DNA from: Dehalococcoidia bacterium
GTDB lineage: Bacteria; Chloroflexota; Dehalococcoidia; Lucifugimonadales; SHYT01
Assembly (NCBI GenBank): GCA_009693045.1
Contig: SHXZ01000003.1
Coordinates: 128,958 to 192,957, forward strand
Length of the DNA stretch: 64,000 bases
Reading direction: 5' to 3'
In this document: positions 1 to 64,000 of the stretch, piece after piece
How the letters are laid out: each line of letters starts with the position of its first letter
How positions within the stretch are numbered: the first letter of the stretch is position 1
Notes under the pieces: generated by a model
The model's database searches: none
What the model was told of the DNA's origin: nothing
Seen by the model: the letters and a program-made list of their open reading frames with translations, nothing else
Position numbers and translations under genes: made by a program

Positions 1-76
1 CGTGCTGGAGCTGACGTGGCGCGGGCGGAGCGCCCAGGTGGTTGATTTGGCAAAGCTTGGGTAGGCCGACTCTTCG

Positions 77-123
77 GGGCTTACATACTTGACGCAGTGT
101 CTGGGTCAAGTATGTAAGCCCCC
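77..123. terminator. long inverted repeat downstream of MFS gene (terminator or REP-like)
   Basis: GGGGCTTACATACTTGAC...GTCAAGTATGTAAGCCCC arms immediately after the stop of 125..1429(-). Confidence 0.6.
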
Positions 124-124
124 C

Positions 125-1429
125 TCAATCAATCGGTTTCGCGGACTCAGGTTTGGTCGGAGCCTTTGCGAACAATGACGCGACGGCGCCAAGGAACCCA
201 AGGCATCCGCAGAACAGGAATCCCCACGTGAAGCTGCCGCTGATGTCGTAGAAGCGGGCGATGAGGAGCGGGAAAATCAGGCCGGGTACGGCCATGATCG
301 GCCGCACCCCTCCCTGAATCGTCGCGAAGGCCTTGCGGCCGAAGAAATTGGCGAACATGACGGGCTGAAGGATGCCAAAGGCGTTGCCAACGAGGCCGGA
401 AAAGAACCACCACACCCCGATGTTGTAAGGGTAAGGGACCAACGCCAGGGAGAAGACGCCGATACCCCGGCCGACGCTCACGATGAAGAGACAGAGGCGA
501 GCCGGTAGCTTGTCGATCAAGTAGCCCCAAATGAGCCGGGACCCGGTGCCGGGAATCCAGAATCCGACGATGACCCAGCCCACGGCCTGGTTGGACATGT
601 TGTGTTTGAGGGTAAGGTAGGGGGCCAGGGTGATCGTCATTGCCATTGTGGATCCCCCGATCACGAACGTCCCCATCAGCGCCCACAGCGCCCGAGTCCG
701 CAAGGCCTCCCGTAACGTCCAGGAGACATCGCTGACTACCGGCGCCCGCGAGGCCCCATTCCCTGAAGGCTTCCAATCCCCGTCAGGTTTCAAACCCACG
801 TCTTCCGGCTGGTTGCGGATGAGGATGGCCACGAGGGGCACCATCACCAGCAGGAGGGTCAGCCCCATCGCACCCCAGGCATGCCTCCATCCGAGAAGGG
901 TGATCAAGAAGGCCACAAGGGGGGCAAAGGCAATGTTGCCCGTAGTCTGGCCCAGGGTGGAGAAGGTGAGGGCGCGCCCTCGCCGCTGAATGAACCACTT
1001 GGCAACGGCCGACTGGCTCGCCAGGCCTGAGAACTCGGCTAAGCCGAGGGCGGCCACGCAGGTGTAGAGCAGCCAGAACTGCCAAACCTCCTGGATGAAC
1101 ATCATCAGGATCATGCCCACGCCGCCGACAACGGTGCCCCAGAGCATCACCGGCTTGACGCCGAAACGGTCGATAGCCCGTCCAAGGAACGGCGAGACGA
1201 TGATGCCACCAAAGGTGGCTGCCGTCGTGGCGCCGACGAGCGCGCTCAGAGACCAACCCAGAGAGTCCTTCATGGGCTTGAAGAATAGCGACACGGTGGA
1301 CTGGCCAAGGCCGCTGGCGAAGAAGTCAGCGGAGTAGCACACAGCTACGATGACCCAGCCGTAGAAGAAAGGGACTCTCCAACGCCCCAAAATAGCTGGG
1401 CCCGGAGCTGCTTTTTGTTCCATCGCCAC
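125..1429 (-). CDS. MFS transporter
   Basis: ~12 hydrophobic segments; FFYGWVIV start; motif A GRAIDRFGVK; KWFIQRRGRA. Confidence 0.9.
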   Translation of the reverse strand: MAMEQKAAPGPAILGRWRVPFFYGWVIVAVCYSADFFASGLGQSTVSLFFKPMKDSLGWSLSALVGATTAATFGGIIVSPFLGRAIDRFGVKPVMLWGTVVGGVGMILMMFIQEVWQFWLLYTCVAALGLAEFSGLASQSAVAKWFIQRRGRALTFSTLGQTTGNIAFAPLVAFLITLLGWRHAWGAMGLTLLLVMVPLVAILIRNQPEDVGLKPDGDWKPSGNGASRAPVVSDVSWTLREALRTRALWALMGTFVIGGSTMAMTITLAPYLTLKHNMSNQAVGWVIVGFWIPGTGSRLIWGYLIDKLPARLCLFIVSVGRGIGVFSLALVPYPYNIGVWWFFSGLVGNAFGILQPVMFANFFGRKAFATIQGGVRPIMAVPGLIFPLLIARFYDISGSFTWGFLFCGCLGFLGAVASLFAKAPTKPESAKPID

Positions 1430-1882
1430 CGCTTCTTACTCGTCAGGCCGGTCAAGTCGCACAGATAACCTGGCAGTAGCCTGATGGGACACTGTATCAA
1501 TCAGCCCACAAAGTCGCAATGGGGCGCTATTGTGAACCGTTAAAGGTCATATGGACAGCAACTTGCCTCTAGCGATGATGTGGACTGGTGGTTGTCACCG
1601 CGAGCGCCTTCCTCTCGGCCAGGCAGACCCTCACTCTCCTCCGTCACCCCGTCCGGATAGCTTTAGGCGGTATTGGCCACTCTCCTCAACCAAGAATCGA
1701 CTCCGAGAACGGCGATACCAGATGGCAGTGACATAATGGGGCTTGACAGGTGAAGTCCTCTCGCGGCGACCATTCTTCCCTCACCCTTACCCTTCCCTCC
1801 GGGATAGCTGTCCTCGGCGTTGAGGACTGGGTTCGGCGGCTGGCTGGGGCTGCTTAGCACTTGCGAAAGGGGCCTTGCTTGG

Positions 1883-2119
1883 GGGCTTATCTCTGACGCG
1901 TACATGCCCGGCGCCATGTCGGAGATGCCAACGCAGCTCGCGCGGGCGTTTGCGGGCGTGGACCTAATCCTCCACGCGGGGGACATCTACGGCGCGTCGT
2001 GCCTGGACTGGCTGCAGCGCATCGCCCCGGTCCTCGCCGTGGAGGTGTACAGCGGCAGCTACTGGAGCGGTGACTCCAGGGTCGTGGTCGGGCAGCGCGT
2101 GCTGTCGTCAGGTGATTGA
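1883..2119 (+). pseudogene. metallophosphoesterase (YfcE-like) N-terminal remnant
   Basis: GLISDAY (degenerate SDTH), AFAGVDLILHAGDI, IAPVLAV; no clear start and an early stop. Confidence 0.65.
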
Positions 2120-2218
2120 CCTGGCGAAGCCGACGTAGGGCGACCCTTCTGTGCGTGGCTTCCAACCACCCCAGTGAATCCGTTCCCCACGTCAGACACG
2201 GATTCTTCGCTCCGCTCA

Positions 2219-2399
2219 GAGCTTGTGAAGCAATGGTCATCCGAGCCTTTGGCTCTCCCGTCGACCTCCGGTGTCCATAAGCCAAGTTGGGGGACGCCCA
2301 CCGCCTCACCACCCACCTCTCCCTCAGTCCCTCCCAGACGCGGGGAGGGACTCTAACATCTGAGCGGCGACACGAATGTTGGCATTTGTTCACAGGCTC
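2219..2399. mobile_element. MITE copy 1 (IS5/IS1031-like ends) inserted in a REP
   Basis: TIRs GAGCTTGTGAA / TTCACAGGCTC, TCA duplicated on both sides; second copy at 54889..55076. Confidence 0.8.
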
Positions 2400-2461
2400 T
2401 CAGAATGACATGAAGGCCGCTGGCCGCTGACGTGTGGCCGGTCTGCTACAATCGCCTCATC

Positions 2462-3490
2462 ATGGTCACGTTAAGTGTGCTAGACCAGTCGCCCATCCGC
2501 GAGGGCGGGACGCCGCAGGACGCCATCCGCGAGACACTGGCGCTGGCGGAGGCCGCGGACCGGCTCGGCTACGCGCGGTACTGGCTCGCGGAGCACCACA
2601 GCGCCGAGGGCCTCGCGTCGGCGTCGCCGGAGGTACTTATCCCCGCCGTGGCGTCACGGACGAAGCACATCCGCGTCGGCTCCGGCGGCGTGATGCTGAT
2701 GCACTACAGCCCGCTGAAGGTCGCGGAGCAGTTCCGGATGCTGGAGTCGCTGTTCCCCGGCCGGATTGACCTGGGGCTGGGTCGCGCGCCCGGCAGCGAC
2801 CAGCGGACGGTGTTGGCTCTGGCCCCCAGCGCGAGGCCCACGCCCGTGAGCGCGTACCCCCACCTGGTGGCGGACCTCGTGCGGTTCCTCGCGGACGAGC
2901 TGCCGGACGAGCACCCGTTCCACGGCATCCACGCCAATCCTGCGGGGCATGGCATGCCGGAGCTGTGGCTGCTCGGCTCTGGCATTGAGAGTGCGCAGTT
3001 CGCGGCGGATATCGGGTGCGGGTTCTCGTTCGCGCATTTCATCAGCGCCGAGGGCGGGCCGCAGGTCGTGCAGATGTACCGCGACATGTTCAAGCCGTCG
3101 TCCGCGCTGCCGAAGCCGCGAGTGAACGTGGGCGTCTCGGTGGTGTGCGCGGAGACGCAGGAGCAGGCGGAGGGGCTCGCGTGGAGTCTGCGGATGTGGC
3201 GGCTCCAGCGGTTCACCGGCGCGCGGCGCGGCGGCGTCCCCTCGGTGGAGAAGGCGCTGGCGTACCCGTACACGCCGGCGCAGAAGCAGTTCCTCGCCAC
3301 CATGGAAGGCCGCTTCATCTACGGCGACCCGAAGCGGGTGAAGGAGCGGCTGCTGGCGCTGGGCGAGGAGTACGGCACGGACGACTTCGTCATCGTTACG
3401 ATCTGCCACCGGTTTGAGGACCGTCTGCGGTCGTACGAACTGCTGGCGGAGGCTTTTGACTTAGACCACCGCGACGGACCGAACGACTAG
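2462..3490 (+). CDS. LLM-class flavin-dependent oxidoreductase (luciferase-like)
   Basis: LSVLDQSPI, RYWLAEHH, IRVGSGGVML, PGRIDLGLGRAPG. Confidence 0.92.
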   Translation: MVTLSVLDQSPIREGGTPQDAIRETLALAEAADRLGYARYWLAEHHSAEGLASASPEVLIPAVASRTKHIRVGSGGVMLMHYSPLKVAEQFRMLESLFPGRIDLGLGRAPGSDQRTVLALAPSARPTPVSAYPHLVADLVRFLADELPDEHPFHGIHANPAGHGMPELWLLGSGIESAQFAADIGCGFSFAHFISAEGGPQVVQMYRDMFKPSSALPKPRVNVGVSVVCAETQEQAEGLAWSLRMWRLQRFTGARRGGVPSVEKALAYPYTPAQKQFLATMEGRFIYGDPKRVKERLLALGEEYGTDDFVIVTICHRFEDRLRSYELLAEAFDLDHRDGPND

Positions 3491-3802
3491 CGGACCGGTC
3501 ATCATCGCCCGCGTTTCCGCCTCACCTCCCCTCGGCTACGCTCGGGGCAGGCTCTATCCCTCTCCACTTGACATTTCCCCCTCGCTCCGCTGGGGGCCGA
3601 GGGCGGGCGTGGAAGAGGGGGAGCACCGAATTTCGCTTTCGCGAGACCGACAGTTTGACTCAACGTTGGCATACCACCACGAACCAGGCGTGTACTTTCC
3701 TCCTCAACCTCGGCCCCACGGTTGGACGTAGAATGAGGGGGCCGGCAGGGACACCTGCGGTAGGGACTTTCGCGAGTCGTTGAGAAGCAGGGACGGTACT
3801 CC

Positions 3803-4474
3803 ATGCAGCAAGTTCTGGTCGTTGAGGACGAATCCGCTATCGGCGACGTCCTGAAGCTCGGACTGGAGCAGGAAGGGTTTTCGGTGGAGCTTGCCTTTGA
3901 CGGGCGCGCTGGGCTGGAGTCGTTTGGCCGCCGCAGGCCGGACCTTGTGCTGCTGGACATCTTGCTGCCGAAGATGGACGGCTGGGAGGTGTGCAGGCGC
4001 ATTAGGGCTACGAGCAACGTGCCGATCATCATCCTTTCGGCGAAGGACGCGATCCAGGACCGGGTCAAGGGGCTTGACCTTGGCAGCGACGACTACCTTG
4101 TCAAGCCCTTTAGCCTGGACGAGTTGCTGGCCAGGGTACGCGCGGTGCTGCGACGACGGAGCGAGTCGTCAAACGCCAAGGCGTTGACGTTCCTTGACCT
4201 GGAGGTGAGGACGGAAAACCGCGAGGCCGTGCGGGCGAACTTCCCCATCGTGTTGACCACGAAAGAGTTTGACCTGCTGTGCTTTTTTCTACGGCATCCA
4301 CGGCAGGTGCTGTCCAAGGAGCGGATTCTAGAAGGGGTCTGGGGCCGTGATTACGTTGGCGAGAGCAATGTCATTGAGGTGTATGTGGGGCACTTGCGTC
4401 GCAAACTGGGGGAGCCGCCGCTGATCCAGACGATCCGCAACGCTGGATACGCATTGAGGGCGGACCCATGGTGA
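3803..4474 (+). CDS. OmpR/PhoB-family response regulator
   Basis: VLVVEDE, LLDILLP, GSDDYLVKPF, winged-helix VIEVYVGHLRRKL. Confidence 0.95.
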   Translation: MQQVLVVEDESAIGDVLKLGLEQEGFSVELAFDGRAGLESFGRRRPDLVLLDILLPKMDGWEVCRRIRATSNVPIIILSAKDAIQDRVKGLDLGSDDYLVKPFSLDELLARVRAVLRRRSESSNAKALTFLDLEVRTENREAVRANFPIVLTTKEFDLLCFFLRHPRQVLSKERILEGVWGRDYVGESNVIEVYVGHLRRKLGEPPLIQTIRNAGYALRADPW

Positions 4475-5904
4475 CGTGGTCCGGGACGCTTCGCTGGCGC
4501 ATTACGTTTTTGTTTGCCATTTTCCTTGCGGCGTTACTCTCAGGCTTGGGATATGTGATTTACGAAGGCGTGGAAGGGTTCCTGCTGGATGCCTCGGCCT
4601 CGCGGCTCCGTGCGGCGATTGACGCCGAGGTGAAGATCACGAATGCGTCGGCGAATCTGGATACCTCGCAGAGCGCCGGCCCCGCGCTGCACTTCTCCCG
4701 GGATCCGCTAGGCGAGACTTCGGTACTTTTCCTGGACGCTGCGGGGCAACCTTATCGCGCGGTTTCCGCGTCCAACGGCGTCAGAGCGGTGAAGTACTCG
4801 GACATCCCTTACGACGCTATCATCTCCGAACCGGAGGAGGCTGTCTTCACGGTTCGGGACCAGCAGACGCGGGAGCGGACGATGGTGCTCCTCGTGGCCC
4901 TACAGACCCCTGACGGGTCTGTACAGGGGCTCGTCCAAGGCGCACGCTCTTTGAGGCGAGCAGACCAACTCCTGGTGCAGGTGCGCTGGCTCCTGGTGAT
5001 TGCCATGGGGACGTCACTGCTCGCGGCGATCTCGGTGGTCCTCATCATCGGCGCGGTCAGCCTGCGGCCTCTGGAGAAGATGGCGACGACGGCCCAGTCC
5101 ATCGCCACCGGAGACCTAAAGCAACGGATGGCGTTCGCCCAACGGGGCGATGAGATTGGCAAGCTCGCGACCGCGTTCAACACCATGCTGGACAGCATTC
5201 AGGGGGCGTTTTCCAACGAACAGCAGCTACGGGGAAATCTCAAGGCGTTCCTCGCCGACGTCTCTCATGAACTGCGCACCCCGCTGACGGCTGTCCGGGG
5301 CTATACGGACGTGTTGCTTCGTGGCGGGCTCAAGAACCAGGCTCTGACCGAGCGCGCCCTGCGCTCCATGCAGGGGGAGCTGGAGCGGATGACGAGGCTG
5401 ATCAGCGACCTGCTTTCGCTGAGCCGGATTGAGACAGGAATCGGCCTGCGTTCAGAGCTGGTTGACCTGCGGGCGGTGTGCCGGGAGGCTTGTGCCGAGG
5501 TCCGCGTGATCGCCGGTGGCCGCGAAGTGGCGCTGAATACGAACGGACCCGTGGCGGCGCCGGTGGACCGAGACCGCTTGAAACAGGTCGTGTTGAACCT
5601 GCTTCAGAACGCCATCCAGCACACGCCCGAACAGGGCCACATTTCCGTCAGCGTGTACGCGGGGGACGGGTCCGGGGTGATTCAGGTCGCCGACGACGGC
5701 GATGGCATGGCTGCGGATGATCTGCCCAACGTTTTCGAACGCTTCTACCGGGGGGCCGGCTCCGCCGACAAGCCTGGAGGCGTAGGGCTTGGCCTCGCTA
5801 TTACGAAGGCGCTTGTGGATGCGCACCACGGCAAAATCGCCGTTGAGAGCGCGCCAAACCAAGGAACGACGTTTACCGTGACCCTCCCGCTGGCCACGAC
5901 CTAA
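4468..5904 (+). CDS. HAMP-domain sensor histidine kinase
   Basis: two TM helices, HAMP (DEIGKLATAFNTML), H-box SHELRTPL, N/G1/F/G2 boxes. Confidence 0.95.
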   Translation: MVTWSGTLRWRITFLFAIFLAALLSGLGYVIYEGVEGFLLDASASRLRAAIDAEVKITNASANLDTSQSAGPALHFSRDPLGETSVLFLDAAGQPYRAVSASNGVRAVKYSDIPYDAIISEPEEAVFTVRDQQTRERTMVLLVALQTPDGSVQGLVQGARSLRRADQLLVQVRWLLVIAMGTSLLAAISVVLIIGAVSLRPLEKMATTAQSIATGDLKQRMAFAQRGDEIGKLATAFNTMLDSIQGAFSNEQQLRGNLKAFLADVSHELRTPLTAVRGYTDVLLRGGLKNQALTERALRSMQGELERMTRLISDLLSLSRIETGIGLRSELVDLRAVCREACAEVRVIAGGREVALNTNGPVAAPVDRDRLKQVVLNLLQNAIQHTPEQGHISVSVYAGDGSGVIQVADDGDGMAADDLPNVFERFYRGAGSADKPGGVGLGLAITKALVDAHHGKIAVESAPNQGTTFTVTLPLATT

Positions 5905-5906
5905 CA

Positions 5907-5960
5907 CTCAGCCGCTTTTTACCTCGCCTTCAGCCGCTGTTCAGGTTGCTCCGGCATAAT
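5907..5960 (+). promoter_or_regulatory. putative OmpR-family operator with -10 element
   Basis: half-sites CTCAG(5907), TTTAC(5918), TTCAG(5929), TTCAG(5940) at exact 11-bp spacing, then CATAAT at 5955-5960. Confidence 0.6.
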
Positions 5961-6048
5961 CACGCCATAGGGGTAGGTAGCTTATCCCTGGCCGCGTTGC
6001 GGCTAGGCACACGATGCGAATCCTGTCGCCTTACCCCTGGAAGGTCGT

Positions 6049-7122
6049 ATGCGGGATGTAGACCCCTTAGACGTCAAGGCCTGTTTAAACGTTGCCCGTG
6101 AGAGATCTGGGTTTGAACGACTGGCAGGCCTGAAACTCGCGAAGCTCCATGCGCTCATAGACTGGATTCGTCCAACGGGCTCCAGGGCGGAAGAGGTGAT
6201 CGGCAGGGCGATGGTGGCGATGGTGCAGGCACATGTTGCAAGCGCGGCTTCCTCTTATTCACCGTTGCATTCTGAGGCGAGAGCGGGAGCTTTCGCGGAG
6301 GACGGGTACTCTTTGCGGACGAGTCCGGCGGCTCCGCGGTCTGGACGGAGGGATGCCGCGCTCCTCGGCCCGCAGACACAGGAGTTGGCGTGTGAGGCAG
6401 CTGTGATGATGAACGCTGGAGCTGGCATCTTGGTGCCTGAGGCTGACCTCCGAGAACGGGTCGCGGCTTTGCTTCGCGCGGAGGAGGACCAGTTTGACGC
6501 CGACTTGGCCGCCGGCTCGGCAGTTCAGGTCCGCACGGCGCGGTTTGTCCCCACGGACGACTATGCAGGCATTATGCAACTGGACCCGGTGGTCTACGGA
6601 AGCAGCCCTGCCAAGCCGCTGTGGAAGTCCGAGGAGCTTGAGACGCTATCCAGGGTATTCCCCGAGGGAGCATTGATTGCAGCCAACCGGCGCGGGACGG
6701 TGCTAGGGTACTGCATTGTGCTCCCCGTGAAGCCCAGCTTCGTTAGCGATTACCTGAGCGGGAAGCGCCGCGCCGACGCTGACTGGAACCTTCTTCAGGA
6801 CCCACTTACCGCGCAGGAGGCCCGCGATGCTCCGGCGGTTTGCGCTCTGCTGAGCGACATCTGCGCGTTCCCCCTGCCGACGCTCCGTTTGCACGCGGCT
6901 CTTGGTTTTGCGCGGGAGCTCAAGCGCAAGCTTCGCGAGTATCCGAACTGCGACCGGGCGTGCGCGATTGTGGTCAGCGAAGAAGGCAAGCGGCTTGACC
7001 GGATGTTCCGGTCGTTCATGAAGCTTGAGCAGGAGCGCGACAACGGCGAGTGGGGCCTGTTTAGGGTCTGGAAGCTCCACACAAAGGACGCTGACTGCTT
7101 GACTCAACCTGCTGAGGCTTAA
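6049..7122 (+). CDS. hypothetical protein with a probable C-terminal GNAT-like domain
   Basis: DYAGIMQLDPVVY...FPEGALIAANRRGTVLGYCIVLPV...CAIVVSEEGKRL pattern resembles a GNAT fold; N-terminus unrecognised. Confidence 0.6.
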   Translation: MRDVDPLDVKACLNVARERSGFERLAGLKLAKLHALIDWIRPTGSRAEEVIGRAMVAMVQAHVASAASSYSPLHSEARAGAFAEDGYSLRTSPAAPRSGRRDAALLGPQTQELACEAAVMMNAGAGILVPEADLRERVAALLRAEEDQFDADLAAGSAVQVRTARFVPTDDYAGIMQLDPVVYGSSPAKPLWKSEELETLSRVFPEGALIAANRRGTVLGYCIVLPVKPSFVSDYLSGKRRADADWNLLQDPLTAQEARDAPAVCALLSDICAFPLPTLRLHAALGFARELKRKLREYPNCDRACAIVVSEEGKRLDRMFRSFMKLEQERDNGEWGLFRVWKLHTKDADCLTQPAEA

Positions 7123-7142
7123 GCGAACGTGGAGATGCGGAA

Positions 7143-7481
7143 TTGAACGGACTGCACCTGCTGGTTCAAGGGTACCTTGAGCATCGCCTGGAGCCCGCCG
7201 AGGTCACGAGGGTGTTGCGGGACCTTCCGCAGCTTATTGGGATGACCATCGTGAGCGGGCCGCACGTGTTTGACCATTCGGGCATCGTTGTCATTGCGGA
7301 GTCTCACATCAGCATCCACTGGCTCGGGGACGCTTGCTGGGTTGACGTGTTCTCGTGCAAGGAGTTTGACCCCACCGTCGCTACACGCTTTATCCAGGAA
7401 CGGCTCCATTTCCGCCACGTCGTGGAGACGCGGGTGATTACGAGGGGGCCGGTTGACGTACGAACCCCTGCTCTGGTGTAG
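7143..7481 (+). CDS. S-adenosylmethionine decarboxylase family proenzyme (pyruvoyl-dependent)
   Basis: GLHLL start, SGIVVIAESHISIHW self-cleavage motif, VDVFSC, terminal ITRG; TTG start after GGAG. Confidence 0.85.
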   Translation: MNGLHLLVQGYLEHRLEPAEVTRVLRDLPQLIGMTIVSGPHVFDHSGIVVIAESHISIHWLGDACWVDVFSCKEFDPTVATRFIQERLHFRHVVETRVITRGPVDVRTPALV

Positions 7482-7611
7482 ACTTCACGGGAGGAACTAC
7501 GATGAAGAAAGAACGCTGAGAGCAAGGGGTCTAAGAAGAAGTAACTGGCTAAGTCCCAGGCTTCACGACTGGGCTGGGCATGGCGCGTTCGATGGCATAG
7601 GCGACGTTGGC

Positions 7612-7770
7612 CCATGGAGGGCCGCTTCATCTATCGGTGACCCGAAGCGCGTGAAGGAACGGCTGCTGGCCCTGGGCGAGGAGTACGCCACGGATGACTT
7701 CGTGATCGTGACGGTTTGCCACCGGTTTAAGGACCGTCTGCGGTCGTACAAGCTGCTGGCGGAGGCGTTT
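7612..7770 (+). repeat. displaced, diverged copy of the LLM gene 3' end (3300..3457)
   Basis: aligns codon by codon (GDPKRVKERLLALGEEY.TDDFVIVT.CHRF.DRLRSY.LLAEAF); mostly synonymous changes and one 1-nt insertion. Confidence 0.9.
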
Positions 7771-7874
7771 TGGTTGAATGGCGAAGCCCCTTCGGCAACT
7801 CCTGGAGCTTCGCTCACCCCTAGCGCGTCGGCGGTGCACAGCCAAAGTGACGGGCTAGGGAACACTCCACTCCA

Positions 7875-8195
7875 ATGAGATGGCTCTTGCTGGGCATGGC
7901 GATCGCGCTGGAGGTGTGCGGAGAGATCTCCGTGAAGCTGTCCCAAGGATTCAGTCGAGCCACCCCTTCGGTGCTGGTCTTTGTGTTCTACGGCCTCTCG
8001 TTTGTCTCGTTCATCTTTGCCGTGAAGTGGGTTCCTCTGAGCGTAGCCTATGCTATTTGGTCCGGCGTGGGCATCGTCAGCATTACCATCATCGGCGCCC
8101 TACTATTCCGCGAAGGCTTGGGAGCGGCGAAGGTCCTCTTCATCGCGCTGATCATCGCGGGCGTCGTGGGACTGCAGTTGACCGGGCGTCGGTGA
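7875..8195 (+). CDS. SMR-family small multidrug efflux protein
   Basis: WLLLGMAIALEV, KLSQGF, PLSVAYAIWSGVG; 4 TM. Confidence 0.9.
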   Translation: MRWLLLGMAIALEVCGEISVKLSQGFSRATPSVLVFVFYGLSFVSFIFAVKWVPLSVAYAIWSGVGIVSITIIGALLFREGLGAAKVLFIALIIAGVVGLQLTGRR

Positions 8196-8688
8196 CGCGT
8201 GCCGCCCTGGCGGGCTTCGCCGGCTCACTGCCGCCACCCATCCTGACGATAGTCCTCCACTCTTGCTCCGTCACCGGCTGCACGGAGAGGCGCCCGAGTC
8301 TAAAGAGCGTCATGTCCTTCAACGCCGGTACCCGTTTCAGCTCCTCCAGAGTCACGGGCCGCGTGAAGCGCTGGTCGGCGCGGATGTCCACCATGAACCA
8401 CGTAGGGTTGTCCGGCGTGCTCTTCGGGTCAGGGTGATCCGACTTGGGGTCCCAGGCGGTGTGGTCGGGGTAGCCTCCGCGCGCGACGACGGCGGTGCCC
8501 ACGATTGCCTGGTGGTTAGGGCTGCTGTGGTAGAACAGCACGCCGTCGCCTTGCTTGATCTGGTCGCGGAGGAAGTTGCGGGCCGCGAAGTTGCGCACGC
8601 CGTCCCACTCAGAGACGCCGTCGCGGACCAGGTCGTCATAGGAGTAGGCGCCAGGCTCGGACTTAAACAGCCAGTAGCGGCGGGGCAT
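8152..8688 (-). CDS. EVE domain protein
   Basis: YWLFKSEP, WDGVRNFAARN, GDGVLFYHS, RLSVQPV. Confidence 0.92.
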   Translation of the reverse strand: MPRRYWLFKSEPGAYSYDDLVRDGVSEWDGVRNFAARNFLRDQIKQGDGVLFYHSSPNHQAIVGTAVVARGGYPDHTAWDPKSDHPDPKSTPDNPTWFMVDIRADQRFTRPVTLEELKRVPALKDMTLFRLGRLSVQPVTEQEWRTIVRMGGGSEPAKPARAARVTDARSTAVPRRPR

Positions 8689-8781
8689 TGCGACCTCCTG
8701 AGATACGGTGACTTGGCGTCATGATAGCATCGCGCGAGCATGGTACACTCGCAGCCACGTGGCTGCTGAGGAGGCGATGCC

Positions 8782-9609
8782 GTGGCATCCAACAGCGACT
8801 TAGCGAAGGCCGCGAGGGCGCTCTCCCGCGCCGACCCTGTGTTGCGTGACGTCATCAAGAAGGTGGGGCCCATCACGCTCAGGCCGCCGGGCGAGCCGTT
8901 CCCGTCGCTGGTGCGTTCCATCTTTTACCAGCAGCTCGCGGGGCCTGCGGCAGCGGCCATCCTGAGGCGCTTCCTGGCGCTGTACGGCGACGGCGCCTTC
9001 CCCGCGCCGCAGCAGGTGCTGGAGACGTCCGACGAGCAGCTCCGTTCGGCGGGCCTGTCGCGCCAGAAGCTGGGCTACCTGAGGGACCTGTCAGCCAAAT
9101 TCGCGGACGGCACCCTCAGCAACGAGAAGCTCAGGTCGCTGCCCGACGACGAGCTTGAGAAGGCGCTCATGTCGGTGAAAGGCATCGGGCGGTGGACGGC
9201 GGACATGTTCCTGATGAACGTGCTGCACCGGCTGGACATTCTGGCGGTGGACGACCTGGGCCTGCGCAAGGGAGCGCAGCAGGCGTTTGGGTTGGAGACG
9301 ACGCCGACGCCTAAGGAGCTGTTGGCGCTGGGCGAGCGATGGCGCCCGTACCGGTCGCTGGCGGCGTTGTACCTGTGGCGAAGCCTGGATGGCCGCCCGC
9401 CAAGACCGCCTGAGAAGCAGGCAGTCGGCACGCCGGAGGGTAACCACTCGCGCCAAGGTTTCTGCAACGAGCGATGCATCGAAGGCCCGGCAGGACCGGG
9501 CTCCAGCGGGCAAGGCCAAGACGCCCAAGAGAGCGGCGACGGGCAAGGGACAACCAGCGCCACGAAGCGGGCCACGTTGACACCGCGGAGGCTGCCATCG
9601 CCGCAGTGA
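8782..9609 (+). CDS. DNA-3-methyladenine glycosylase II (AlkA family)
   Basis: SIFYQQL, GLSRQK, HhH KGIGRWTADMFL, DLGLRK, WRPYRS; low-complexity tail. Confidence 0.9.
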   Translation: MASNSDLAKAARALSRADPVLRDVIKKVGPITLRPPGEPFPSLVRSIFYQQLAGPAAAAILRRFLALYGDGAFPAPQQVLETSDEQLRSAGLSRQKLGYLRDLSAKFADGTLSNEKLRSLPDDELEKALMSVKGIGRWTADMFLMNVLHRLDILAVDDLGLRKGAQQAFGLETTPTPKELLALGERWRPYRSLAALYLWRSLDGRPPRPPEKQAVGTPEGNHSRQGFCNERCIEGPAGPGSSGQGQDAQESGDGQGTTSATKRATLTPRRLPSPQ

Positions 9610-9724
9610 GTCGCGCAAGGGCATAGCCCTTAACACAAGGAAAACCCAGAAATTACCCAAAAACCTGTTGCATTTTGCTCTCTTGAGACGACACACTATT
9701 CCAAGTATCGCTCAGGAGACTCGA

Positions 9725-10231
9725 ATGTTGCAGATATCGTTTTCTGGAGTCGTCTATAACCAGCCCGAGACGCCACAGGCTATCCGCAGGGCCATTGTGC
9801 TGCTGGAGGACCGCCTTCGGGAGTTGGAGGGCCAGGCGCCGCCCGCGTCTCGCACGAACGGCAGGGCAAACCGACTTCCGCCCCCGCAAGAAGAGCCCGC
9901 TTCCGGAAAGCCTCTGACCATCGCCAGAGCCCAAATATACGACGCGAAGCTGAACGGTGAACGCGGGAACAGCGGCGAGGCGTCACAACCAGTCCGCAGG
10001 CCGGTTGAGAACAATGAGCGAGTTGGCAAACGGTGGTTTGTTGACCGGTGGCCTCGGATCGCCCAACCCAGCGGGAACGTCGAGGTCGTCCGCACGCTGG
10101 AGGCACTCAACGCCTTCCTCAAGAGCAACGGCCTGGAGCCCCACCGGCGCGGAGACGCCTCCATGCTGCTGTGGCAGGTGAGAGAGCGATTGCACTTTCC
10201 GGTGGAGGCGGTACCCAGACCCGGCGAATGA
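9725..10231 (+). CDS. hypothetical protein
   Basis: AGGAG RBS before ATG 9725; AT-rich promoter-like region upstream; no family recognised. Confidence 0.55.
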   Translation: MLQISFSGVVYNQPETPQAIRRAIVLLEDRLRELEGQAPPASRTNGRANRLPPPQEEPASGKPLTIARAQIYDAKLNGERGNSGEASQPVRRPVENNERVGKRWFVDRWPRIAQPSGNVEVVRTLEALNAFLKSNGLEPHRRGDASMLLWQVRERLHFPVEAVPRPGE

Positions 10232-10266
10232 CCCAAGCCGCGTTTCGTCTGCGCGACGAGCGACAA

Positions 10267-10295
10267 GTAGGGGCGGGTTTGAAACCCGCCCCTAC
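10267..10295. repeat. GTAG-type REP palindrome
   Basis: GTAGGGGCGGGTTTGAAACCCGCCCCTAC; near-identical copy at 51555. Confidence 0.85.
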
Positions 10296-10331
10296 GTTTT
10301 GCGTACCACGCCCCTGAGATCGCGCCTTCGC

Positions 10332-11372
10332 TTACGGTCTGAGCAGCACTTTCATCACGCCCGGCTCGCGGTTGGCGAACATGTGGTAGCCGTGCGCGCC
10401 TTCTGACAGCGGCAGGCGGTGCGTGATGATCTGCGACGGCTTGGCCTTGCCCTGCCGGATGAGGTTGATGAGCCGTGGCATGAGCCGCTTGGCGGGGCAC
10501 AGGCCGATCTTGAACGTGAGGTCCGCGCTGAACGCCGTGCGGATTGGGAACGCGTAGGCTTCCTCGGTGGGCAGGCCAACCATGGACACGGTGCCTCCAA
10601 CGCGCACCAGAGGGATGGCCGCCAGCAGGGCCGAGCCGTCCATGCCGATGGCCTCCAGCGCCACGTCCGCGCCACGCCCCCCTGTCTCGGCAAGCACGCG
10701 CTCCTTGAGGTTGACCTGCGTGTCGTTGAGCGGCACGGCGCCGAGCTGGCGCGCCATCTCCAAGCGGAAGGGCACACGGTCCACCGCGAGCACCAGCGCC
10801 GCGCCGTGGAGCAACGCGGACATCTGCGCCATGAGGCCCACCGGCCCGCATCCCATCACTACAACAATGTCGCCAGGCTTGACGCCGCCGTTCTCCGCGC
10901 AGAAGAAGCCCGTTGGGAAAATGTCCGTGAGAAAGATGGCGTCGTCGTCACTTATGCCATCCGGGATGAGGTCCAACCCGACGTCCGCGAAGGGCACGCG
11001 GACGAACTCGGCCTGACTGCCGGGCAGGTCCTTGCTCCCGAACGCCGCCGTCACGGTGGTGCAACGGCTGTGCTGGTCGTGGAGGCAGGCCCAGCACTGG
11101 CCACAGGCGGGCCGCCAGGGAACAAAGACGCGCTGGCCCTTCTTGAACCTGGTGACGCCTCTCCCGACGTCTTCCACCACGCCCACGCCCTCGTGCCCCA
11201 GCACCGCGCCCGCCAGGTTCGGCGTCTCCCGGTGATAGCTGTGGAGGTTGGAGCCACAGATGGCGGCGGTGGTAATGCGCACGAGGGCGTCTGTGGGCGC
11301 GACGAGCTTGGGGTCGGGGACGGTCTCAACGGCGACATGCTCCACGCCGCGGTACACAACGGCTTTCATCAC
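10332..11372 (-). CDS. zinc-dependent alcohol dehydrogenase family protein
   Basis: ICGS, GHEGVG, CGQCWAC, TDIFPTG, GCGPVG. Confidence 0.92.
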   Translation of the reverse strand: MMKAVVYRGVEHVAVETVPDPKLVAPTDALVRITTAAICGSNLHSYHRETPNLAGAVLGHEGVGVVEDVGRGVTRFKKGQRVFVPWRPACGQCWACLHDQHSRCTTVTAAFGSKDLPGSQAEFVRVPFADVGLDLIPDGISDDDAIFLTDIFPTGFFCAENGGVKPGDIVVVMGCGPVGLMAQMSALLHGAALVLAVDRVPFRLEMARQLGAVPLNDTQVNLKERVLAETGGRGADVALEAIGMDGSALLAAIPLVRVGGTVSMVGLPTEEAYAFPIRTAFSADLTFKIGLCPAKRLMPRLINLIRQGKAKPSQIITHRLPLSEGAHGYHMFANREPGVMKVLLRP

Positions 11373-11520
11373 CTGCTCCTTATGCGTCCTGGACGAGATG
11401 ATACCACGGGCCGACTTTGGTGAGCTTGCCAGGCGCGGCGGCGGCAGGGCGAGCGCACGGCGCGGCGCCGGTGTTACGTCCTCGGTTGGCGCTGATCAGA
11501 CCCGTAGCGGCGGTACCTCC

Positions 11521-12438
11521 TTACGGCGCAGGCGGCGCAGCAGGCGGGGGTAGCTCCAATGGCGCGGAGGGTAGCGGACCCAGGTCACGCACAAAGCGGT
11601 AGCCGCACATGGAGCAGTACTGCGTCCCTGACTTGACGGATGCGGAGCAATTGCCGCATATGGGCGCCGCCCGCGCATCGCCGAGCGGGGCGCTGCAGCG
11701 GGTGCAGAAGTTGTCCGAAGCCGGAGCTCTGCTCGTGCAGCGCGGACACAGGACGACGAGGGTTGCGAGCTTGCCTTTGAGCGGCGATGCTTCCTGAGCG
11801 CGCCGCATCATGCGCCACAGCCAAGCCGCGCCGAGTACGAGAAGGAGCACGGAGAACACCGCGGGCCAGGACTCGGTGAACAGGAAGAAGTTGAACGCCC
11901 CGTGCAAGGCCATGGCGGCGGCGAGCCCCACCGCGACACCGAGCCATGAAGCCCTGCCAACACCGCGGTTCCCGAGCGGGTATGCCCAAAGCCCTGCGAA
12001 CACGACGTGGGCCAGCGTTGAAATCGGGCCGCGCACCAGAATGATCCACCACCCGAACTGTGCCATGTAGAAAGCGTTTTCGACGGAAGCGAAGCCGAGC
12101 GCCGCAGCCGCGCCGTAGATTATGCCGTCCAGCGGCTCGTCAAAGAAGCGGTACACGGAGCGGCGCACGACCAGGAACTTGAGCCCCTCTTCCACCGGCC
12201 CTACGACCAAGAAAGCAACGACCGTGGCCGAGGTGAGATCCGGCAGGTCAACCAGCGCGGTCGGCAGGAGGAGCAGCGCCTCGAGAATCCCCGCCGGGAC
12301 GGTGATAAGCATGCCCAGCACGAAGGTGCGGATGATGAGACGTCTCGGCTCCGGGTGGTAGATGCCGCGCCGGTAGAAGTACCACAGCCAGAAGATGCCG
12401 GGGGCGAAGGCCAGCGGGAGGATGACGAGGGCGGACAT
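11521..12438 (-). CDS. PrsW-family intramembrane protease with C-terminal double zinc ribbon
   Basis: PEP motif, GPVEEGLK, LGFASVEN, TLAH, LHGAFN; four CxxC at the C-terminus. Confidence 0.88.
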   Translation of the reverse strand: MSALVILPLAFAPGIFWLWYFYRRGIYHPEPRRLIIRTFVLGMLITVPAGILEALLLLPTALVDLPDLTSATVVAFLVVGPVEEGLKFLVVRRSVYRFFDEPLDGIIYGAAAALGFASVENAFYMAQFGWWIILVRGPISTLAHVVFAGLWAYPLGNRGVGRASWLGVAVGLAAAMALHGAFNFFLFTESWPAVFSVLLLVLGAAWLWRMMRRAQEASPLKGKLATLVVLCPRCTSRAPASDNFCTRCSAPLGDARAAPICGNCSASVKSGTQYCSMCGYRFVRDLGPLPSAPLELPPPAAPPAP

Positions 12439-12454
12439 GGCGGTACGTCCAGGC

Positions 12455-13231
12455 CTAGCGGACGCGGATCACGCGGGTGCCGGCGAGCAGGTCGTGCCAG
12501 CCGCGCCTTTGCTTGCTCACGCCAAGCCAGATAACGAAGACGATGGCTGTGAGCAGCCCGCTGTAGATGAGGAGCGACGACGGGCTACCTAGCACCTCCC
12601 ATACGGCCTCGGGCCTATCCCCAAGACCGACGAAGCTTTCCGGATCAATGAGCAGGACGCCGATGGTTGACGGCAGGAACACGGCGCTCAGCGCAAGGTA
12701 ACGGCACAGCGCACGCGGTAGAGAGACGCGCGTGCCGTCCTTGCGGACGATGCGCAGTCCCAGCGCCCACTTCCCCAGCGAGGCGCCTCGGGTCCCCACG
12801 CTCACGGTGAAGTAGAACACCGTCCCCACCTGGGAAGCCAGGTTGGTCAAGACCTGGTTGCCTTCGGTCATGGCCCCGGTGGCGACGGCGGCGGCCGTTC
12901 CAACGCCCACCGCCACGGCGAGCAGGATGACGTCCAACAGGTACGCGCCAAGCCGGATCCAGAGCCCTGCCGGCCTCAGCTGCACGCTGCTCACCAGAGG
13001 CGTCTCGGCCAAGTCCCAGCCGCAGTAATGGCAGAAGCGAACGGATGCGTCATTGGCCATCCCGCAGCGGTCGCACCGCTTGGTCAGGCCTTGCAGCACC
13101 AGAGCGGCCTGAGCCACCGCGTCGCCTTGCGATTCCTCGGGGGCTGGCGCGGTCAGCGCGGCACCGCAACGCACGCAAAAGCGAGCGTCGTCGGGACCCA
13201 GGTAACCGCAGGCAACACACGGCGCAGACAT
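12455..13231 (-). CDS. RDD-family membrane protein with N-terminal zinc ribbons
   Basis: CxxC x4; AGLWIRLGAYLLD, GASLGKWALGLRIV, RRGWHDLLAGTRV. Confidence 0.88.
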   Translation of the reverse strand: MSAPCVACGYLGPDDARFCVRCGAALTAPAPEESQGDAVAQAALVLQGLTKRCDRCGMANDASVRFCHYCGWDLAETPLVSSVQLRPAGLWIRLGAYLLDVILLAVAVGVGTAAAVATGAMTEGNQVLTNLASQVGTVFYFTVSVGTRGASLGKWALGLRIVRKDGTRVSLPRALCRYLALSAVFLPSTIGVLLIDPESFVGLGDRPEAVWEVLGSPSSLLIYSGLLTAIVFVIWLGVSKQRRGWHDLLAGTRVIRVR

Positions 13232-13405
13232 GAGGCTAGCATACGCAACACGAGTGGGGACAACAAGGTGCGCCGGCAAGCAGGCGCCTTTGCCCACTTG
13301 GAGTGATTCAGACGCAGACCATTGTTCCCAGCTGAGCGGGAAGAAACGTCAACGAGCAGCTAAGGTCTAACTCTCTAGCGCCTTACGGTGCGCGCAGCGG
13401 GCCGC

Positions 13406-13771
13406 TTAATCGCCGGGAGCGCGGCCGCGGGCAGCCGGCTTGGCTGCGGCAGCGCGAAGAGTGCGGTAGTCCTCGTTTATTCTCACCTGACAGTACGTTG
13501 TGGTGAACTGGTTGACGAAGTAGGGCTGAAGCGGCAGAAGTATCTCCTTCTTGAAGAAGTCACTGTTTTCGTACGCGCGCATGTTGGTCTCGTTGTCCCA
13601 GAGGGAGACCGCGATGCCTGAGTTCGGATCGCCGACATCTTCGGCGAACCAGCGGGCAAGCAGGCCCTTGACGCCGCGCCGCTTGGTCTTCGCGACGTTC
13701 GCCTTGTAGGCGCGTTCATAGTCGGGCAAGGTGCCGGGCTTGATCTTACCGATGCTCAGCCGCAGGATCAT
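13406..13771 (-). CDS. antibiotic biosynthesis monooxygenase (ABM)-like protein
   Basis: GKIKPG...GIAVSLWDNETNMRAYE; GGAGG RBS. Confidence 0.75.
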   Translation of the reverse strand: MILRLSIGKIKPGTLPDYERAYKANVAKTKRRGVKGLLARWFAEDVGDPNSGIAVSLWDNETNMRAYENSDFFKKEILLPLQPYFVNQFTTTYCQVRINEDYRTLRAAAAKPAARGRAPGD

Positions 13772-13968
13772 CGCCCACCTCCTTAATGCCGTGCATCATC
13801 ATAAAGCGGTGTTGAATTGCGAGAGAAGTACGCTAAGCATGTGCGTACGAGGTTATATTAGCTTTGTTTCGTTGAAGATGAGGATATTTGCGCCGAAGTG
13901 GCGAAGTCAGGCGAAAGGGGGTGGAAGAAGCTGGATGGCTAAGACGCAGGTCGGCCGCAGAGGAGCCG

Positions 13969-15840
13969 CTACAGCTGCTCTTTGAGCTTCTGCGCCAGGT
14001 CGCGGGTGACGCCGGGGACGGTGGTGAGGTCTTCCAATGAGGCGCTCTTGACGCCCTGCACGGTGCCGAACCGCGTTAGCAGGAACCGCCGCCGCGCGGG
14101 GCCGATGCCCTTCACCTCGTCCAGCGCGGAGCGGGTCTGGCGCTTGGAGCGCCGCTCCCGATGGAAGGTGATGGCGAAGCGGTGCGCCTCGTCGCGAGCG
14201 CGCTGGACGAGGAACCGCGCGGGCGAGTTGCGCGGCAGGCGGATGGACTCGGGGACGTTGGGCAGGAACAGCTCCTCCTCCTGCTTGGCGAGCGAGGCAA
14301 GCGGCACGCGCTCCGTACTGATGCCCAGCTCCAGGAAGACCTGGAGGACCGCGCTCAGGTGGCCGCGTCCGCCGTCAATGAGCACCAGGTCGGGGACTTC
14401 GGTCCACTTGCCGCCGGGCTGCGCCGCGCCGTCGCCTTCCTGCCCGCCGATGCCGAGGACCGGCAGGAGGTATTTTAGACGGCGGCGGAGCATCTCCTGC
14501 ATCATGCTGTAGTCGTCCACGCCCTCCACGGACTTGATCTTGAAGCGGCGGTACGACGACGGCTGGGGCCGCGCGTCCTGGCAGACCACCATGCTGCCTA
14601 CGGAGTCGCTGCCCTGGATGTTGGAGATGTCGTAGCACTCAACGCGGCGCGGCGGCCTTGGGAGGCTGAGGGCGTCCTGCAGCTCGCGGACGGCGCGCTC
14701 TTGCGCCTCCTGCCCGGCGTGGAGCTTAACACTGGCGGCGCGCTGGCGCTGGACGGCGTTCTCGGCGACGAGTTGGACGAGGCGGCGGCGCTCGCCCCGG
14801 CGCGGCACGTGGATGCTCACGCGGCCGTTGCGGCACTTCGCCAGCCACTCCGCGACCAACGCCTGGTCCTCCAGCGGGTGCTCCACCAGCACCTCCGGCG
14901 GGATGAACGAGGCGCGATCGTAGAACTGGCGCACGAATCCCTCCAGGACGCGGCCCGGCGGTTCCTCCTCCGTGCCGTCCATGGTGAAGTGGTCGCGGCC
15001 GGTGAGCTTGCCGCCTCGGATGAAGAACACCTCCACCCACGCCTCGTCGCCCGCGCGCGCCATCGCCACCACGTCCATGTCCTCGCGGCGCAGCGAGACG
15101 ACCTTCTGCTCCTCCGTAACGCCCTGGATGGCCTTGATCTGGTCGCGGAGCAGGGCGGCGCGCTCGTAGCGCAGCTCCTCGGCGGCGCGCTCCATCTGCT
15201 CGTTCAGCCGCGTCAGGACCGGCTCCGTCTTGCCGTCCAGGAAGAGGAGCACCTGGTTGATGACCTCGCGGTACTCCTCCTTGGAGGCGTAGCCGGTGCA
15301 CGGCGCAACGCAGCGGCCGATGAAGTACTCCAGGCAGGGGCGCGCGTCCGTACCGGTGATGACCTTGGTGCACGAGCGGTAAGGGAAGAGTTTTTTTAGC
15401 AGGTCCAGGGTCTGGCGGACAGAGCCCGCGCTGGCGAACGGGCCGAAGTACCGCGCGCCGTCGTTCTCCACGCGTCGGGTGAAATAGACGAGCGGGAAAT
15501 CTTCCTTCAGGTCAATCTTGATGTAGGGGTAGGTCTTGTCGTCGCGCAGCCGCGTGTTGTAGGGCGGCTTGTGGTGCTTGATGAGCGTGTTCTCAAGGAT
15601 GAGCGCCTCGCTGACGGAGTCGGTGACGAGCCACTCAAAGTCGGCGGCGCGGCGCACCATGCGCTGGATCTTGTAGGGGAGGTTCTCCTGCTTGCCGAAG
15701 TAGTTGCGCAGGCGGTTGGGCAGCACCGCCGCCTTGCCGACGTACAGGACTTTCCCCTTGGCGTCTTTGAATAGGTAGACGCCTGGGGACTGTGGCGCGG
15801 CCTTGAGCCGCTCGGCGATGGCGCTGTCACGCGGATCCAT
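13969..15840 (-). CDS. uvrC: excinuclease ABC subunit C
   Basis: PGVYLFKD..YVGKA GIY-YIG, ECYDISN, PDLVLIDGG, RDEAHRFA, HhH. Confidence 0.97.
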   Translation of the reverse strand: MDPRDSAIAERLKAAPQSPGVYLFKDAKGKVLYVGKAAVLPNRLRNYFGKQENLPYKIQRMVRRAADFEWLVTDSVSEALILENTLIKHHKPPYNTRLRDDKTYPYIKIDLKEDFPLVYFTRRVENDGARYFGPFASAGSVRQTLDLLKKLFPYRSCTKVITGTDARPCLEYFIGRCVAPCTGYASKEEYREVINQVLLFLDGKTEPVLTRLNEQMERAAEELRYERAALLRDQIKAIQGVTEEQKVVSLRREDMDVVAMARAGDEAWVEVFFIRGGKLTGRDHFTMDGTEEEPPGRVLEGFVRQFYDRASFIPPEVLVEHPLEDQALVAEWLAKCRNGRVSIHVPRRGERRRLVQLVAENAVQRQRAASVKLHAGQEAQERAVRELQDALSLPRPPRRVECYDISNIQGSDSVGSMVVCQDARPQPSSYRRFKIKSVEGVDDYSMMQEMLRRRLKYLLPVLGIGGQEGDGAAQPGGKWTEVPDLVLIDGGRGHLSAVLQVFLELGISTERVPLASLAKQEEELFLPNVPESIRLPRNSPARFLVQRARDEAHRFAITFHRERRSKRQTRSALDEVKGIGPARRRFLLTRFGTVQGVKSASLEDLTTVPGVTRDLAQKLKEQL

Positions 15841-15954
15841 GAGTGTATGGTAGCACGGATGTCTTGGACGTTTATTGACTGTTCGTAAGAGTCGCGCGAT
15901 GTGAAGACTTGATTCGTTGACTACCACAGAGAACCCGGGGATAGGCGAAGGCCG

Positions 15955-16683
15955 TCAGCAAAAGTCCTGGGTAATAAAGACTTTTTGGTCTGCAGAAATG
16001 GCTACCCCTGTACCAACCCTATCATACGTGTTGTCAAGAATGTTTCCCCGATGTCCCTGGCTATTCATCCATCCCTGTGCTGTAGAGGCCGCGATTTCCT
16101 CAGCAGAGCTGTAGTTCTTAATAGGCACTGGGCCGACGTACGTCACGGACGAGTAAAGCCAGTTCTGAAAAATGTTCTCGGCTACGCCTACTTGATAATA
16201 AGACCCGAAATTCTTTCGACAAGTGTATCCAATTCGCGCTGCGCGTTCGGTTGGCCCCTGTCCTCGCTGATCTTCATGCGCAAAGTAGCTAAGATCGGCC
16301 ATGTCTTGACTGTGACCTCGGGCAGCAAGAGAGAGTTGGTCATCTGTAGCGAGCGGCCTCATCCCGCGTTTCTGGCGTTCCTGATTCACTAGATCATGAA
16401 CGAAGCGTTCGATGGCCGTGGCCCCTATTTTAGGAGCAGCCAAGACTTTGTCATCTCGCGCTGTCGTTCTTACTGGGTTGTTAGTTCTCACGGTGTCGGG
16501 AGGAGATGCTGACTGTCCAACTTTGGTCGACGGCGTTTGGCTCCTTAGGCCGGAAACAAATTTCTCTACGCTGGATTGCCACGTAGCTACTCGCTGCTGG
16601 GCTTGAATAGGCAGGAGGGAGATGATGAGCAGACCACAGCAACCACCGAAAGCTATGATGAGAATACGACGAAGAATGGTCAT
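15955..16683 (-). CDS. CAP (SCP-like) domain secreted protein
   Basis: N-terminal TM; LVNQER, AARGHSQDMA, AENI, WMNSQGHRGNIL; lower GC than flanks. Confidence 0.88.
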   Translation of the reverse strand: MTILRRILIIAFGGCCGLLIISLLPIQAQQRVATWQSSVEKFVSGLRSQTPSTKVGQSASPPDTVRTNNPVRTTARDDKVLAAPKIGATAIERFVHDLVNQERQKRGMRPLATDDQLSLAARGHSQDMADLSYFAHEDQRGQGPTERAARIGYTCRKNFGSYYQVGVAENIFQNWLYSSVTYVGPVPIKNYSSAEEIAASTAQGWMNSQGHRGNILDNTYDRVGTGVAISADQKVFITQDFC

Positions 16684-17097
16684 CGTCGGTTGTGGGTCCA
16701 CGGTGCAAGATTTCCAACTTGCTGCTGAACGTTTTGCACTCAGAATTTGTGTCGTTTAGGGAGTAGAGGATAAACAACAAAGACGACTAGCGCCGCGCCG
16801 ACGACCATTAAGGTAAGAACACTGCGAATGGTGCGTGAGGAAGTTCGGACGTTGCCTGAACGTGAAGCCGACGAGCCCCTTTGGAGTGGACTTTGCTTTC
16901 CCCGGTCTTCTGGATACCACCACGGGCGACTAGGCATCAAATACCTCACAAGAGCGTTAGAATCCCCCCTTGTCTGGCTCAAAACATATAGGGCTTAAGC
17001 AGCCTATGCAATACCTTTGATTGCGTTGCTTGCCCTCAGAGACTATAGATGAATGAGCTCTCCATAGCCAAGTCCACCACCACGTTGAGAGGGAAGC

Positions 17098-17604
17098 ATG
17101 GACCAACAACTCGTTCACCCGCTTGTGACCCAAGCCCTGCAACAGTTCGGCATCCGGCACGAGGTCGTCCCCGTGGACCCGGAGTACGCGGACACGGCGC
17201 AGTTCTGCGCCCGCTACGGCTTCCCGTTGGAGACCAGCGGCAACGCCATCATCGTCACCTCCACGCGCGGACCGAAGCAGTTCGTCGCGTGTGTGGTGGC
17301 GGCGACGATGCGGCTGGACGTGAACCACGCGGTGCGGCGGCTCATGGGCGCGTCGCGGGCGTCGTTCGCGTCGCCGGAAGAGACGGTGGAGCTGACCGGC
17401 ATGGCCATCGGCGGCGTGACGCCCCTTGGCCTGCCGCCAAGCCTCCCGATCTACGTGGACGAGACGATTCGGGGGCTGGAGTACGTGATGCTCGGTTCCG
17501 GGACGCGCCGCTCCAAGATCAAGACGTGGCCGGAGGAGCTGGCGAAGGTGCCCAGCGTGACGTTCGTGCAGGGCATTGGGATGGCGAGCACGGGGCGGGT
17601 GTAG
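17098..17604 (+). CDS. YbaK/EbsC family (aminoacyl-tRNA editing-like) protein
   Basis: ADTAQFCARYG, ASFAS, LTGMAIGGVTPLGLP. Confidence 0.85.
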   Translation: MDQQLVHPLVTQALQQFGIRHEVVPVDPEYADTAQFCARYGFPLETSGNAIIVTSTRGPKQFVACVVAATMRLDVNHAVRRLMGASRASFASPEETVELTGMAIGGVTPLGLPPSLPIYVDETIRGLEYVMLGSGTRRSKIKTWPEELAKVPSVTFVQGIGMASTGRV

Positions 17605-17633
17605 AGCGGGCACGTGGGTGCAGCATCACAAAC

Positions 17634-17741
17634 GTAGGGGCGCATGGCCGTGCGCCCCTACGGAACGGCGAGATCTGATTGCCGCTGGAAGAACCTACGC
17701 CTGGCGAAATGCGTTGGGGACGAGACATGCTTCGCCCCTAC
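17634..17741. repeat. pair of GTAG-type REP palindromes
   Basis: GTAGGGGCGCATGGCCGTGCGCCCCTAC (17634) and a degenerate copy at 17713. Confidence 0.8.
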
Positions 17742-17751
17742 TGTGCAGCGC

Positions 17752-19065
17752 CTAGCGTGTTGCGGCCAGCGGTCTTTCCTCGTACCGCCCCGGGCTGGAC
17801 TCCCGCAGGCGGAGGACGAGGACCACGGGCGGCACGGAGATGGCCACAGCCAGCACGCCAATGGCGACGAGGCCCACGTACTGCGCCAGGAACCCGCCCA
17901 CCAGCGGCAGGACGATGCCGGACGCGGCGCTGAACGTGTCGTTGGCGCCGATGGCGCGGCCACGCTCCTGCGGGCCCGTCGTGTCCACAATCAGCGCGGA
18001 CGAGGCGACATTGACGCACGACCATCCCAGGCCGACCAGGAAAATGCCAGCAGTGATCACCCAGTAGATGGCCGTAACCGGCATGAGGATGCCGCCTGCC
18101 GCGCCGATGAGCAGCCCTGCGAGCAAGACCGGGCGGCGCCCGATGCGGTCACACAACCGTCCCAGGGGGAGAGAGAAGCCGAACATGCCGACGACATGGA
18201 TGGTGACGGCGATGGAGATGGCGCCCAGCCCGTGGCCATGGCGTGAGAGAACGAGAGGGGTCATCGCCATGAGCATGCCCATGGTGCCCTGAACAGCGAA
18301 CATGGAGGTGAACGCGGACAGCTTGGGGTAGTGCCGCACGTAGGTGAAGAAGCCGCCCGTCGCCTGTCCGGGAGCCGGTGGCGGCGGAGTCGGCACGTTC
18401 TCGCCAGGATAGTACTGCGCCAGGTTGGCGGCGATCTCCTTGGGGTCGGGGCGGACCTGGAGGACGAGGAACAGGCCGGGCAAAATGAACGCGGGGACCA
18501 GGATCCAGGCGAGGGCGGTGGCATCTATCCCAGCGCTCCTCGATAAGCTCTGGGCGGCTTTGATGAGCACCGGGCCTCCAAGAGCGCCCACGAGGGAGCC
18601 GGTGAGCACCATCCCCAGGCCGTAGCCGCGGAGGCGCGTTGGATACATGTCGGCGGCGGCGACGCGGAGCTGCTGCGCTGCACCAACGCCCATGCCAAAG
18701 ATGAGCATGCCGACAAGAAAGAGCACGAATGACGAGAGCATGACGGACAGGCCGGTGACGACCGCGCCCGCCATGCCGACGATGAGGCCCGCCACCACGC
18801 CGGCCTTCCTGCCGTACGTGTCGGTGATCTTGCCGACGGGATAGGCGACGATGAACCGGCTGACGCCCAGGATGCTGGTGCCCACGCCCGCGAAGCTGGC
18901 GCTGCCCAGCAGTTTGACGACGATGATGGCCCCCAGCGTGGGGATCATCTGGTTGCCGGTGCCCACGAAGGCCTGGGACGCGGCCAAAAGCAGGGTGTTC
19001 CTTCGGATGACCGCAGGGATGGCTGCCAGGCGCTTTGCCGGGGCGCTCGTGGGCGTTCTGGCCAT
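17752..19065 (-). CDS. MFS transporter
   Basis: GKITDTYGRK and GRLCDRIGRR motifs; 12 TM. Confidence 0.9.
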   Translation of the reverse strand: MARTPTSAPAKRLAAIPAVIRRNTLLLAASQAFVGTGNQMIPTLGAIIVVKLLGSASFAGVGTSILGVSRFIVAYPVGKITDTYGRKAGVVAGLIVGMAGAVVTGLSVMLSSFVLFLVGMLIFGMGVGAAQQLRVAAADMYPTRLRGYGLGMVLTGSLVGALGGPVLIKAAQSLSRSAGIDATALAWILVPAFILPGLFLVLQVRPDPKEIAANLAQYYPGENVPTPPPPAPGQATGGFFTYVRHYPKLSAFTSMFAVQGTMGMLMAMTPLVLSRHGHGLGAISIAVTIHVVGMFGFSLPLGRLCDRIGRRPVLLAGLLIGAAGGILMPVTAIYWVITAGIFLVGLGWSCVNVASSALIVDTTGPQERGRAIGANDTFSAASGIVLPLVGGFLAQYVGLVAIGVLAVAISVPPVVLVLRLRESSPGRYEERPLAATR

Positions 19066-19188
19066 GATTCTACTTCCTTATCGGACGGGCGGACGCGCCA
19101 ACCGAATTGGCCGTGCCCCACCGGACGACTCAAGACATTGAAAACTTCCCAACGGGTACCGGACGCCAGGGAAGCTCTCCGGTCATAT

Positions 19189-19530
19189 TCAGCGGAGCAC
19201 GAAATAGAGCACGACAAGAATGATGGCGATGACGCCCGTCACCAGTCCGATCCTGCGCATCTCAGACACCACCTGGGGCATGGTGGCAGTGGTTTGTTCC
19301 ACACGCGCGGTGCGCGTTACCCGCTGCGGAGCGGGCCCCGGTCTCTGCGTAGCCGGAACTAGACGGACCGCTGTGGCGGCGCCTGCGCTCGGAGGCGGTG
19401 GGGTGGACGGGGTCGTCACGTCTTCTTGGGCTGAAGCTGGCGGAGCGTCCACCTGGGCTTCCGCGGCCTGGCGTTGCTTCATAAGACGCCGCTCACGGCG
19501 CGTGCGTGGTTGGCGTGGTTGGTGGGCCAT
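19189..19530 (-). CDS. small membrane-anchored hypothetical protein
   Basis: basic/Pro-rich N-terminus, C-terminal TM (VSEMRRIGLVTGVIAIILVVLYFVL). Confidence 0.75.
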   Translation of the reverse strand: MAHQPRQPRTRRERRLMKQRQAAEAQVDAPPASAQEDVTTPSTPPPPSAGAATAVRLVPATQRPGPAPQRVTRTARVEQTTATMPQVVSEMRRIGLVTGVIAIILVVLYFVLR

Positions 19531-19532
19531 CG

Positions 19533-20240
19533 TTACCCTCTCGCTCTCTGGTTGACCGCTTCGACGACGACACGGGTGGCGGCCTCGGTCCCCAGGGCAG
19601 CCACGTTGATGATCATGTGGAAATTCATGGGGTCCAAGACTTCGGTTTTGTAGAACCGACGAACATAGACCATCTGGCTCCGTTCCTGCTCCAGGACCAT
19701 CTTTTCCGCGGCGTCTTTACCAACGCCTTCGCGGCGCATAAGCATCTCAATCCGGTACTGCATCGGGGCTACGCCGCCGACGTGCAACGCGCCCGGCCAG
19801 TCCTTCAAGACCAGGTTTGACGCTCGTCCCAGGATGACGACGTTGTTGTCGAAGGCGAGGTCCCTGATGACCTGGCTCACGACGTCAAAAAATCGCTGGT
19901 CGTCCAGTTCCTGGGCGTGGGTGATCGGCTCGTTGCGGGAGGCCTCGGGATACGGGCTGACCATCAGCGCGTCGACGGAGGGCTGAAAGAACGGGTCTCC
20001 CGCCCCGCCCGTAGCGGCTGAGCGCTCGAGGGCCGCTTTGAGCAGCCGGGTAAGCCGTTGCCGTACCGGTGGCACGCGCTGCTCTTTTTCGGACAGGGCG
20101 GCGACCGACGCGCCAACCCGACGGCCCGCCTCGGCAAGAATGAGCCGGTCCACGTAATCAACGCCCAAATACTGGGCGATCAATGGGCCCATCTCTCGCA
20201 CACCAGAGCCAACCTGGCCGTTGATAGTGATCACGGGCAT
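19533..20240 (-). CDS. cytidylate kinase-like family protein
   Basis: VITINGQVGSG P-loop variant, YVDRLIL, NVVILGR, FHMIIN. Confidence 0.85.
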   Translation of the reverse strand: MPVITINGQVGSGVREMGPLIAQYLGVDYVDRLILAEAGRRVGASVAALSEKEQRVPPVRQRLTRLLKAALERSAATGGAGDPFFQPSVDALMVSPYPEASRNEPITHAQELDDQRFFDVVSQVIRDLAFDNNVVILGRASNLVLKDWPGALHVGGVAPMQYRIEMLMRREGVGKDAAEKMVLEQERSQMVYVRRFYKTEVLDPMNFHMIINVAALGTEAATRVVVEAVNQRARG

Positions 20241-20568
20241 GTGCCACCTCTTGGCAGAGTGTCCCCCGCTCCACGCCTAGCAACTTGCCTGGAGTGTCGC
20301 ACGGTCACAAGCGCCGCCACCTCCCCGCAAAATCGGCCGGCGCCGCGCGCGCGCCGTGTTGATGCAGATGAGACGTGCTGGTGCGCCTGCAGAGCACCCC
20401 TAGCTTACCAGAGAACGGCGGCAGAAGGCAGGGGGGAGGGTTTGCCGGGCTGGCATAGCGTACCGGGCTTTCCGCCATCAAACGCGAAGGGGCCGTTCTC
20501 GAACAGCCCCTTCGGTCCTCGCGCGTCGCCGTACCGCAAACCCGTGCTGATTTCCTGGCCGCCACCTC

Positions 20569-21471
20569 TCACCACGCGCGTGGGTGCGCCTTGTCGTACT
20601 CCTCGCGCAGGTGCTGGTCGGTGAGCAGCGTGTACACCTGCGTGGTCGTGATGCTGGCGTGGCCGAGCCATTCCTGAACCTGCCGCAGCGTTGCCCCGCC
20701 ACGCAGCATGTGGGTGGCGAAGCTGTGCCGCAGCACGTGGGGCGTGACATTGGAGGCGATCCCCGCCCGGTGCGCGTGCTCCTTGAGGATGAGCCAGCAC
20801 CCCTGCCGCGTGAGGCGCTCGCCGCGGCGGTTCGCGAAGACCGCCTGCTCGTGGTCGTCCTTCACCGCGTGGGGCCGGCCATTGGCGAGGTAATCCTTGA
20901 TCGCCTGGACCGCGGACTCGTGGAGCTGGATGACCCGCTCCTTGTTGCCCTTGCCGATGCAGCGGACGTACTCGTCCCCCGCAGTCAGGTGGAGCTGGTC
21001 AAGGTTGAGGGAGACCAGCTCACTCACGCGCATGCCGGTGGCGTAAAGCAGCTCCAGCATTGCGACGTCGCGCTGCGCTTCCATCCCTTTGTCGCGTGAG
21101 GCCACGTCCAGGAGCTGCGCCATCTCGGTCTCGGTGAGGGGCTTGGGCAGGCGGCGTCCCAGCTTTGGGGAGGTGATCTCCTCGGTTGAGTCACGGCTGA
21201 TGACCCCCTCCTGGCCCAGGTACGCGAAGAAGGATTTAAGCGACGCGATCTTCCGCGCCACCGTGGCATTGGAGTAGCCCCTGTCTTTCTGGGCGAGGAT
21301 GTAGGCCGAAAGCGTGTCCGGCGTAACGTCCGCCCAGGTGGCAACAGCGCCAGGGCCCTCCATGAACTCCACAAGCTGGTTAAGGTCGTTGCGGTAGGCC
21401 GCCTCCGTGTTGGGCGAGAACCCCTTTTCCACGGCCAAGACCTGGAGGAACCGGTCAACATCCGCCTTCAT
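20569..21471 (-). CDS. xerD: site-specific tyrosine recombinase XerD
   Basis: EKGFSPNT.AAYRNDL, LYATGMRVSEL, GKGNKER, TPHVLRHSFATH, LGHASITTTQVY, HPRA end. Confidence 0.9.
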   Translation of the reverse strand: MKADVDRFLQVLAVEKGFSPNTEAAYRNDLNQLVEFMEGPGAVATWADVTPDTLSAYILAQKDRGYSNATVARKIASLKSFFAYLGQEGVISRDSTEEITSPKLGRRLPKPLTETEMAQLLDVASRDKGMEAQRDVAMLELLYATGMRVSELVSLNLDQLHLTAGDEYVRCIGKGNKERVIQLHESAVQAIKDYLANGRPHAVKDDHEQAVFANRRGERLTRQGCWLILKEHAHRAGIASNVTPHVLRHSFATHMLRGGATLRQVQEWLGHASITTTQVYTLLTDQHLREEYDKAHPRAW

Positions 21472-21499
21472 GACGCCCTCGACTTTCTGGCGCGCACGT

Positions 21500-22228
21500 C
21501 TAGCCGCGCCGTGCTGGTTGCAGCTTTCGTCGCAGGCCGCCTGAAGGGGCGCTTGCGCCACCCCGCCTCCCCGCGCGTGCGCCGTCCGACGACGCCCTCT
21601 CGCTGTGGGCCTTGACGACCAGGAGCGCGGGGACCGCCCACACAATGGCCGCCGGCGGGAACGTCCCAACCGCTACGACCATGGTAAAGGCGAGGAGGCT
21701 AAGCCAGAGGGGCAGGCTCTTGTGCTTCAGCGAGGCCACCAGGAGCAGGACTGCCCAGACGACCATGATGTAGGTGAGGTAGTGGAGCATCTGATGATAG
21801 CTGTCGTAGCGGAGGAGCAGCTCTTCCAGCGAGCGCCGCGCCTCCGGGTCGCCCGAGGCATGGTACACAGCCACAAGGGGCGTCTCAAACACCGGGTGCC
21901 ACCAGCGGCCCAAGCCTTCCGCGACAATCGCGACGACGGCGATGGGAAAGGCGATGGCGGCTTCAAGCGGGCTCTCGCTCTTCATCGTCTGGAAGACCAT
22001 CCAGATGAGCGGGACGAAGAGGAAGAAGTAGAGGCCGTAGAGCCCGTTGCTAAGCGTCCACACGATTCGCTGAGAGAGGGGGAGTGGCCGGAGGAGGGTC
22101 TCGGGGTCGGTGGTCACGGCCAGCAGCCCCGGCAGCCTGGCGGGCCAGAGGATGGCGAGCAGCAGGACGAGGATGCCGATGGCGGCAACGGTGCAGTACG
22201 CGGCAATGCGCCAGGGGTCTGCCTTCAT
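21500..22228 (-). CDS. hypothetical multi-pass membrane protein
   Basis: ~6 hydrophobic segments. Confidence 0.7.
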   Translation of the reverse strand: MKADPWRIAAYCTVAAIGILVLLLAILWPARLPGLLAVTTDPETLLRPLPLSQRIVWTLSNGLYGLYFFLFVPLIWMVFQTMKSESPLEAAIAFPIAVVAIVAEGLGRWWHPVFETPLVAVYHASGDPEARRSLEELLLRYDSYHQMLHYLTYIMVVWAVLLLVASLKHKSLPLWLSLLAFTMVVAVGTFPPAAIVWAVPALLVVKAHSERASSDGARAGRRGGASAPSGGLRRKLQPARRG

Positions 22229-22445
22229 GGCGGGACCATCCTCTTGAGGGCCCTCGCGTGGCGGGCCAATCTGGAGCGCAGTGAAAAGGGAGCAACCCTC
22301 TTGTGCGCCGCCCTAATATTGAACGAATATTAGCTTTTTATTAGAAGTATGTCAAGTAGTTCTGCCAAGTGCCCCGAGGCGATTCGGTTCTCGCTAGGTT
22401 CTTCTCGGACACATGGTCGCCATTCTGGGAGAACGATAGCGACCA

Positions 22446-22560
22446 AGGAATCTCCGCTCTTCAGGTTGCCGCCCACATAGCTGCGGAGATTCCTCGCTGT
22501 CCCGCTCCCCTTCCCCTTCGCTTCTCTCAGGGTCATGGCTTCGGCTCACTCGGATTGACC
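22446..22560. repeat. GTCATT/GAATCT-type palindromic repeat
   Basis: AGGAATCTCCGC...GCGGAGATTCCTCGC...CCCTTCGCTTC.CTCAGGG..CTTCGGCTCACT; related to 62554..62610. Confidence 0.7.
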
Positions 22561-22629
22561 CTGAAAAGACCATGTCGCGCTGAGCCGACGTTAGCCGCCC
22601 CGCTCACACCACGCTATAATGGCTCCACC

Positions 22630-23394
22630 ATGCTCCTCGCCTTAGATATCGGCAACACCAACGTCAAGGTCGGCGTCTTTGAGGGCCAAACGCTCCGCTC
22701 CTCATGGCGCCTCTCCTCCGACGCCCGCCGCCAGCCCGCCGAGTACGAGTCGTTCCTCCACTCATTGCTGAGCATTCGCGGCATCAAGCCGTCGCAAATC
22801 ACGGGCGTCGTGCTGTGCAGCGGTGTCCCTCCGCTGACTACCGTGTTTGAGGAGCTTAGTCACACCGTCTTCAACCAGACGCCGCTCATCATCAGCGCGG
22901 GTGTGAAGACCGGCGTGCGCGTGATGTACGAGAATCCCCGCGACGTCGGCCCCGACCGCGTCGCCGACGCCGCCGCCGCCTTTCACCTCTACGGCGGCCC
23001 GGTCATCGTCGTGGACTTCGGCACCGGCCTCACCTTTAACGCCGTCACCCGCGAGGGCGACTACCTGGGCGGCGCCATCGCCCCCGGCCTCTCGGTCGCC
23101 GCCGAGTCCCTCTTCGCCAACGCCTCCATGCTGCGGCGTGTGGAGTTGGTGCGGCCCAAGTCCGTCGTCGGGCGCAACACCGTCGCCTCCCTCCAGTCCG
23201 GCCTCGTCTTCGGCTACGTCTCCATGGTGGAGGGCATGGTGAAGCGCATCCGCGAGGAGATCGGCCAGGACGCCAAGGCCATCGCCACCGGCGGCCAGGC
23301 GGGCGTCATCGCCAAGGAGACCACCGTCTTCCACGCCGTCCACCCCGACCTGACGCTGGTAGGACTGCGGATCATCTACGAAATGAACCGGTGA
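22630..23394 (+). CDS. coaX: type III pantothenate kinase
   Basis: LALDIGNTN, VGPDRVAD, VVDFGT, GGAIAPG, IATGG. Confidence 0.95.
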   Translation: MLLALDIGNTNVKVGVFEGQTLRSSWRLSSDARRQPAEYESFLHSLLSIRGIKPSQITGVVLCSGVPPLTTVFEELSHTVFNQTPLIISAGVKTGVRVMYENPRDVGPDRVADAAAAFHLYGGPVIVVDFGTGLTFNAVTREGDYLGGAIAPGLSVAAESLFANASMLRRVELVRPKSVVGRNTVASLQSGLVFGYVSMVEGMVKRIREEIGQDAKAIATGGQAGVIAKETTVFHAVHPDLTLVGLRIIYEMNR

Positions 23395-23597
23395 CCGTTG
23401 GCGGTGTCATACCTCACTGCACTCGGAATCTCCAGCACCTGCCATTTCTACCTCCTGGTCGAGCAGCCGTGTAGCAAGGGTCTAAACCTGCCTGGGCGGG
23501 CTCCTTCCACACGCCTCTCGCTACCAAACATGCTACCCTTACTTCACATGGGTGCCATCCCAACTCCAATTCGGGACGCACACCGAGGTGATAAGAC

Positions 23598-24803
23598 ATG
23601 CCGAACCCGCTCCACGGCAAAAACATCGTCCTGGGCGTCACCGGCAGCATCGCCGCCTACAAGGCCGCCGACCTCGCCAGCAAGCTTGTCCAGGCGGGCG
23701 CGCGCGTCGACGTTGTTATGTCCGAGAACGCCGCTCACTTCATCACGCCCATGACGTTCCACGCCCTCACGCACCGTCCCGTCACCACCGACCTGTTTGA
23801 CCCCCACTCCGAGCTGGCGATTGACCACGTTGCGCTGGGGATGCGCGCCGACATCATCGTCATCGCACCAGCCACAGCCAACACCCTCGCCAAGCTCGCC
23901 GCCGGCGTCGCCGACGACGCGCTTACCACCACCGTCCTCGGCACCGTGGCACCGCTCCTGGTCGCGCCCGCCATGGACGCGCACATGTACGACCACCCGG
24001 CGGTCCAGGACAACCTGGCTCGCCTTCGGAACCGCGGCGTCACCATCGTGGGGCCTGAGGGCGGACGCCTCGCGTCGGGCCTCATGGGCATGGGCCGCCT
24101 CACCGACCCTGAGGTGCTGGTGGAGCACATCAAGCTCGTCCTTGGACGCCACGGCGACCTACTGGGCAAGAAGGTGGTGGTCAGCGCGGGCGGCACCCAA
24201 GAGCCACTGGACCCTGTGCGCATCCTCACCAACCACTCCTCGGGCAAGCAGGGCTACGCCGTGGCCGAGGCCGCCCGCGACCGGGGCGCCGCCGTGACGC
24301 TCGTCACCACGCCCGTCAGCCTCCGCCCGCCCGTGGGCGTCCGCGTCGTCCGCGTCAAGTCCGCCCGCGACATGCTGGAGGCGATGCTGGACGTGACCAA
24401 CCAGGCCGACATCGTGGTCATGGCCGCAGCCGTGGCCGACTACCGTCCTGTCGCCGAGTCCGACCACAAGATCAAGAAGTCGGGCGAGACGATCTCCCTG
24501 GAGCTGGCCAAGAACCCGGACATCATCGCCACGGTGAACGGGCCCTTCGTCAAGATCGGGTTCGCGGCGGAGACCGAGGACCTGCTGGTCAACGCGGAGA
24601 CGAAGCTGCGCTCCAAGGGCCTGCACCTGGTTGCCGCCAACGACGTGACCGCCACCGACGCAGGGTTCGGCGTGGACACCAACCGCGTGCTGCTGCTGGA
24701 CCGCGACGGCAAGGTGGAGGAGCTTCCGCTGCTGACCAAGTACGAGGTCGGCCACCGAATACTGGACCGGGCGCTGGCGATGGTGGGCAAGCAGAGGGCG
24801 TAA
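23598..24803 (+). CDS. coaBC: phosphopantothenoylcysteine decarboxylase/ligase
   Basis: GVTGSIAAYKA, APATAN, APAM, GGTQEPLDPVR.LTNHSSGKQG, GFAAET. Confidence 0.97.
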   Translation: MPNPLHGKNIVLGVTGSIAAYKAADLASKLVQAGARVDVVMSENAAHFITPMTFHALTHRPVTTDLFDPHSELAIDHVALGMRADIIVIAPATANTLAKLAAGVADDALTTTVLGTVAPLLVAPAMDAHMYDHPAVQDNLARLRNRGVTIVGPEGGRLASGLMGMGRLTDPEVLVEHIKLVLGRHGDLLGKKVVVSAGGTQEPLDPVRILTNHSSGKQGYAVAEAARDRGAAVTLVTTPVSLRPPVGVRVVRVKSARDMLEAMLDVTNQADIVVMAAAVADYRPVAESDHKIKKSGETISLELAKNPDIIATVNGPFVKIGFAAETEDLLVNAETKLRSKGLHLVAANDVTATDAGFGVDTNRVLLLDRDGKVEELPLLTKYEVGHRILDRALAMVGKQRA

Positions 24804-24808
24804 GCGCA

Positions 24809-24919
24809 ATGACACATGGATTCCACAAAGGTGCGCCGGCACAGCCCGAATACGCACGGGCACAGCGCGTGATGAGAGCGTTCTTGGAAGGTGAGACTAG
24901 TGGCAAGCAAGGTCGTTGA
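24809..24919 (+). pseudogene. C-terminal remnant of RelE/HigB (Gp49-like) toxin
   Basis: MTHGFHKGAPAQPEYARAQRVMRAFLE resembles the LTHGFxK..E..RA C-terminus; overlaps the antitoxin start. Confidence 0.55.
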
Positions 24920-25295
24920 CTACACGTTGGAAAAGCACGTCGCCGAATACCAACAAGACCCCGACTTCCTCGCTGAGCAGATTGCCCTTGAAGTCGTTGA
25001 AGACGCGTTCCGCCTCATGACGGCGTCCAACATGACTCAGGCGGACCTGGCGAGGAAGCTCGGCGTCTCTCGAGCGCGCATCTCTCGGATATTGAATGCC
25101 CATCCGAACCTCACGCTGCGCTCCATAGCCCTTCTTGGCCTTGCGCTGGGCGCGAAGCCATACGCGGGCCTGAGCCAACAATCTCCAGAGACCACCCAAA
25201 ATGGCAAGAGTCGGCCTTCACTCAAGACAGGAAGTACTCTGCGGGTTAAGCCCCATCTCACCGTCCCCGTTACCGTACCCACCCCCTCTCGGTAG
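24900..25295 (+). CDS. XRE/HigA-like HTH antitoxin
   Basis: MTQADLARKLGVSRARISRILN..PNLTLRSI. Confidence 0.85.
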   Translation: MASKVVDYTLEKHVAEYQQDPDFLAEQIALEVVEDAFRLMTASNMTQADLARKLGVSRARISRILNAHPNLTLRSIALLGLALGAKPYAGLSQQSPETTQNGKSRPSLKTGSTLRVKPHLTVPVTVPTPSR

Positions 25296-25396
25296 CCCTG
25301 ACAAGGTTCGCCGAGGAGGGGGAACCAAAGCGGCCACCCGCTCAGGCCTCCGGCCTGACGACCCGACATTCTGTAACGTCAACCAGGAGTGCGCCC

Positions 25397-28300
25397 ATGA
25401 CCAACCCATCGCGTCCCCAGACCGAAATGGACAAGGCCTACGACCCCGCCACCGTGGAGCAGCGCCTCTACCAGCACTGGCTTGACCTCAACGTCTTCGC
25501 CCCAAAAGAGGACCCCGGCAAGCAGCCCTTCGTCGTCATCCAGCCGCCGCCCAACGTCACCGGCTCGCTCCACGTCGGCCACGCGCTGACGGCCACCGTT
25601 GAGGACACGATGGCCCGCTGGCACCGCATGCAGGGCGAGCCGACGTTGTGGCTCCCCGGCCTGGACCACGCCGGCATCGCCACCCAGGTCGTCGTGGAGC
25701 GCGAGCTGGCCAAGGAGGGCCTCACACGCCAGCAGCTCGGCCGCGAGCGCTTCCTAGAGCGCGTGCACCAGTGGGTCGGCGCGTACCGCAACCGCATTAC
25801 CGAGCAGCACCACCGCCTCGGCGCCTCCGTGGACTGGCGCCGCCTGGTCTACACGCTGGACCCGGTCCCCAGCCTGGCCGTCCGCACCACCTTCGTCAAC
25901 CTCTTCCGCGAGGGACTCATCTACCGCGGCGAGCGCATGATCAACTGGTGCCCGCGCTGCTCCACCGCGCTCTCCGACCTGGAGGTCGTCCACCAGGAGG
26001 AGCAGGGCCACATGTGGCGCCTCCGCTACCCCCTCGCTGACGGCTCCGGCCACGTCACCGTCGCCACCACGCGCCCGGAGACCCTGCTCGGCGACACCGC
26101 CGTAGCGGTAAACCCCGCCGACAGCCGCTACACCCACCTCGTCGGCAAGCAGGTGCGACTGCCCCTCGCGGGCCGCATCATCCCCATCATCGCCGACGAC
26201 GCCGTGGACAAGGAGTTCGGCACCGGCGCGCTGAAGATCACGCCCGCTCACGACCCCGCCGACTTTGAGACCGGCCAGCGCCACGGCCTACCCGTCATCA
26301 ACGTCATGAACCTGGACGGCACCATTAATAAGGAGGGCGGCGCGTACGCGACCCTTGACCGCTACGACGCCCGCAAGCGCGTCGTGGAGGACCTGGACCG
26401 CCTGGGCCTGCTGGACGGCGTCACGCCGCACACCCACGCCGTCGGCCACTGCGACCGGTGCCGCGAGGCCGTGGAGCCTCTGGTCTCCAAGCAATGGTGG
26501 GTCAAGACGGCCCCCCTGGCTGCGCCTGCTCTGGACTCCGTCCGCACCGGCGAGATCAAGATCGTCCCCGAGCACTACACCCGCGTCTACGAGAACTGGA
26601 TGGAGAACATCCGCGACTGGTGCATCAGCCGCCAGCTCTGGTGGGGCCACCGCATCCCAGTCTGGTACTGCGTTGCGTGCGACGGCCCCAAAATCCGCCT
26701 CACGCTCTTCCGCTCCGATGTCGTGCCGAGCCCCTCATCGGTCATTCTGAGCGAAGCGAGGAATCCGTCTCCCCCTCTCCCTCCGGGAGAGGGCATTCCC
26801 CCTTCCCCTTCAGAGAAGGGGGCCAGGGGGTTAGGTCGGGGGCAGGGTGGGGACGCTCCCGTTCGTCCTGAGCCTTCCTCCACCGCTCGTCCTGAGCCTG
26901 TCGAAGGACGACAAAGCTCTTCTGCCAGTAGTTCGACAAGCTCACCACGAGCAGAAAACCTAGAGACCGCCACCCTCGCCGCCTTCCTCGCGCAGGGCCG
27001 CGCCCTCGCCGACGTGGACAGCCGCATCCACACCGCCGAGATCCCCCTGGACGTCACGCCCCTCGTCGGCGCCGAGCAGCCCACGGCCTGCCCCACCTGC
27101 CGCGGCACGACCTTCTTCCAGGACCCGGACGTGCTGGACACCTGGTTCTCCTCCGGCCTCTGGCCCCACTCCACCCTCGGCTGGCCGGAGCAGACGCCGG
27201 ACCTGCAGCGTTTCTACCCCACGTCGGTCATGGAGACAGGCTACGACATCCTCTTCTTCTGGGTCGCCCGCATGATCATGCTGGGCCTCCACAACACCGG
27301 CAAAGTCCCCTTCCACACCGTGTACCTCCACGGCCTGGTGCGGGACACCGAGGGCCTGAAGATGAGCAAGACGCGCGGCAACGTGGTGGACCCCCTGGAG
27401 ATGATTGACCAGTTCGGCGCCGACGCCCTCCGCTTCGCGCTCACCGTCGGCACCTCCGCCGGCACCGACAGCCGCCTCGGCGCGTCCAAGCTGGAGGCGG
27501 GCCGCAACTTCGCCAACAAGCTCTGGAACGCCGCCCGCTTCGTCACCCTGAACCTGGACGCTTCGCTGGGGAACCGATCCGCAGATGACGCAGATTCCCC
27601 AGATAAATCAGTAACAAAATCTGCCTCATCTGCGAAATCTGCGGATTCGTCCCCCCAGGTCCAGGGCTGGCAGGCCCCCACGCCATCGCGGCTGGAGGAC
27701 CGCTGGATCCTCAGCCGCCTCAACCGCGTGACCGCCGACGTTGACCGCCTGCTGCGCGACTACCAGCTCGGCGAGGCGGAGCAACGCGCCTACGAGTTCG
27801 TCTGGGACGACTTCTGCGACTGGTACCTTGAAGCCGCCAAAGTCCGCCTGCGCCAGACTGCACCCTCGCCTTCCGACCAATCCCTTCCCCCCTTGAGGGG
27901 GAAGGTTAGGATGGGGGGTGACAGCCCCCTCCCCATCCTCGCCCACGTCCTGGAGAAGACCCTCCGCCTCCTCCACCCCTTCATGCCCTTCGTCACGGAA
28001 GAAATCTGGCAGCACCTCAAGCCGCGCCTCGCGGGCGCCGACGCCCTCCCCACGTCCATCGTCACCGCGCCCTACCCGTCATCAGACCACGGGCTGATAG
28101 ACGAGGAGGCCGAAGCGGCCTTCGGCGTCGTCATGGGCATCGTGCGCGCGGCGCGAAACACCCGTGCGGAGTTCCGCGTTGAGCCGAACAAACCCCTGGA
28201 GGTGCTGGTTGACCCCGCCGACCTGCGCGGCGCACTGGAAGAGGCCGCGCCCGTCATTCGCGCCCTCGGACGAGTAGACCCGCTCCGTCTCCTGGGCGCC

Positions 28301-28588
28301 AGCGACGTGCGCCCCGACGCGAAGGAGTCGGTGACGGCGGTCGTGGGCAAGGTGACCGTCTTCCTGCCGATGGCGGGCCTCATAGACGTCGCCGCCGAGC
28401 GCAAGCGCCTGGAGAAGGAGCTAGCCGACTGCGCCGCCAATATCAGCCGCCTGGAAGGTCGCCTTGCAGACCAGCAGTTCCTCAGCAAGGCCCCCGAGGA
28501 GATCGTGGAGCGCGAGCGAGCCCGCCTGCAAAGCCTCGGCGAGCGGCGGGAGCGCGTGCAGGAGCTCCTGGAAACACTCCCATCCTGA
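25397..28588 (+). CDS. valS: valine--tRNA ligase with in-frame repeat insertions
   Basis: PPPNVTGSLHVGH, DWCISRQLWWGHRIP, DVLDTWFSS, KMSK, C-terminal coiled coil. Confidence 0.97.
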   Translation: MTNPSRPQTEMDKAYDPATVEQRLYQHWLDLNVFAPKEDPGKQPFVVIQPPPNVTGSLHVGHALTATVEDTMARWHRMQGEPTLWLPGLDHAGIATQVVVERELAKEGLTRQQLGRERFLERVHQWVGAYRNRITEQHHRLGASVDWRRLVYTLDPVPSLAVRTTFVNLFREGLIYRGERMINWCPRCSTALSDLEVVHQEEQGHMWRLRYPLADGSGHVTVATTRPETLLGDTAVAVNPADSRYTHLVGKQVRLPLAGRIIPIIADDAVDKEFGTGALKITPAHDPADFETGQRHGLPVINVMNLDGTINKEGGAYATLDRYDARKRVVEDLDRLGLLDGVTPHTHAVGHCDRCREAVEPLVSKQWWVKTAPLAAPALDSVRTGEIKIVPEHYTRVYENWMENIRDWCISRQLWWGHRIPVWYCVACDGPKIRLTLFRSDVVPSPSSVILSEARNPSPPLPPGEGIPPSPSEKGARGLGRGQGGDAPVRPEPSSTARPEPVEGRQSSSASSSTSSPRAENLETATLAAFLAQGRALADVDSRIHTAEIPLDVTPLVGAEQPTACPTCRGTTFFQDPDVLDTWFSSGLWPHSTLGWPEQTPDLQRFYPTSVMETGYDILFFWVARMIMLGLHNTGKVPFHTVYLHGLVRDTEGLKMSKTRGNVVDPLEMIDQFGADALRFALTVGTSAGTDSRLGASKLEAGRNFANKLWNAARFVTLNLDASLGNRSADDADSPDKSVTKSASSAKSADSSPQVQGWQAPTPSRLEDRWILSRLNRVTADVDRLLRDYQLGEAEQRAYEFVWDDFCDWYLEAAKVRLRQTAPSPSDQSLPPLRGKVRMGGDSPLPILAHVLEKTLRLLHPFMPFVTEEIWQHLKPRLAGADALPTSIVTAPYPSSDHGLIDEEAEAAFGVVMGIVRAARNTRAEFRVEPNKPLEVLVDPADLRGALEEAAPVIRALGRVDPLRLLGASDVRPDAKESVTAVVGKVTVFLPMAGLIDVAAERKRLEKELADCAANISRLEGRLADQQFLSKAPEEIVERERARLQSLGERRERVQELLETLPS

Positions 28589-28620
28589 CGCCCGGGGAGA
28601 CAGAAACACGGAGGAGTCCC

Positions 28621-30102
28621 ATCGCGGCACAACTGCTCATCTTCGCCCGGCTCGCCATTGGCGCCATCCTCGCGAGTGCGGTTGCCGTGGCGTGCGCCCA
28701 GAACGTGAGCGCGCCGCCTGCTCCCTTCAGCCCCACTCCCACCAGCGATGAGCCCCAGTCCATGCTCCCCGCGTCGACATCGCCGGTGTCTCCGCCGGCG
28801 CAAACCTCAACGCCTCAGCCCACAGCACCCGCCACTTCATCGCCCGTGGCACAGGGGGTGCCTCCTCCAACGCAGCTTCCACCTCCCACCCCCCGGCCAA
28901 TCGCCTGGCCCACGGATGTTGGCACTTCCCACTTCGGCATTATGGGCTACCAAGGAGAGCCGGTGGGGTTCAAGGGTGCTTGGGTCCGTCCACATCCCGG
29001 GCCGTTTGTGTGGAATACCGTGGAGCCAACACCCGGCCGGTACGACTGGTCAAACGTTGACTCCCAGGTGCGCTCGTGGCAACGTCAGCGTGTGGCGATC
29101 CTGGCCACCATCTGGCCGTTCGCCGGATGGGACCAGCAGGCGTGCCACGCCAACCAGCCCCCGGCTCCGGGCATCGTTTTCCGCGGAATGCCCAACCGCC
29201 TCTACGCGCCCTGCGACCAGCAGGCGTACACCGCCTGGCTCAAAGCTCTTGTTGACCGGTACAACGGCGACGGCGTCAACGACATGCCGGGCCTTCAGTA
29301 CCCCATTCGCCACTGGGAAGTCGCCAACGAGCCAGAACTACAAGGACCGCCACAAAGCGACATGACCTTCTTCCAGGAAGGACCGGACGTGTACCTCAAG
29401 CTGCTCCAGCTCTCCTACGGCACCATCAAGGCCACAGACCCCAACGCCGTCGTGCTGCCTGCAGGCCAGGCCGGCATGCTCCAGCACCACACCGACTACT
29501 GGGCGCCAGTGCTGAGAGGTGCGCTCGGCTTGCTTGATCTTGGGAACATCCACTCTATCGGCGGATCAGAAGTCTTCTACGGGCCACAGTACCGCAGTTG
29601 GCTGGACCAGCTCGGCTTCACCAGCCTTCCGTTCTGGATTACAGAGGCCCTCGCCATCAAATTCGCGTCGCCGGGCCAGCCGCCTGTCAGCGACGACCGG
29701 CAGGCCCAGAGCATTGTCACCGGCTACGCCACTGACTTTGCGAATGGAGCGGAAGTGATTTTCAACATCGGGGCTGGCGGAGGAGGACAGTCCGGCGGGT
29801 CAAGCGTGGCGGCGGAGATCACCTTCAATCTGATGGCGGCCATCGTGGGCGATTTCGCCACCGCCCAGGCGATCAATCCCACCGCGGTGCAGTTCACCAT
29901 GCGCGACGGCTCAACGGTCTATGCGCTATGGAACGACGCCCGCCTCCCCAGCAGCGTCACCGGCACCGTGACCGTTACCACGCATAGAGGAGCAACTTCC
30001 CAGACCAACGCTGCCGCTGTGACCGCCGCCATGCCGATCCTGGTCCAAGCCGGGGCTATCACCGCTGTCCCGGTCGGTTCCAAGTCAACTATCGGACCTT
30101 AA
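28621..30102 (+). CDS. lipoprotein glycoside hydrolase (clan GH-A-like) with Pro/Thr linker
   Basis: lipobox AVAVAC, WEVANEPE acid/base, FWITE nucleophile; start uncertain (ATC 28621, CTG 28633 or GTG 28687). Confidence 0.75.
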   Translation: MAAQLLIFARLAIGAILASAVAVACAQNVSAPPAPFSPTPTSDEPQSMLPASTSPVSPPAQTSTPQPTAPATSSPVAQGVPPPTQLPPPTPRPIAWPTDVGTSHFGIMGYQGEPVGFKGAWVRPHPGPFVWNTVEPTPGRYDWSNVDSQVRSWQRQRVAILATIWPFAGWDQQACHANQPPAPGIVFRGMPNRLYAPCDQQAYTAWLKALVDRYNGDGVNDMPGLQYPIRHWEVANEPELQGPPQSDMTFFQEGPDVYLKLLQLSYGTIKATDPNAVVLPAGQAGMLQHHTDYWAPVLRGALGLLDLGNIHSIGGSEVFYGPQYRSWLDQLGFTSLPFWITEALAIKFASPGQPPVSDDRQAQSIVTGYATDFANGAEVIFNIGAGGGGQSGGSSVAAEITFNLMAAIVGDFATAQAINPTAVQFTMRDGSTVYALWNDARLPSSVTGTVTVTTHRGATSQTNAAAVTAAMPILVQAGAITAVPVGSKSTIGP

Positions 30103-30893
30103 CCCACCGCCTCGTTGCCCGCCTCCGCCTCCAGTAGCGCCAGGCCTGGCAGTAAGCCAAGCAGCGGCTCCGGGTGCCGCCGTCGCAGCCACTGCAGCGC
30201 CTTCCGGGTATCGCTCGCGACCTTCGTCTTCTCGCTCTCGTTCACCCGCAATTTGAACAGCCAGTACGTGAACGCCTTGGACTCCACCGCGTCGCCCGGG
30301 CTCACCTCGAACCCGCTCCGTTGCTCGCGGAAGGTCTGGAGCAACTGCCCTTGCTTCGCCCCATAGATGCGCATGAATGCCGCGTCGGTGACCCCTGCCT
30401 GCGACCTCATTCCTACCCCCATCCGCTCTTTACGCACTTCATCCCGCACCGCCGCCTGGAGCGCCCCCTCCAACGCCACGCCGTACCAGTAGTTGAGTAG
30501 CCCCTTCACCTTGGCCGTGCCGAGCAATGTCCGCAGGTCCTCCTCAGCGATCTCCAAGGGGAAGCGCCCGCGGAGGCTGAACTGCCTCCACTCCGTCTGG
30601 GGTACCAGGTCGGCCACCTCGTGCCCGAGGCGTTCGGCCAGCGCCATCAGGTCAAACGCCTCGTTCTCCACCAGGTACTGGCGACGGCGGCCCTGGAACA
30701 TCTCACTGGGCGACGTCCACATTCCCAGCGCCTCCAACAGCACCACCGGCCACGGCCTGTCGACGACAAGCCCGGCGCGTAAGTGGTCCAGCGCCTCCAG
30801 GCTCTCCGGCGTCAGGTCAGGGTCACGCTCCGGCGCTGTGGCGCGAGTCCGTCGCCTTTTGTTGGTATTCGCTCGGGGCTCTCCGGTCTTCAA
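30099..30893 (-). CDS. conserved hypothetical protein
   Basis: long ORF coupled to polX; LNYWYGV and FTYWLFK aromatic motifs. Confidence 0.75.
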   Translation of the reverse strand: MKTGEPRANTNKRRRTRATAPERDPDLTPESLEALDHLRAGLVVDRPWPVVLLEALGMWTSPSEMFQGRRRQYLVENEAFDLMALAERLGHEVADLVPQTEWRQFSLRGRFPLEIAEEDLRTLLGTAKVKGLLNYWYGVALEGALQAAVRDEVRKERMGVGMRSQAGVTDAAFMRIYGAKQGQLLQTFREQRSGFEVSPGDAVESKAFTYWLFKLRVNESEKTKVASDTRKALQWLRRRHPEPLLGLLPGLALLEAEAGNEAVG

Positions 30894-32701
30894 ACTCGTT
30901 TCCTACAAGTGCGTAAGTTCTTTGAGGCAACGCTGCAAACCCCTTTCTTGCAAGAAAGGGGTTTGCAGCGTTGCCTACTCCGCTTCAGCCACGCCATGAA
31001 CTCACCCAGCGGCCTCGTGTTCATTATATGCCTCGCCTCGCACCACCCGCGCCGCGCCGTCGTCACGCCGAAGCGCATCACGTCCAGCCCCTCCGTGCTG
31101 TGCGCGTCGCTGTCAATCACCATCGGCGCGCCCACTTCCCGCGCCCGCGCCACGTGCGCGTCCCTCAGGTCCAGCCGATCCGGCGAGGCGTTGGCCTCCA
31201 GCGCCACGCCCGTCCGCGCGGCCTCCTGGAACAGCGCCTCCATGTCCACCTCAACCGGCGGTCGCTCACCGATGAGCCGCGTCGTCGGATGGCCGATCGC
31301 CGTGACGTGCGGGTTGCGCATTGCCTTGATGATACGGCGCGTCATCGTCTCGCGGTCCTGGCCCATCGCCGAGTGCACCGACGCGATGACCACGTCCAGC
31401 TCCGCGAGCACGTCGTCCGGAAAGTCTAGCGTCCCGTCCGCCCGGATATCAACCTCCGAGCCGTGCATGACTCGTATGCCAAGATGCTGCTCCGCCTGGC
31501 GGACAAGCTTCCGTTGCTCCCGCAGCCGCTCCGGCGACAGCCCGTTGGCGATGCCGCGCCCCACCGAGCGGTCGGTCAGCGTCACGTATTCGTACCCTTT
31601 GGCCTTCGCCGCCGCCAGCATCGCCTCCAGCGGGTCGCGCCCGTCGCTCCAGTCCGAGTGCACGTGCAGGTCGCCCTTCAGGTCCGCCACCTCCACCAGC
31701 GTCGGCAGCTTGCCCGACAGCGCCGCCTCCAGCTCCACCCCGCCCTGCCGCACCTCCGGCGGGATCAGCGGCAGGCCCAGACGCGCGTAGAACGCCTCCT
31801 CGGTCGCGATCGGCTCCAGCCGCCCCGTCTTCAGGCCCGTGATGCCGAACTCGTTCAGCGAGAGGCCCCTCCGCCGCGCGTACTCCCGCAGCAAGACGTT
31901 ATGCTCCTTGCTGCCTGTGAAGTACTGGAGCATCGCCCCGAAGCTCTCCGGCTCCACGACCCGCAGGTCAATCTGCAACCCGCCGCTCACGATGACGCTG
32001 GCCTTCTTCTCGCCATGTCCGAGCACCTCTACCACCTGCAGCAGCGTGGCGAACGCGTCCAGCACCTGCTGCCCGTCCCGCCCCAGCGCGATGATGTCTA
32101 TGTCGCCCACCGTCTCCCGCCAGCGCCGCATGCTCCCCACGGGCGCCGCGTCCATCAGGCCGGGGCAGCGCTGCCGCAGCGCCGACACCACCTGCTCCGC
32201 GATGGGCAACGCCTTGCCCAGGGGGATGCGCCGCTCCTTCGTCCCCAGCGTCCGGATGTGCCGCAGGATGTTGTCCGCCGCCTTCTGCCCAAGCCGAAGG
32301 AGCTCCGCCATGCGCCCCTGCACGATGGCCTGCTCCAGCTCCTGCGCCGAGGACACGCCAAGCTCTGTCACGAGCCGGTGTGCCGTCTTCGGCCCCACGC
32401 CGGGGATGTCCATCAGCGCCAGCACGCCCTCCGGGGACTCCGCCTTCATCCGCTCGTACGTGTCCATCTTGCCGGTCGTGACCAGCTCGGTGATCTTGTT
32501 GGCAATCTCCTTGCCCACGCCTGGGATCGCCTTCAAGTCGCGCCCGTCCCGCACCCATTGCTCCAGCGGCTCCGACCGCTGCTCAATGCTGCGCGCGGCG
32601 CGCTGATACGCGCGCACCTTGAACACCACCTCCCCCTTCAGCTCGGAGAGGTCGGCCAGCCGCTCAAGCACATTGGCGATGTCGTCGTTGGAGAACGGCA
32701 T
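30890..32701 (-). CDS. polX: DNA polymerase/3'-5' exonuclease PolX
   Basis: FKVRAY, GSMRR..ETVGDIDI, QIDLR, YFTGSKEHN, PHP domain DLHVHS. Confidence 0.95.
   Translation of the reverse strand: MPFSNDDIANVLERLADLSELKGEVVFKVRAYQRAARSIEQRSEPLEQWVRDGRDLKAIPGVGKEIANKITELVTTGKMDTYERMKAESPEGVLALMDIPGVGPKTAHRLVTELGVSSAQELEQAIVQGRMAELLRLGQKAADNILRHIRTLGTKERRIPLGKALPIAEQVVSALRQRCPGLMDAAPVGSMRRWRETVGDIDIIALGRDGQQVLDAFATLLQVVEVLGHGEKKASVIVSGGLQIDLRVVEPESFGAMLQYFTGSKEHNVLLREYARRRGLSLNEFGITGLKTGRLEPIATEEAFYARLGLPLIPPEVRQGGVELEAALSGKLPTLVEVADLKGDLHVHSDWSDGRDPLEAMLAAAKAKGYEYVTLTDRSVGRGIANGLSPERLREQRKLVRQAEQHLGIRVMHGSEVDIRADGTLDFPDDVLAELDVVIASVHSAMGQDRETMTRRIIKAMRNPHVTAIGHPTTRLIGERPPVEVDMEALFQEAARTGVALEANASPDRLDLRDAHVARAREVGAPMVIDSDAHSTEGLDVMRFGVTTARRGWCEARHIMNTRPLGEFMAWLKRSRQRCKPLSCKKGVCSVASKNLRTCRKRV
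30925..30976. repeat. 52-bp perfect palindrome inside the polX 3' end
   Basis: AGGCAACGCTGCAAACCCCTTTCTTG|CAAGAAAGGGGTTTGCAGCGTTGCCT; relatives near 35497 and 53152. Confidence 0.9.
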
Positions 32702-32706
32702 GAGCG

Positions 32707-33102
32707 TTACCTGTACACCTGATAGTCCACTTCAGGCCCCATCACTCGTGCAATCGCTTTATCCGCCGTGAGGACTATTTCACCACGCTCGGCAGCTGTC
32801 GCCGCGATGAGTGCATCCCCAAAGTATCTTCGGCGCTCGCCTGCGCTCCTGTTCCTAAGGAGTTCTCCCGCACGCCGCGCCGTCCGCGAGTCCAATGGCG
32901 CAAACTCGCATCTCCTCAGCAAAGCCAGAACAATAAGCTCTTCCTGTTCCCTCATCGCTCCTATCCACAGTTCCGCTTCAGTGATGGGCGAATACGAAGC
33001 GACGATTTCACCTCGCCGTATTTGTTCAACCAAAGATACCGCACTGGGTTCGTCCCTCAGGTAGTAAATAATTGAGGTAGTGTCAAGCAAAAACGTGCTC
33101 AT
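32707..33102 (-). CDS. PIN-domain (VapC) toxin
   Basis: FLLDTT, SPITEAEL, GDALIAATA, VLTAD. Confidence 0.9.
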   Translation of the reverse strand: MSTFLLDTTSIIYYLRDEPSAVSLVEQIRRGEIVASYSPITEAELWIGAMREQEELIVLALLRRCEFAPLDSRTARRAGELLRNRSAGERRRYFGDALIAATAAERGEIVLTADKAIARVMGPEVDYQVYR

Positions 33103-33345
33103 CGCTTTGGCAGCTTGCGACCTTCTCTCAATCGCCGTACCCACGCCACGGGGTCTTTCATGTCCTCACGGCTGGCCCACCCCCCCCCTACCCTCAACAA
33201 TGAGCGCGTCAATCTTCTCCTGCGTCAGCGTGTCTAAGTCCTCCGGGGTACGCGCAGGCTGCGCCAGCAGCTTCTTGACCCGCGGCGACTTCCAGACCCA
33301 CGACGTGTCCTGCTCTCTGGTCTTCGCCTTCTTCGCCTGAGCCAT
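33099..33345 (-). pseudogene. VapB-like antitoxin frameshifted in a G9 tract
   Basis: with G8 the ORF reads ...EGRGGWASREDMKDPVAWVRRLREGRKLPKR* and ends in an ATGA overlap with vapC. Confidence 0.75.
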
Positions 33346-33390
33346 CTTTGCTTGTCACCCCAGCTAAGCTACCGCCCTGCCCTCAACGTA

Positions 33391-34164
33391 CTACGAAGAA
33401 AGCCGCCCGTAGTGCATCTCCGTCACGTACTCAAACACAACGGTCCCGCCCCGCTCGTGCTCCCGAAAAATGCGCCCCAGTTCCCGCACCATCGCCTCCG
33501 CCTTCTCTCCCTGATTCGGCACGAACGACGACGAGAGCAGCCGCCCCTTCAGACCCTCGTAGTCCAGCGTCTGAGCATTCTTGAACGTCTTCAGCCGGCA
33601 CCCCTGCGGCCCGTAAAAAGCGTTGTACGCCTCTTGGCTGATGTTCTCGTGGCGCACCTGAAGATAGTCCGTCCCATACGTCTCCAGCAACCGCTCATAC
33701 GCCTGAACGAGAGGACTGGCGATGTCGCGCGTGTTAAACAAGATCGCTGTCCATCCGCCAGGCCTGAGGATTCGCGCGAACTCCTCTCTGGCCTTCTGCT
33801 GGTCAAACCAGTGGAACGCCTGCCCCACCGTCACGAGATTGACGCTCTTGTCCGCGAGAGCCGTGGCCTCCGCTGACCCCTTGACCGCGCGAAACGCCGC
33901 TTGTCCCTGCAGAAGCTTCTCCGACGCCTCCCGCATCTCGTCGTTCGGCTCCACGCCGTACACCTGGTTGCCGTTCTTGAGGAACAGCTCCGACAGCAGC
34001 CCCGTCCCCGACCCCACGTCCGCCACCACCCACTCCGGCCTCATGCCACACTCCGCGCGCAGCGCATCCATGACCTGGGCTGGGTAGCCAGGACGCGACC
34101 GGATGTAGGTCTCAACGCGACCCGAGAATCGTTGGGCGGTAGGGTTCCCCGCGCTACTGGTCAT
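33391..34164 (-). CDS. class I SAM-dependent methyltransferase
   Basis: RFS...Y..SRPGYP, VADVGSGTG, VEPN, GQAFHWFD. Confidence 0.9.
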   Translation of the reverse strand: MTSSAGNPTAQRFSGRVETYIRSRPGYPAQVMDALRAECGMRPEWVVADVGSGTGLLSELFLKNGNQVYGVEPNDEMREASEKLLQGQAAFRAVKGSAEATALADKSVNLVTVGQAFHWFDQQKAREEFARILRPGGWTAILFNTRDIASPLVQAYERLLETYGTDYLQVRHENISQEAYNAFYGPQGCRLKTFKNAQTLDYEGLKGRLLSSSFVPNQGEKAEAMVRELGRIFREHERGGTVVFEYVTEMHYGRLSS

Positions 34165-34231
34165 CGTCTCTCCAATGCTCAAGCCCAGCTCGAAAATCTA
34201 GCCTAGCCGGTCTCCCGTTCCACCGCTCACA

Positions 34232-34858
34232 TCAACGCGAACCCGCAGCCGCTCTCGCCGCTTTCGGCACCACCATTTTATGCGCCGTGTGCGTCTCAGA
34301 AAAAGCGGCCACCTTCACGTTCACCAGGCCTGCCGCGCGGCCCGAGGTCAGCACGTCTACTTCGCGGACCTCCGTGCTTCCCTTTTGCGCCACTATCCAG
34401 ATGGCCCCCGCCTTCTTAATCGCCTTGCCGAGCGACTCCAGCCACTCCAAGCCTTCCCGCTCGTCCGTCTCAAAAAACACCAGGTCCAACTCAGCGCCCG
34501 GCTTGCACTCCGATAGCTTGGGCACTCGTTCACCAAGCTGCGCCAAAAAGTCCCCGTCCTGCACACCCACAACGGCTATGCTCATCCCCGGCTTCACTCC
34601 CAGCTTATCCAGCAGCCCCCTTGGGTTCTTGATCTTCTCCGCCCACGTCTTGGCCTTGGGCCCAAGCGCCAGCACCACCTCGCCGCCTGTGTGCGTTATG
34701 ACAAGCTCACCGTCCCGCGCTTCCACCGACGTGATGCTGCTGAACGGCACCTTGAGCCGCACCGGCGCTCGGACGATCAGCTCGCTCTTCTCCAGCAGAG
34801 CCTTCGCCTCGACCGCCTTGCCGTTCACCCTGACCGTGCAGACCGTCTCAAGCCCCAT
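34232..34858 (-). CDS. DUF3052-like protein with N-terminal beta domain
   Basis: LLDKLGVKPG, GAIWI..KG, AGLVNVKVAAFSETHTA. Confidence 0.75.
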   Translation of the reverse strand: MGLETVCTVRVNGKAVEAKALLEKSELIVRAPVRLKVPFSSITSVEARDGELVITHTGGEVVLALGPKAKTWAEKIKNPRGLLDKLGVKPGMSIAVVGVQDGDFLAQLGERVPKLSECKPGAELDLVFFETDEREGLEWLESLGKAIKKAGAIWIVAQKGSTEVREVDVLTSGRAAGLVNVKVAAFSETHTAHKMVVPKAARAAAGSR

Positions 34859-34956
34859 ATTTTTCTCTCGTGTTCCTCATCCGAAACCAGGTCGCTGTGC
34901 CTCTGACATCTCCCCTCTCCATTGTATGGAGAGGGGTTGGGCGTGAGGTCTCCCCC

Positions 34957-35425
34957 CTACGCCCGGCCAAACCGCTTCGCCCACAGCGCCGCGCCCGTCC
35001 CCACCCCCGCGAACACCGCCGTCCCGCGATGGAACTTCACGTCCACGTCGCCGCCCTTCGCCTCCGCCCTCGTCACCTTCGCCACCGGTATTTCCCAGCG
35101 AGTACTCCTCGCTCCGGAAGGTCGTCTGCTCCCCGTCCGCGATGAGGTCACCGGGAATCTCCTTGCCGTCAAACCGCAGCGTCGCCCGAACGCGCAACCC
35201 TCGGGCCCACTCGTGCTGGACCGCCACCGACTGCGCCCACCAGCCGCTGAGCCCCTGCCCTTTCCCTAGCCACAGGCCCGTGGCCTTGTGGCTGTGCCAC
35301 TCCGCCCCGAACTGATCCAGGATGCGGAACCACTTCTCCCATCACTTTCCCGTTGCCTTCTCCACCGCCTCGTCCCCGATGCGCTGCTGCTCCTTGGCCG
35401 CCGGGCGCTTCGTCTTCTGCTGCAT
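34957..35425 (-). pseudogene. DUF4287-like domain fused to a beta domain; in-frame TGA and frameshift
   Basis: MQQKTK...DEAVEKATGK*WEKWFRILD...GLSGWWAQSVAV..WARGLR; +1 shift near 35100. Confidence 0.7.
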
Positions 35426-35534
35426 CGCCACCCACTCCGCTGTTCACTCCTCGCCTTCTCTTCCCCCAAGCAATAAAAATGTTCTGGAAAGGGACTGGGG
35501 AAACCTCTTGCAAGAGGTTTCCCCAGCGCGTAGC

Positions 35535-38279
35535 TCACGCCCCGGTCCCGTGGCACCGCTTGTACTTCTGGCCGCTGCCGCACGGGCACGGATCGTTCCG
35601 TCCAACCTTCTCGCCAGCCCGCGCCGGCTGCACCTGGCGGTTCGCCATCACCGCCGCCATCGGGCTCTGCTGCTTGGCGGTCGCGCGGACCGGAAGCGGC
35701 GCACGAACTGGCTGCGGCTGGCCCGCCGGCTGCGGCACCGAGGAGGCAGCAGGCTGCATTGCCAGCGAGGCGTGGTAGATCGTGTGCACAATGTCGCGCT
35801 GGATATTCTCTAAAAGCTGCTGGAAGCTCGCGTGGGCCTCCGTCCGATACGACACCAGCGGGTCCCGCTGGCCCGCCGACTGCAGGCCGATCCCCTGCCG
35901 CAGCGCCTCCATCGCCGTCAGGTGCGCCACCCAGTGGCTGTCAATCACCCGCAGCATCACCAGGCGCTCCAGGCCGCGCATGTTCTCCGCGCCCAGCGCC
36001 TCCTCACGTTCCTTATAAAAAGAACGCGCGTATCCTAACACGGCTTGCACGATTTCGTCTCGCGTCATCTCGGCAAGCCGGTCCGGTTGGAGTTCTTGCG
36101 GCAGCAGGAAGATCGTCTGCAGCTCAGCTACCAGGCCCTCGACATCCCAATCCTCTGAGTCCCGTCCGGCCAGCCGGACGTTCAACAACTCCTTCAGCTC
36201 CCGCTCCACCATGTCCTGGACGTTCGACTTCAGGTCGGCCTCACCGGTGATCTTCGCGCGCTCGGCGTAGATCACGTCCCGGTGCCGGTTCACCACGTCG
36301 TCGTATTCCACCAGGTACTTCCGGATCTCAAAGTTATAGGCCTCCACCTTGACCTGCGCCCCCTCCATGGCCCTGCTCACCATGGAGTTCTCCAGCGCCT
36401 CCTCCTCCTTGAAGCCCGCCCAGTTCATGATGCCCTTGATGCGGTCGCCGCCGAACCGGCGCATCAACTCATCGTCCAGCGCCACGTAGAAGCGCGACGC
36501 GCCTGGATCGCCCTGCCGACCGGTGCGGCCGCGGAGCTGGTTGTCAATGCGCCTTGCCTCGTGGCGCTCCGTGCCGACCACCAGCAGTCCGCCGAGCTTC
36601 ACCACCTGGTCGTGCTCTTCCTTCCAGCGGGCCGTCACCTCGTCGCGCACCCGTGCGAGCAACGCCGGCGGCGCGGTTTCTTCGGTGTGCCGCTCCTTCT
36701 TCAGCGCTTCCCGCAGCAGCCCGTCCGGGTTGCCGCCCAGAACGATGTCCGTGCCGCGGCCCGCCATGTTCGTCGCCACCGTCACCGCGCCGAGCCGCCC
36801 CGCCTGCGCCACGATGGTCGCCTCGCGGTCGTGCTGCTTAGCGTTCAGCACCTGGCACGGCACCCCCTCTCTCTTGAGCATATCGGTCAGCAACTCCGAC
36901 TTCTCAATGGAGGTCGTGCCGATCAGAATGGGCCGCCCCTTGGCGTGGTCATCCGTGATCTCCTTCGCCAACGCCTTCCACTTCCCCTTCTCCGTCGTGA
37001 AGATCAGGTCCGCTTGGTCTTCCCGGATCATCGGGTGGTGCGTCGGGATGGGAGCCACGTCCAGGCGGTAAATCTTCGCAAACTCCTCCGCCTCCGTCAT
37101 GGCCGTGCCGGTCATACCCGCCAGCTTCTTGTACATACGGAAGTAGTTCTGCAGCGTAATCGTGGCGTAGGTCACCGTCTCCTGCTGCACCTTCAAGCCC
37201 TCCTTCGCCTCAACCGCCTGGTGCAGCCCGTCCGACCACCTCCGCCCCTCCATCAAGCGCCCCGTGAACTCGTCCACGATGATGATTTTGCCGTCCTGGA
37301 CCACATACTCCTTGTCTTTGTGGTAGAGCGCCAGCGCCCTCAGGCCGTTCTCCATGTGGTGGACCAGCAGCATGTTCTCCGGCGCGTACATGTTCTGCAC
37401 GCCCAGCCAGCCCTCCATCTTGTCAATGCCAGGATCCAGCACGGTCACCGACTTGTGCTTTTCGTCCACCGTGAAGTCTTCGTCCTGCTTCAGCCGGGGC
37501 ACCAGCCGCGCCATGTTCGCATACACCTGAGTAGGCTCCTGCGCCGGCCCGCTGATGATGAGCGGCGTCCGCGCCTCGTCAATCAGGATGTAGTCCACCT
37601 CGTCCACGATCGCGTAGGCGAGCCGACGCTGCACCTGCTGCGACGCCTCCAGCACCATGTTGTCGCGCAGGTAGTCAAAACCGAACTCATGGTTGGTGCC
37701 GTAGGTGATGTCCGCGCGGTACCCCTCCTGCCGCGACACCGCCCGCAAGCGCCGCATGGACGGCTCGTCCGCGGTGACCGCCGGGTCATAGACGTACGCC
37801 GATTCGTGCTGCAAGCAGGCCACCGTCATGCCCAGCGCGTGATACACCGGCCCCATCCACTGCGCATCCCGCCTCGCCAGGTAGTCGTTCACGGTGACCA
37901 GGTGGGCGCCCTCGCCTGCGAGGGCGTTAACGAACAACGGCAGCGTGGCGACCAGCGTCTTGCCTTCGCCCGTCTTCATCTCCGCGATCTTGCCCTCGTG
38001 CAGCACCGCACCGCCGATGATCTGCACGTCGTAGTGCCGCAGCCCGATCGTCCGCCGCGACGCCTCGCGCACGCACGCGAAGGCCTCAGGCAAGAGGTCG
38101 TCCAGCTCTTCGCCCTTCGCCAGCCGCTCCCGGAGCTCGGCGGTCTTGCCGCTGAGCTGCTCGTCAGTCAGATTTTTGAGGTCATCCTCCCACTCCGCGA
38201 CCTCCGCCACCAGCTCCTTGTACTTGGTCAACGCCTTTTCCGGCGTGTTGGTGAACAGCTTTGTGAGGATGTTGACCAT
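35535..38279 (-). CDS. secA: preprotein translocase subunit SecA
   Basis: [50 protein letters not shown]. Confidence 0.98.
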
Positions 38280-38569
38280 ACGGCATCACCACTCTTGCTC
38301 ATAGTCTCTACAGCCCAGCCGCGCATCTTACACCAGGCTATCTCTAACTATACCACCACGCCGGAAACGCCCACCCATTCCGACTAGCTCGCCGTACTCT
38401 ATGAGCGCTCCTTTGCCCCACCCGCCTGTCGCTACCACGAGCGCCACCGACGGGTTGGCCTGCAACCTGTGGAAAACCAGGGTGCCCAGACCTCATCGGC
38501 CTGGGCACCCTGTCATCCTCACTTCGCCGCCTGTCGTCCCATCCCCATATCAGCGCACGCTAAAGCTCG

Positions 38570-39523
38570 CTACTGCTCAAGCTCCGTAATCATGCTGCCG
38601 ACGGAGAGGCCCGCGTGGATGCGCCGGATCGCCTCGCCCAGCATCGGCGCAATGGACACCGTGTGCACCTTCCGCCAGTCTGTGGGCTGCGGCATAGAGT
38701 CGGTCACCACCAGCGCCTTGATGGGGCTGGAACTGATACGCTCCTTGGCCGGGCCGGAGAAGACCCCGTGGCTCGCGCACGCGTACACCTCGCGCGCACC
38801 CGCCTGTACCATCGCCTGCGCCGCGTTCACCAGAGACCCGGCGGTGTCCACCTCGTCGTCAAACGCGATGGCCGTCTTGCCTTTCACGTCGCCGATGACG
38901 TTGAGCACCTCGGACTTGCTGTCGTTGCCGGAGCGCCGCTTCTCCACGATGGCCAGCGGCACGCCCAGCCGCTCGGCGAAGTTGCGCGCCTTCTTGCTGA
39001 TGCCGATGTCCACGGCCACCAGCACCGGGTCCGCCAGCTCCTGGCGCCGGAGATAGCGCACGAACAGCGGCAGCGCCGAAAGCTCGTCGACCGGCACGCT
39101 GAAGAACCCCTGGATCTGTCCGGCGTGCAGGTCCAGCGTCAGCACCCGGTTGGCGCCCGCCACCTGCAGCAGGTCCGCGAGCAGCCGCGCCGTGATAGGC
39201 ACGCGCGGCTGGTCCTTCTTGTCGGTCCGCCCGTAGGCGTAGTAGGGGATGACCGCGGTGATGCGCTCCGCCGACGCCCGCTTGGCCGCGTCTATCATGA
39301 TCAACAGCTCCATGATCCGGTCGTTCACGGGCCGCGAGAACGGCTGCACCAGGAACACATCGCGCCCGCGGATGTTCTCTTGGTACTGCACAAAGGTGTT
39401 GTCGTTGGAGAACTTGAACACCTGCGCCTGCCCCAGCGGGGTGCCCAGGTACTCGCAGATGGACTGGGCCAGCGCCGGATGCGCCGTGCCGGTGAACACC
39501 CGGAGGTCCTCAGCAACTGGCAA
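38570..39523 (-). CDS. prs: ribose-phosphate pyrophosphokinase
   Basis: PYYAYGRTDKK, LDLHAGQIQGFF, DDEVDTAGS. Confidence 0.96.
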   Translation of the reverse strand: MPVAEDLRVFTGTAHPALAQSICEYLGTPLGQAQVFKFSNDNTFVQYQENIRGRDVFLVQPFSRPVNDRIMELLIMIDAAKRASAERITAVIPYYAYGRTDKKDQPRVPITARLLADLLQVAGANRVLTLDLHAGQIQGFFSVPVDELSALPLFVRYLRRQELADPVLVAVDIGISKKARNFAERLGVPLAIVEKRRSGNDSKSEVLNVIGDVKGKTAIAFDDEVDTAGSLVNAAQAMVQAGAREVYACASHGVFSGPAKERISSSPIKALVVTDSMPQPTDWRKVHTVSIAPMLGEAIRRIHAGLSVGSMITELEQ

Positions 39524-39650
39524 CGCGTTCCCCCTCGGCGGCAGTTTTATGCGCGGCGATTATAGCACACGCCACGCTCGCCCCGGCCTGGCGACGCCCG
39601 CCACGACGCTGCCGCCTGGGGTCTCTTTCTTGCCTTCCAGAGGGCGTGTA

Positions 39651-39702
39651 CGGATTCTTCGCCTCCGTCCCGATTGCATCGGGACTCCGGCTCAGAATGA
39701 CG
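39651..39702. repeat. GATTCTTCG...CTCAGAATGAC REP family
   Basis: other copies near 2200, 26741, 42068, 52143, 59893, 62554. Confidence 0.8.
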
Positions 39703-40040
39703 GAGAGTTGTTTGGGTTGTTATCGGGCGCTCGTGCGGCTTGGGGGAACGTTGTTTTACAGGCATTTCGCTTCCGCTTTGGGCGGTGGGCACCGGCGGGG
39801 TGTCGCAGGTTTGGCGCCCCAAGAATGCTCAAATCAATTGCGTCTGCCGCCATGGGGCGCGAGTGCAGCGCGGACGTGCGGAGGGCATAGCTTTTCACCA
39901 TGCATCCAGGGTAACGCAGGGCGGCGGGCGGCGGGAAGGGGCAAGTTTGCAGTGGTGGTTCCCAGCGCCGGGGCGCTTCCCCCAGACCCCCCGGGCGGCT
40001 ACACTGGGGCCAGTTCCACCTGAGCACGAGGGACACGGGC

Positions 40041-40481
40041 ATGGTTGGGCGGCTCTTTAGCAGGTCACGAGGCGGCGAGGCCGAGGCGCTGGCGCGCATT
40101 GAGCGGGCGCGCCGGGAGAAAGCGACCGAACTGGGCGGGCTCACCGCCCTGCCCGATGCCATCGGCCAGCTCGCCCAGCTTCGGGCGCTGCGCGTCTCCA
40201 ACAACAAGCTCGCCGCCCTGCCCGACGCCCTCGGCCAGCTCACCCAGCTTCGGGATCTGTACGTCTCCAACAACAATCTCGCCAAGCTGCCCGAGTCTCT
40301 CAAGAAGCTCACGTCGTTGAGGGAACTGTACCTCCACGGGAACGACCGGCTGGGCATCCCGCGCGAAGTGCTTGGACCTACTTCGCTCGGACCTCCTTCG
40401 TTTGACGTCATTGGGGAGAACGCCACACCCGCCAGTCCCGCCGCCATCCTGGACTACTACTTCCGCGTCCGCGAACTGTAA
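40041..40481 (+). pseudogene. leucine-rich repeat protein, truncated LRR-Roc-COR type
   Basis: 23-aa LRRs (LPDAIGQLAQLRALRVSNNKL); AILDYYFR followed after the stop by in-frame DRRPLN. Confidence 0.75.
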
Positions 40482-40738
40482 GACCGCCGCCCCCTCAACG
40501 CATACCGTCCCTCTCACCCTTCTGCGCCATCGCAAAATCTGCGGACACGCCTTCCCCGTCCCGCCGCCGTCTGCTAGAATAGCTTCCTTGTTGGGCGCAC
40601 CCGCTTCCGCCACCATCTTCCCCTTCCGCTGAAGGAAGGGGCCAGGGGTTGGGCCTGTCCTGAGTGGCGCGAAGGACCCGCCGAGAGGAGTGGTACCGCC
40701 ACCGCATCCTGAAGTTAGACCACCTGGAGGGAGCAAAA

Positions 40739-42022
40739 GTGCCAGCCTACGCGATCATCGGGGGCCAGTGGGGCGACGAGGGCAAGGGGAAAGTCATAGA
40801 CTACCTCTCCCGCAATGCCCACGTCGTCGCACGCTACGCCGGCGGCAACAACGCCGGCCACACCGTGCTGAACGAGCAGGGCGAGTTCCGCCTCCACCTC
40901 GTGCCCTCCGGCGTCTTCTGGCCCCAGGTCACGCCCGTCATCGGCAACGGCGTCGTGGTGGATCCCAACGTGCTGCTGGAAGAGATGGACATGCTCGTCG
41001 GACGCGGCGTGGACGTATCCCGCCTCCAGGTCAGCGAGCGCGCCCACGTCATTATGCCGTACCACGTCAAGCTGGACCTGCTGGAGGAGCAGGCGCGCGG
41101 AGGCGGCGCCCTGGGCACCACCGGACGCGGCGTCGGCCCCGCCTACGTGGACAAGGCCGCCCGCCTCGGCATCCGCGTCGGCGACCTTCTGGACGACGAG
41201 AACCTCCCTGGCGTCCTTGGACGCGCGCTTGCCCAGAAGAACCGCCTCCTCACCCGCATGTACGACGCCGAGCCCTTCGCACTCGCGGACCTCGTCGCCA
41301 CCTGCCGCGCCTGGACCGAGCGGCTACGGCCGTACGTCGCGTCCGTGGACGTCACCATCGCCCTCGCGCTGGCCGACGGCAAGAACGTCCTGCTGGAAGG
41401 CGCGCAGGGTGCCCTCCTGGACGTGGACCACGGCACCTACCCGTTCGTCACGTCGTCCAACCCCACCGTCGGCGGCGCCATCGTCGGCCTTGGCCTCAAC
41501 CCGATGGCGCTGAAAGGCGTCACCGGTATCTACAAGGCGTACACGACGCGCGTGGGCGCAGGCCCCTTCCCCACCGAGCTGAACGACGCCATCGGCGATC
41601 AGATCCGCCAGCGCGCGTGGGAGTACGGCACGACCACGGGCCGCGCCCGCCGCTGCGGCTGGTTTGACGCCGTGGCCGCGCGGCATAGCGCCACCGTCAA
41701 CGGATTCACGTCGGCCATTGTGACGCGACTGGACGTGCTGGAGGGCATCACGCCGCTCAAGGTCTGCGTGGCGTACCAGGTGGACGGCCAGCGCACGACG
41801 GTCTTCCCCGGCGCGGACGCTCTGGCTCGCGCCGTGCCGGTGTACGAGGAGCTGTCCGGCTGGACAGAGCCCACCGCGGGCCTGACGCGCTGGGACGGCC
41901 TGCCGCGCAACGCGCAGCGCTACGTGACCCGCCTCGGCGAGCTCATCGGGGCACCCGTCGCCGTCATCTCCACGGGGCCGAACAGGCACGAGACGATTGA
42001 ACTGGCGAAGGTGATGGGGTAA
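40739..42022 (+). CDS. purA: adenylosuccinate synthase
   Basis: GQWGDEGKGK, GGNNAGHT, EGAQG, EYGTTTGRARRCGWFD. Confidence 0.98.
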   Translation: MPAYAIIGGQWGDEGKGKVIDYLSRNAHVVARYAGGNNAGHTVLNEQGEFRLHLVPSGVFWPQVTPVIGNGVVVDPNVLLEEMDMLVGRGVDVSRLQVSERAHVIMPYHVKLDLLEEQARGGGALGTTGRGVGPAYVDKAARLGIRVGDLLDDENLPGVLGRALAQKNRLLTRMYDAEPFALADLVATCRAWTERLRPYVASVDVTIALALADGKNVLLEGAQGALLDVDHGTYPFVTSSNPTVGGAIVGLGLNPMALKGVTGIYKAYTTRVGAGPFPTELNDAIGDQIRQRAWEYGTTTGRARRCGWFDAVAARHSATVNGFTSAIVTRLDVLEGITPLKVCVAYQVDGQRTTVFPGADALARAVPVYEELSGWTEPTAGLTRWDGLPRNAQRYVTRLGELIGAPVAVISTGPNRHETIELAKVMG

Positions 42023-42152
42023 CACCGCTCATCCTGAGCTTGTCGAAGGGTGAACAGCCCAGCCGGCGTCATTCTGAGCACACCGAAGAATCCGTTCCTG
42101 ACGTTCCGCAGCCATGACCCTGCGCTATGATGCACCCAAAGCGAGAGTGTTC

Positions 42153-42389
42153 ATGGACGCGAAACTGACGTTCCGGTACGACCGCATCGGTGACATCCTC
42201 TACATTGACAAGTGCCCGCCGTACCCCGAACAAGAGTCCGAGGAGATCGGGGACGAAGTGGTTGCGCGTCTCAATCCAAAGACCGGTGAGATTGAGACGC
42301 TGGAGATCCTCTTCTTCAACTCGCGCTTACGGCAAGGCGAAACGATTGACCTGCCCGTGGATGCCGACCTGCGCCTGGTGGCAAGTTGA
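42153..42389 (+). CDS. DUF2283-like small protein
   Basis: FRYDRIGDILYI...SEEIGDEVVARLN..GEIETLEIL. Confidence 0.75.
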   Translation: MDAKLTFRYDRIGDILYIDKCPPYPEQESEEIGDEVVARLNPKTGEIETLEILFFNSRLRQGETIDLPVDADLRLVAS

Positions 42390-42391
42390 CG

Positions 42392-42466
42392 CGCTGCCCC
42401 GTCGCCGTCATCTCCACCGGCCCGCACCGGCACGAGACCATTGAGCTGCACAAGGTGGGGGGGTAG
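42392..42466 (+). repeat. displaced, diverged copy of the purA 3' end
   Basis: encodes CPVAVISTGPHRHETIELHKVGG* versus purA APVAVISTGPNRHETIELAKVMG*. Confidence 0.9.
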
Positions 42467-42478
42467 GATAAAGCGGCT

Positions 42479-42685
42479 ATGAGCACTACCAAGCGAAAAC
42501 AAGTTCGGATTATCCTGGAAAACGGCAAGCCAGCGGCCGGCATTCTGGATATTGCTGCTTATCGCAAGCTGCTAGAACGCCCCGAGGACGCCCAGGACCT
42601 GAAAATGCTGGAGCGGATGCGCAAGAAGCCGCTCAAGTTCCGCAAGTTAGACGAGTTCCTTGCGGAGAACCGCCCGCGTGTATGA
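42479..42685 (+). CDS. putative antitoxin (RelB/Phd-like)
   Basis: ENGKPAAGILDIAAYRKLLE..ED..DL; overlaps the RelE-like ORF. Confidence 0.7.
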   Translation: MSTTKRKQVRIILENGKPAAGILDIAAYRKLLERPEDAQDLKMLERMRKKPLKFRKLDEFLAENRPRV

Positions 42686-42875
42686 AGTCCTCATCGAGCG
42701 TCACGCTGAACGCGATCAGAAACGGCTCTCCCTCGAAAACTACGGGCATGTTGTCCCGGCCATCCAGGCGCTTGCCCTCAACCCCAGGCCAACCAACTCC
42801 CGCAAGCTCTCCGGCTCCCCCGCCGACTTTCGCCCCTGCACGAGACTTACGCTATTGCTTGGGGTCGATTGCTAA
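42678..42875 (+). pseudogene. RelE/ParE toxin, C-terminally truncated
   Basis: YEVLIERHAERD.KRL...I.ALA.NPRP...RKLSG; the expected RIRVGDYR half is absent. Confidence 0.75.
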
Positions 42876-43424
42876 GCTTTCCAAGAACTTTTGCAAGCGT
42901 TGAACCTCGGCCGTTTTCAAATCCGGAGGCAGATTGAGGTATGCTAGCTGGCTTTCGCAAAGTGGGAATGAGTAATGGATTAAACCAACGTTCTCATTAT
43001 TGAGACGCTTGCCGATGCGGCCGCTTTGGACACGGCCAGGCGCTTCATTTCTTTCTCCCACCGAAGCCTTCTCGCGGGGAGTTTGTTCTCGTGCAGCAGG
43101 TTTCCAAGCCGCGGGGTTGTCTAAGTACGCCAGGTAGGAAGGCAAAGCCGTGCGAAAACGCCGGGTATAAGCGTGCAAGCTCTCTGGCTTATACTTAGTC
43201 TTCCTTAGATTCTGGAAACGTCGAATGACGTCCTCCACGTCCAAGCTACGCAGATCAGCTTGCTCCCAGTCGTCAAGCACGCCAAGCACTTCAGAACAAG
43301 CGGCCCGCAGCGTCGCAGCTGTGTTCTGGTTGAGCAAGCCCTTCTGCGATGCCCACCCCCAGAAATCCACTATGCCCCGGCCATTTGGCCCAAGCTCGGC
43401 CTTGGATTTGACAGACGTCACCAT
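42852..43424 (-). CDS. hypothetical helical protein, low GC
   Basis: WASQKGLLNQNTAATLRAA, DVIRRFQNL, YKPESL..Y..R; C-terminal LPPDLKTAEVQRL. Confidence 0.75.
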   Translation of the reverse strand: MVTSVKSKAELGPNGRGIVDFWGWASQKGLLNQNTAATLRAACSEVLGVLDDWEQADLRSLDVEDVIRRFQNLRKTKYKPESLHAYTRRFRTALPSYLAYLDNPAAWKPAAREQTPREKASVGERNEAPGRVQSGRIGKRLNNENVGLIHYSFPLCESQLAYLNLPPDLKTAEVQRLQKFLESLAIDPKQ

Positions 43425-43586
43425 TCCAGTTCTCCATCCACAAATTTTCCTAACCGTCCTAACTATTCATTTGCTCCGTGTCAAGTATCTGAATCTGGAT
43501 TGACAGTTTTATCAAATAGAACGTACGAACTGAGTACAATCCGGAAGGATTCGGAGTTGCCAGTTAGTGCGGCTGCTCTACCATCC

Positions 43587-43624
43587 GGGGAGCCCGAGGG
43601 GCTCGCAGTCCCTCGGCGTACCCC
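43587..43624. repeat. two-copy palindromic repeat
   Basis: GGGAGCCCGAGGGGCT.GCAGTCCCTCGGCGTACCC; inverted copy at about 52059..52095. Confidence 0.75.
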
Positions 43625-43714
43625 GTTCCCCACCAACCAGAGAAGGCGCCCCGGTCCCCCGGAGCGCCTTCTCTCCTCAATCCCTAGAATCTGGGTAATC
43701 TGCGGATTGGTCCC

Positions 43715-44620
43715 CTACGCCGCCGCGCCCACCGGCAAGTCCACCTTGTACTGCGCCAGCAGGCCGTCAAGCTGCTGCGCCTCCTTCTCGCTCGGAGGCA
43801 CCAGCGGCAGCCGAGGTATCCCAACGCGGAACCCCGCCTTGTTCACCAGGTACTTCACCGGAATGGGGTTGGACACGATGAACAGCCCCTTGAACATGGC
43901 GTGCAGCCGGCGGTGCTCCGCGGCGGCCTTCTCTACCTGCCCGTCCAGCACGTACCCGATCATCTGCTTGATCTGCGCGCCCACCAGGTGCGACGCCACG
44001 CTCACGATGCCGTAGCCGCCCACCGCGACGATGTAGAACGTCTCGTTGTCGTTGCCGCTCCACACGTGGAAGCCGGGCCGCGCGCCATCCACCACGCGTG
44101 TCACCTGGTCCATGTCGCCGCCCGCTTCCTTGACGCCGCAGATGTTCTCAATGGCGCTCAGGCGGATGATGGTCTCGTGGGTCATGTTCAGGCTGGTGCG
44201 GCTGGGCACGTTGTAGAGCAGCACCGGCACGTGCACCGCGCCAGCGATGGCCTTGAAGTGCTGGTACAGCCCCTCTTGCGGCGGCTTGTTGTAGTACGGG
44301 ACGACGGCCATCACCGCATCCACGCCCTGCTTCTCCGCCTCGCGGGAAAACTCCACGCTCTCCCGCGTGTCGTAGTTGCCGGTGCCCGCGACGACGTTGC
44401 CGCGGTTCCCCAGCGCCGACTTCACCTCGGCGAAGAGGTGCAGCTTCTCGTCGTGCGACAGTGTCGGCGACTCGCCCGTCGTCCCCGCGACGACGACGCC
44501 GTCGCTCCCCGAGTCCACCAGCGCCTTCGCGAGACGCCCCGCCTGCTTGAAGTCCACCTTCCCCGAGTCGTCCATCGGGGTCACCATCGCGGTCAGGACG
44601 CGTCCCAGCTCCTTCGCCAT
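43715..44620 (-). CDS. dapA: 4-hydroxy-tetrahydrodipicolinate synthase
   Basis: GTTGES, PYYNKP, YNVPSRT, GVKEA, NPIPVK. Confidence 0.97.
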   Translation of the reverse strand: MAKELGRVLTAMVTPMDDSGKVDFKQAGRLAKALVDSGSDGVVVAGTTGESPTLSHDEKLHLFAEVKSALGNRGNVVAGTGNYDTRESVEFSREAEKQGVDAVMAVVPYYNKPPQEGLYQHFKAIAGAVHVPVLLYNVPSRTSLNMTHETIIRLSAIENICGVKEAGGDMDQVTRVVDGARPGFHVWSGNDNETFYIVAVGGYGIVSVASHLVGAQIKQMIGYVLDGQVEKAAAEHRRLHAMFKGLFIVSNPIPVKYLVNKAGFRVGIPRLPLVPPSEKEAQQLDGLLAQYKVDLPVGAAA

Positions 44621-44637
44621 CGCTGCCTCCTCTCGCG

Positions 44638-45021
44638 TTACGTTGGGTCTATTCTAACTCTTTGGGCGGGGCCGTCCAGTGTCACGCGCCACCTGTTGAG
44701 GACATTTCTGCCGAGGAGCGCAAAGGGGTTGCGCCACCCGATGACCCTCGTGACCCAGGTCTCACCGCTGCTCAGGGCCATCTGAACGATAAACACGGGC
44801 GACGGACTTGACACCTGTCCAACGCCGCGCACCTCTACCAGGTCCACCTGTTGAAGGCCAAACCGCTCAACGAGGCCTTGGGGTATCGCCGAAAGCGCGG
44901 AACCTGTGTCCAATAGCGCGACAACACGCTCCGCCGCTGAGGAACCCACCGCCTGGACGACCACTTCTACCGTGGGCGCCGGTGGTACAAACCCAGCGTC
45001 ATAGGCGGTTTCTAGCGTCAC
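44638..45021 (-). CDS. retropepsin-like aspartyl protease
   Basis: ALLDTGS catalytic motif, ALLGRNVL. Confidence 0.85.
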   Translation of the reverse strand: MTLETAYDAGFVPPAPTVEVVVQAVGSSAAERVVALLDTGSALSAIPQGLVERFGLQQVDLVEVRGVGQVSSPSPVFIVQMALSSGETWVTRVIGWRNPFALLGRNVLNRWRVTLDGPAQRVRIDPT

Positions 45022-46355
45022 TGGGCTGGTATAACCGTGATCAAGCTGGGCATCTCTATCGTTCGGTCTTCGCGAGTCACATGCGGCATGAGGGTGTCTC
45101 TGTGCCCATACTTTGCAAAGACGCGAGGCGCCAGTTTCCCAAAGTCCGGGTCGCTGTCCACGACCCTGCCGCCAATGATGGCAACGTAGACGCCCCCGTA
45201 CTTGAGGAGGAGTTCGCTCTTGTGGGCCTTGTACCAGCGGAAGTCCTCTTCAAATGTGCTGTTCGCTTGCGCGTGCGCCTTGGCAGGTTGACGGCCAGCC
45301 TCGGTATTCTTTTGAGAGGAACGCGCCTGCGAGCGGCCCGCCGGCAGCAGCTCCCGGCGCTGCATCTCCTCGGCGATCTGGATGGCGTTCAGCGCCGCGC
45401 CCTTCCGCAGGTTGTCCGAGACGACCCAGAACGCCAGCCCGTTGGGGTGCGAGGCGTCCTGCCGGATGCGCCCCACCCACGTCTCGTCGGTGCCGGCGGC
45501 CTGGAGCGGCATCGGGTACTCCGACTGCTCCGGTCGGTCGAGCACCTTCACGCCGGGCATCCGCGAGAGCAGCTCCCGCGCCTCGGCGGCGGTCATCGGG
45601 CGGTCAAACTCCACGTGGACGGCCTCGCTGTGGCAGACCTGCACCGGCACGCGCACGCACGTTGAGGAGATGGGCAGGTCCGGCAGGTGCAGGATCTTCC
45701 GCGTCTCCTGCACCATCTTCCACTCTTCCCTGGTGTACCCGTTGTCTAGGAAGCTGTCCACCTGGGGGAGCAGGTTGAACGCGATGGGGTGCGGGTACGC
45801 CTTGGGCGGATGCTCCCGCCCGTCAAGCGCCGCGCGGCTCTGCTCGGTCAGCTCGTCCATGGCGGCCCGCCCGGTGCCGGAGACGGCCTGGTACGTGGCG
45901 ACGGTCACGCGCTTAATCTCCGCCCCCTGCCGCAAGGCGTGGAGGGTCATCGCAAGCGGCGTCGTGGTGCAGTTGGGGATGGAGACGATGCCCTTGTGGC
46001 GCTCCAGGTCGTCGTCGTTGACCTCCGGCACCACCAGCGGCACGTCCGTCTCCATGCGGAACACCGAGCTGTCGTCAATGGCGACGGCGCCCGCCTGCGC
46101 CGCCTGCGGGCACGCGACCTTACTGATGCTGCCGTCCGCGGAGACGAAGGCAATGTCCGCGCCCTTGAAGGTGTCCGGGCCGAGCGCCTCCACGGTGTAC
46201 TCTTTGCCCCGCACGCGAATGCGCTTGCCCACAGACCTGGGCGACGCGACCAGCTTGAGGTCCATGACCGGGAACTTTCGCTGCTCCAGCACCTTCAAGA
46301 AGACGGTGCCGACAGCCCCGGTGGCCCCGACGACGACGACGTTCAAGCCTGCCAC
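45018..46355 (-). CDS. asd: aspartate-semialdehyde dehydrogenase fused to a DUF5678-like domain
   Basis: VGATGAVG, PNCTT, YQAVSGTG, CVRVPV, DNLRKGAALNA; no stop until after KYGGVYVAIIGGRVVDSDPD. Confidence 0.9.
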   Translation of the reverse strand: MAGLNVVVVGATGAVGTVFLKVLEQRKFPVMDLKLVASPRSVGKRIRVRGKEYTVEALGPDTFKGADIAFVSADGSISKVACPQAAQAGAVAIDDSSVFRMETDVPLVVPEVNDDDLERHKGIVSIPNCTTTPLAMTLHALRQGAEIKRVTVATYQAVSGTGRAAMDELTEQSRAALDGREHPPKAYPHPIAFNLLPQVDSFLDNGYTREEWKMVQETRKILHLPDLPISSTCVRVPVQVCHSEAVHVEFDRPMTAAEARELLSRMPGVKVLDRPEQSEYPMPLQAAGTDETWVGRIRQDASHPNGLAFWVVSDNLRKGAALNAIQIAEEMQRRELLPAGRSQARSSQKNTEAGRQPAKAHAQANSTFEEDFRWYKAHKSELLLKYGGVYVAIIGGRVVDSDPDFGKLAPRVFAKYGHRDTLMPHVTREDRTIEMPSLITVIPAQ

Positions 46356-46528
46356 GTTCGCCTCTCCCTCACAGTCATTTCTACCGATGGTACCACGGAA
46401 CCGGCGGAGGTTCCAAGCCATCCTCGGGTTTGTCATACTCGAGCAAACCAAAGCCGTGATACCGTGCCCCGTACGCAACAACTCCTAACGATGCTATGCT
46501 ACTCGTATTATGGGTTTTAGGAGCTCTT

Positions 46529-46747
46529 ATGAAACTGCCTGTCGTCATCACCATGGACGAAGATGGCAAGTACACGGCTGAGGTCCCGATCATTCCGGGC
46601 TGCATATCAGCCGGGGATACGTACCAAGAGGCGCTGGCGAACATTAAAGACGCCATAGCCTTATGTCTCGCCTCTCGTGAAGAGGAAGGCTGGCAACTCC
46701 CTGTTCAGACCTTTATTGAGCATGTTGAAATAGAACTTGCCGCCTAG
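46529..46747 (+). CDS. HicB-family antitoxin
   Basis: DEDGKYTAEVP.IPGCISAGDTYQEALANIKDAI. Confidence 0.9.
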   Translation: MKLPVVITMDEDGKYTAEVPIIPGCISAGDTYQEALANIKDAIALCLASREEEGWQLPVQTFIEHVEIELAA

Positions 46748-46972
46748 ATGCCTCCCACGCCACTGCTGACGTTTGATGAGACGCTTGCTGGATTGCATCA
46801 GTTCGGGTACAGAGTAGCTCGTCAGACAGGTAGCCACGTCCGTCTCCGGGCTCCTGGCCGCCCTCCTGTGACTGTGCCACGGAAACGTGAGATTCCTCGG
46901 GGTACCTTGCGCGCTATTCTCAAGGCTGCCGACATTTCACAGGACGCATTCGTCCAGGCCTTGAGCAGGTAA
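46748..46972 (+). CDS. HicA-family toxin
   Basis: RQTGSHVRL, VTVP, IPRGTLRAIL. Confidence 0.9.
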   Translation: MPPTPLLTFDETLAGLHQFGYRVARQTGSHVRLRAPGRPPVTVPRKREIPRGTLRAILKAADISQDAFVQALSR

Positions 46973-47629
46973 CTACAGCAGTGCCGCCGCCTCGCGGTGG
47001 CCACGCTCCTCGGCCATGTCGCGCGGCGTCTTGCCATCGTTGCTCTTGATGTCTTTTCGCGCGCCCTTGCCCAGCAGCAACTTCAGCATCGCCGCGTTCC
47101 CGTGCACGGCTGCCTTGTGGAGGGGCGTGTAGCCTCCCGCGCTCTGCACGTTCGGGTCCGCGCCGTGCGCCAGAAGCACCTCCGCGGCACCCGGCTCCCC
47201 AGCCGCGATGGCGGCGTCCAGCGCGGTGTTCTGATTGCGGCTGTCCATGACCAAGTCTACCTCCGCGCCGCGTTCCAGCAGAAACTCAACGGCTTCCTTG
47301 TTGCCGAAGAACGCCGCCAGGCCCAGCGGCGTGAATCCCTCCCGCGACGTGGCGTTCATCATGACCGCTCGCGCGCGCTTGGTGGAGAGCAGCTTTTTGA
47401 GCCGCTTCACGTCGCCCACCGCCGACGCGTCAAAGACGTCCATTTCCGCGCCCGCAGCCAGCAGCGCCTCAAGCACGGCGCTCTGGCCGCGATAGACGGC
47501 GTTGAGCACCGCCGTCGCGCCCCGCTCGTCCGTGGCATTAGCGAGCATCGGGTCTGCAACGAGCATGGCCTTCACGGCGTCCACGCGCCCGGCCCGCACT
47601 GCCGACATGAACTCCATCGCCATCGTCAT
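46973..47629 (-). CDS. ankyrin repeat protein
   Basis: GFTPLGLAAFFG, GYTPLHKAA, GKTPRDMA. Confidence 0.92.
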   Translation of the reverse strand: MTMAMEFMSAVRAGRVDAVKAMLVADPMLANATDERGATAVLNAVYRGQSAVLEALLAAGAEMDVFDASAVGDVKRLKKLLSTKRARAVMMNATSREGFTPLGLAAFFGNKEAVEFLLERGAEVDLVMDSRNQNTALDAAIAAGEPGAAEVLLAHGADPNVQSAGGYTPLHKAAVHGNAAMLKLLLGKGARKDIKSNDGKTPRDMAEERGHREAAALL

Positions 47630-47745
47630 GGTGCTACCCTCACCTCATTCGCTGTGGCTCGGTGCAGTCTCTAACCCTCTCCCCTTGTGCGAGAGGGTTA
47701 GAGACTGCTTAGCACATCACGGCCCCGGACCCGCTCCACCTTGCC

Positions 47746-48567
47746 TCACAGCCCCAACAGCTTGTCCAGGCCGAGCGTCAGCCCCTTGCGCTTGGAGACC
47801 TCCCGCACGGCCATGAGGACGCCGGGCATGTAGCACTCGCGGTTGAGGGCGTCGTGGCGGAGGGACATCGTCTGGCCGGCGGTGCCGAGCAGCACCTCGT
47901 GGTGCGCCATGCGCCCCGGCATCCGGATGCTGTGAACACCCACGCCCTGCGTCTCGCCGCCGCGCGCGCCCTTGAGCGGCTCCTTCTCCGGCGCGGGGTG
48001 CTCGAACGGCTTGCCGTGGGACTCCGCCAGCGCCCGCGCGATGGCCAGCGCCGTGCCGGACGGCGAGTCAATCTTCGCCTCGTGGTGCGCCTCAATGACG
48101 TCCACGTAGTCAAAGTACTTGCCCACGACCTTCGCGAGGTGGATGAGCAGCACCGCGCCGAGCGCGAAGTTGGGCGCGACGATGACGCCAAGCCCACGCT
48201 CCTGGGCCGTGGCGTCCAGCTCCTTCAGGTTCGCGTCGGTGAGGCCGGTCGTGCCGGTCACGACGTGGACGCCTCGCGCGAGGGCGGCCTTGGCCGCCGC
48301 CATCGCGGCTTCCGAGGTGCTGAAGTCCACCAGCACGTGCGGCGTGGTCGCGTCCAGCACATCGCCGACCTTGTTGCTGAGCGGCACGCGGCCCGCTCCG
48401 GTGGGCAATTCCAGGTCGGTGTGCCCGGCGGTGTTGCGGTGGACGGCGCCCACGACACGGAGGTCGGTGGTCTTGCTGACGGCGGCGACGACCTCGCGGC
48501 CCATCTTGCCGGAAGCGCCGTGGACCAGAACGCGGACCGTGCGGGTGGCTACGGTTGATTGCGTCAT
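47746..48567 (-). CDS. dapB: 4-hydroxy-tetrahydrodipicolinate reductase
   Basis: GASGKMG, GTTG, APNF, EAHHEAKIDSPSGTA. Confidence 0.96.
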   Translation of the reverse strand: MTQSTVATRTVRVLVHGASGKMGREVVAAVSKTTDLRVVGAVHRNTAGHTDLELPTGAGRVPLSNKVGDVLDATTPHVLVDFSTSEAAMAAAKAALARGVHVVTGTTGLTDANLKELDATAQERGLGVIVAPNFALGAVLLIHLAKVVGKYFDYVDVIEAHHEAKIDSPSGTALAIARALAESHGKPFEHPAPEKEPLKGARGGETQGVGVHSIRMPGRMAHHEVLLGTAGQTMSLRHDALNRECYMPGVLMAVREVSKRKGLTLGLDKLLGL

Positions 48568-48635
48568 ACGCCCCCTCCTGGTGTTTGTCGTGCACACCGA
48601 ACCCAAAATTGTGCGGCGCCTGCGGCCCCCAACCC

Positions 48636-49281
48636 ATAGGGGCGACTCAACGGGTCGCCCCTACGATACTACCGTTGTGGGTTGGAGAAAAGTCCCTCCT
48701 GCGCAGCGGCAGAGATGGTATTTAGTGGCCGCCGTCGTTGATTGCTTTGTTTCTTGCGGTGCAGCCGGCTTTTGCTAGGGTTGTTTTTTCGCCGAGCAAA
48801 CGCCTGGAAGCTGGTCGTGACGGGCTTTGTGCAGTTGCCATAGGGTCCCCAGTTTCGCCAATTCAATGCTATGCACCTCAAGGGCGCAGCGCCCAAACCG
48901 TGGCGTTGAGGAGACGGGAAGCGACGCTGCGTGTTCATAGCATTAGGTTACGACTGGGCGGGCTTTTCCGGAAGGGGGCGATGGCAGCGGGGTGGAGTGT
49001 TTGGCGCCGGGTGGCGTCGGCGCAAGGGGTAGGGGTGCACGGCCGTGCACCCCTACGGGCAACGAATGTGTATCGAACTTCGGCGGATTCGACCGGCATA
49101 CCGGGATGGCATACCGGCATCGAGAGCGCGGGCTTGCTGGCGCAGCGCGGCATGCTGACGTGTTCCCGGCGTATGGCGTAGGGGCGAGGCATGCCTCGCC
49201 CCTACGGTCTTGGGCAAGGTGGTTAGTGTGTCCAGACGACCTCCGCCAAAGCGTATGGGCGACCCGGCGGGTCGCCCATAC
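48636..49281. repeat. cluster of four GTAG-type REP palindromes
   Basis: copies at 48636, 49029, 49178 and 49253, each with compensatory stem variants. Confidence 0.85.
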
Positions 49282-49306
49282 ATCAGCGCAGTGGTGGCGG
49301 TATGCG

Positions 49307-51520
49307 CTAGAACTGCCGGCGGAAGCCGCCGTCTGGACGCGGCGGGCCGCCCGGTCTGCGGTCGCCGAAGCGAGGCGGGCCGCCGGGGCCGGGGCGCCGG
49401 TCGGGTGGCGCGCTCGCGCGGTCGCGGGCGTACTCTTCCTCGGACATCATGGTGGCTTTGCGCGACAGGTTCACGCGGCCCATCATGTCAATCTCAATCA
49501 CTTTGACGGTGATCTCCTGGCCGATCTTGACCTCGTCTTCAACGGTGTCTATGGGTTCCTTGGAGAGCTCTCCGATGCGGACGAGGCCGTCTTTGCCCGG
49601 CGCAAAGGTCACGAACGCGCCGAAGGACGTGATGCGCGACACCTTGCCGGTAAAGACGTCGCCAAGCCTGACTTCTTTGGTCAGCGCCTCGATCATGGCG
49701 CGCGCCATGTCCAGGGCCTCGCCGTTTGGCGAGCCGATGAGCACGGTGCCGTCGTCCTCAACGTCCACGGTGGCTTTGGTGGCTTCAATGATGCCGCGGA
49801 TGGTCTTGCCGCCCGGGCCGATGAGCGCGCCGATCTTGTCCACGGGGATGGAGATTCGGACCACGCGCGGCGCGTAGGGGCTGAGCGTCGTTCGCGTCTC
49901 CGGGATGGCCTTGCGGATGACGTCGAGGATGACAAGCCGGGCTTCGCGCGCGCGGGCTAGCGTCTCTTCCACGACGCCCTTGGGAAGACCATGGAGCTTT
50001 GAGTCCATCTGGATGGCGGTGACGCCTTGCGACGTACCGGCCACCTTGAAGTCCATGTCGCCCTGGTAGTCCTCAAGACCCTGGATGTCGGTCAGCACGA
50101 CGTGGCGGCCGTTATCACCGGTGACGAGGCCCATGGCGATGCCGGCGACGGGCGCTTTGATGGGGACGCCCGCGTCCATGAGCGCGAGGGTGGAGCCGCA
50201 GACGCTGGCCATGGAGGTGCTACCGTTGGAGCCGAGCGTCTCGGAGACGAGGCGGATGGTGTAGGGGAACTCTTCCTCGTTGGGGACGACCGGCTCAAGG
50301 GCGCGTTCGGCGAGCGCGCCGTGGCCGACTTCGCGGCGGCCGGTGCCAAGGCGACGCACTTCGCCCACGCTGAAGGGCGGGAAGTTGTAGTGGTGCAGGA
50401 ACCGCCTGGATACCTCAGGGTCGAGGGTGTCCAGCTTCTGACGCTCGCCGAGCGAGCCGAGCGTGGCGATGGTGAGGACCTGGGTCTGGCCGCGCCGGAA
50501 GAGGCCGGTGCCGTGGGTCCTGGGGAGCAGGCCGACTGCGGCGCTGAGCGGACGTATCTGGTCGACGCGGCGCCCGTCGGGGCGCTGGCCGCGTTCCAGG
50601 ATGCCGCCTCGGAGCGTCTTGCGGGTCAGCGCCTCAAAGGCGGCTTTGACCGCGTCCTTGGCCTTGGGAAACTGCTCCGCCATGGCAGCCTGCGCCTCGC
50701 TCTCAAGCGGGCCAAGGCCACCGCCCTCGCCCTTCTCCGCGCCGCTGAACACCGCCTCGCGGATGCGCGCGCCGACGAGGGCTTCCAGACGCCGGTCCAG
50801 CTCCGGATCGGGCTTTGGCGGGGCGGGCAACACCATCTTGGGCTTGCCGACCTCGCGGACCATCTGCTCAATGACGCGGATGACCTCGCGGTTGGCCTCC
50901 AGGCCCTTCTCTACCGCGCGGGCGACCACGTCTTCCGTGGCCTCTTTGCCTGCCGCCTCCAGCATCACGACGGAGTCGCGGGCGCCGGCGACCACGATGT
51001 CCAGCGAACCGTCGGCCATCTGCTGGAAGGTGGGGTTGACGACGAGCTCGCCGTTGACGACGCCGACGCGGCAGCCGGCAACGGGGCCGTCAAAGGGGAT
51101 GTCGGAGATGGCGAGCGCCGCCGCCGCGCCCACGAGGGCGGGGACGTCGGTGGGGTTCTCCTGGTCGACGGAGAGGGTGGTGATGATGATCTGCACCTCG
51201 TTGCGGAGGTGCTTGGGGAAGAGCGGGCGAATAGCGCGGTCCACGAGGCGTCCGCTGAGGACAGCTTCCTGGCCGGGACGGCCCTCGCGGCGAAAGAAGC
51301 TGCCGGGGATGCGGCCCGCGGCGTAGAGCCGCTCCTCAAAGTCAACGGTGAGGGGCAAGAAGTCTATGCCCTCGCGGGGCACTCCGCCCCGGGTGGCGGT
51401 CACCAGGAGCACGGTGTCGCCGATGCGGACGGTGACGGCGCCGTGGGCCTGCTGCGCCCACTCGCCGGTCTCTATGATGACGGTACGGCCTGCCAGATCA
51501 CACTCGTAACGATGGAGCAT
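49307..51520 (-). CDS. pnp: polyribonucleotide nucleotidyltransferase
   Basis: FLPLTVDFEER, RREGRP, SNGSTSMASVC, GDMDFKVAG, KH and S1 domains. Confidence 0.98.
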   Translation of the reverse strand: MLHRYECDLAGRTVIIETGEWAQQAHGAVTVRIGDTVLLVTATRGGVPREGIDFLPLTVDFEERLYAAGRIPGSFFRREGRPGQEAVLSGRLVDRAIRPLFPKHLRNEVQIIITTLSVDQENPTDVPALVGAAAALAISDIPFDGPVAGCRVGVVNGELVVNPTFQQMADGSLDIVVAGARDSVVMLEAAGKEATEDVVARAVEKGLEANREVIRVIEQMVREVGKPKMVLPAPPKPDPELDRRLEALVGARIREAVFSGAEKGEGGGLGPLESEAQAAMAEQFPKAKDAVKAAFEALTRKTLRGGILERGQRPDGRRVDQIRPLSAAVGLLPRTHGTGLFRRGQTQVLTIATLGSLGERQKLDTLDPEVSRRFLHHYNFPPFSVGEVRRLGTGRREVGHGALAERALEPVVPNEEEFPYTIRLVSETLGSNGSTSMASVCGSTLALMDAGVPIKAPVAGIAMGLVTGDNGRHVVLTDIQGLEDYQGDMDFKVAGTSQGVTAIQMDSKLHGLPKGVVEETLARAREARLVILDVIRKAIPETRTTLSPYAPRVVRISIPVDKIGALIGPGGKTIRGIIEATKATVDVEDDGTVLIGSPNGEALDMARAMIEALTKEVRLGDVFTGKVSRITSFGAFVTFAPGKDGLVRIGELSKEPIDTVEDEVKIGQEITVKVIEIDMMGRVNLSRKATMMSEEEYARDRASAPPDRRPGPGGPPRFGDRRPGGPPRPDGGFRRQF

Positions 51521-51554
51521 GGGCTACACCTCCTCAGGGGCCACTAGACGAGAA

Positions 51555-51583
51555 GTAGGGGCGGGTTTCAAACCCGCCCCTAC
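51555..51583. repeat. GTAG-type REP overlapping the rpsO stop codon
   Basis: GTAGGGGCGGGTTTCAAACCCGCCCCTAC; its terminal GTAG on the minus strand contains the rpsO TAG. Confidence 0.85.
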
Positions 51584-51843
51584 CGGCGAAGACCAAGACG
51601 GCCGATGAGTGTGGTGTAGCGCGTAGGTTCTTCTCGCGCCAGATACACCAGCAACCGCCTGCGGTGGCCCACAAGCTTAAGCAGGCCACGGCGGCTGTGG
51701 TTGTCCATCGGGTTGGCGCGCAGATGCCCTGTCAGGTGCTCTATGTGGCGGGTGATCAGGGCTACCTGGACCTCCGTGGACCCCGAGTCTTTCGGGTGAG
51801 CGCGGAACTCGGCGACAGTCTGTTGCTTACGCTCCCTGTCCAA
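51580..51843 (-). CDS. rpsO: 30S ribosomal protein S15
   Basis: [38 protein letters not shown]. Confidence 0.97.
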
Positions 51844-52240
51844 GCCTACCTCTTCTTGTGGTGATCTTCACTCTTTTTCACAGGGGTAAGTATAGCACAT
51901 GGACCGTGGGAGGGACGGTCCGCAGATTTCGCAGATTCTTCAGCTTGGCGGGACGGGGAAGCTGCCTATTGACATGGGGGTTGGAGCGTGCCTGGCGATG
52001 GCTTGGTGGCCGCAACCTAACCCCTTGCCCCTTCCCTGCAGGGAAGGGGCAAGAACCTAGGGTACGCCGAGGGACTGCTAGCCCCTCGGGCTCCCAGAGC
52101 ACCGGGGCGGTACGACCGGAGTACCGCGCAGGTGGAGGGATACGGATTCTTCGCTGCGGCTCAGAATGACAAGAAGGGCGGTCAAAATGACAGAGTGGGC
52201 GCTCGGGACGACAAGGCCCGTTGCTCGTGCGCTCGGCGCG

Positions 52241-53143
52241 TCACGGCGCCAGCACCCCTAGCGCCTTGGGGGCGACCTGGAAGACGGCGGGGGTCTTGGT
52301 GACGGGCTCGCCGTCGGCCCAGATGGTCACGGGCTCCTTGGTGGCGATCTCCATGCGCGTGAAGGTGTGCATGGAGACGCGCGGGTGGCGGGTGTGGCCG
52401 CCGGAGAAGACCTTGGGGAGCATCTGGAGCACGTCCAGCTTTGGCACCTCGCGGACGAGGCACAGATCCAGGCGACCGTCGTCCACGACCGCGGGCGGAG
52501 CGATTTTCATGCCTCCCGCGTAGATGGCCGCGTTGCCAGTGGCCGCGAGGAACACCGGCCCTTCAAAGTCACCGCCGTCGCCGGTGATACGCACCCAGAT
52601 GGGGCGGTACCGCATGAGGCTGACCAGCGTGCCGTAGATGTACGCACTCCTGCCGGTGAGGACGCGCGGGGTCTTGCCATCGTTCACGTAGGCGGCGACG
52701 ACGCTGTCAAACCCCATGGTGGCGACGGTGTTGAAGTAGCAGCCGTTGACCACGCCAAGGTCAATGGCACGGACGTTGCCCGCGAGGAGCGTTTGGACGG
52801 CGGCGAGCGGGTCGCGGGGGATGTTGAGGGTGCGGGCGAGGTCGTCGCAGCGGCCCAGCGGCACGAGGCCGAAGGTGACGGCGCCGGTTGGGGCCTGAGC
52901 GCGCTTGATGCCGTTGACGACTTCGTGGGCGGTGCCGTCGCCGCCGCAGCAAACCACGTGGGTGGCGCCCTCACGCACGGCGATGGAGGCCAGCTGTTCG
53001 GCGTGGCCCTGGCGCTGTGTCCAGGTCAGGTCCACACTGCGGCCGGCATCGCGCAGGCGCGCGGCAACCTGCTCCACCAGGTAGCGCTTCTTGCCTCGCC
53101 CGCTGATGGGGTTGGCGATGAGGAGCCAGCGTTCGTCAGGCAT
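52241..53143 (-). CDS. diacylglycerol kinase family lipid kinase (YegS/DagK-like)
   Basis: NPISG, GGDGT..EVVNG, GGM, DDGRLD, ADGE. Confidence 0.9.
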   Translation of the reverse strand: MPDERWLLIANPISGRGKKRYLVEQVAARLRDAGRSVDLTWTQRQGHAEQLASIAVREGATHVVCCGGDGTAHEVVNGIKRAQAPTGAVTFGLVPLGRCDDLARTLNIPRDPLAAVQTLLAGNVRAIDLGVVNGCYFNTVATMGFDSVVAAYVNDGKTPRVLTGRSAYIYGTLVSLMRYRPIWVRITGDGGDFEGPVFLAATGNAAIYAGGMKIAPPAVVDDGRLDLCLVREVPKLDVLQMLPKVFSGGHTRHPRVSMHTFTRMEIATKEPVTIWADGEPVTKTPAVFQVAPKALGVLAP

Positions 53144-53217
53144 GGTTACGGGCGAGAGGCCCTTTCTTCCAAGAAAGGGCCTCTCGCGCTCTCTCCAAAG
53201 AACTTTTGCACATAGGT

Positions 53218-54828
53218 TTACGTTACATCTGCCAAGAAAATCGGCGGCACGTGCAAGTAGGTGACTTTGGGGTTGGGACCGACGGTATCCTTGGCCATGT
53301 CCAGGGCCTGCTGGACGCTCGGCGCGGTGGCGTAGCCGAGCCGGTCGGCGACCGACTTGTCCTTTGCGCCGACGACAATGGTCTTGCCGACGTAGTCCTG
53401 GGCCGCGGCCGCCCAGTACCACGCGTAGAACGGGTGGACGCCGTGGAAGGCGTAGCCGTGGCGGTACTGCTCAATATACTTCGGGTTGGCCGCGAACTCC
53501 GCCTCAAACCCCTTCTCCACGCCCTGCTGGTCGCGCGTCTGCGAGAGCACGCGGTTATAGAACTCAATGTACGAGGGGTGGTGGCCCGCGTGGAACCGCT
53601 CCTCAAGCGGGTGCGTGGCGATGAGGACGCCGCCTTTGCGGAGCAGCGGCTTCCCCTTGTACATGTTGAAGAGGTAGCCGAGCACCAGGCAGTGAAACAG
53701 CACGGGGTTGAGGACCGAGTTGACGTTGTACGGCATCAGGTACGGCACGCCGACGATGAGCACGTCGGCCTGTCCCTGGACGGGCACCGCCTGCTGCTGG
53801 AACAGGTTCGCCAGCGTGTAGTCGTGGACGGGGCCTGTTGCGCCCGCGGCGATGCCGGTGAGGCCGTACGGCGAGCGGATGGAGTGGAAGATGCTGCGGC
53901 GCAACTCAAAGGGCGCTGTGCCCATGAACGCTTTGGTGTTCTGGAAGACGGCGCGCTCCCACGGCGCCCACGTCCACTCAGGCTTCTGGAGGTGGCGTAG
54001 CATTCCCGGAAAGGTGTTGGTGTTGAACGTGGTCTCAATCTTGAAGACCTTGACGTGCTCTTCTATGACCGCGTTCTGGCGGACGCACGAGTCGTGGAGG
54101 GCGGAGCGCGATGGGTCCATAAGGGAGGTGTGCTTGAGGGTGTGGACGTTGTGGTGGTGGCGCAGCGTCTGGTAGGTGGTGAGGCCCGTTGGGACGGACT
54201 TGACGCCGCCGTCCATGGACGTGAGGTTGAGGTTGACGTAGATGAGCAGGTCGGAGTCCAGGACGCGCTTGGGCATCTCCACGGTCTCGCCGCGCGAGGT
54301 CTTGCCCACCTCGGCGATGTTCTCGCGGTCCTCGGCGTCGTGGTTATAGAGCGTGCGCGGGAAGTGGGCCTTGTAGACGCGAGGGCCGACGGCGTGGCGC
54401 AATTCGCCGGGGGTCATGCGGCGGTGGAGGCCCAGCGCGGCGACGATGTGGACATCGTCCACGCCCTTGGCGGCGAGCTTCGCCAGCACCTTCTCAATCA
54501 TGCGGCCTCGGAGGTCCGGCGACTTCATCGGCGGGAGCGGCAGCGAGAGGTCGTCAAAAGCGATGGTGACCTTCATGCCAGGCTTGAGCTGCGCCGAGAG
54601 CGGGTCCATGCCCAGGGGGTGCTCCATCGCCTGCTCTATGGCCGCGTCCACGTCGGCGATGGGCGACAGAGGCGGCGGCGGGTACACGACGCGCGTGCCG
54701 AGGGGAAGGCGCTCGGTCAGGAACCCCTCGCCGTAGTGGAAGACGTACTTCCGCTTGGGGTCTTCCACGGTGGTGACGAGGGCGGACTTGTCTAGCTCGG
54801 CGGCGGACCACTGGCCTCGTTGCGCCAT
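53218..54828 (-). CDS. lactate racemase (LarA/DUF2088)-like protein
   Basis: P.G..PL, IAFDD, ALGLHR.MT, NHDA, GGVK. Confidence 0.75.
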   Translation of the reverse strand: MAQRGQWSAAELDKSALVTTVEDPKRKYVFHYGEGFLTERLPLGTRVVYPPPPLSPIADVDAAIEQAMEHPLGMDPLSAQLKPGMKVTIAFDDLSLPLPPMKSPDLRGRMIEKVLAKLAAKGVDDVHIVAALGLHRRMTPGELRHAVGPRVYKAHFPRTLYNHDAEDRENIAEVGKTSRGETVEMPKRVLDSDLLIYVNLNLTSMDGGVKSVPTGLTTYQTLRHHHNVHTLKHTSLMDPSRSALHDSCVRQNAVIEEHVKVFKIETTFNTNTFPGMLRHLQKPEWTWAPWERAVFQNTKAFMGTAPFELRRSIFHSIRSPYGLTGIAAGATGPVHDYTLANLFQQQAVPVQGQADVLIVGVPYLMPYNVNSVLNPVLFHCLVLGYLFNMYKGKPLLRKGGVLIATHPLEERFHAGHHPSYIEFYNRVLSQTRDQQGVEKGFEAEFAANPKYIEQYRHGYAFHGVHPFYAWYWAAAAQDYVGKTIVVGAKDKSVADRLGYATAPSVQQALDMAKDTVGPNPKVTYLHVPPIFLADVT

Positions 54829-54888
54829 GCATCAGCCTCACTGGTTTCAGCTATAAGGGCGTTGGTCGTATTTGCGTGCTCTACCCCA

Positions 54889-55076
54889 GAGCCTGCGAAG
54901 GAACTGTCTTGCGATCCCTTGGCCTTCCCGTCGACCTTCGGTGTCCGGTGCCCACAAGCCAACCTTGGGGACGCCCACCGCCTCACCACCCACCTCTCCC
55001 TCAATCCCTCCCCGACGCGGGGAGGGATCCCCTCATCTGAGCGGCGACGCAAGTGTTGGCATTTGTTCACAGCCTC
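54889..55076. mobile_element. MITE copy 2
   Basis: aligns along its length with 2219..2399; ends GAGCCTGCGAA / TTCACAGCCTC; flanks CCA/TCA. Confidence 0.8.
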
Positions 55077-55119
55077 TCACCTAGCCTCCCTTTACCAGGG
55101 GAGCAATTGGTGTGCCGCG

Positions 55120-55150
55120 CTACGTCAGGTCAAACACCACCTTGACCGAC
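55120..55150 (-). repeat. displaced copy of the 3' end of the Zn-dehydrogenase gene
   Basis: 21 identical bp plus synonymous variants encoding SVKVVFDLT* (gene ends ESVKVVFDLTG*). Confidence 0.8.
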
Positions 55151-55276
55151 GCTGTACTGTCAGGTTGAGTCATACCGTATCGTTCGCAAAGTTCTTACTT
55201 CACCCCTAACCCCTCTCCGCAATGCGGAGAGGGGGAAAGCCTCACCTCCACGATCTGCAACTGAAGGCCGAGGTGA

Positions 55277-56500
55277 TTATCCCGTCAGGTCAAACACCAC
55301 CTTCACGGACTCGTGCTTGCCCGCGTGCATGGCCGTTGCGAAGGCCTCGCGGTAACGGGAGAGCGGGAATTTGTGGCGCACGAGTTGCGCCAGCCTCTCG
55401 CCCCAGCCTTGCCTCGCGAGCATGTCCAGCGCCAGCTGGAAGGTGCTCATTTGCCCTTCCCCGTGCTGCTCCGCGCCGTACGCATAGGCGCCGAGGACCG
55501 CGAGCTCTTTGTACCAGAGCGGAGTGAGGTCCGCTCTCGGCTCGCCGGGCATGCCGACCATCACCACCGTGCCGCGCGCCCTCGTCCAGCGCAGCGCGTC
55601 TTCCCAGGCGCTCGCGGAGCCGATGCACACGAAGCTCGCGTCAACGCCGCCGAGCACGTTCGGCTTGCCCCAGGGCAGCTTGAGCAGCTTGGCGCCGGTC
55701 ATCTCGGCGAGGCGCTGGTAGAGGCCACCCGTGCCGAGGACGCGCTGAGCGCCCAACTCTTTCGCCAGCGCCTGCTGGTGCGGGTACTTGGCAACAGCCA
55801 CAATGGTACATTCCGGCGCGAAGGCGCGCAACGCGGCGATGGTGAGGAGGCCGATGGTGCCGCAGCCCAGCACGAGGACCCTACTTCTCGGGGCGAGTTT
55901 AGCGCGGAGCGCGGCGTGGACGGCGCAAGCGAGGGGCTCCACAAGCACCGCGGCTTCATTGGAAATGGCGTCGGGGACGGGGTAGAGCTGGGAGTGATGG
56001 GCCACCAGGCTCGGGCCCCAGCCGCCGCCGGTGTCGCGGCAGAAGCCGGTCTGGATGCCGGAGGAGATGTCGCCGTCCATGACCCGCTCGCAGGCCGCGT
56101 AGTAGCCGGATCGGCATGGCGCGCACGGCTCAGCGAATCCGCGCACGCGGCACCCGAGCGCGGGCTCCAGCACCACGCGCTGCCCGACCGCAAGGCCGGA
56201 GACTTGGCCGCCTACGTCCGCAATCTCCCCGACGAGCTCGTGGCCCGGAACAAAAGGAAAGGAGACGAGCTCTGAAAGGTAGGGTGTTCCCTCCGCGGTG
56301 ATCACGGCGACGTCCGACCCGCAGACGCCGCTCAAGAGGGGGCGCACGCGTACCCACTGCGCGGTCGGCAGCTTGGGTTCCGGCACGTCCTCAAGGTGGA
56401 TGGCCGACGCCACGCCAGTCACGATGCTGGGGTAGCGCTTGCCGACCAGCTTTGCAGCTATAAAGCGGGGGACACTCCGGCGATAGTGAAGGGCGAGCAT
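55277..56500 (-). CDS. zinc-binding dehydrogenase
   Basis: GVCGSD, GHELVG, C..C......C, EPLACAVH, GCGTIG. Confidence 0.9.
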   Translation of the reverse strand: MLALHYRRSVPRFIAAKLVGKRYPSIVTGVASAIHLEDVPEPKLPTAQWVRVRPLLSGVCGSDVAVITAEGTPYLSELVSFPFVPGHELVGEIADVGGQVSGLAVGQRVVLEPALGCRVRGFAEPCAPCRSGYYAACERVMDGDISSGIQTGFCRDTGGGWGPSLVAHHSQLYPVPDAISNEAAVLVEPLACAVHAALRAKLAPRSRVLVLGCGTIGLLTIAALRAFAPECTIVAVAKYPHQQALAKELGAQRVLGTGGLYQRLAEMTGAKLLKLPWGKPNVLGGVDASFVCIGSASAWEDALRWTRARGTVVMVGMPGEPRADLTPLWYKELAVLGAYAYGAEQHGEGQMSTFQLALDMLARQGWGERLAQLVRHKFPLSRYREAFATAMHAGKHESVKVVFDLTG

Positions 56501-56599
56501 GTGGCTATTGTACGGACATGGACACGCACGCACCAGCAGGGAAGGTTGGCATCCCGCTCCACCAGTCAGTCCACACCGTTCAAGAGAGGTCCGCGCGGA

Positions 56600-56752
56600 T
56601 CAGTGGCGAGAGGCCGCCTTGCCCTTGCTGTTCCCTGGGAGCTGGTCCCGCCGCATCACAACGTACACCCGCTTAAGGGCGTAGAGCACGACCAGCAGCA
56701 GGGCGATGCTTATGCCGCCCAGGACGATGCCAATGACTTCAGGACCGCTCAT
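56600..56752 (-). CDS. 50-aa single-TM protein
   Basis: MSGPEVIGIVLGGISIALLLVVLYALKRVY...; below the ORF-track length cut-off; purine-rich upstream region. Confidence 0.6.
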   Translation of the reverse strand: MSGPEVIGIVLGGISIALLLVVLYALKRVYVVMRRDQLPGNSKGKAASRH

Positions 56753-56858
56753 CCTTCGTGCTCCTGTCCTCACTTACTTGCGCGTACGTCGGATGCACCT
56801 TAAGACACTGAAGCCCTCTGGGAGCCAGCTTCGCCGTGTCGCCCGACGTTTGCGTCCA

Positions 56859-58463
56859 CTAGGGTATCACACTCGCTGTGGCGCGCCGCGCTTCACGCCG
56901 CTTGGCCTGCAATCGCTCCTCCAGCACCAGCACGGCCCTGGCCGAGCGTTCGGTGGCGGTCACGTCGTCGCCCGGCTCGCCGCGAATGATCCGCTGGGCA
57001 ATGGCGCGGTACATGGCCGCGTAGGGCGCGGTCTTGCTCGCCCGCATGCGGCGGATGATCCGCCGGTTGTCCTCGGCCACGTAGCGGGAGCTGTTCTGGA
57101 TGCGGACCGTCACGCCCTTCGCCATCAGCTCAATGTGCTCCTGCACGCCGATGCGCGAGCTGCCCTGGTGCGTCAGCGTGAGGCTGAAGGTCGCCCCGTT
57201 CTCCAGCTCCATCGTTGCGAAGATGTCCTCGTTGTCCGCCTCCCACACGTCGGAGGACTTCACCGGCGAAAAGCGGTTGAGGAAGAGGAAGTGGTCAATC
57301 CAGTGGCAGCCGTGGGAGAGGAGGCCGCTGCCGGAATTGGGCCAGCGGTACCAGTTGAACGGTGGAATCGGCACTTCGTGGACGATGGCGTGATACGAGA
57401 CCGGCCCTCCGGCGGTCACTCCCAGATCGCGCAACGCCACCGCGTTGAACGGGAGGTAGCGTTTATGAAAGCCGCCGAACAACCTCCCACGTCCGTCCGC
57501 CAGGGCCTTTAGCACGTCGTCAAGCTGCTGGGACGTGGTGACGAGGGGTTTTTCCACCACCACCGCCGCGCCCTGGCTAAGCGCGTGGACGGCCAGCGGG
57601 CCGTGGGTGTGGTGGAACCCGGCAACCAGGTGCACGTCGTATCGTTCGTCCGGCCTGGGTGTCGGCGACGTGTCGGCGGAAAACGGGAAGCGTTGAACGT
57701 CGCCTACTTGAAGGGGGTCCACTTCGTGCACTCTGGCGATGTAGAAATGTTTCCCCATGTTGGGGATCACCATCGTCTTCATCTGGTGGCCGTAGCCCCA
57801 CGTCACCGCGCGCAGGGCCGATCCGGAGCGAGCTGGTTTGTCGTGCACTTCTCCCACACCGGAAGGCGGGGCTGTGTGATACGTGACGCATTCCCGGGTC
57901 CCGCGTTCCGCCAAGAGGCGCTCGGCCTCCGCCAGGGCATGCTTCAGCGCACCCACGTCCAGCGGAAGCCCCGACAATTCGCTCCAGCCGGCAAACCGCA
58001 TGAAGACGGCGACCGACTCCTCGGCAACTGCCCCCTCGGAAAACAGCAGGCCTTCTTGGGAAAGGCTCTTCAAGGAGTCGGCTTGGGTCATGGGCCGCAC
58101 GAACTCCTGTGGCAGGACCACTCGTTCCAGGCAGCGGGGATGGCCCGGCGCCAGAAAAACGACGAGCTGGCCCTGGCGGAGCGGCGCGTCGGCGTACCGC
58201 TCCAGAACCTCGCCCACGCCGATTGCCACGTACTTGTGATTGCGCTGCCGCTCGCGGTACCGGGAGAGGGCCTTGCGCGCCAGCGAGATGAAGCCTATCT
58301 CCCGCAGGTAGTTGAGCGCTCGCCGCCAGTCCGCCGCCACGGGGAAGAACATGCCCGTTATCGGCGCGACGACGTGCCACCGGCGCACCGCGACCCGGTA
58401 CTGGCCGGGTCCGCGGGCGTAGTCAAGGTAGCCGTCCGCCCATTTGTCCGTTAGAACACGCAT
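56859..58463 (-). CDS. Gfo/Idh/MocA-family oxidoreductase (two-domain)
   Basis: WGYG, HHTH, VVVEKP, GFHKRY, HGCHWID. Confidence 0.8.
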   Translation of the reverse strand: MRVLTDKWADGYLDYARGPGQYRVAVRRWHVVAPITGMFFPVAADWRRALNYLREIGFISLARKALSRYRERQRNHKYVAIGVGEVLERYADAPLRQGQLVVFLAPGHPRCLERVVLPQEFVRPMTQADSLKSLSQEGLLFSEGAVAEESVAVFMRFAGWSELSGLPLDVGALKHALAEAERLLAERGTRECVTYHTAPPSGVGEVHDKPARSGSALRAVTWGYGHQMKTMVIPNMGKHFYIARVHEVDPLQVGDVQRFPFSADTSPTPRPDERYDVHLVAGFHHTHGPLAVHALSQGAAVVVEKPLVTTSQQLDDVLKALADGRGRLFGGFHKRYLPFNAVALRDLGVTAGGPVSYHAIVHEVPIPPFNWYRWPNSGSGLLSHGCHWIDHFLFLNRFSPVKSSDVWEADNEDIFATMELENGATFSLTLTHQGSSRIGVQEHIELMAKGVTVRIQNSSRYVAEDNRRIIRRMRASKTAPYAAMYRAIAQRIIRGEPGDDVTATERSARAVLVLEERLQAKRREARRATASVIP

Positions 58464-58760
58464 ACACCCTCAACGCCAGGAGTAGAGGGCACCATGTGCC
58501 CAGGCTGGATAGCTGGCTACGGCTTTGGATCGCCGCAACACCCTCATCAGAATGGTTGGGCGATTTTCACGTCATTTCACTGTACGACCAACTTTGCAGT
58601 GCACCAATACCGGCTAAGCCCTATACCGTGACGCGGCTCATCGCTATACTGAATCCACTATTCATGAGGTCGCATCGGGACTTCCTTTGACGTTTTTGCG
58701 TCATTTCCCCTCTCCAGGATACCAAGAACTCCCGCGTACTCTTGCGTCAGGTTAGTATAG

Positions 58761-59234
58761 ATGAATGATGGGTTGTTTACCGTTGGCGAGCTTGTGGAGC
58801 GCCAGGTGTACTGGCGGTCTCCCCTGCTCGTCCGGCTGCTGAGCAAGATCAGGCGAGCGCGGCGCGGGCGGCAGGTGGCCCCGACTTCACCCAAAGCGTT
58901 GGAAGAGGGGCTTCAGGCCATTGTGCCCTCGGGTCATCGGCTCCTCATGGTCCATTCCGCTGTCAGTGGCATCGCGCTCTCCACGGAGCAGGACTCGTCT
59001 CAACGGCTCAACTCCCTCAACACGGCCGAGGCCGTCCTCAACATGCTGACGAGGCTGGCAGGTCCTCGTGGCACGCTGGTGATGCCCACCCACCCGGCGT
59101 ACGAGGGTGACCCGGGCTTCATGCACGACAAGTCCCGGCTTGTGCTGACGTATGACCCGGCGCGGAGTCCTTCAACGGTTGGCCTGATCACTGAGGTCTT
59201 TCGCCGCTGTCCCGGCACCCTACGCAGCCTCCAC
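58761..59234 (+). pseudogene. AAC(3)-family N-acetyltransferase, N-terminal fragment
   Basis: LMVHSA, GTLVMPT, YDP..SPS.VGLITEVFR..PG..RSLH, then homology stops. Confidence 0.7.
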
Positions 59235-59846
59235 CGACTCTGGAAAGTCCTTTGCGCCGTGCCTCACTTTTCCTGCCGGCTCCATCAGGCATGTCCACGG
59301 CGTGACTTACGACCCGTACCTGGAGCGGTTCTGGGTGATGGTAGGCGATTACGACGGCGAGCCGAGGATAGGCGTGCTGGACCAGGACCTCCAGCGGGTG
59401 ACGTGGGTTGTGAAAGGGATGCAGGCCGCGCGCACGGCACAGGTGATCGTTGAGCCGGACTCCCTGCTGTATGGCACCAATTCCGATGTTGAGCGCAACG
59501 CCATCGTCCGGCTGGACAAGCGCACCGGCGCCCTGACGAGGCTGCGCGACGTGGAGGGCAGCTCGCTCTTTGCGACGTCGTTCGGCTCATCTCCACCTGC
59601 GTGGAAAAGAGCAAGGTGAACCCAGTCCGCACGGCCGTCCTGTACGCCAGCCGCGACGGCGCTGACTGGGCCACCGTCGTCCGCGCCCGGAAGGACGTCT
59701 ACCCGTTCCTGTTCCAGTTCGGCACCTTTGTGCTCCCAAAGGCGCTGCACGACGCGCCACGCGGCATCATCAGCGGGCAGGCGCTTACTAGGCACGACGA
59801 CCGGATATCGCTGCTGACCTTTGGGGCGGCTCAGGCGGAGGGGTGA
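59233..59846 (+). pseudogene. C-terminal fragment of a beta-propeller/Asp-box-like protein, frameshifted
   Basis: TDSGKSF...IRHVHGVTYDPY..RFWVMVGD; frame change near 59590; LYASRDGADW. Confidence 0.6.
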
Positions 59847-60047
59847 TACCAAATCCACGTGAATGTGGCATGAATACGGGCATGCACTTCGGCGCCATTC
59901 TGAGCGCAGCGAGGAATCTCCCCAGATACCTGGGCTGGCAACGGTGCGTGCAGAGATTCCCCAGTCGCTTCGCTCCCTCGGAATGGCGTCGATGAGCTTG
60001 GGCTAACGAGCAACTGTGTGACTCCTCTTGGTGTTGGAGCCAGGGGA

Positions 60048-61241
60048 TCAGCGCCGCTTTGCCATCGCCCGCCGAAAGCTCTCTCCCATCTTGTCCACGT
60101 GCGCTTTGACGGTGAACTCGCGCTGGAACCGGGCGTAAGCGCGCTCGGATAGCGATGCGAAGCGCTCCGGGGTGGTGACCGCCTTCGCGAGGGCTTCCAT
60201 AAGCAGGTCAGGCCGCTGTGGAGGCACGAGGTACCCCTCCACGCCGTCGGCGACCAAGTCCGGTATCCCCGACCAGTCCGTTGACACGACGGGCATGGCG
60301 TAGGACAGCGCCTCGCGGATGCTTCTGGGCGTGCCCTCAAAGCGATAGTACGTGGGCAGCACAAAGAGATGGCAATCGCGCAGCAGGCGGTCCTTTGCCT
60401 CGCCCGTCACAAGGCCGTGATGGACCGTTACCGGCTCAAGCCCAAGGCTCCGGACTCTGCGCCAGAAGTCTTCCCGCGCGGCGTCTTTGCTCGGGAAGAA
60501 CCGGGGGTCCACCAGGAACTCGCCGGTGAAATCCAGTCGTATGTTGAGGGACGGATGACGCTCCCGCAAGAGCTTAGCCGCTTCCATCAAATCGGCGTAC
60601 CCCTTGTCAAACATCAGCTGAGAGAGGAAGAGCAGCCGGAGGGGGCCATCACGGGGCAGGCTCTTGGGTGCTATGCCCAACTTCTCCTCGGTGCCGTCCG
60701 GGACGACCTCCAGACGCGAGGGGGCTCCCGGGATGGCCTTGAGCGTCTCGCCTATCCGCGGACTCAGTGCTTGCAGCGTCGTCAAGCGCGCGATGGTGTG
60801 GCGCATCGCCAGCCGGAACCAACGCGGGCTGTCCAGGTACAGCAGGTGGAACGCGCCTCCGTCCATCCGCGCCACGATGGGTTTCCGCCAGAACCACGCC
60901 CACCAGACCAGCACCGCATCTCTGAGGAACGCGATCCGCGAGCCGCCAATGGTCAGGTACAGCAGGTCAGCCCGTGGAATCCTGGCGAGTGATTGTAGCA
61001 CCGTCGCCACGGTCTTCTGCACCCTCCTGGCGGTGAACTGCCCAGGCTGCCAGTCGGGCACGCCGACGTTCACCACGTCCACACGCCACTGGCCGCCGGC
61101 CCTCAGTCCATCGGTCAGGAGCGCAAAGGAAATGGCCTGCCCGCCGTAGGGAGGGGGGAGCGGACCGTAGGCCAGGATACGGGGAGGCTTCCCCCGTTCC
61201 CTCGCGGGTGCAGCGGCAGGCTGGCGCCGGGTCTGCGTCAT
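60048..61241 (-). CDS. glycosyltransferase family 4
   Basis: PPPYGG, LFLSQL..KG, FVLPT..EGTP....EA, GIPDLV. Confidence 0.9.
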   Translation of the reverse strand: MTQTRRQPAAAPARERGKPPRILAYGPLPPPYGGQAISFALLTDGLRAGGQWRVDVVNVGVPDWQPGQFTARRVQKTVATVLQSLARIPRADLLYLTIGGSRIAFLRDAVLVWWAWFWRKPIVARMDGGAFHLLYLDSPRWFRLAMRHTIARLTTLQALSPRIGETLKAIPGAPSRLEVVPDGTEEKLGIAPKSLPRDGPLRLLFLSQLMFDKGYADLMEAAKLLRERHPSLNIRLDFTGEFLVDPRFFPSKDAAREDFWRRVRSLGLEPVTVHHGLVTGEAKDRLLRDCHLFVLPTYYRFEGTPRSIREALSYAMPVVSTDWSGIPDLVADGVEGYLVPPQRPDLLMEALAKAVTTPERFASLSERAYARFQREFTVKAHVDKMGESFRRAMAKRR

Positions 61242-61250
61242 GGCTCCTCG

Positions 61251-61823
61251 CTATCGCTTGCCAATGCTCGTCGCGGTCGCCTCAGCAGCGCGATGCACAG
61301 CGAGCCATCGCACTGCTTTGGGCAGGCTGCGGCAGACCACGTACGCGTAGGGATCCTTGGCATCGCCAGGTCTCAAGATTCGGACGCGCGTTCCGCAGCC
61401 CGCCGCGGCGCCCGCCTCCATGTCCGCCGGCGAGTCACCGATCATCACGGACTGGCCGAGCGCGAGGTCAAGCTCCGCCGCCGCCCGCAGCAGCAGGCCG
61501 GGCCTAGGCTTGCGGCAGGCGCAACCCGCCGATTCAAGGTGGGTGCAGGCGTACAGACCGTCCAAGTGAACCCCAAACGACGCCAGTCTGGCCGTCATCT
61601 CCTGGTGCACCTCGTCAAGGTCGTTAAGCGTCATTTCGCCCTTGCCCACGCCCTGCTGGTTGGTCACGACCACCAGCGCCAGGCCAATGTCCTGCAAGTT
61701 TCGCAGCGCGCCGCCCGCGCCCGGCAAGAGCCGTAGCTGCTTGGGCGACGTTATGTATTGGTGGAGCGGCGCGCTGCGGTTCAGTACCCCATCCCGGTCG
61801 AGAAACGCGGCTGGCCTAGGCAT
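61251..61823 (-). CDS. gmhB: heptose bisphosphate phosphatase (HAD-IIIA)
   Basis: FLDRDGVLN, VVTNQ, CxH..CxCRKP, MIGD. Confidence 0.88.
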   Translation of the reverse strand: MPRPAAFLDRDGVLNRSAPLHQYITSPKQLRLLPGAGGALRNLQDIGLALVVVTNQQGVGKGEMTLNDLDEVHQEMTARLASFGVHLDGLYACTHLESAGCACRKPRPGLLLRAAAELDLALGQSVMIGDSPADMEAGAAAGCGTRVRILRPGDAKDPYAYVVCRSLPKAVRWLAVHRAAEATATSIGKR

Positions 61824-61897
61824 GGCGGTTCACCAATTCTGCGCGAGGGGGCTGTGGCTTCGGGCCAGGGCCTCTTGGCTGTGACATTTGCTCCAAC

Positions 61898-62500
61898 TCA
61901 CCCACCCGTGGGCGGGCGCGTCCCATGCTCATCCTGAATCCTCGCCCGCAGGAGCTGCGGCACCAGGTGAGCGAGCGTGAGGTGAACGTCCTCCACCGGC
62001 CCGTAGTGGCGTGACGTGAACATGATGCCACAGTCGGCCAGACCGTGGAGCTTGCCGCCGCCGAAGCCGGTCAGCGCGATGACCACGGCGCCCGCTTCCT
62101 TGGCCATCCTCGCCGCGTTGACCACGTTGGGGGAGTTGCCGGACCCGCTAATGAGGACCACGACGTCGCCGCGGTTGAGCATCCCCTTGAGCTGGGCGGT
62201 GAACACGGCCTCGTAGGATACGTCGTTGGCGACCGCGGTGAACCGCGAGATGTTGTCCGTGAGGCAGACGGCGCGCAGCCCGCCGGTCCCCTGCCCGTCC
62301 CAGCCCTCCTGGAGGTGCGTGGTCATGTGCGAGGCGGTGGAGGCGCTGCCGCCGTTGCCCATGACGTACGCCGACGCGCGGCGCGTGAACGCCTCGTAGA
62401 GCGTCTGGACGACGCGCGGGAGGTCCTGGCGTTCCAGCTCGTCGAGACACTGGCGGACTTCGCGGAGGTAGGCGTGTGAGTCGCGGGTCACTTCTGGCAT
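61898..62500 (-). CDS. gmhA: sedoheptulose-7-phosphate isomerase (SIS)
   Basis: GNGGSAS.ASH, TAVAND, ISGSGNSPNV, LTGFGGG, VED.H. Confidence 0.85.
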   Translation of the reverse strand: MPEVTRDSHAYLREVRQCLDELERQDLPRVVQTLYEAFTRRASAYVMGNGGSASTASHMTTHLQEGWDGQGTGGLRAVCLTDNISRFTAVANDVSYEAVFTAQLKGMLNRGDVVVLISGSGNSPNVVNAARMAKEAGAVVIALTGFGGGKLHGLADCGIMFTSRHYGPVEDVHLTLAHLVPQLLRARIQDEHGTRPPTGG

Positions 62501-62617
62501 GGGTTATTACTCCGTCGGACTGCAAACGTAGTGACTGATAGGCGCGATCGGTACGGATTCTTCCCCATTCGCTTCGCTCAGGGCTTCGGCTCACTGCGCT
62601 TAGAATGACAGAACGGG

Positions 62618-63607
62618 CTAGCCGCCCACGTAGATTACACGCGTGCCGTCCGGTTCAAAGGCGAACGGGGTGTGCACGAGCTGCGACAGGCCCGCCAGCA
62701 CGCGCTTTCGGTGCTCGGGCGGACAGTACAGCAACAGGAACCCCCTGCCGCCAGCCCCCAAGACTTTACCCCCTCGAGCGCCCAGCTTGCGAGCGGTCTC
62801 GTACCAGCCGTCAATGGTCTCGTCGCTGATGCCGTCCGCGAGGCGCTTCTTCATCTCCCAGCCTTCGTGCAGCAGGTCGCCGACGTCGTCCAGCCGTCCC
62901 CCGGCGAGCGCGTCCCGGCACTGAACGGCCAGGTCGTGCATGGCCCGCAGGGCAGGCCGGTTCTGCTCGGTGCGGTTCTGCTGGTCCCTGAGGACCGTGG
63001 AGGCGGCCTCGGTCCGGCCCATGTACATCAGCAGCAGGCGCTCCTGGAACGCCTCACGCAGGTCGGCGGGCATCAGCACGTACTCCACGGAAACGGCGTC
63101 GTTGGGGTGGAACCGGATGTGCCGCAGGTTCCCGTACGCGGCCAGGTACTGGTCCTGCTTGCCGATGGGCTCATCAAGGACGTCCAGCTCCAGGGTGCAT
63201 GCCTCTCGCGCCAGCTCCTCCGCAGACCGCAGCACGCCGCGGTAGGCGTACAGGGCGTTGAGCAGGCCGACGGTGAAGCTGCTGGACGACCCGAGTCCGG
63301 TCTGCGCGGGGATGTCGGCGATGGAGACGATTTCCACCTGCTCAGTGACGCCCGTGAGCTTCATGGCCTCCCGAACGATGGGGTGCTGGATTTCGTGAAC
63401 GGTGTTGACGATCTCGGTGCGCGAGTAGCTGACGCGGATGCTGCGGTCAAAGCGCTTGTTGACGATGATGTACATGTACTTGTTGATGGCCGTGGCCGTC
63501 ACCGCGCCCTCGTCCGCGCGGTAGAAGCCTGGCATGTCGGTGCCGCCTCCCGCAAAGCTCATGCGGAAAGGGGTGCGCGTGATGACCATGTGGCGCTGTT
63601 CAGTCAT
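62618..63607 (-). CDS. hddA: D-glycero-alpha-D-manno-heptose 7-phosphate kinase (GHMP)
   Basis: RTPFRMSFAGGGTD, GLGSSSS, IGKQDQY, GGKVLGAGG.GF. Confidence 0.85.
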   Translation of the reverse strand: MTEQRHMVITRTPFRMSFAGGGTDMPGFYRADEGAVTATAINKYMYIIVNKRFDRSIRVSYSRTEIVNTVHEIQHPIVREAMKLTGVTEQVEIVSIADIPAQTGLGSSSSFTVGLLNALYAYRGVLRSAEELAREACTLELDVLDEPIGKQDQYLAAYGNLRHIRFHPNDAVSVEYVLMPADLREAFQERLLLMYMGRTEAASTVLRDQQNRTEQNRPALRAMHDLAVQCRDALAGGRLDDVGDLLHEGWEMKKRLADGISDETIDGWYETARKLGARGGKVLGAGGRGFLLLYCPPEHRKRVLAGLSQLVHTPFAFEPDGTRVIYVGG

Positions 63608-63615
63608 GGTTCCGT

Positions 63616-64000
63616 TCAGACCCTGGCGCGGTTGGCCCAGCGCTCGGTTGCTTCAGTATATAAAGCCTCCATGCGGCTTGCCATCGTCTCCCAGCTGTAG
63701 CGCGCCACCGCCCGCTCCCTGGCCGCGTCGCCGAGGCGCCGCGCCAGCTGCCGGTCCGCCAACAGCCGCAGCACCGCCGAGGCGATCGCCTCCGGAGAGT
63801 CGGCAAGCAGAACGTGCTCACCGTCGTCCACGTCCATCCCCTCCACGCCAATGCTCGTGCTGACGATAGGACAGCCGGCGGCCATCGCCTCCAGCAAGCG
63901 GTTCTTGATACCCACGCCGATTCGCAGCGGGCAGACGTACACCGCCGCGCGCCACAGGTAGCCGCGGAGGTCGGGGACGGTGCCGGTCACGGTGGTGTTT
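63616..64000 (-). CDS. glycosyltransferase family 4 (partial; 5' end outside window)
   Basis: VTGTVPDLR, PLRIGVGIKNRLLEAMAAGCPIVST. Confidence 0.9.
   Translation of the reverse strand, partial: NTTVTGTVPDLRGYLWRAAVYVCPLRIGVGIKNRLLEAMAAGCPIVSTSIGVEGMDVDDGEHVLLADSPEAIASAVLRLLADRQLARRLGDAARERAVARYSWETMASRMEALYTEATERWANRARV

Follow-up and report, generated by a model that had tools for sequence, protein, structure and literature searches.

Spare gene ends in a Dehalococcoidia genome as probable scars of one-sided, homology-anchored integration

Duplicated gene ends in the window

The window, i.e., the whole stretch of 64,000 nucleotides analyzed here, belongs to a metagenome-assembled Dehalococcoidia genome (GCA_009693045.1, contig SHXZ01000003.1). 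Three unrelated genes in it, coding for an LLM-class oxidoreductase (case a), PurA (case b), and a Zn-dependent dehydrogenase (case c), are each followed by other DNA (cargo) and then by a second, spare copy of their own 3' end (Table 1). These tail repeats had been pointed out in a preliminary description; re-aligned, they proved to be real and inherited, case (a) being found again in a relative. In case (a), the copies align over 159 columns with 89.9% identity, and 4154 nt separate them. Mismatches at codon positions 1, 2, and 3 number 3, 1, and 11, and the homology ends 33 nt short of the live stop codon. The only lead on the cargo ORF without a family was a weak GNAT-like Atlas match (score 0.91, 128 shared features). 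The SMR-family transporter beyond the spare tail may itself have been acquired.

In case (b), the copies (68 nt, 83.8% identity; 4, 2, and 5 mismatches by codon position) enclose 376 nt with a DUF2283 ORF, while in case (c), only 2 mismatches, both synonymous, were found over 28 nt. The gap between the dehydrogenase and the next gene is 448 nt here versus 22 nt in a relative of the same family (G001). The spares of cases (b) and (c) had been placed at 42392-42466 and 55120-55150; both repeats stand, with the limits re-measured as listed in Table 1. The differences had also been described as mostly synonymous and at third positions, which holds for (a) and (c) and only partly for (b), with 5 synonymous, 1 nonsynonymous, and 2 multichange codons. 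Beyond the purA spare, the antitoxin ORF is followed by a remnant that, from its translation, we take to be RelE-like. The adjacency of purA and dapA is found at 14 loci of the order, and the purA spare at none of 26 purA loci of the order or 72 from metagenomes; two metagenomic candidates were plain tandem repeats. Scanning the purA locus for promoters and terminators gave nothing exceeding shuffled sequences.

There is a fourth case at the left edge of the window, where a metallophosphoesterase gene ends at position 64 and a copy of its 5' part sits after an MFS transporter gene. Here, 15 of 42 fourfold sites differ, versus 5 of 145 zerofold sites.

Contigs of sequencing runs were used to check case (a). 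In run X1, possibly the source sample, contigs with 0 differences cover 2374-3569 and 7316-9372, that is, both junctions. In run X4, which is from another study, a single contig of 2134 nt runs from the cargo (6007-7494) into the spare LLM tail, so that a relative diverged by ca. 5 to 7% carries the same cargo and spare. Run X3 (share, 0.32) was considered as a strain with the empty site, but its contigs are short, have 0 differences, and lie partly over the cargo, making low coverage of the same organism likelier. No empty site at the strain level was found: identities reached at most 63% when metagenomes were scanned with the PurA C terminus and at most 60% when genomes were scanned with the LLM protein, and GTDB lists two genomes from the family but none from the genus.

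Table 1. Features of the four loci with duplicated gene ends (window positions)
Feature	Position	Strand	Remarks
MFS transporter separating the fourth-case copies	125..1342	-	PF07690
Copy of the 5' 40% of the metallophosphoesterase gene, fourth case	1883..2106	+	224 nt, 89% identical
Live LLM-class oxidoreductase gene (MsnO8 family), case (a) host	2462..3490	+	PF00296; TIGR03558, 396 bits, above cutoff
Duplicated live 3' segment, case (a)	3300..3457	+	
OmpR-type response regulator, case (a) cargo	3803..4474	+	PF00072, PF00486
HAMP sensor histidine kinase, case (a) cargo	4468..5904	+	PF00672, PF00512, PF02518
ORF without Pfam or NCBIfam family, case (a) cargo	6049..7122	+	Start likely near 6433
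S-adenosylmethionine decarboxylase-like ORF, case (a) cargo	7143..7481	+	PF02675; TIGR03330 under cutoff
Spare LLM tail	7612..7770	+	89.9% identical; frameshift from 1-nt insertion
SMR-family transporter directly 3' of spare LLM tail	7875..8195	+	PF00893
purA, case (b) host	40664..42022	+	PF00709
Live purA 3' segment	41954..42021	+	
DUF2283 ORF, case (b) cargo	42114..42389	+	PF10049; ends 8 nt 5' of spare
Spare purA tail	42398..42465	+	83.8% identical; reaches a stop codon
Phd/RelB-like antitoxin ORF 3' of purA spare	42479..42685	+	PF02604, E 0.0015, under cutoff
Spare dehydrogenase tail	55123..55150	-	Agrees with G001 at both differing sites
Spacer of 132 nt, hairpin repeat, no called ORF	55151..55282	.	
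Zn-dependent dehydrogenase, case (c) host	55277..56500	-	PF08240, PF00107; start from gene caller
Live dehydrogenase 3' segment	55283..55310	-	

Displaced gene ends across the genome

Orphan copies of gene tails were found downstream of 17 of 1164 genes and, at the same thresholds, upstream of none (0/1164). Heads were copied upstream of 6 genes and downstream of 3, copies of gene middles numbered 2 and 1, and tail copies on the opposite strand, again at the same thresholds, 4 and 2; these counts leave out multicopy repeats. The 17 tail genes and 6 head genes are all different and unrelated to one another, bearing out the flexible choice of targets already proposed. The spares range from 28 to ca. 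390 nt, with 72 to 93% identity between copies, and many cargos are just 59 to 500 nt long. In the tail cases, similarity stops 0 to 46 nt from the stop codon, and the flanks past that point are unrelated. At the joints, no cargo end was found to continue in another copy.

The scar rate was compared with that in 400 kb from each of seven relatives of the order (G030 was left out), giving 13 of 1154 genes here versus 4 of 1898 in the relatives and 6 of 1483 at other loci. Displaced tails are enriched ca. 3- to 5-fold over the comparison sets, which speaks for the preliminary description. Coding density is 0.74 here and 0.79 to 0.89 in the comparison genomes; part of the enrichment might therefore come from scars being lost more slowly. 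No genome-wide count of such scars was found in the open-access literature.

At a selB-like locus, a GIY-YIG gene lying between the copies is common to G001, and an AT-rich foreign ORF is found 3' of the spare, which is likely a passenger of the donor. The former proposal that the donor DNA consisted of a gene tail plus the cargo between the copies is therefore too simple. The spare head of a nuoH-like gene retains the stop-start overlap found in G001. At the ogt-like and dehydrogenase loci, the insert is absent in the family-level relatives, which at ca. 70% identity are too distant for a comparison at the nucleotide level.

Divergence between live and spare copies

Divergence was analyzed in 19 of the 23 pairs, after dropping three under 40 bits and one paralog cluster. 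Differences were found at 92 of 310 fourfold and 113 of 1005 zerofold sites, i.e., a d4/d0 of 3.1 (bootstrap, 2.3 to 4.9), and the G<->C ratio was 5.8. Exact duplication followed by decay is expected to give a d4/d0 of 2 or less; since the observed value exceeds this, the copies are likely separate alleles, in agreement with the preliminary description. When every multichange codon was scored as a single nonsynonymous change, the synonymous excess was gone at kappa 2 to 4 (P, 0.14 to 0.40). The spares have accumulated 13 indels, and stop codons appear in two pairs. An outgroup was available for eight loci. Of 34 differences at first and second positions, it agreed with the live copy at 25, but the test as a whole is ambiguous, since third positions gave spare 14, live 8, and neither 10. 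The pattern on the spare branch (25 versus 8) resembles simple neutral decay.

Recombination and competence genes

In searches with Pfam and NCBIfam, none of the cargo ORFs of the window matched a family of integrases, transposases, or reverse transcriptases, as the preliminary description had held. Genome-wide (82.8% completeness), there were no matches to Y1 transposase, resolvase, reverse transcriptase, or rve integrase, while tyrosine recombinases gave five matches, none of them in cargos; for cargos outside the window, translations were read by eye and recombinases were sought through these genome-wide family searches. Mobility driven by repeats was discarded (no RAYT/Y1 transposase and little motif enrichment in cargos), as were retrotransposition, for which no reverse transcriptase was found, and Xer/dif modules, with a single dif-like pattern match in the whole genome, away from all cases.

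recA is intact. The competence genes comEA, comEC, and dprA are present and all three are broken, versus 15 of 550 ordinary orthologs, and the pilus ATPase family PF00437 had no match in the genome. Reading TGA as Trp, which would remove the comEC stop, was rejected, since TGA terminates 328 of 1191 genes with good scores and the stop in comEA is a TAG. Co-occurrence of scars and competence genes, which the preliminary description had proposed to test, did not emerge across the relatives: 3 of 810 genes were scarred in comEC-bearing genomes versus 1 of 1088 in those with no comEC match (P, 0.32), and one of those three scars is an IS3-type remnant.

Origin of the spare ends

More than a dozen ordinary genes of this genome have, beyond a short stretch of other DNA, a second and decaying copy of their final codons, likely scars of DNA uptake without an integrase. 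The paired ends probably stem from RecA-anchored integration, on one side only, of fragments from related strains. Such a fragment would pair with the resident gene and recombine with it in a single homologous crossover, and its other end would join without homology, in or beside the gene end. One copy of the gene would then still work, and the other would be partial and dead. The route could have been homology-facilitated illegitimate recombination (HFIR) of linear DNA, a RecA-dependent integration described as having homology at one end only (PMC3240628), or a single crossover of a recircularized fragment, whose product would be identical. The DNA probably arrived by natural transformation, prior to the breakage of the competence genes. 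The rate may be raised here because rapid turnover of intergenic DNA rich in repeats and toxin-antitoxin genes would remove the second homology arm, and the polarity (tails downstream, heads upstream) may reflect that events keeping a whole gene survive selection. The donor copy can be either the live or the spare one.

Alternatively, the gene end or the whole gene could have been duplicated in place, both copies perhaps working for a while, and then eroded and filled by repeats and small genes. The broad range of spare lengths, with one spanning 40% of its gene, and the polarized changes of the outgroup test fit such an exact duplication, and selection on both copies can also raise d4/d0 above 2, as in a pair of live tandem paralogs (3.7). 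However, the hosts include single-copy housekeeping genes, e.g., purA, the intervening DNA shows no duplication, and the erosion of whole duplicates predicts equal numbers of downstream tails, heads, and middles (17, 3, and 2 were counted), all of which makes this origin unlikely.

This lineage might also have had a target-flexible capture route that operated far above the background rate of HFIR and made any gene end an entry site. The competence machinery would have driven it, along with small nucleases associated with repeats, until comEA, comEC, and dprA broke. We consider this quite unlikely; if true, spare gene ends would preserve a fossil record from which transformation in uncultured bacteria could be counted.

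Remnants of elements whose integrase targeted gene 3' ends, restored the gene, and was later lost are a very unlikely source. The architecture is reportedly that of elements integrating in protein-coding genes, and two decayed tyrosine-recombinase matches lie elsewhere in the genome, but at least 17 different target genes and mirror-image head cases are involved, no cargo holds a recombinase match, many cargos span just 59 to 500 nt, no common junction motif was recognized by eye, and the lone dif-like match is away from the cases. Highly improbable is a dedicated and so far undescribed capture route, e.g., one in which small nucleases associated with repeats (GIY-YIG, DUF559) would cut near gene ends and foreign DNA would serve for the repair. 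The enrichment of scars, the density of GTAG-type palindromes (38 per Mb, the highest of the eight genomes compared, versus 0 to 10 in the others), and the GIY-YIG gene forming one cargo point that way. However, repeat motifs are found in 7 of 23 cargos versus 222 of 971 ordinary intergenic gaps, i.e., with little enrichment, small genes of the GIY-YIG and DUF559 types are common across the order, the GIY-YIG gene of the selB-like locus being also in G001, and the same scars appear in other phyla. Chimeric coassembly of two strains, conceivable for a metagenome assembly made of contigs rather than long reads, with the contig check covering case (a), has a probability close to nil in view of the short exact runs common to both copies (at most 20, 20, and 21 nt in cases a, b, and c), the zero-difference contigs over both case (a) junctions, the independent relative with the same arrangement, and the frameshifts and stops in the spares.

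Comparison with known systems

One-sided integration belongs to a mechanism class that is already known, and a new kind of machine is unlikely here. The idea of homology-anchored capture in the preliminary description holds largely as to mechanism, but not its claim of an undescribed system, since scars of the same type turn up both in relatives and in a genome of the Acidobacteriota and both elements of the idea have precedents: one-sided homology-anchored integration in HFIR (PMC3240628) and integrase-free cargo within long repeats in insertion with long target duplication (PMC2853133).

HFIR is described as rare in the laboratory, where crosses typically gave deletions of ca. 1 kb and microhomology of 3 to 10 bp, while single crossovers of recircularized DNA gave partial duplications of 109 to 950 bp in Escherichia coli (PMC3240628). 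The likeness lies in the homology on one side only; the difference is that those events come from laboratory crosses and ours would be read from old scars. RecA dependence is a trait of HFIR, and this genome has an intact recA that could have served it. The host trait there is natural competence, which here would be a thing of the past, the three genes being broken. At T6SS, Rhs, and CDI loci, an incoming module shifts the old 3' end downstream without an integrase, which was attributed to HFIR (Kirchberger et al. 2017, PMC5361080). Those events, as described, recur at toxin-immunity loci and build arrays, whereas here ordinary genes carry a single scar each, and the hosts in the window (LLM oxidoreductase, purA, and Zn dehydrogenase) include no polymorphic toxin of the Rhs/T6SS type.

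Hot spots of horizontal transfer that work without integrases, through recombining core genes, have been reported as commoner in transformable species (Oliveira et al. 2017, PMC5635113). They resemble our loci in the gain of genes beside core genes without mobility proteins, but the double homologous recombination proposed for them would leave no spare end. Elements borne by an integrase into gene 3' ends have that enzyme and a fixed target site, and neither was found among the 17 tail and 6 head targets.

Gene ends here show that new genes can enter beside essential genes without the enzyme of a mobile element and leave a countable mark. With ca. 1% of its genes scarred and its competence genes recently broken, this genome offers a test of the weight of HFIR in nature.

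The remaining parallel, insertion with long target duplication, reportedly goes back to Nobusato et al. in 2000. In the cases described by Furuta, Abe and Kobayashi (2010, PMC2853133), inserts below 20 kb with no other mobile genes lie between long, imperfect direct repeats, mostly in naturally competent species; often these repeats extend across the start or stop codon of the target, which stays intact. Our window likewise has direct repeats around inserts below 20 kb, with no integrase or transposase in the cargos. They exceed 30 bp in case (a), at 159 nt, and in case (b), at 68 nt, and fall slightly short of that in case (c), at 28 nt. However, restriction-modification (RM) genes define the cargo of those cases and are absent from the window cargos, which are mixed (a two-component pair, DUF2283, enzymes, and hairpin repeats), and the repeats described there are mostly >90% identical, versus 72 to 93% here. 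The scars in this genome probably work like insertion with long target duplication without being the RM case.

Displaced gene ends in the window and across the genome

The three repeats of the preliminary description, each a second copy of a gene's own 3' end, are all present and lie close to where it placed them (see the table). A scar comprises the working gene with its live copy, the intervening cargo and the displaced, partial spare copy. The purA-dapA interval is likely an insertion hotspot; in 14 loci of the order, the 1.5-kb flank of purA includes dapA.

The same description proposed a genome-wide search for displaced tails. The genome holding the window (G000; 1.85 Mb, 15 contigs, 82.8% complete) likely belongs to Chloroflexota, judging by the phylum of its best LLM match. 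Its genes were called with our own hexamer model, and three 150-nt segments (start, middle and end) of each of 1164 genes were searched against 12 kb on either side, copies within genes and multicopy repeats being removed before counting. Tail copies were found downstream of 17 genes (3 of them weak, <40 bits) and upstream of none; head copies were found upstream of 6 (1 a paralog cluster) and downstream of 3, and the two middle classes held 2 and 1. The corresponding opposite-strand counts were 4, 2, 0, 1, 0 and 0. Judging by translations, we take the hosts to include nadC, prmA, selB, ogt, pheT, nuoH and CoA transferases, and the cargos, inspected by eye as translations, are mutually unrelated.

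Features of the window and of the compared loci (window positions unless a locus or contig is named)
Feature	Position	Description
Case (a), LLM-class oxidoreductase	live 3300-3457, spare 7612-7770	89.9% identity; mismatches per codon position 3/1/11; 1-nt insertion in spare
Case (a) cargo	between the copies	4154 nt; response regulator, sensor kinase, unassigned ORF with weak GNAT-like lead, SAM-decarboxylase-like ORF
Case (b), purA	end 41954-42021, spare 42398-42465	83.8% identity; mismatches 4/2/5; cargo is a DUF2283 ORF
Case (c), Zn-dependent dehydrogenase	live 55283-55310, spare 55123-55150	28 nt, 2 differences, both synonymous; 132 nt between, with hairpin repeat
Fourth case, left window edge	1883-2106	224 nt, 89% copy of first 40% of metallophosphoesterase gene ending at position 64; MFS gene between
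purA-dapA interval	42022-43715	1.7 kb; DUF2283, spare tail, decayed antitoxin-toxin pair
Leucine-rich-repeat ORF	40041-40481 (+)	short; 69-nt tandem unit, directly ahead of purA
asd ORF	45018-46481 (-)	continues into C-terminal DUF5678 match; suggests that a housekeeping gene has gained a small accessory gene at its end by fusion
Ankyrin-repeat ORF	46973-47629 (-)	adjoins dapB
Dispersed hairpin repeat	2187-2410, 54887-55079	~200 nt; 82-89% identical; at least 5 long copies in G000
Palindromic repeats	10267-10295, 51555-51583, 17633-17669, 49028-49064	GTAG-type
xerD	20569-21669	tyrosine recombinase
Competence genes	G000:C1:27100-30100, G000:C9:19600-20700	outside the window
Order relative G019	L283:7750-8500	99%-identical 100-nt spare tail of glycine decarboxylase gene; young scar
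Order relative G007	L246:15900-17960	93% spare tail of inositol monophosphatase gene around aldo-keto reductase; young scar
Acidobacteriota LLM scar	L180:10900-12350	1.25-kb interval holds opposite-strand 327-aa ORF

Age of case (a) and origin of the two copies

An assembly artefact is excluded for case (a) at least. Metagenome run X1, possibly the source sample, gave zero-difference contigs over 2374-3569 and 7316-9372, and the longest exact run common to live and spare copies is 20-21 nt. In a groundwater sample of a separate study (X4), a single contig links the cargo to the spare tail via 416 extra bases, so the insertion was inherited and predates the split from the relative found there, whose cargo diverges by 5-7%. 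The extra bases sit at 7494-7516, and the cargo has thus been altered since insertion.

An exact tail copy followed by decay of the spare should give four-fold divergence at most ~2 times the zero-fold value. The ratio was 3.1 in 19 pairs (bootstrap over loci, 2.3-4.9), which favours two alleles that would have diverged under selection before the event; it was 5.8 for G<->C changes in these pairs and 5.6 in the three window pairs. The preliminary reading of two alleles under coding selection is favoured by this ratio. On the other side, a simple synonymous-share test lost its significance once multi-change codons were scored as non-synonymous, and at third-position differences the outgroup agreed with the spare at 14, the live copy at 8 and neither at 10, which does not distinguish allele from duplicate models. 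Spares did decay after the event (13 indels, and stop codons in two pairs), and the outgroup agrees with the live copy at 25/34 first- and second-position differences.

The family relative G001 bears on which copy was resident. The dehydrogenase-to-next-gene gap is 22 nt there vs 448 nt in G000, and G001 agrees with the spare at 2/2 differing sites; at a nuoH-like gene, the spare head and the gene upstream of it still overlap stop to start, as they do in G001. These features suggest that both spares are former resident ends. At a selB-like locus, G001 too has the GIY-YIG gene that separates the copies, and the spare is followed by a foreign, AT-rich ORF; this spare likely arrived as part of the donor, with the anchor in the next gene. 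The geometry first proposed (donor tail plus downstream cargo) is thus one of two mirror outcomes and not a fixed rule.

Scars in other genomes

With an identical pipeline on 20-kb pieces, scarred genes numbered 13/1154 in G000, 4/1898 in seven order relatives (400 kb each) and 6/1483 in loci of other organisms, an enrichment of about 3- to 5-fold (Fisher P = 0.002 and 0.036, respectively, significance being overstated by non-independence of kin). Without the three window cases, P was 0.011 against the order relatives. Coding density was lowest in G000 among the sets compared (0.74), so slower erosion of scars may contribute.

One of the four scars in order relatives is an IS3-type remnant; among the rest are true scars with an aldo-keto reductase or with small ORFs between the copies. 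Neither the 26 order loci nor the 72 metagenome loci of purA showed a spare tail, and 1 of 77 LLM loci had a clear spare (92 nt, after 1.25 kb), in an Acidobacteriota genome. Given these scars in order relatives and in one Acidobacteriota genome, the type is general and extends beyond G000.

Recombination genes, mechanism and known systems

Searches of G000 (82.8% complete) for a Y1 transposase, resolvase, reverse transcriptase or rve integrase found none, and its five tyrosine-recombinase matches all lie outside cargos; the window cargos are free of integrase, transposase and reverse transcriptase, as first described. recA is intact. comEA and comEC carry one in-frame stop each and dprA is split over two frames, against a baseline in which 15/550 ordinary orthologs show a stop or a change of frame. 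dprA is likewise split in G001 and a second family relative, G002, and comEC was found in neither. Competence in this lineage likely persisted until recently, and its loss appears to be under way in the family. The co-occurrence of scars with competence genes, which the preliminary description proposed to test, did not emerge across seven relatives, where comEC was not predictive in a weak test (3/810 vs 1/1088 genes).

Palindromic repeats and small genes of toxin-antitoxin type abound in the intergenic DNA of G000; GTAG-type repeats reach 38 per Mb vs 0-10 in seven relatives, and no RAYT transposase for the dispersed hairpin repeat was found in G000. We propose that such DNA would often leave donors without a second homology arm. 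A related strain's fragment would pair with the resident gene via RecA in a single crossover, and its other end would join without homology within the gene end (homology-facilitated illegitimate recombination, HFIR); alternatively, the fragment might circularise and enter by one crossover. Products retaining one whole gene would survive, which would leave tail copies downstream and head copies upstream.

The displaced ends are a real, genome-wide and modestly enriched feature, a new example of a class already known. PMC3240628 defines HFIR and describes single crossover of re-circularised DNA giving 109-950 bp partial duplications. Insertion with long target duplication (ITD), as presented in PMC2853133, is integrase-free, its repeats often span the start or stop codon while the target stays intact, and the majority of cases are in competent species. 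PMC5361080 invokes HFIR for displaced 3' ends at T6SS loci, and PMC5635113 connects the gain of genes without an integrase with recombination in the core genes on either side. The homology-anchored, integrase-free mechanism of the preliminary description was close to right, but the system is not undescribed, HFIR and ITD being already known (PMC3240628, PMC2853133).
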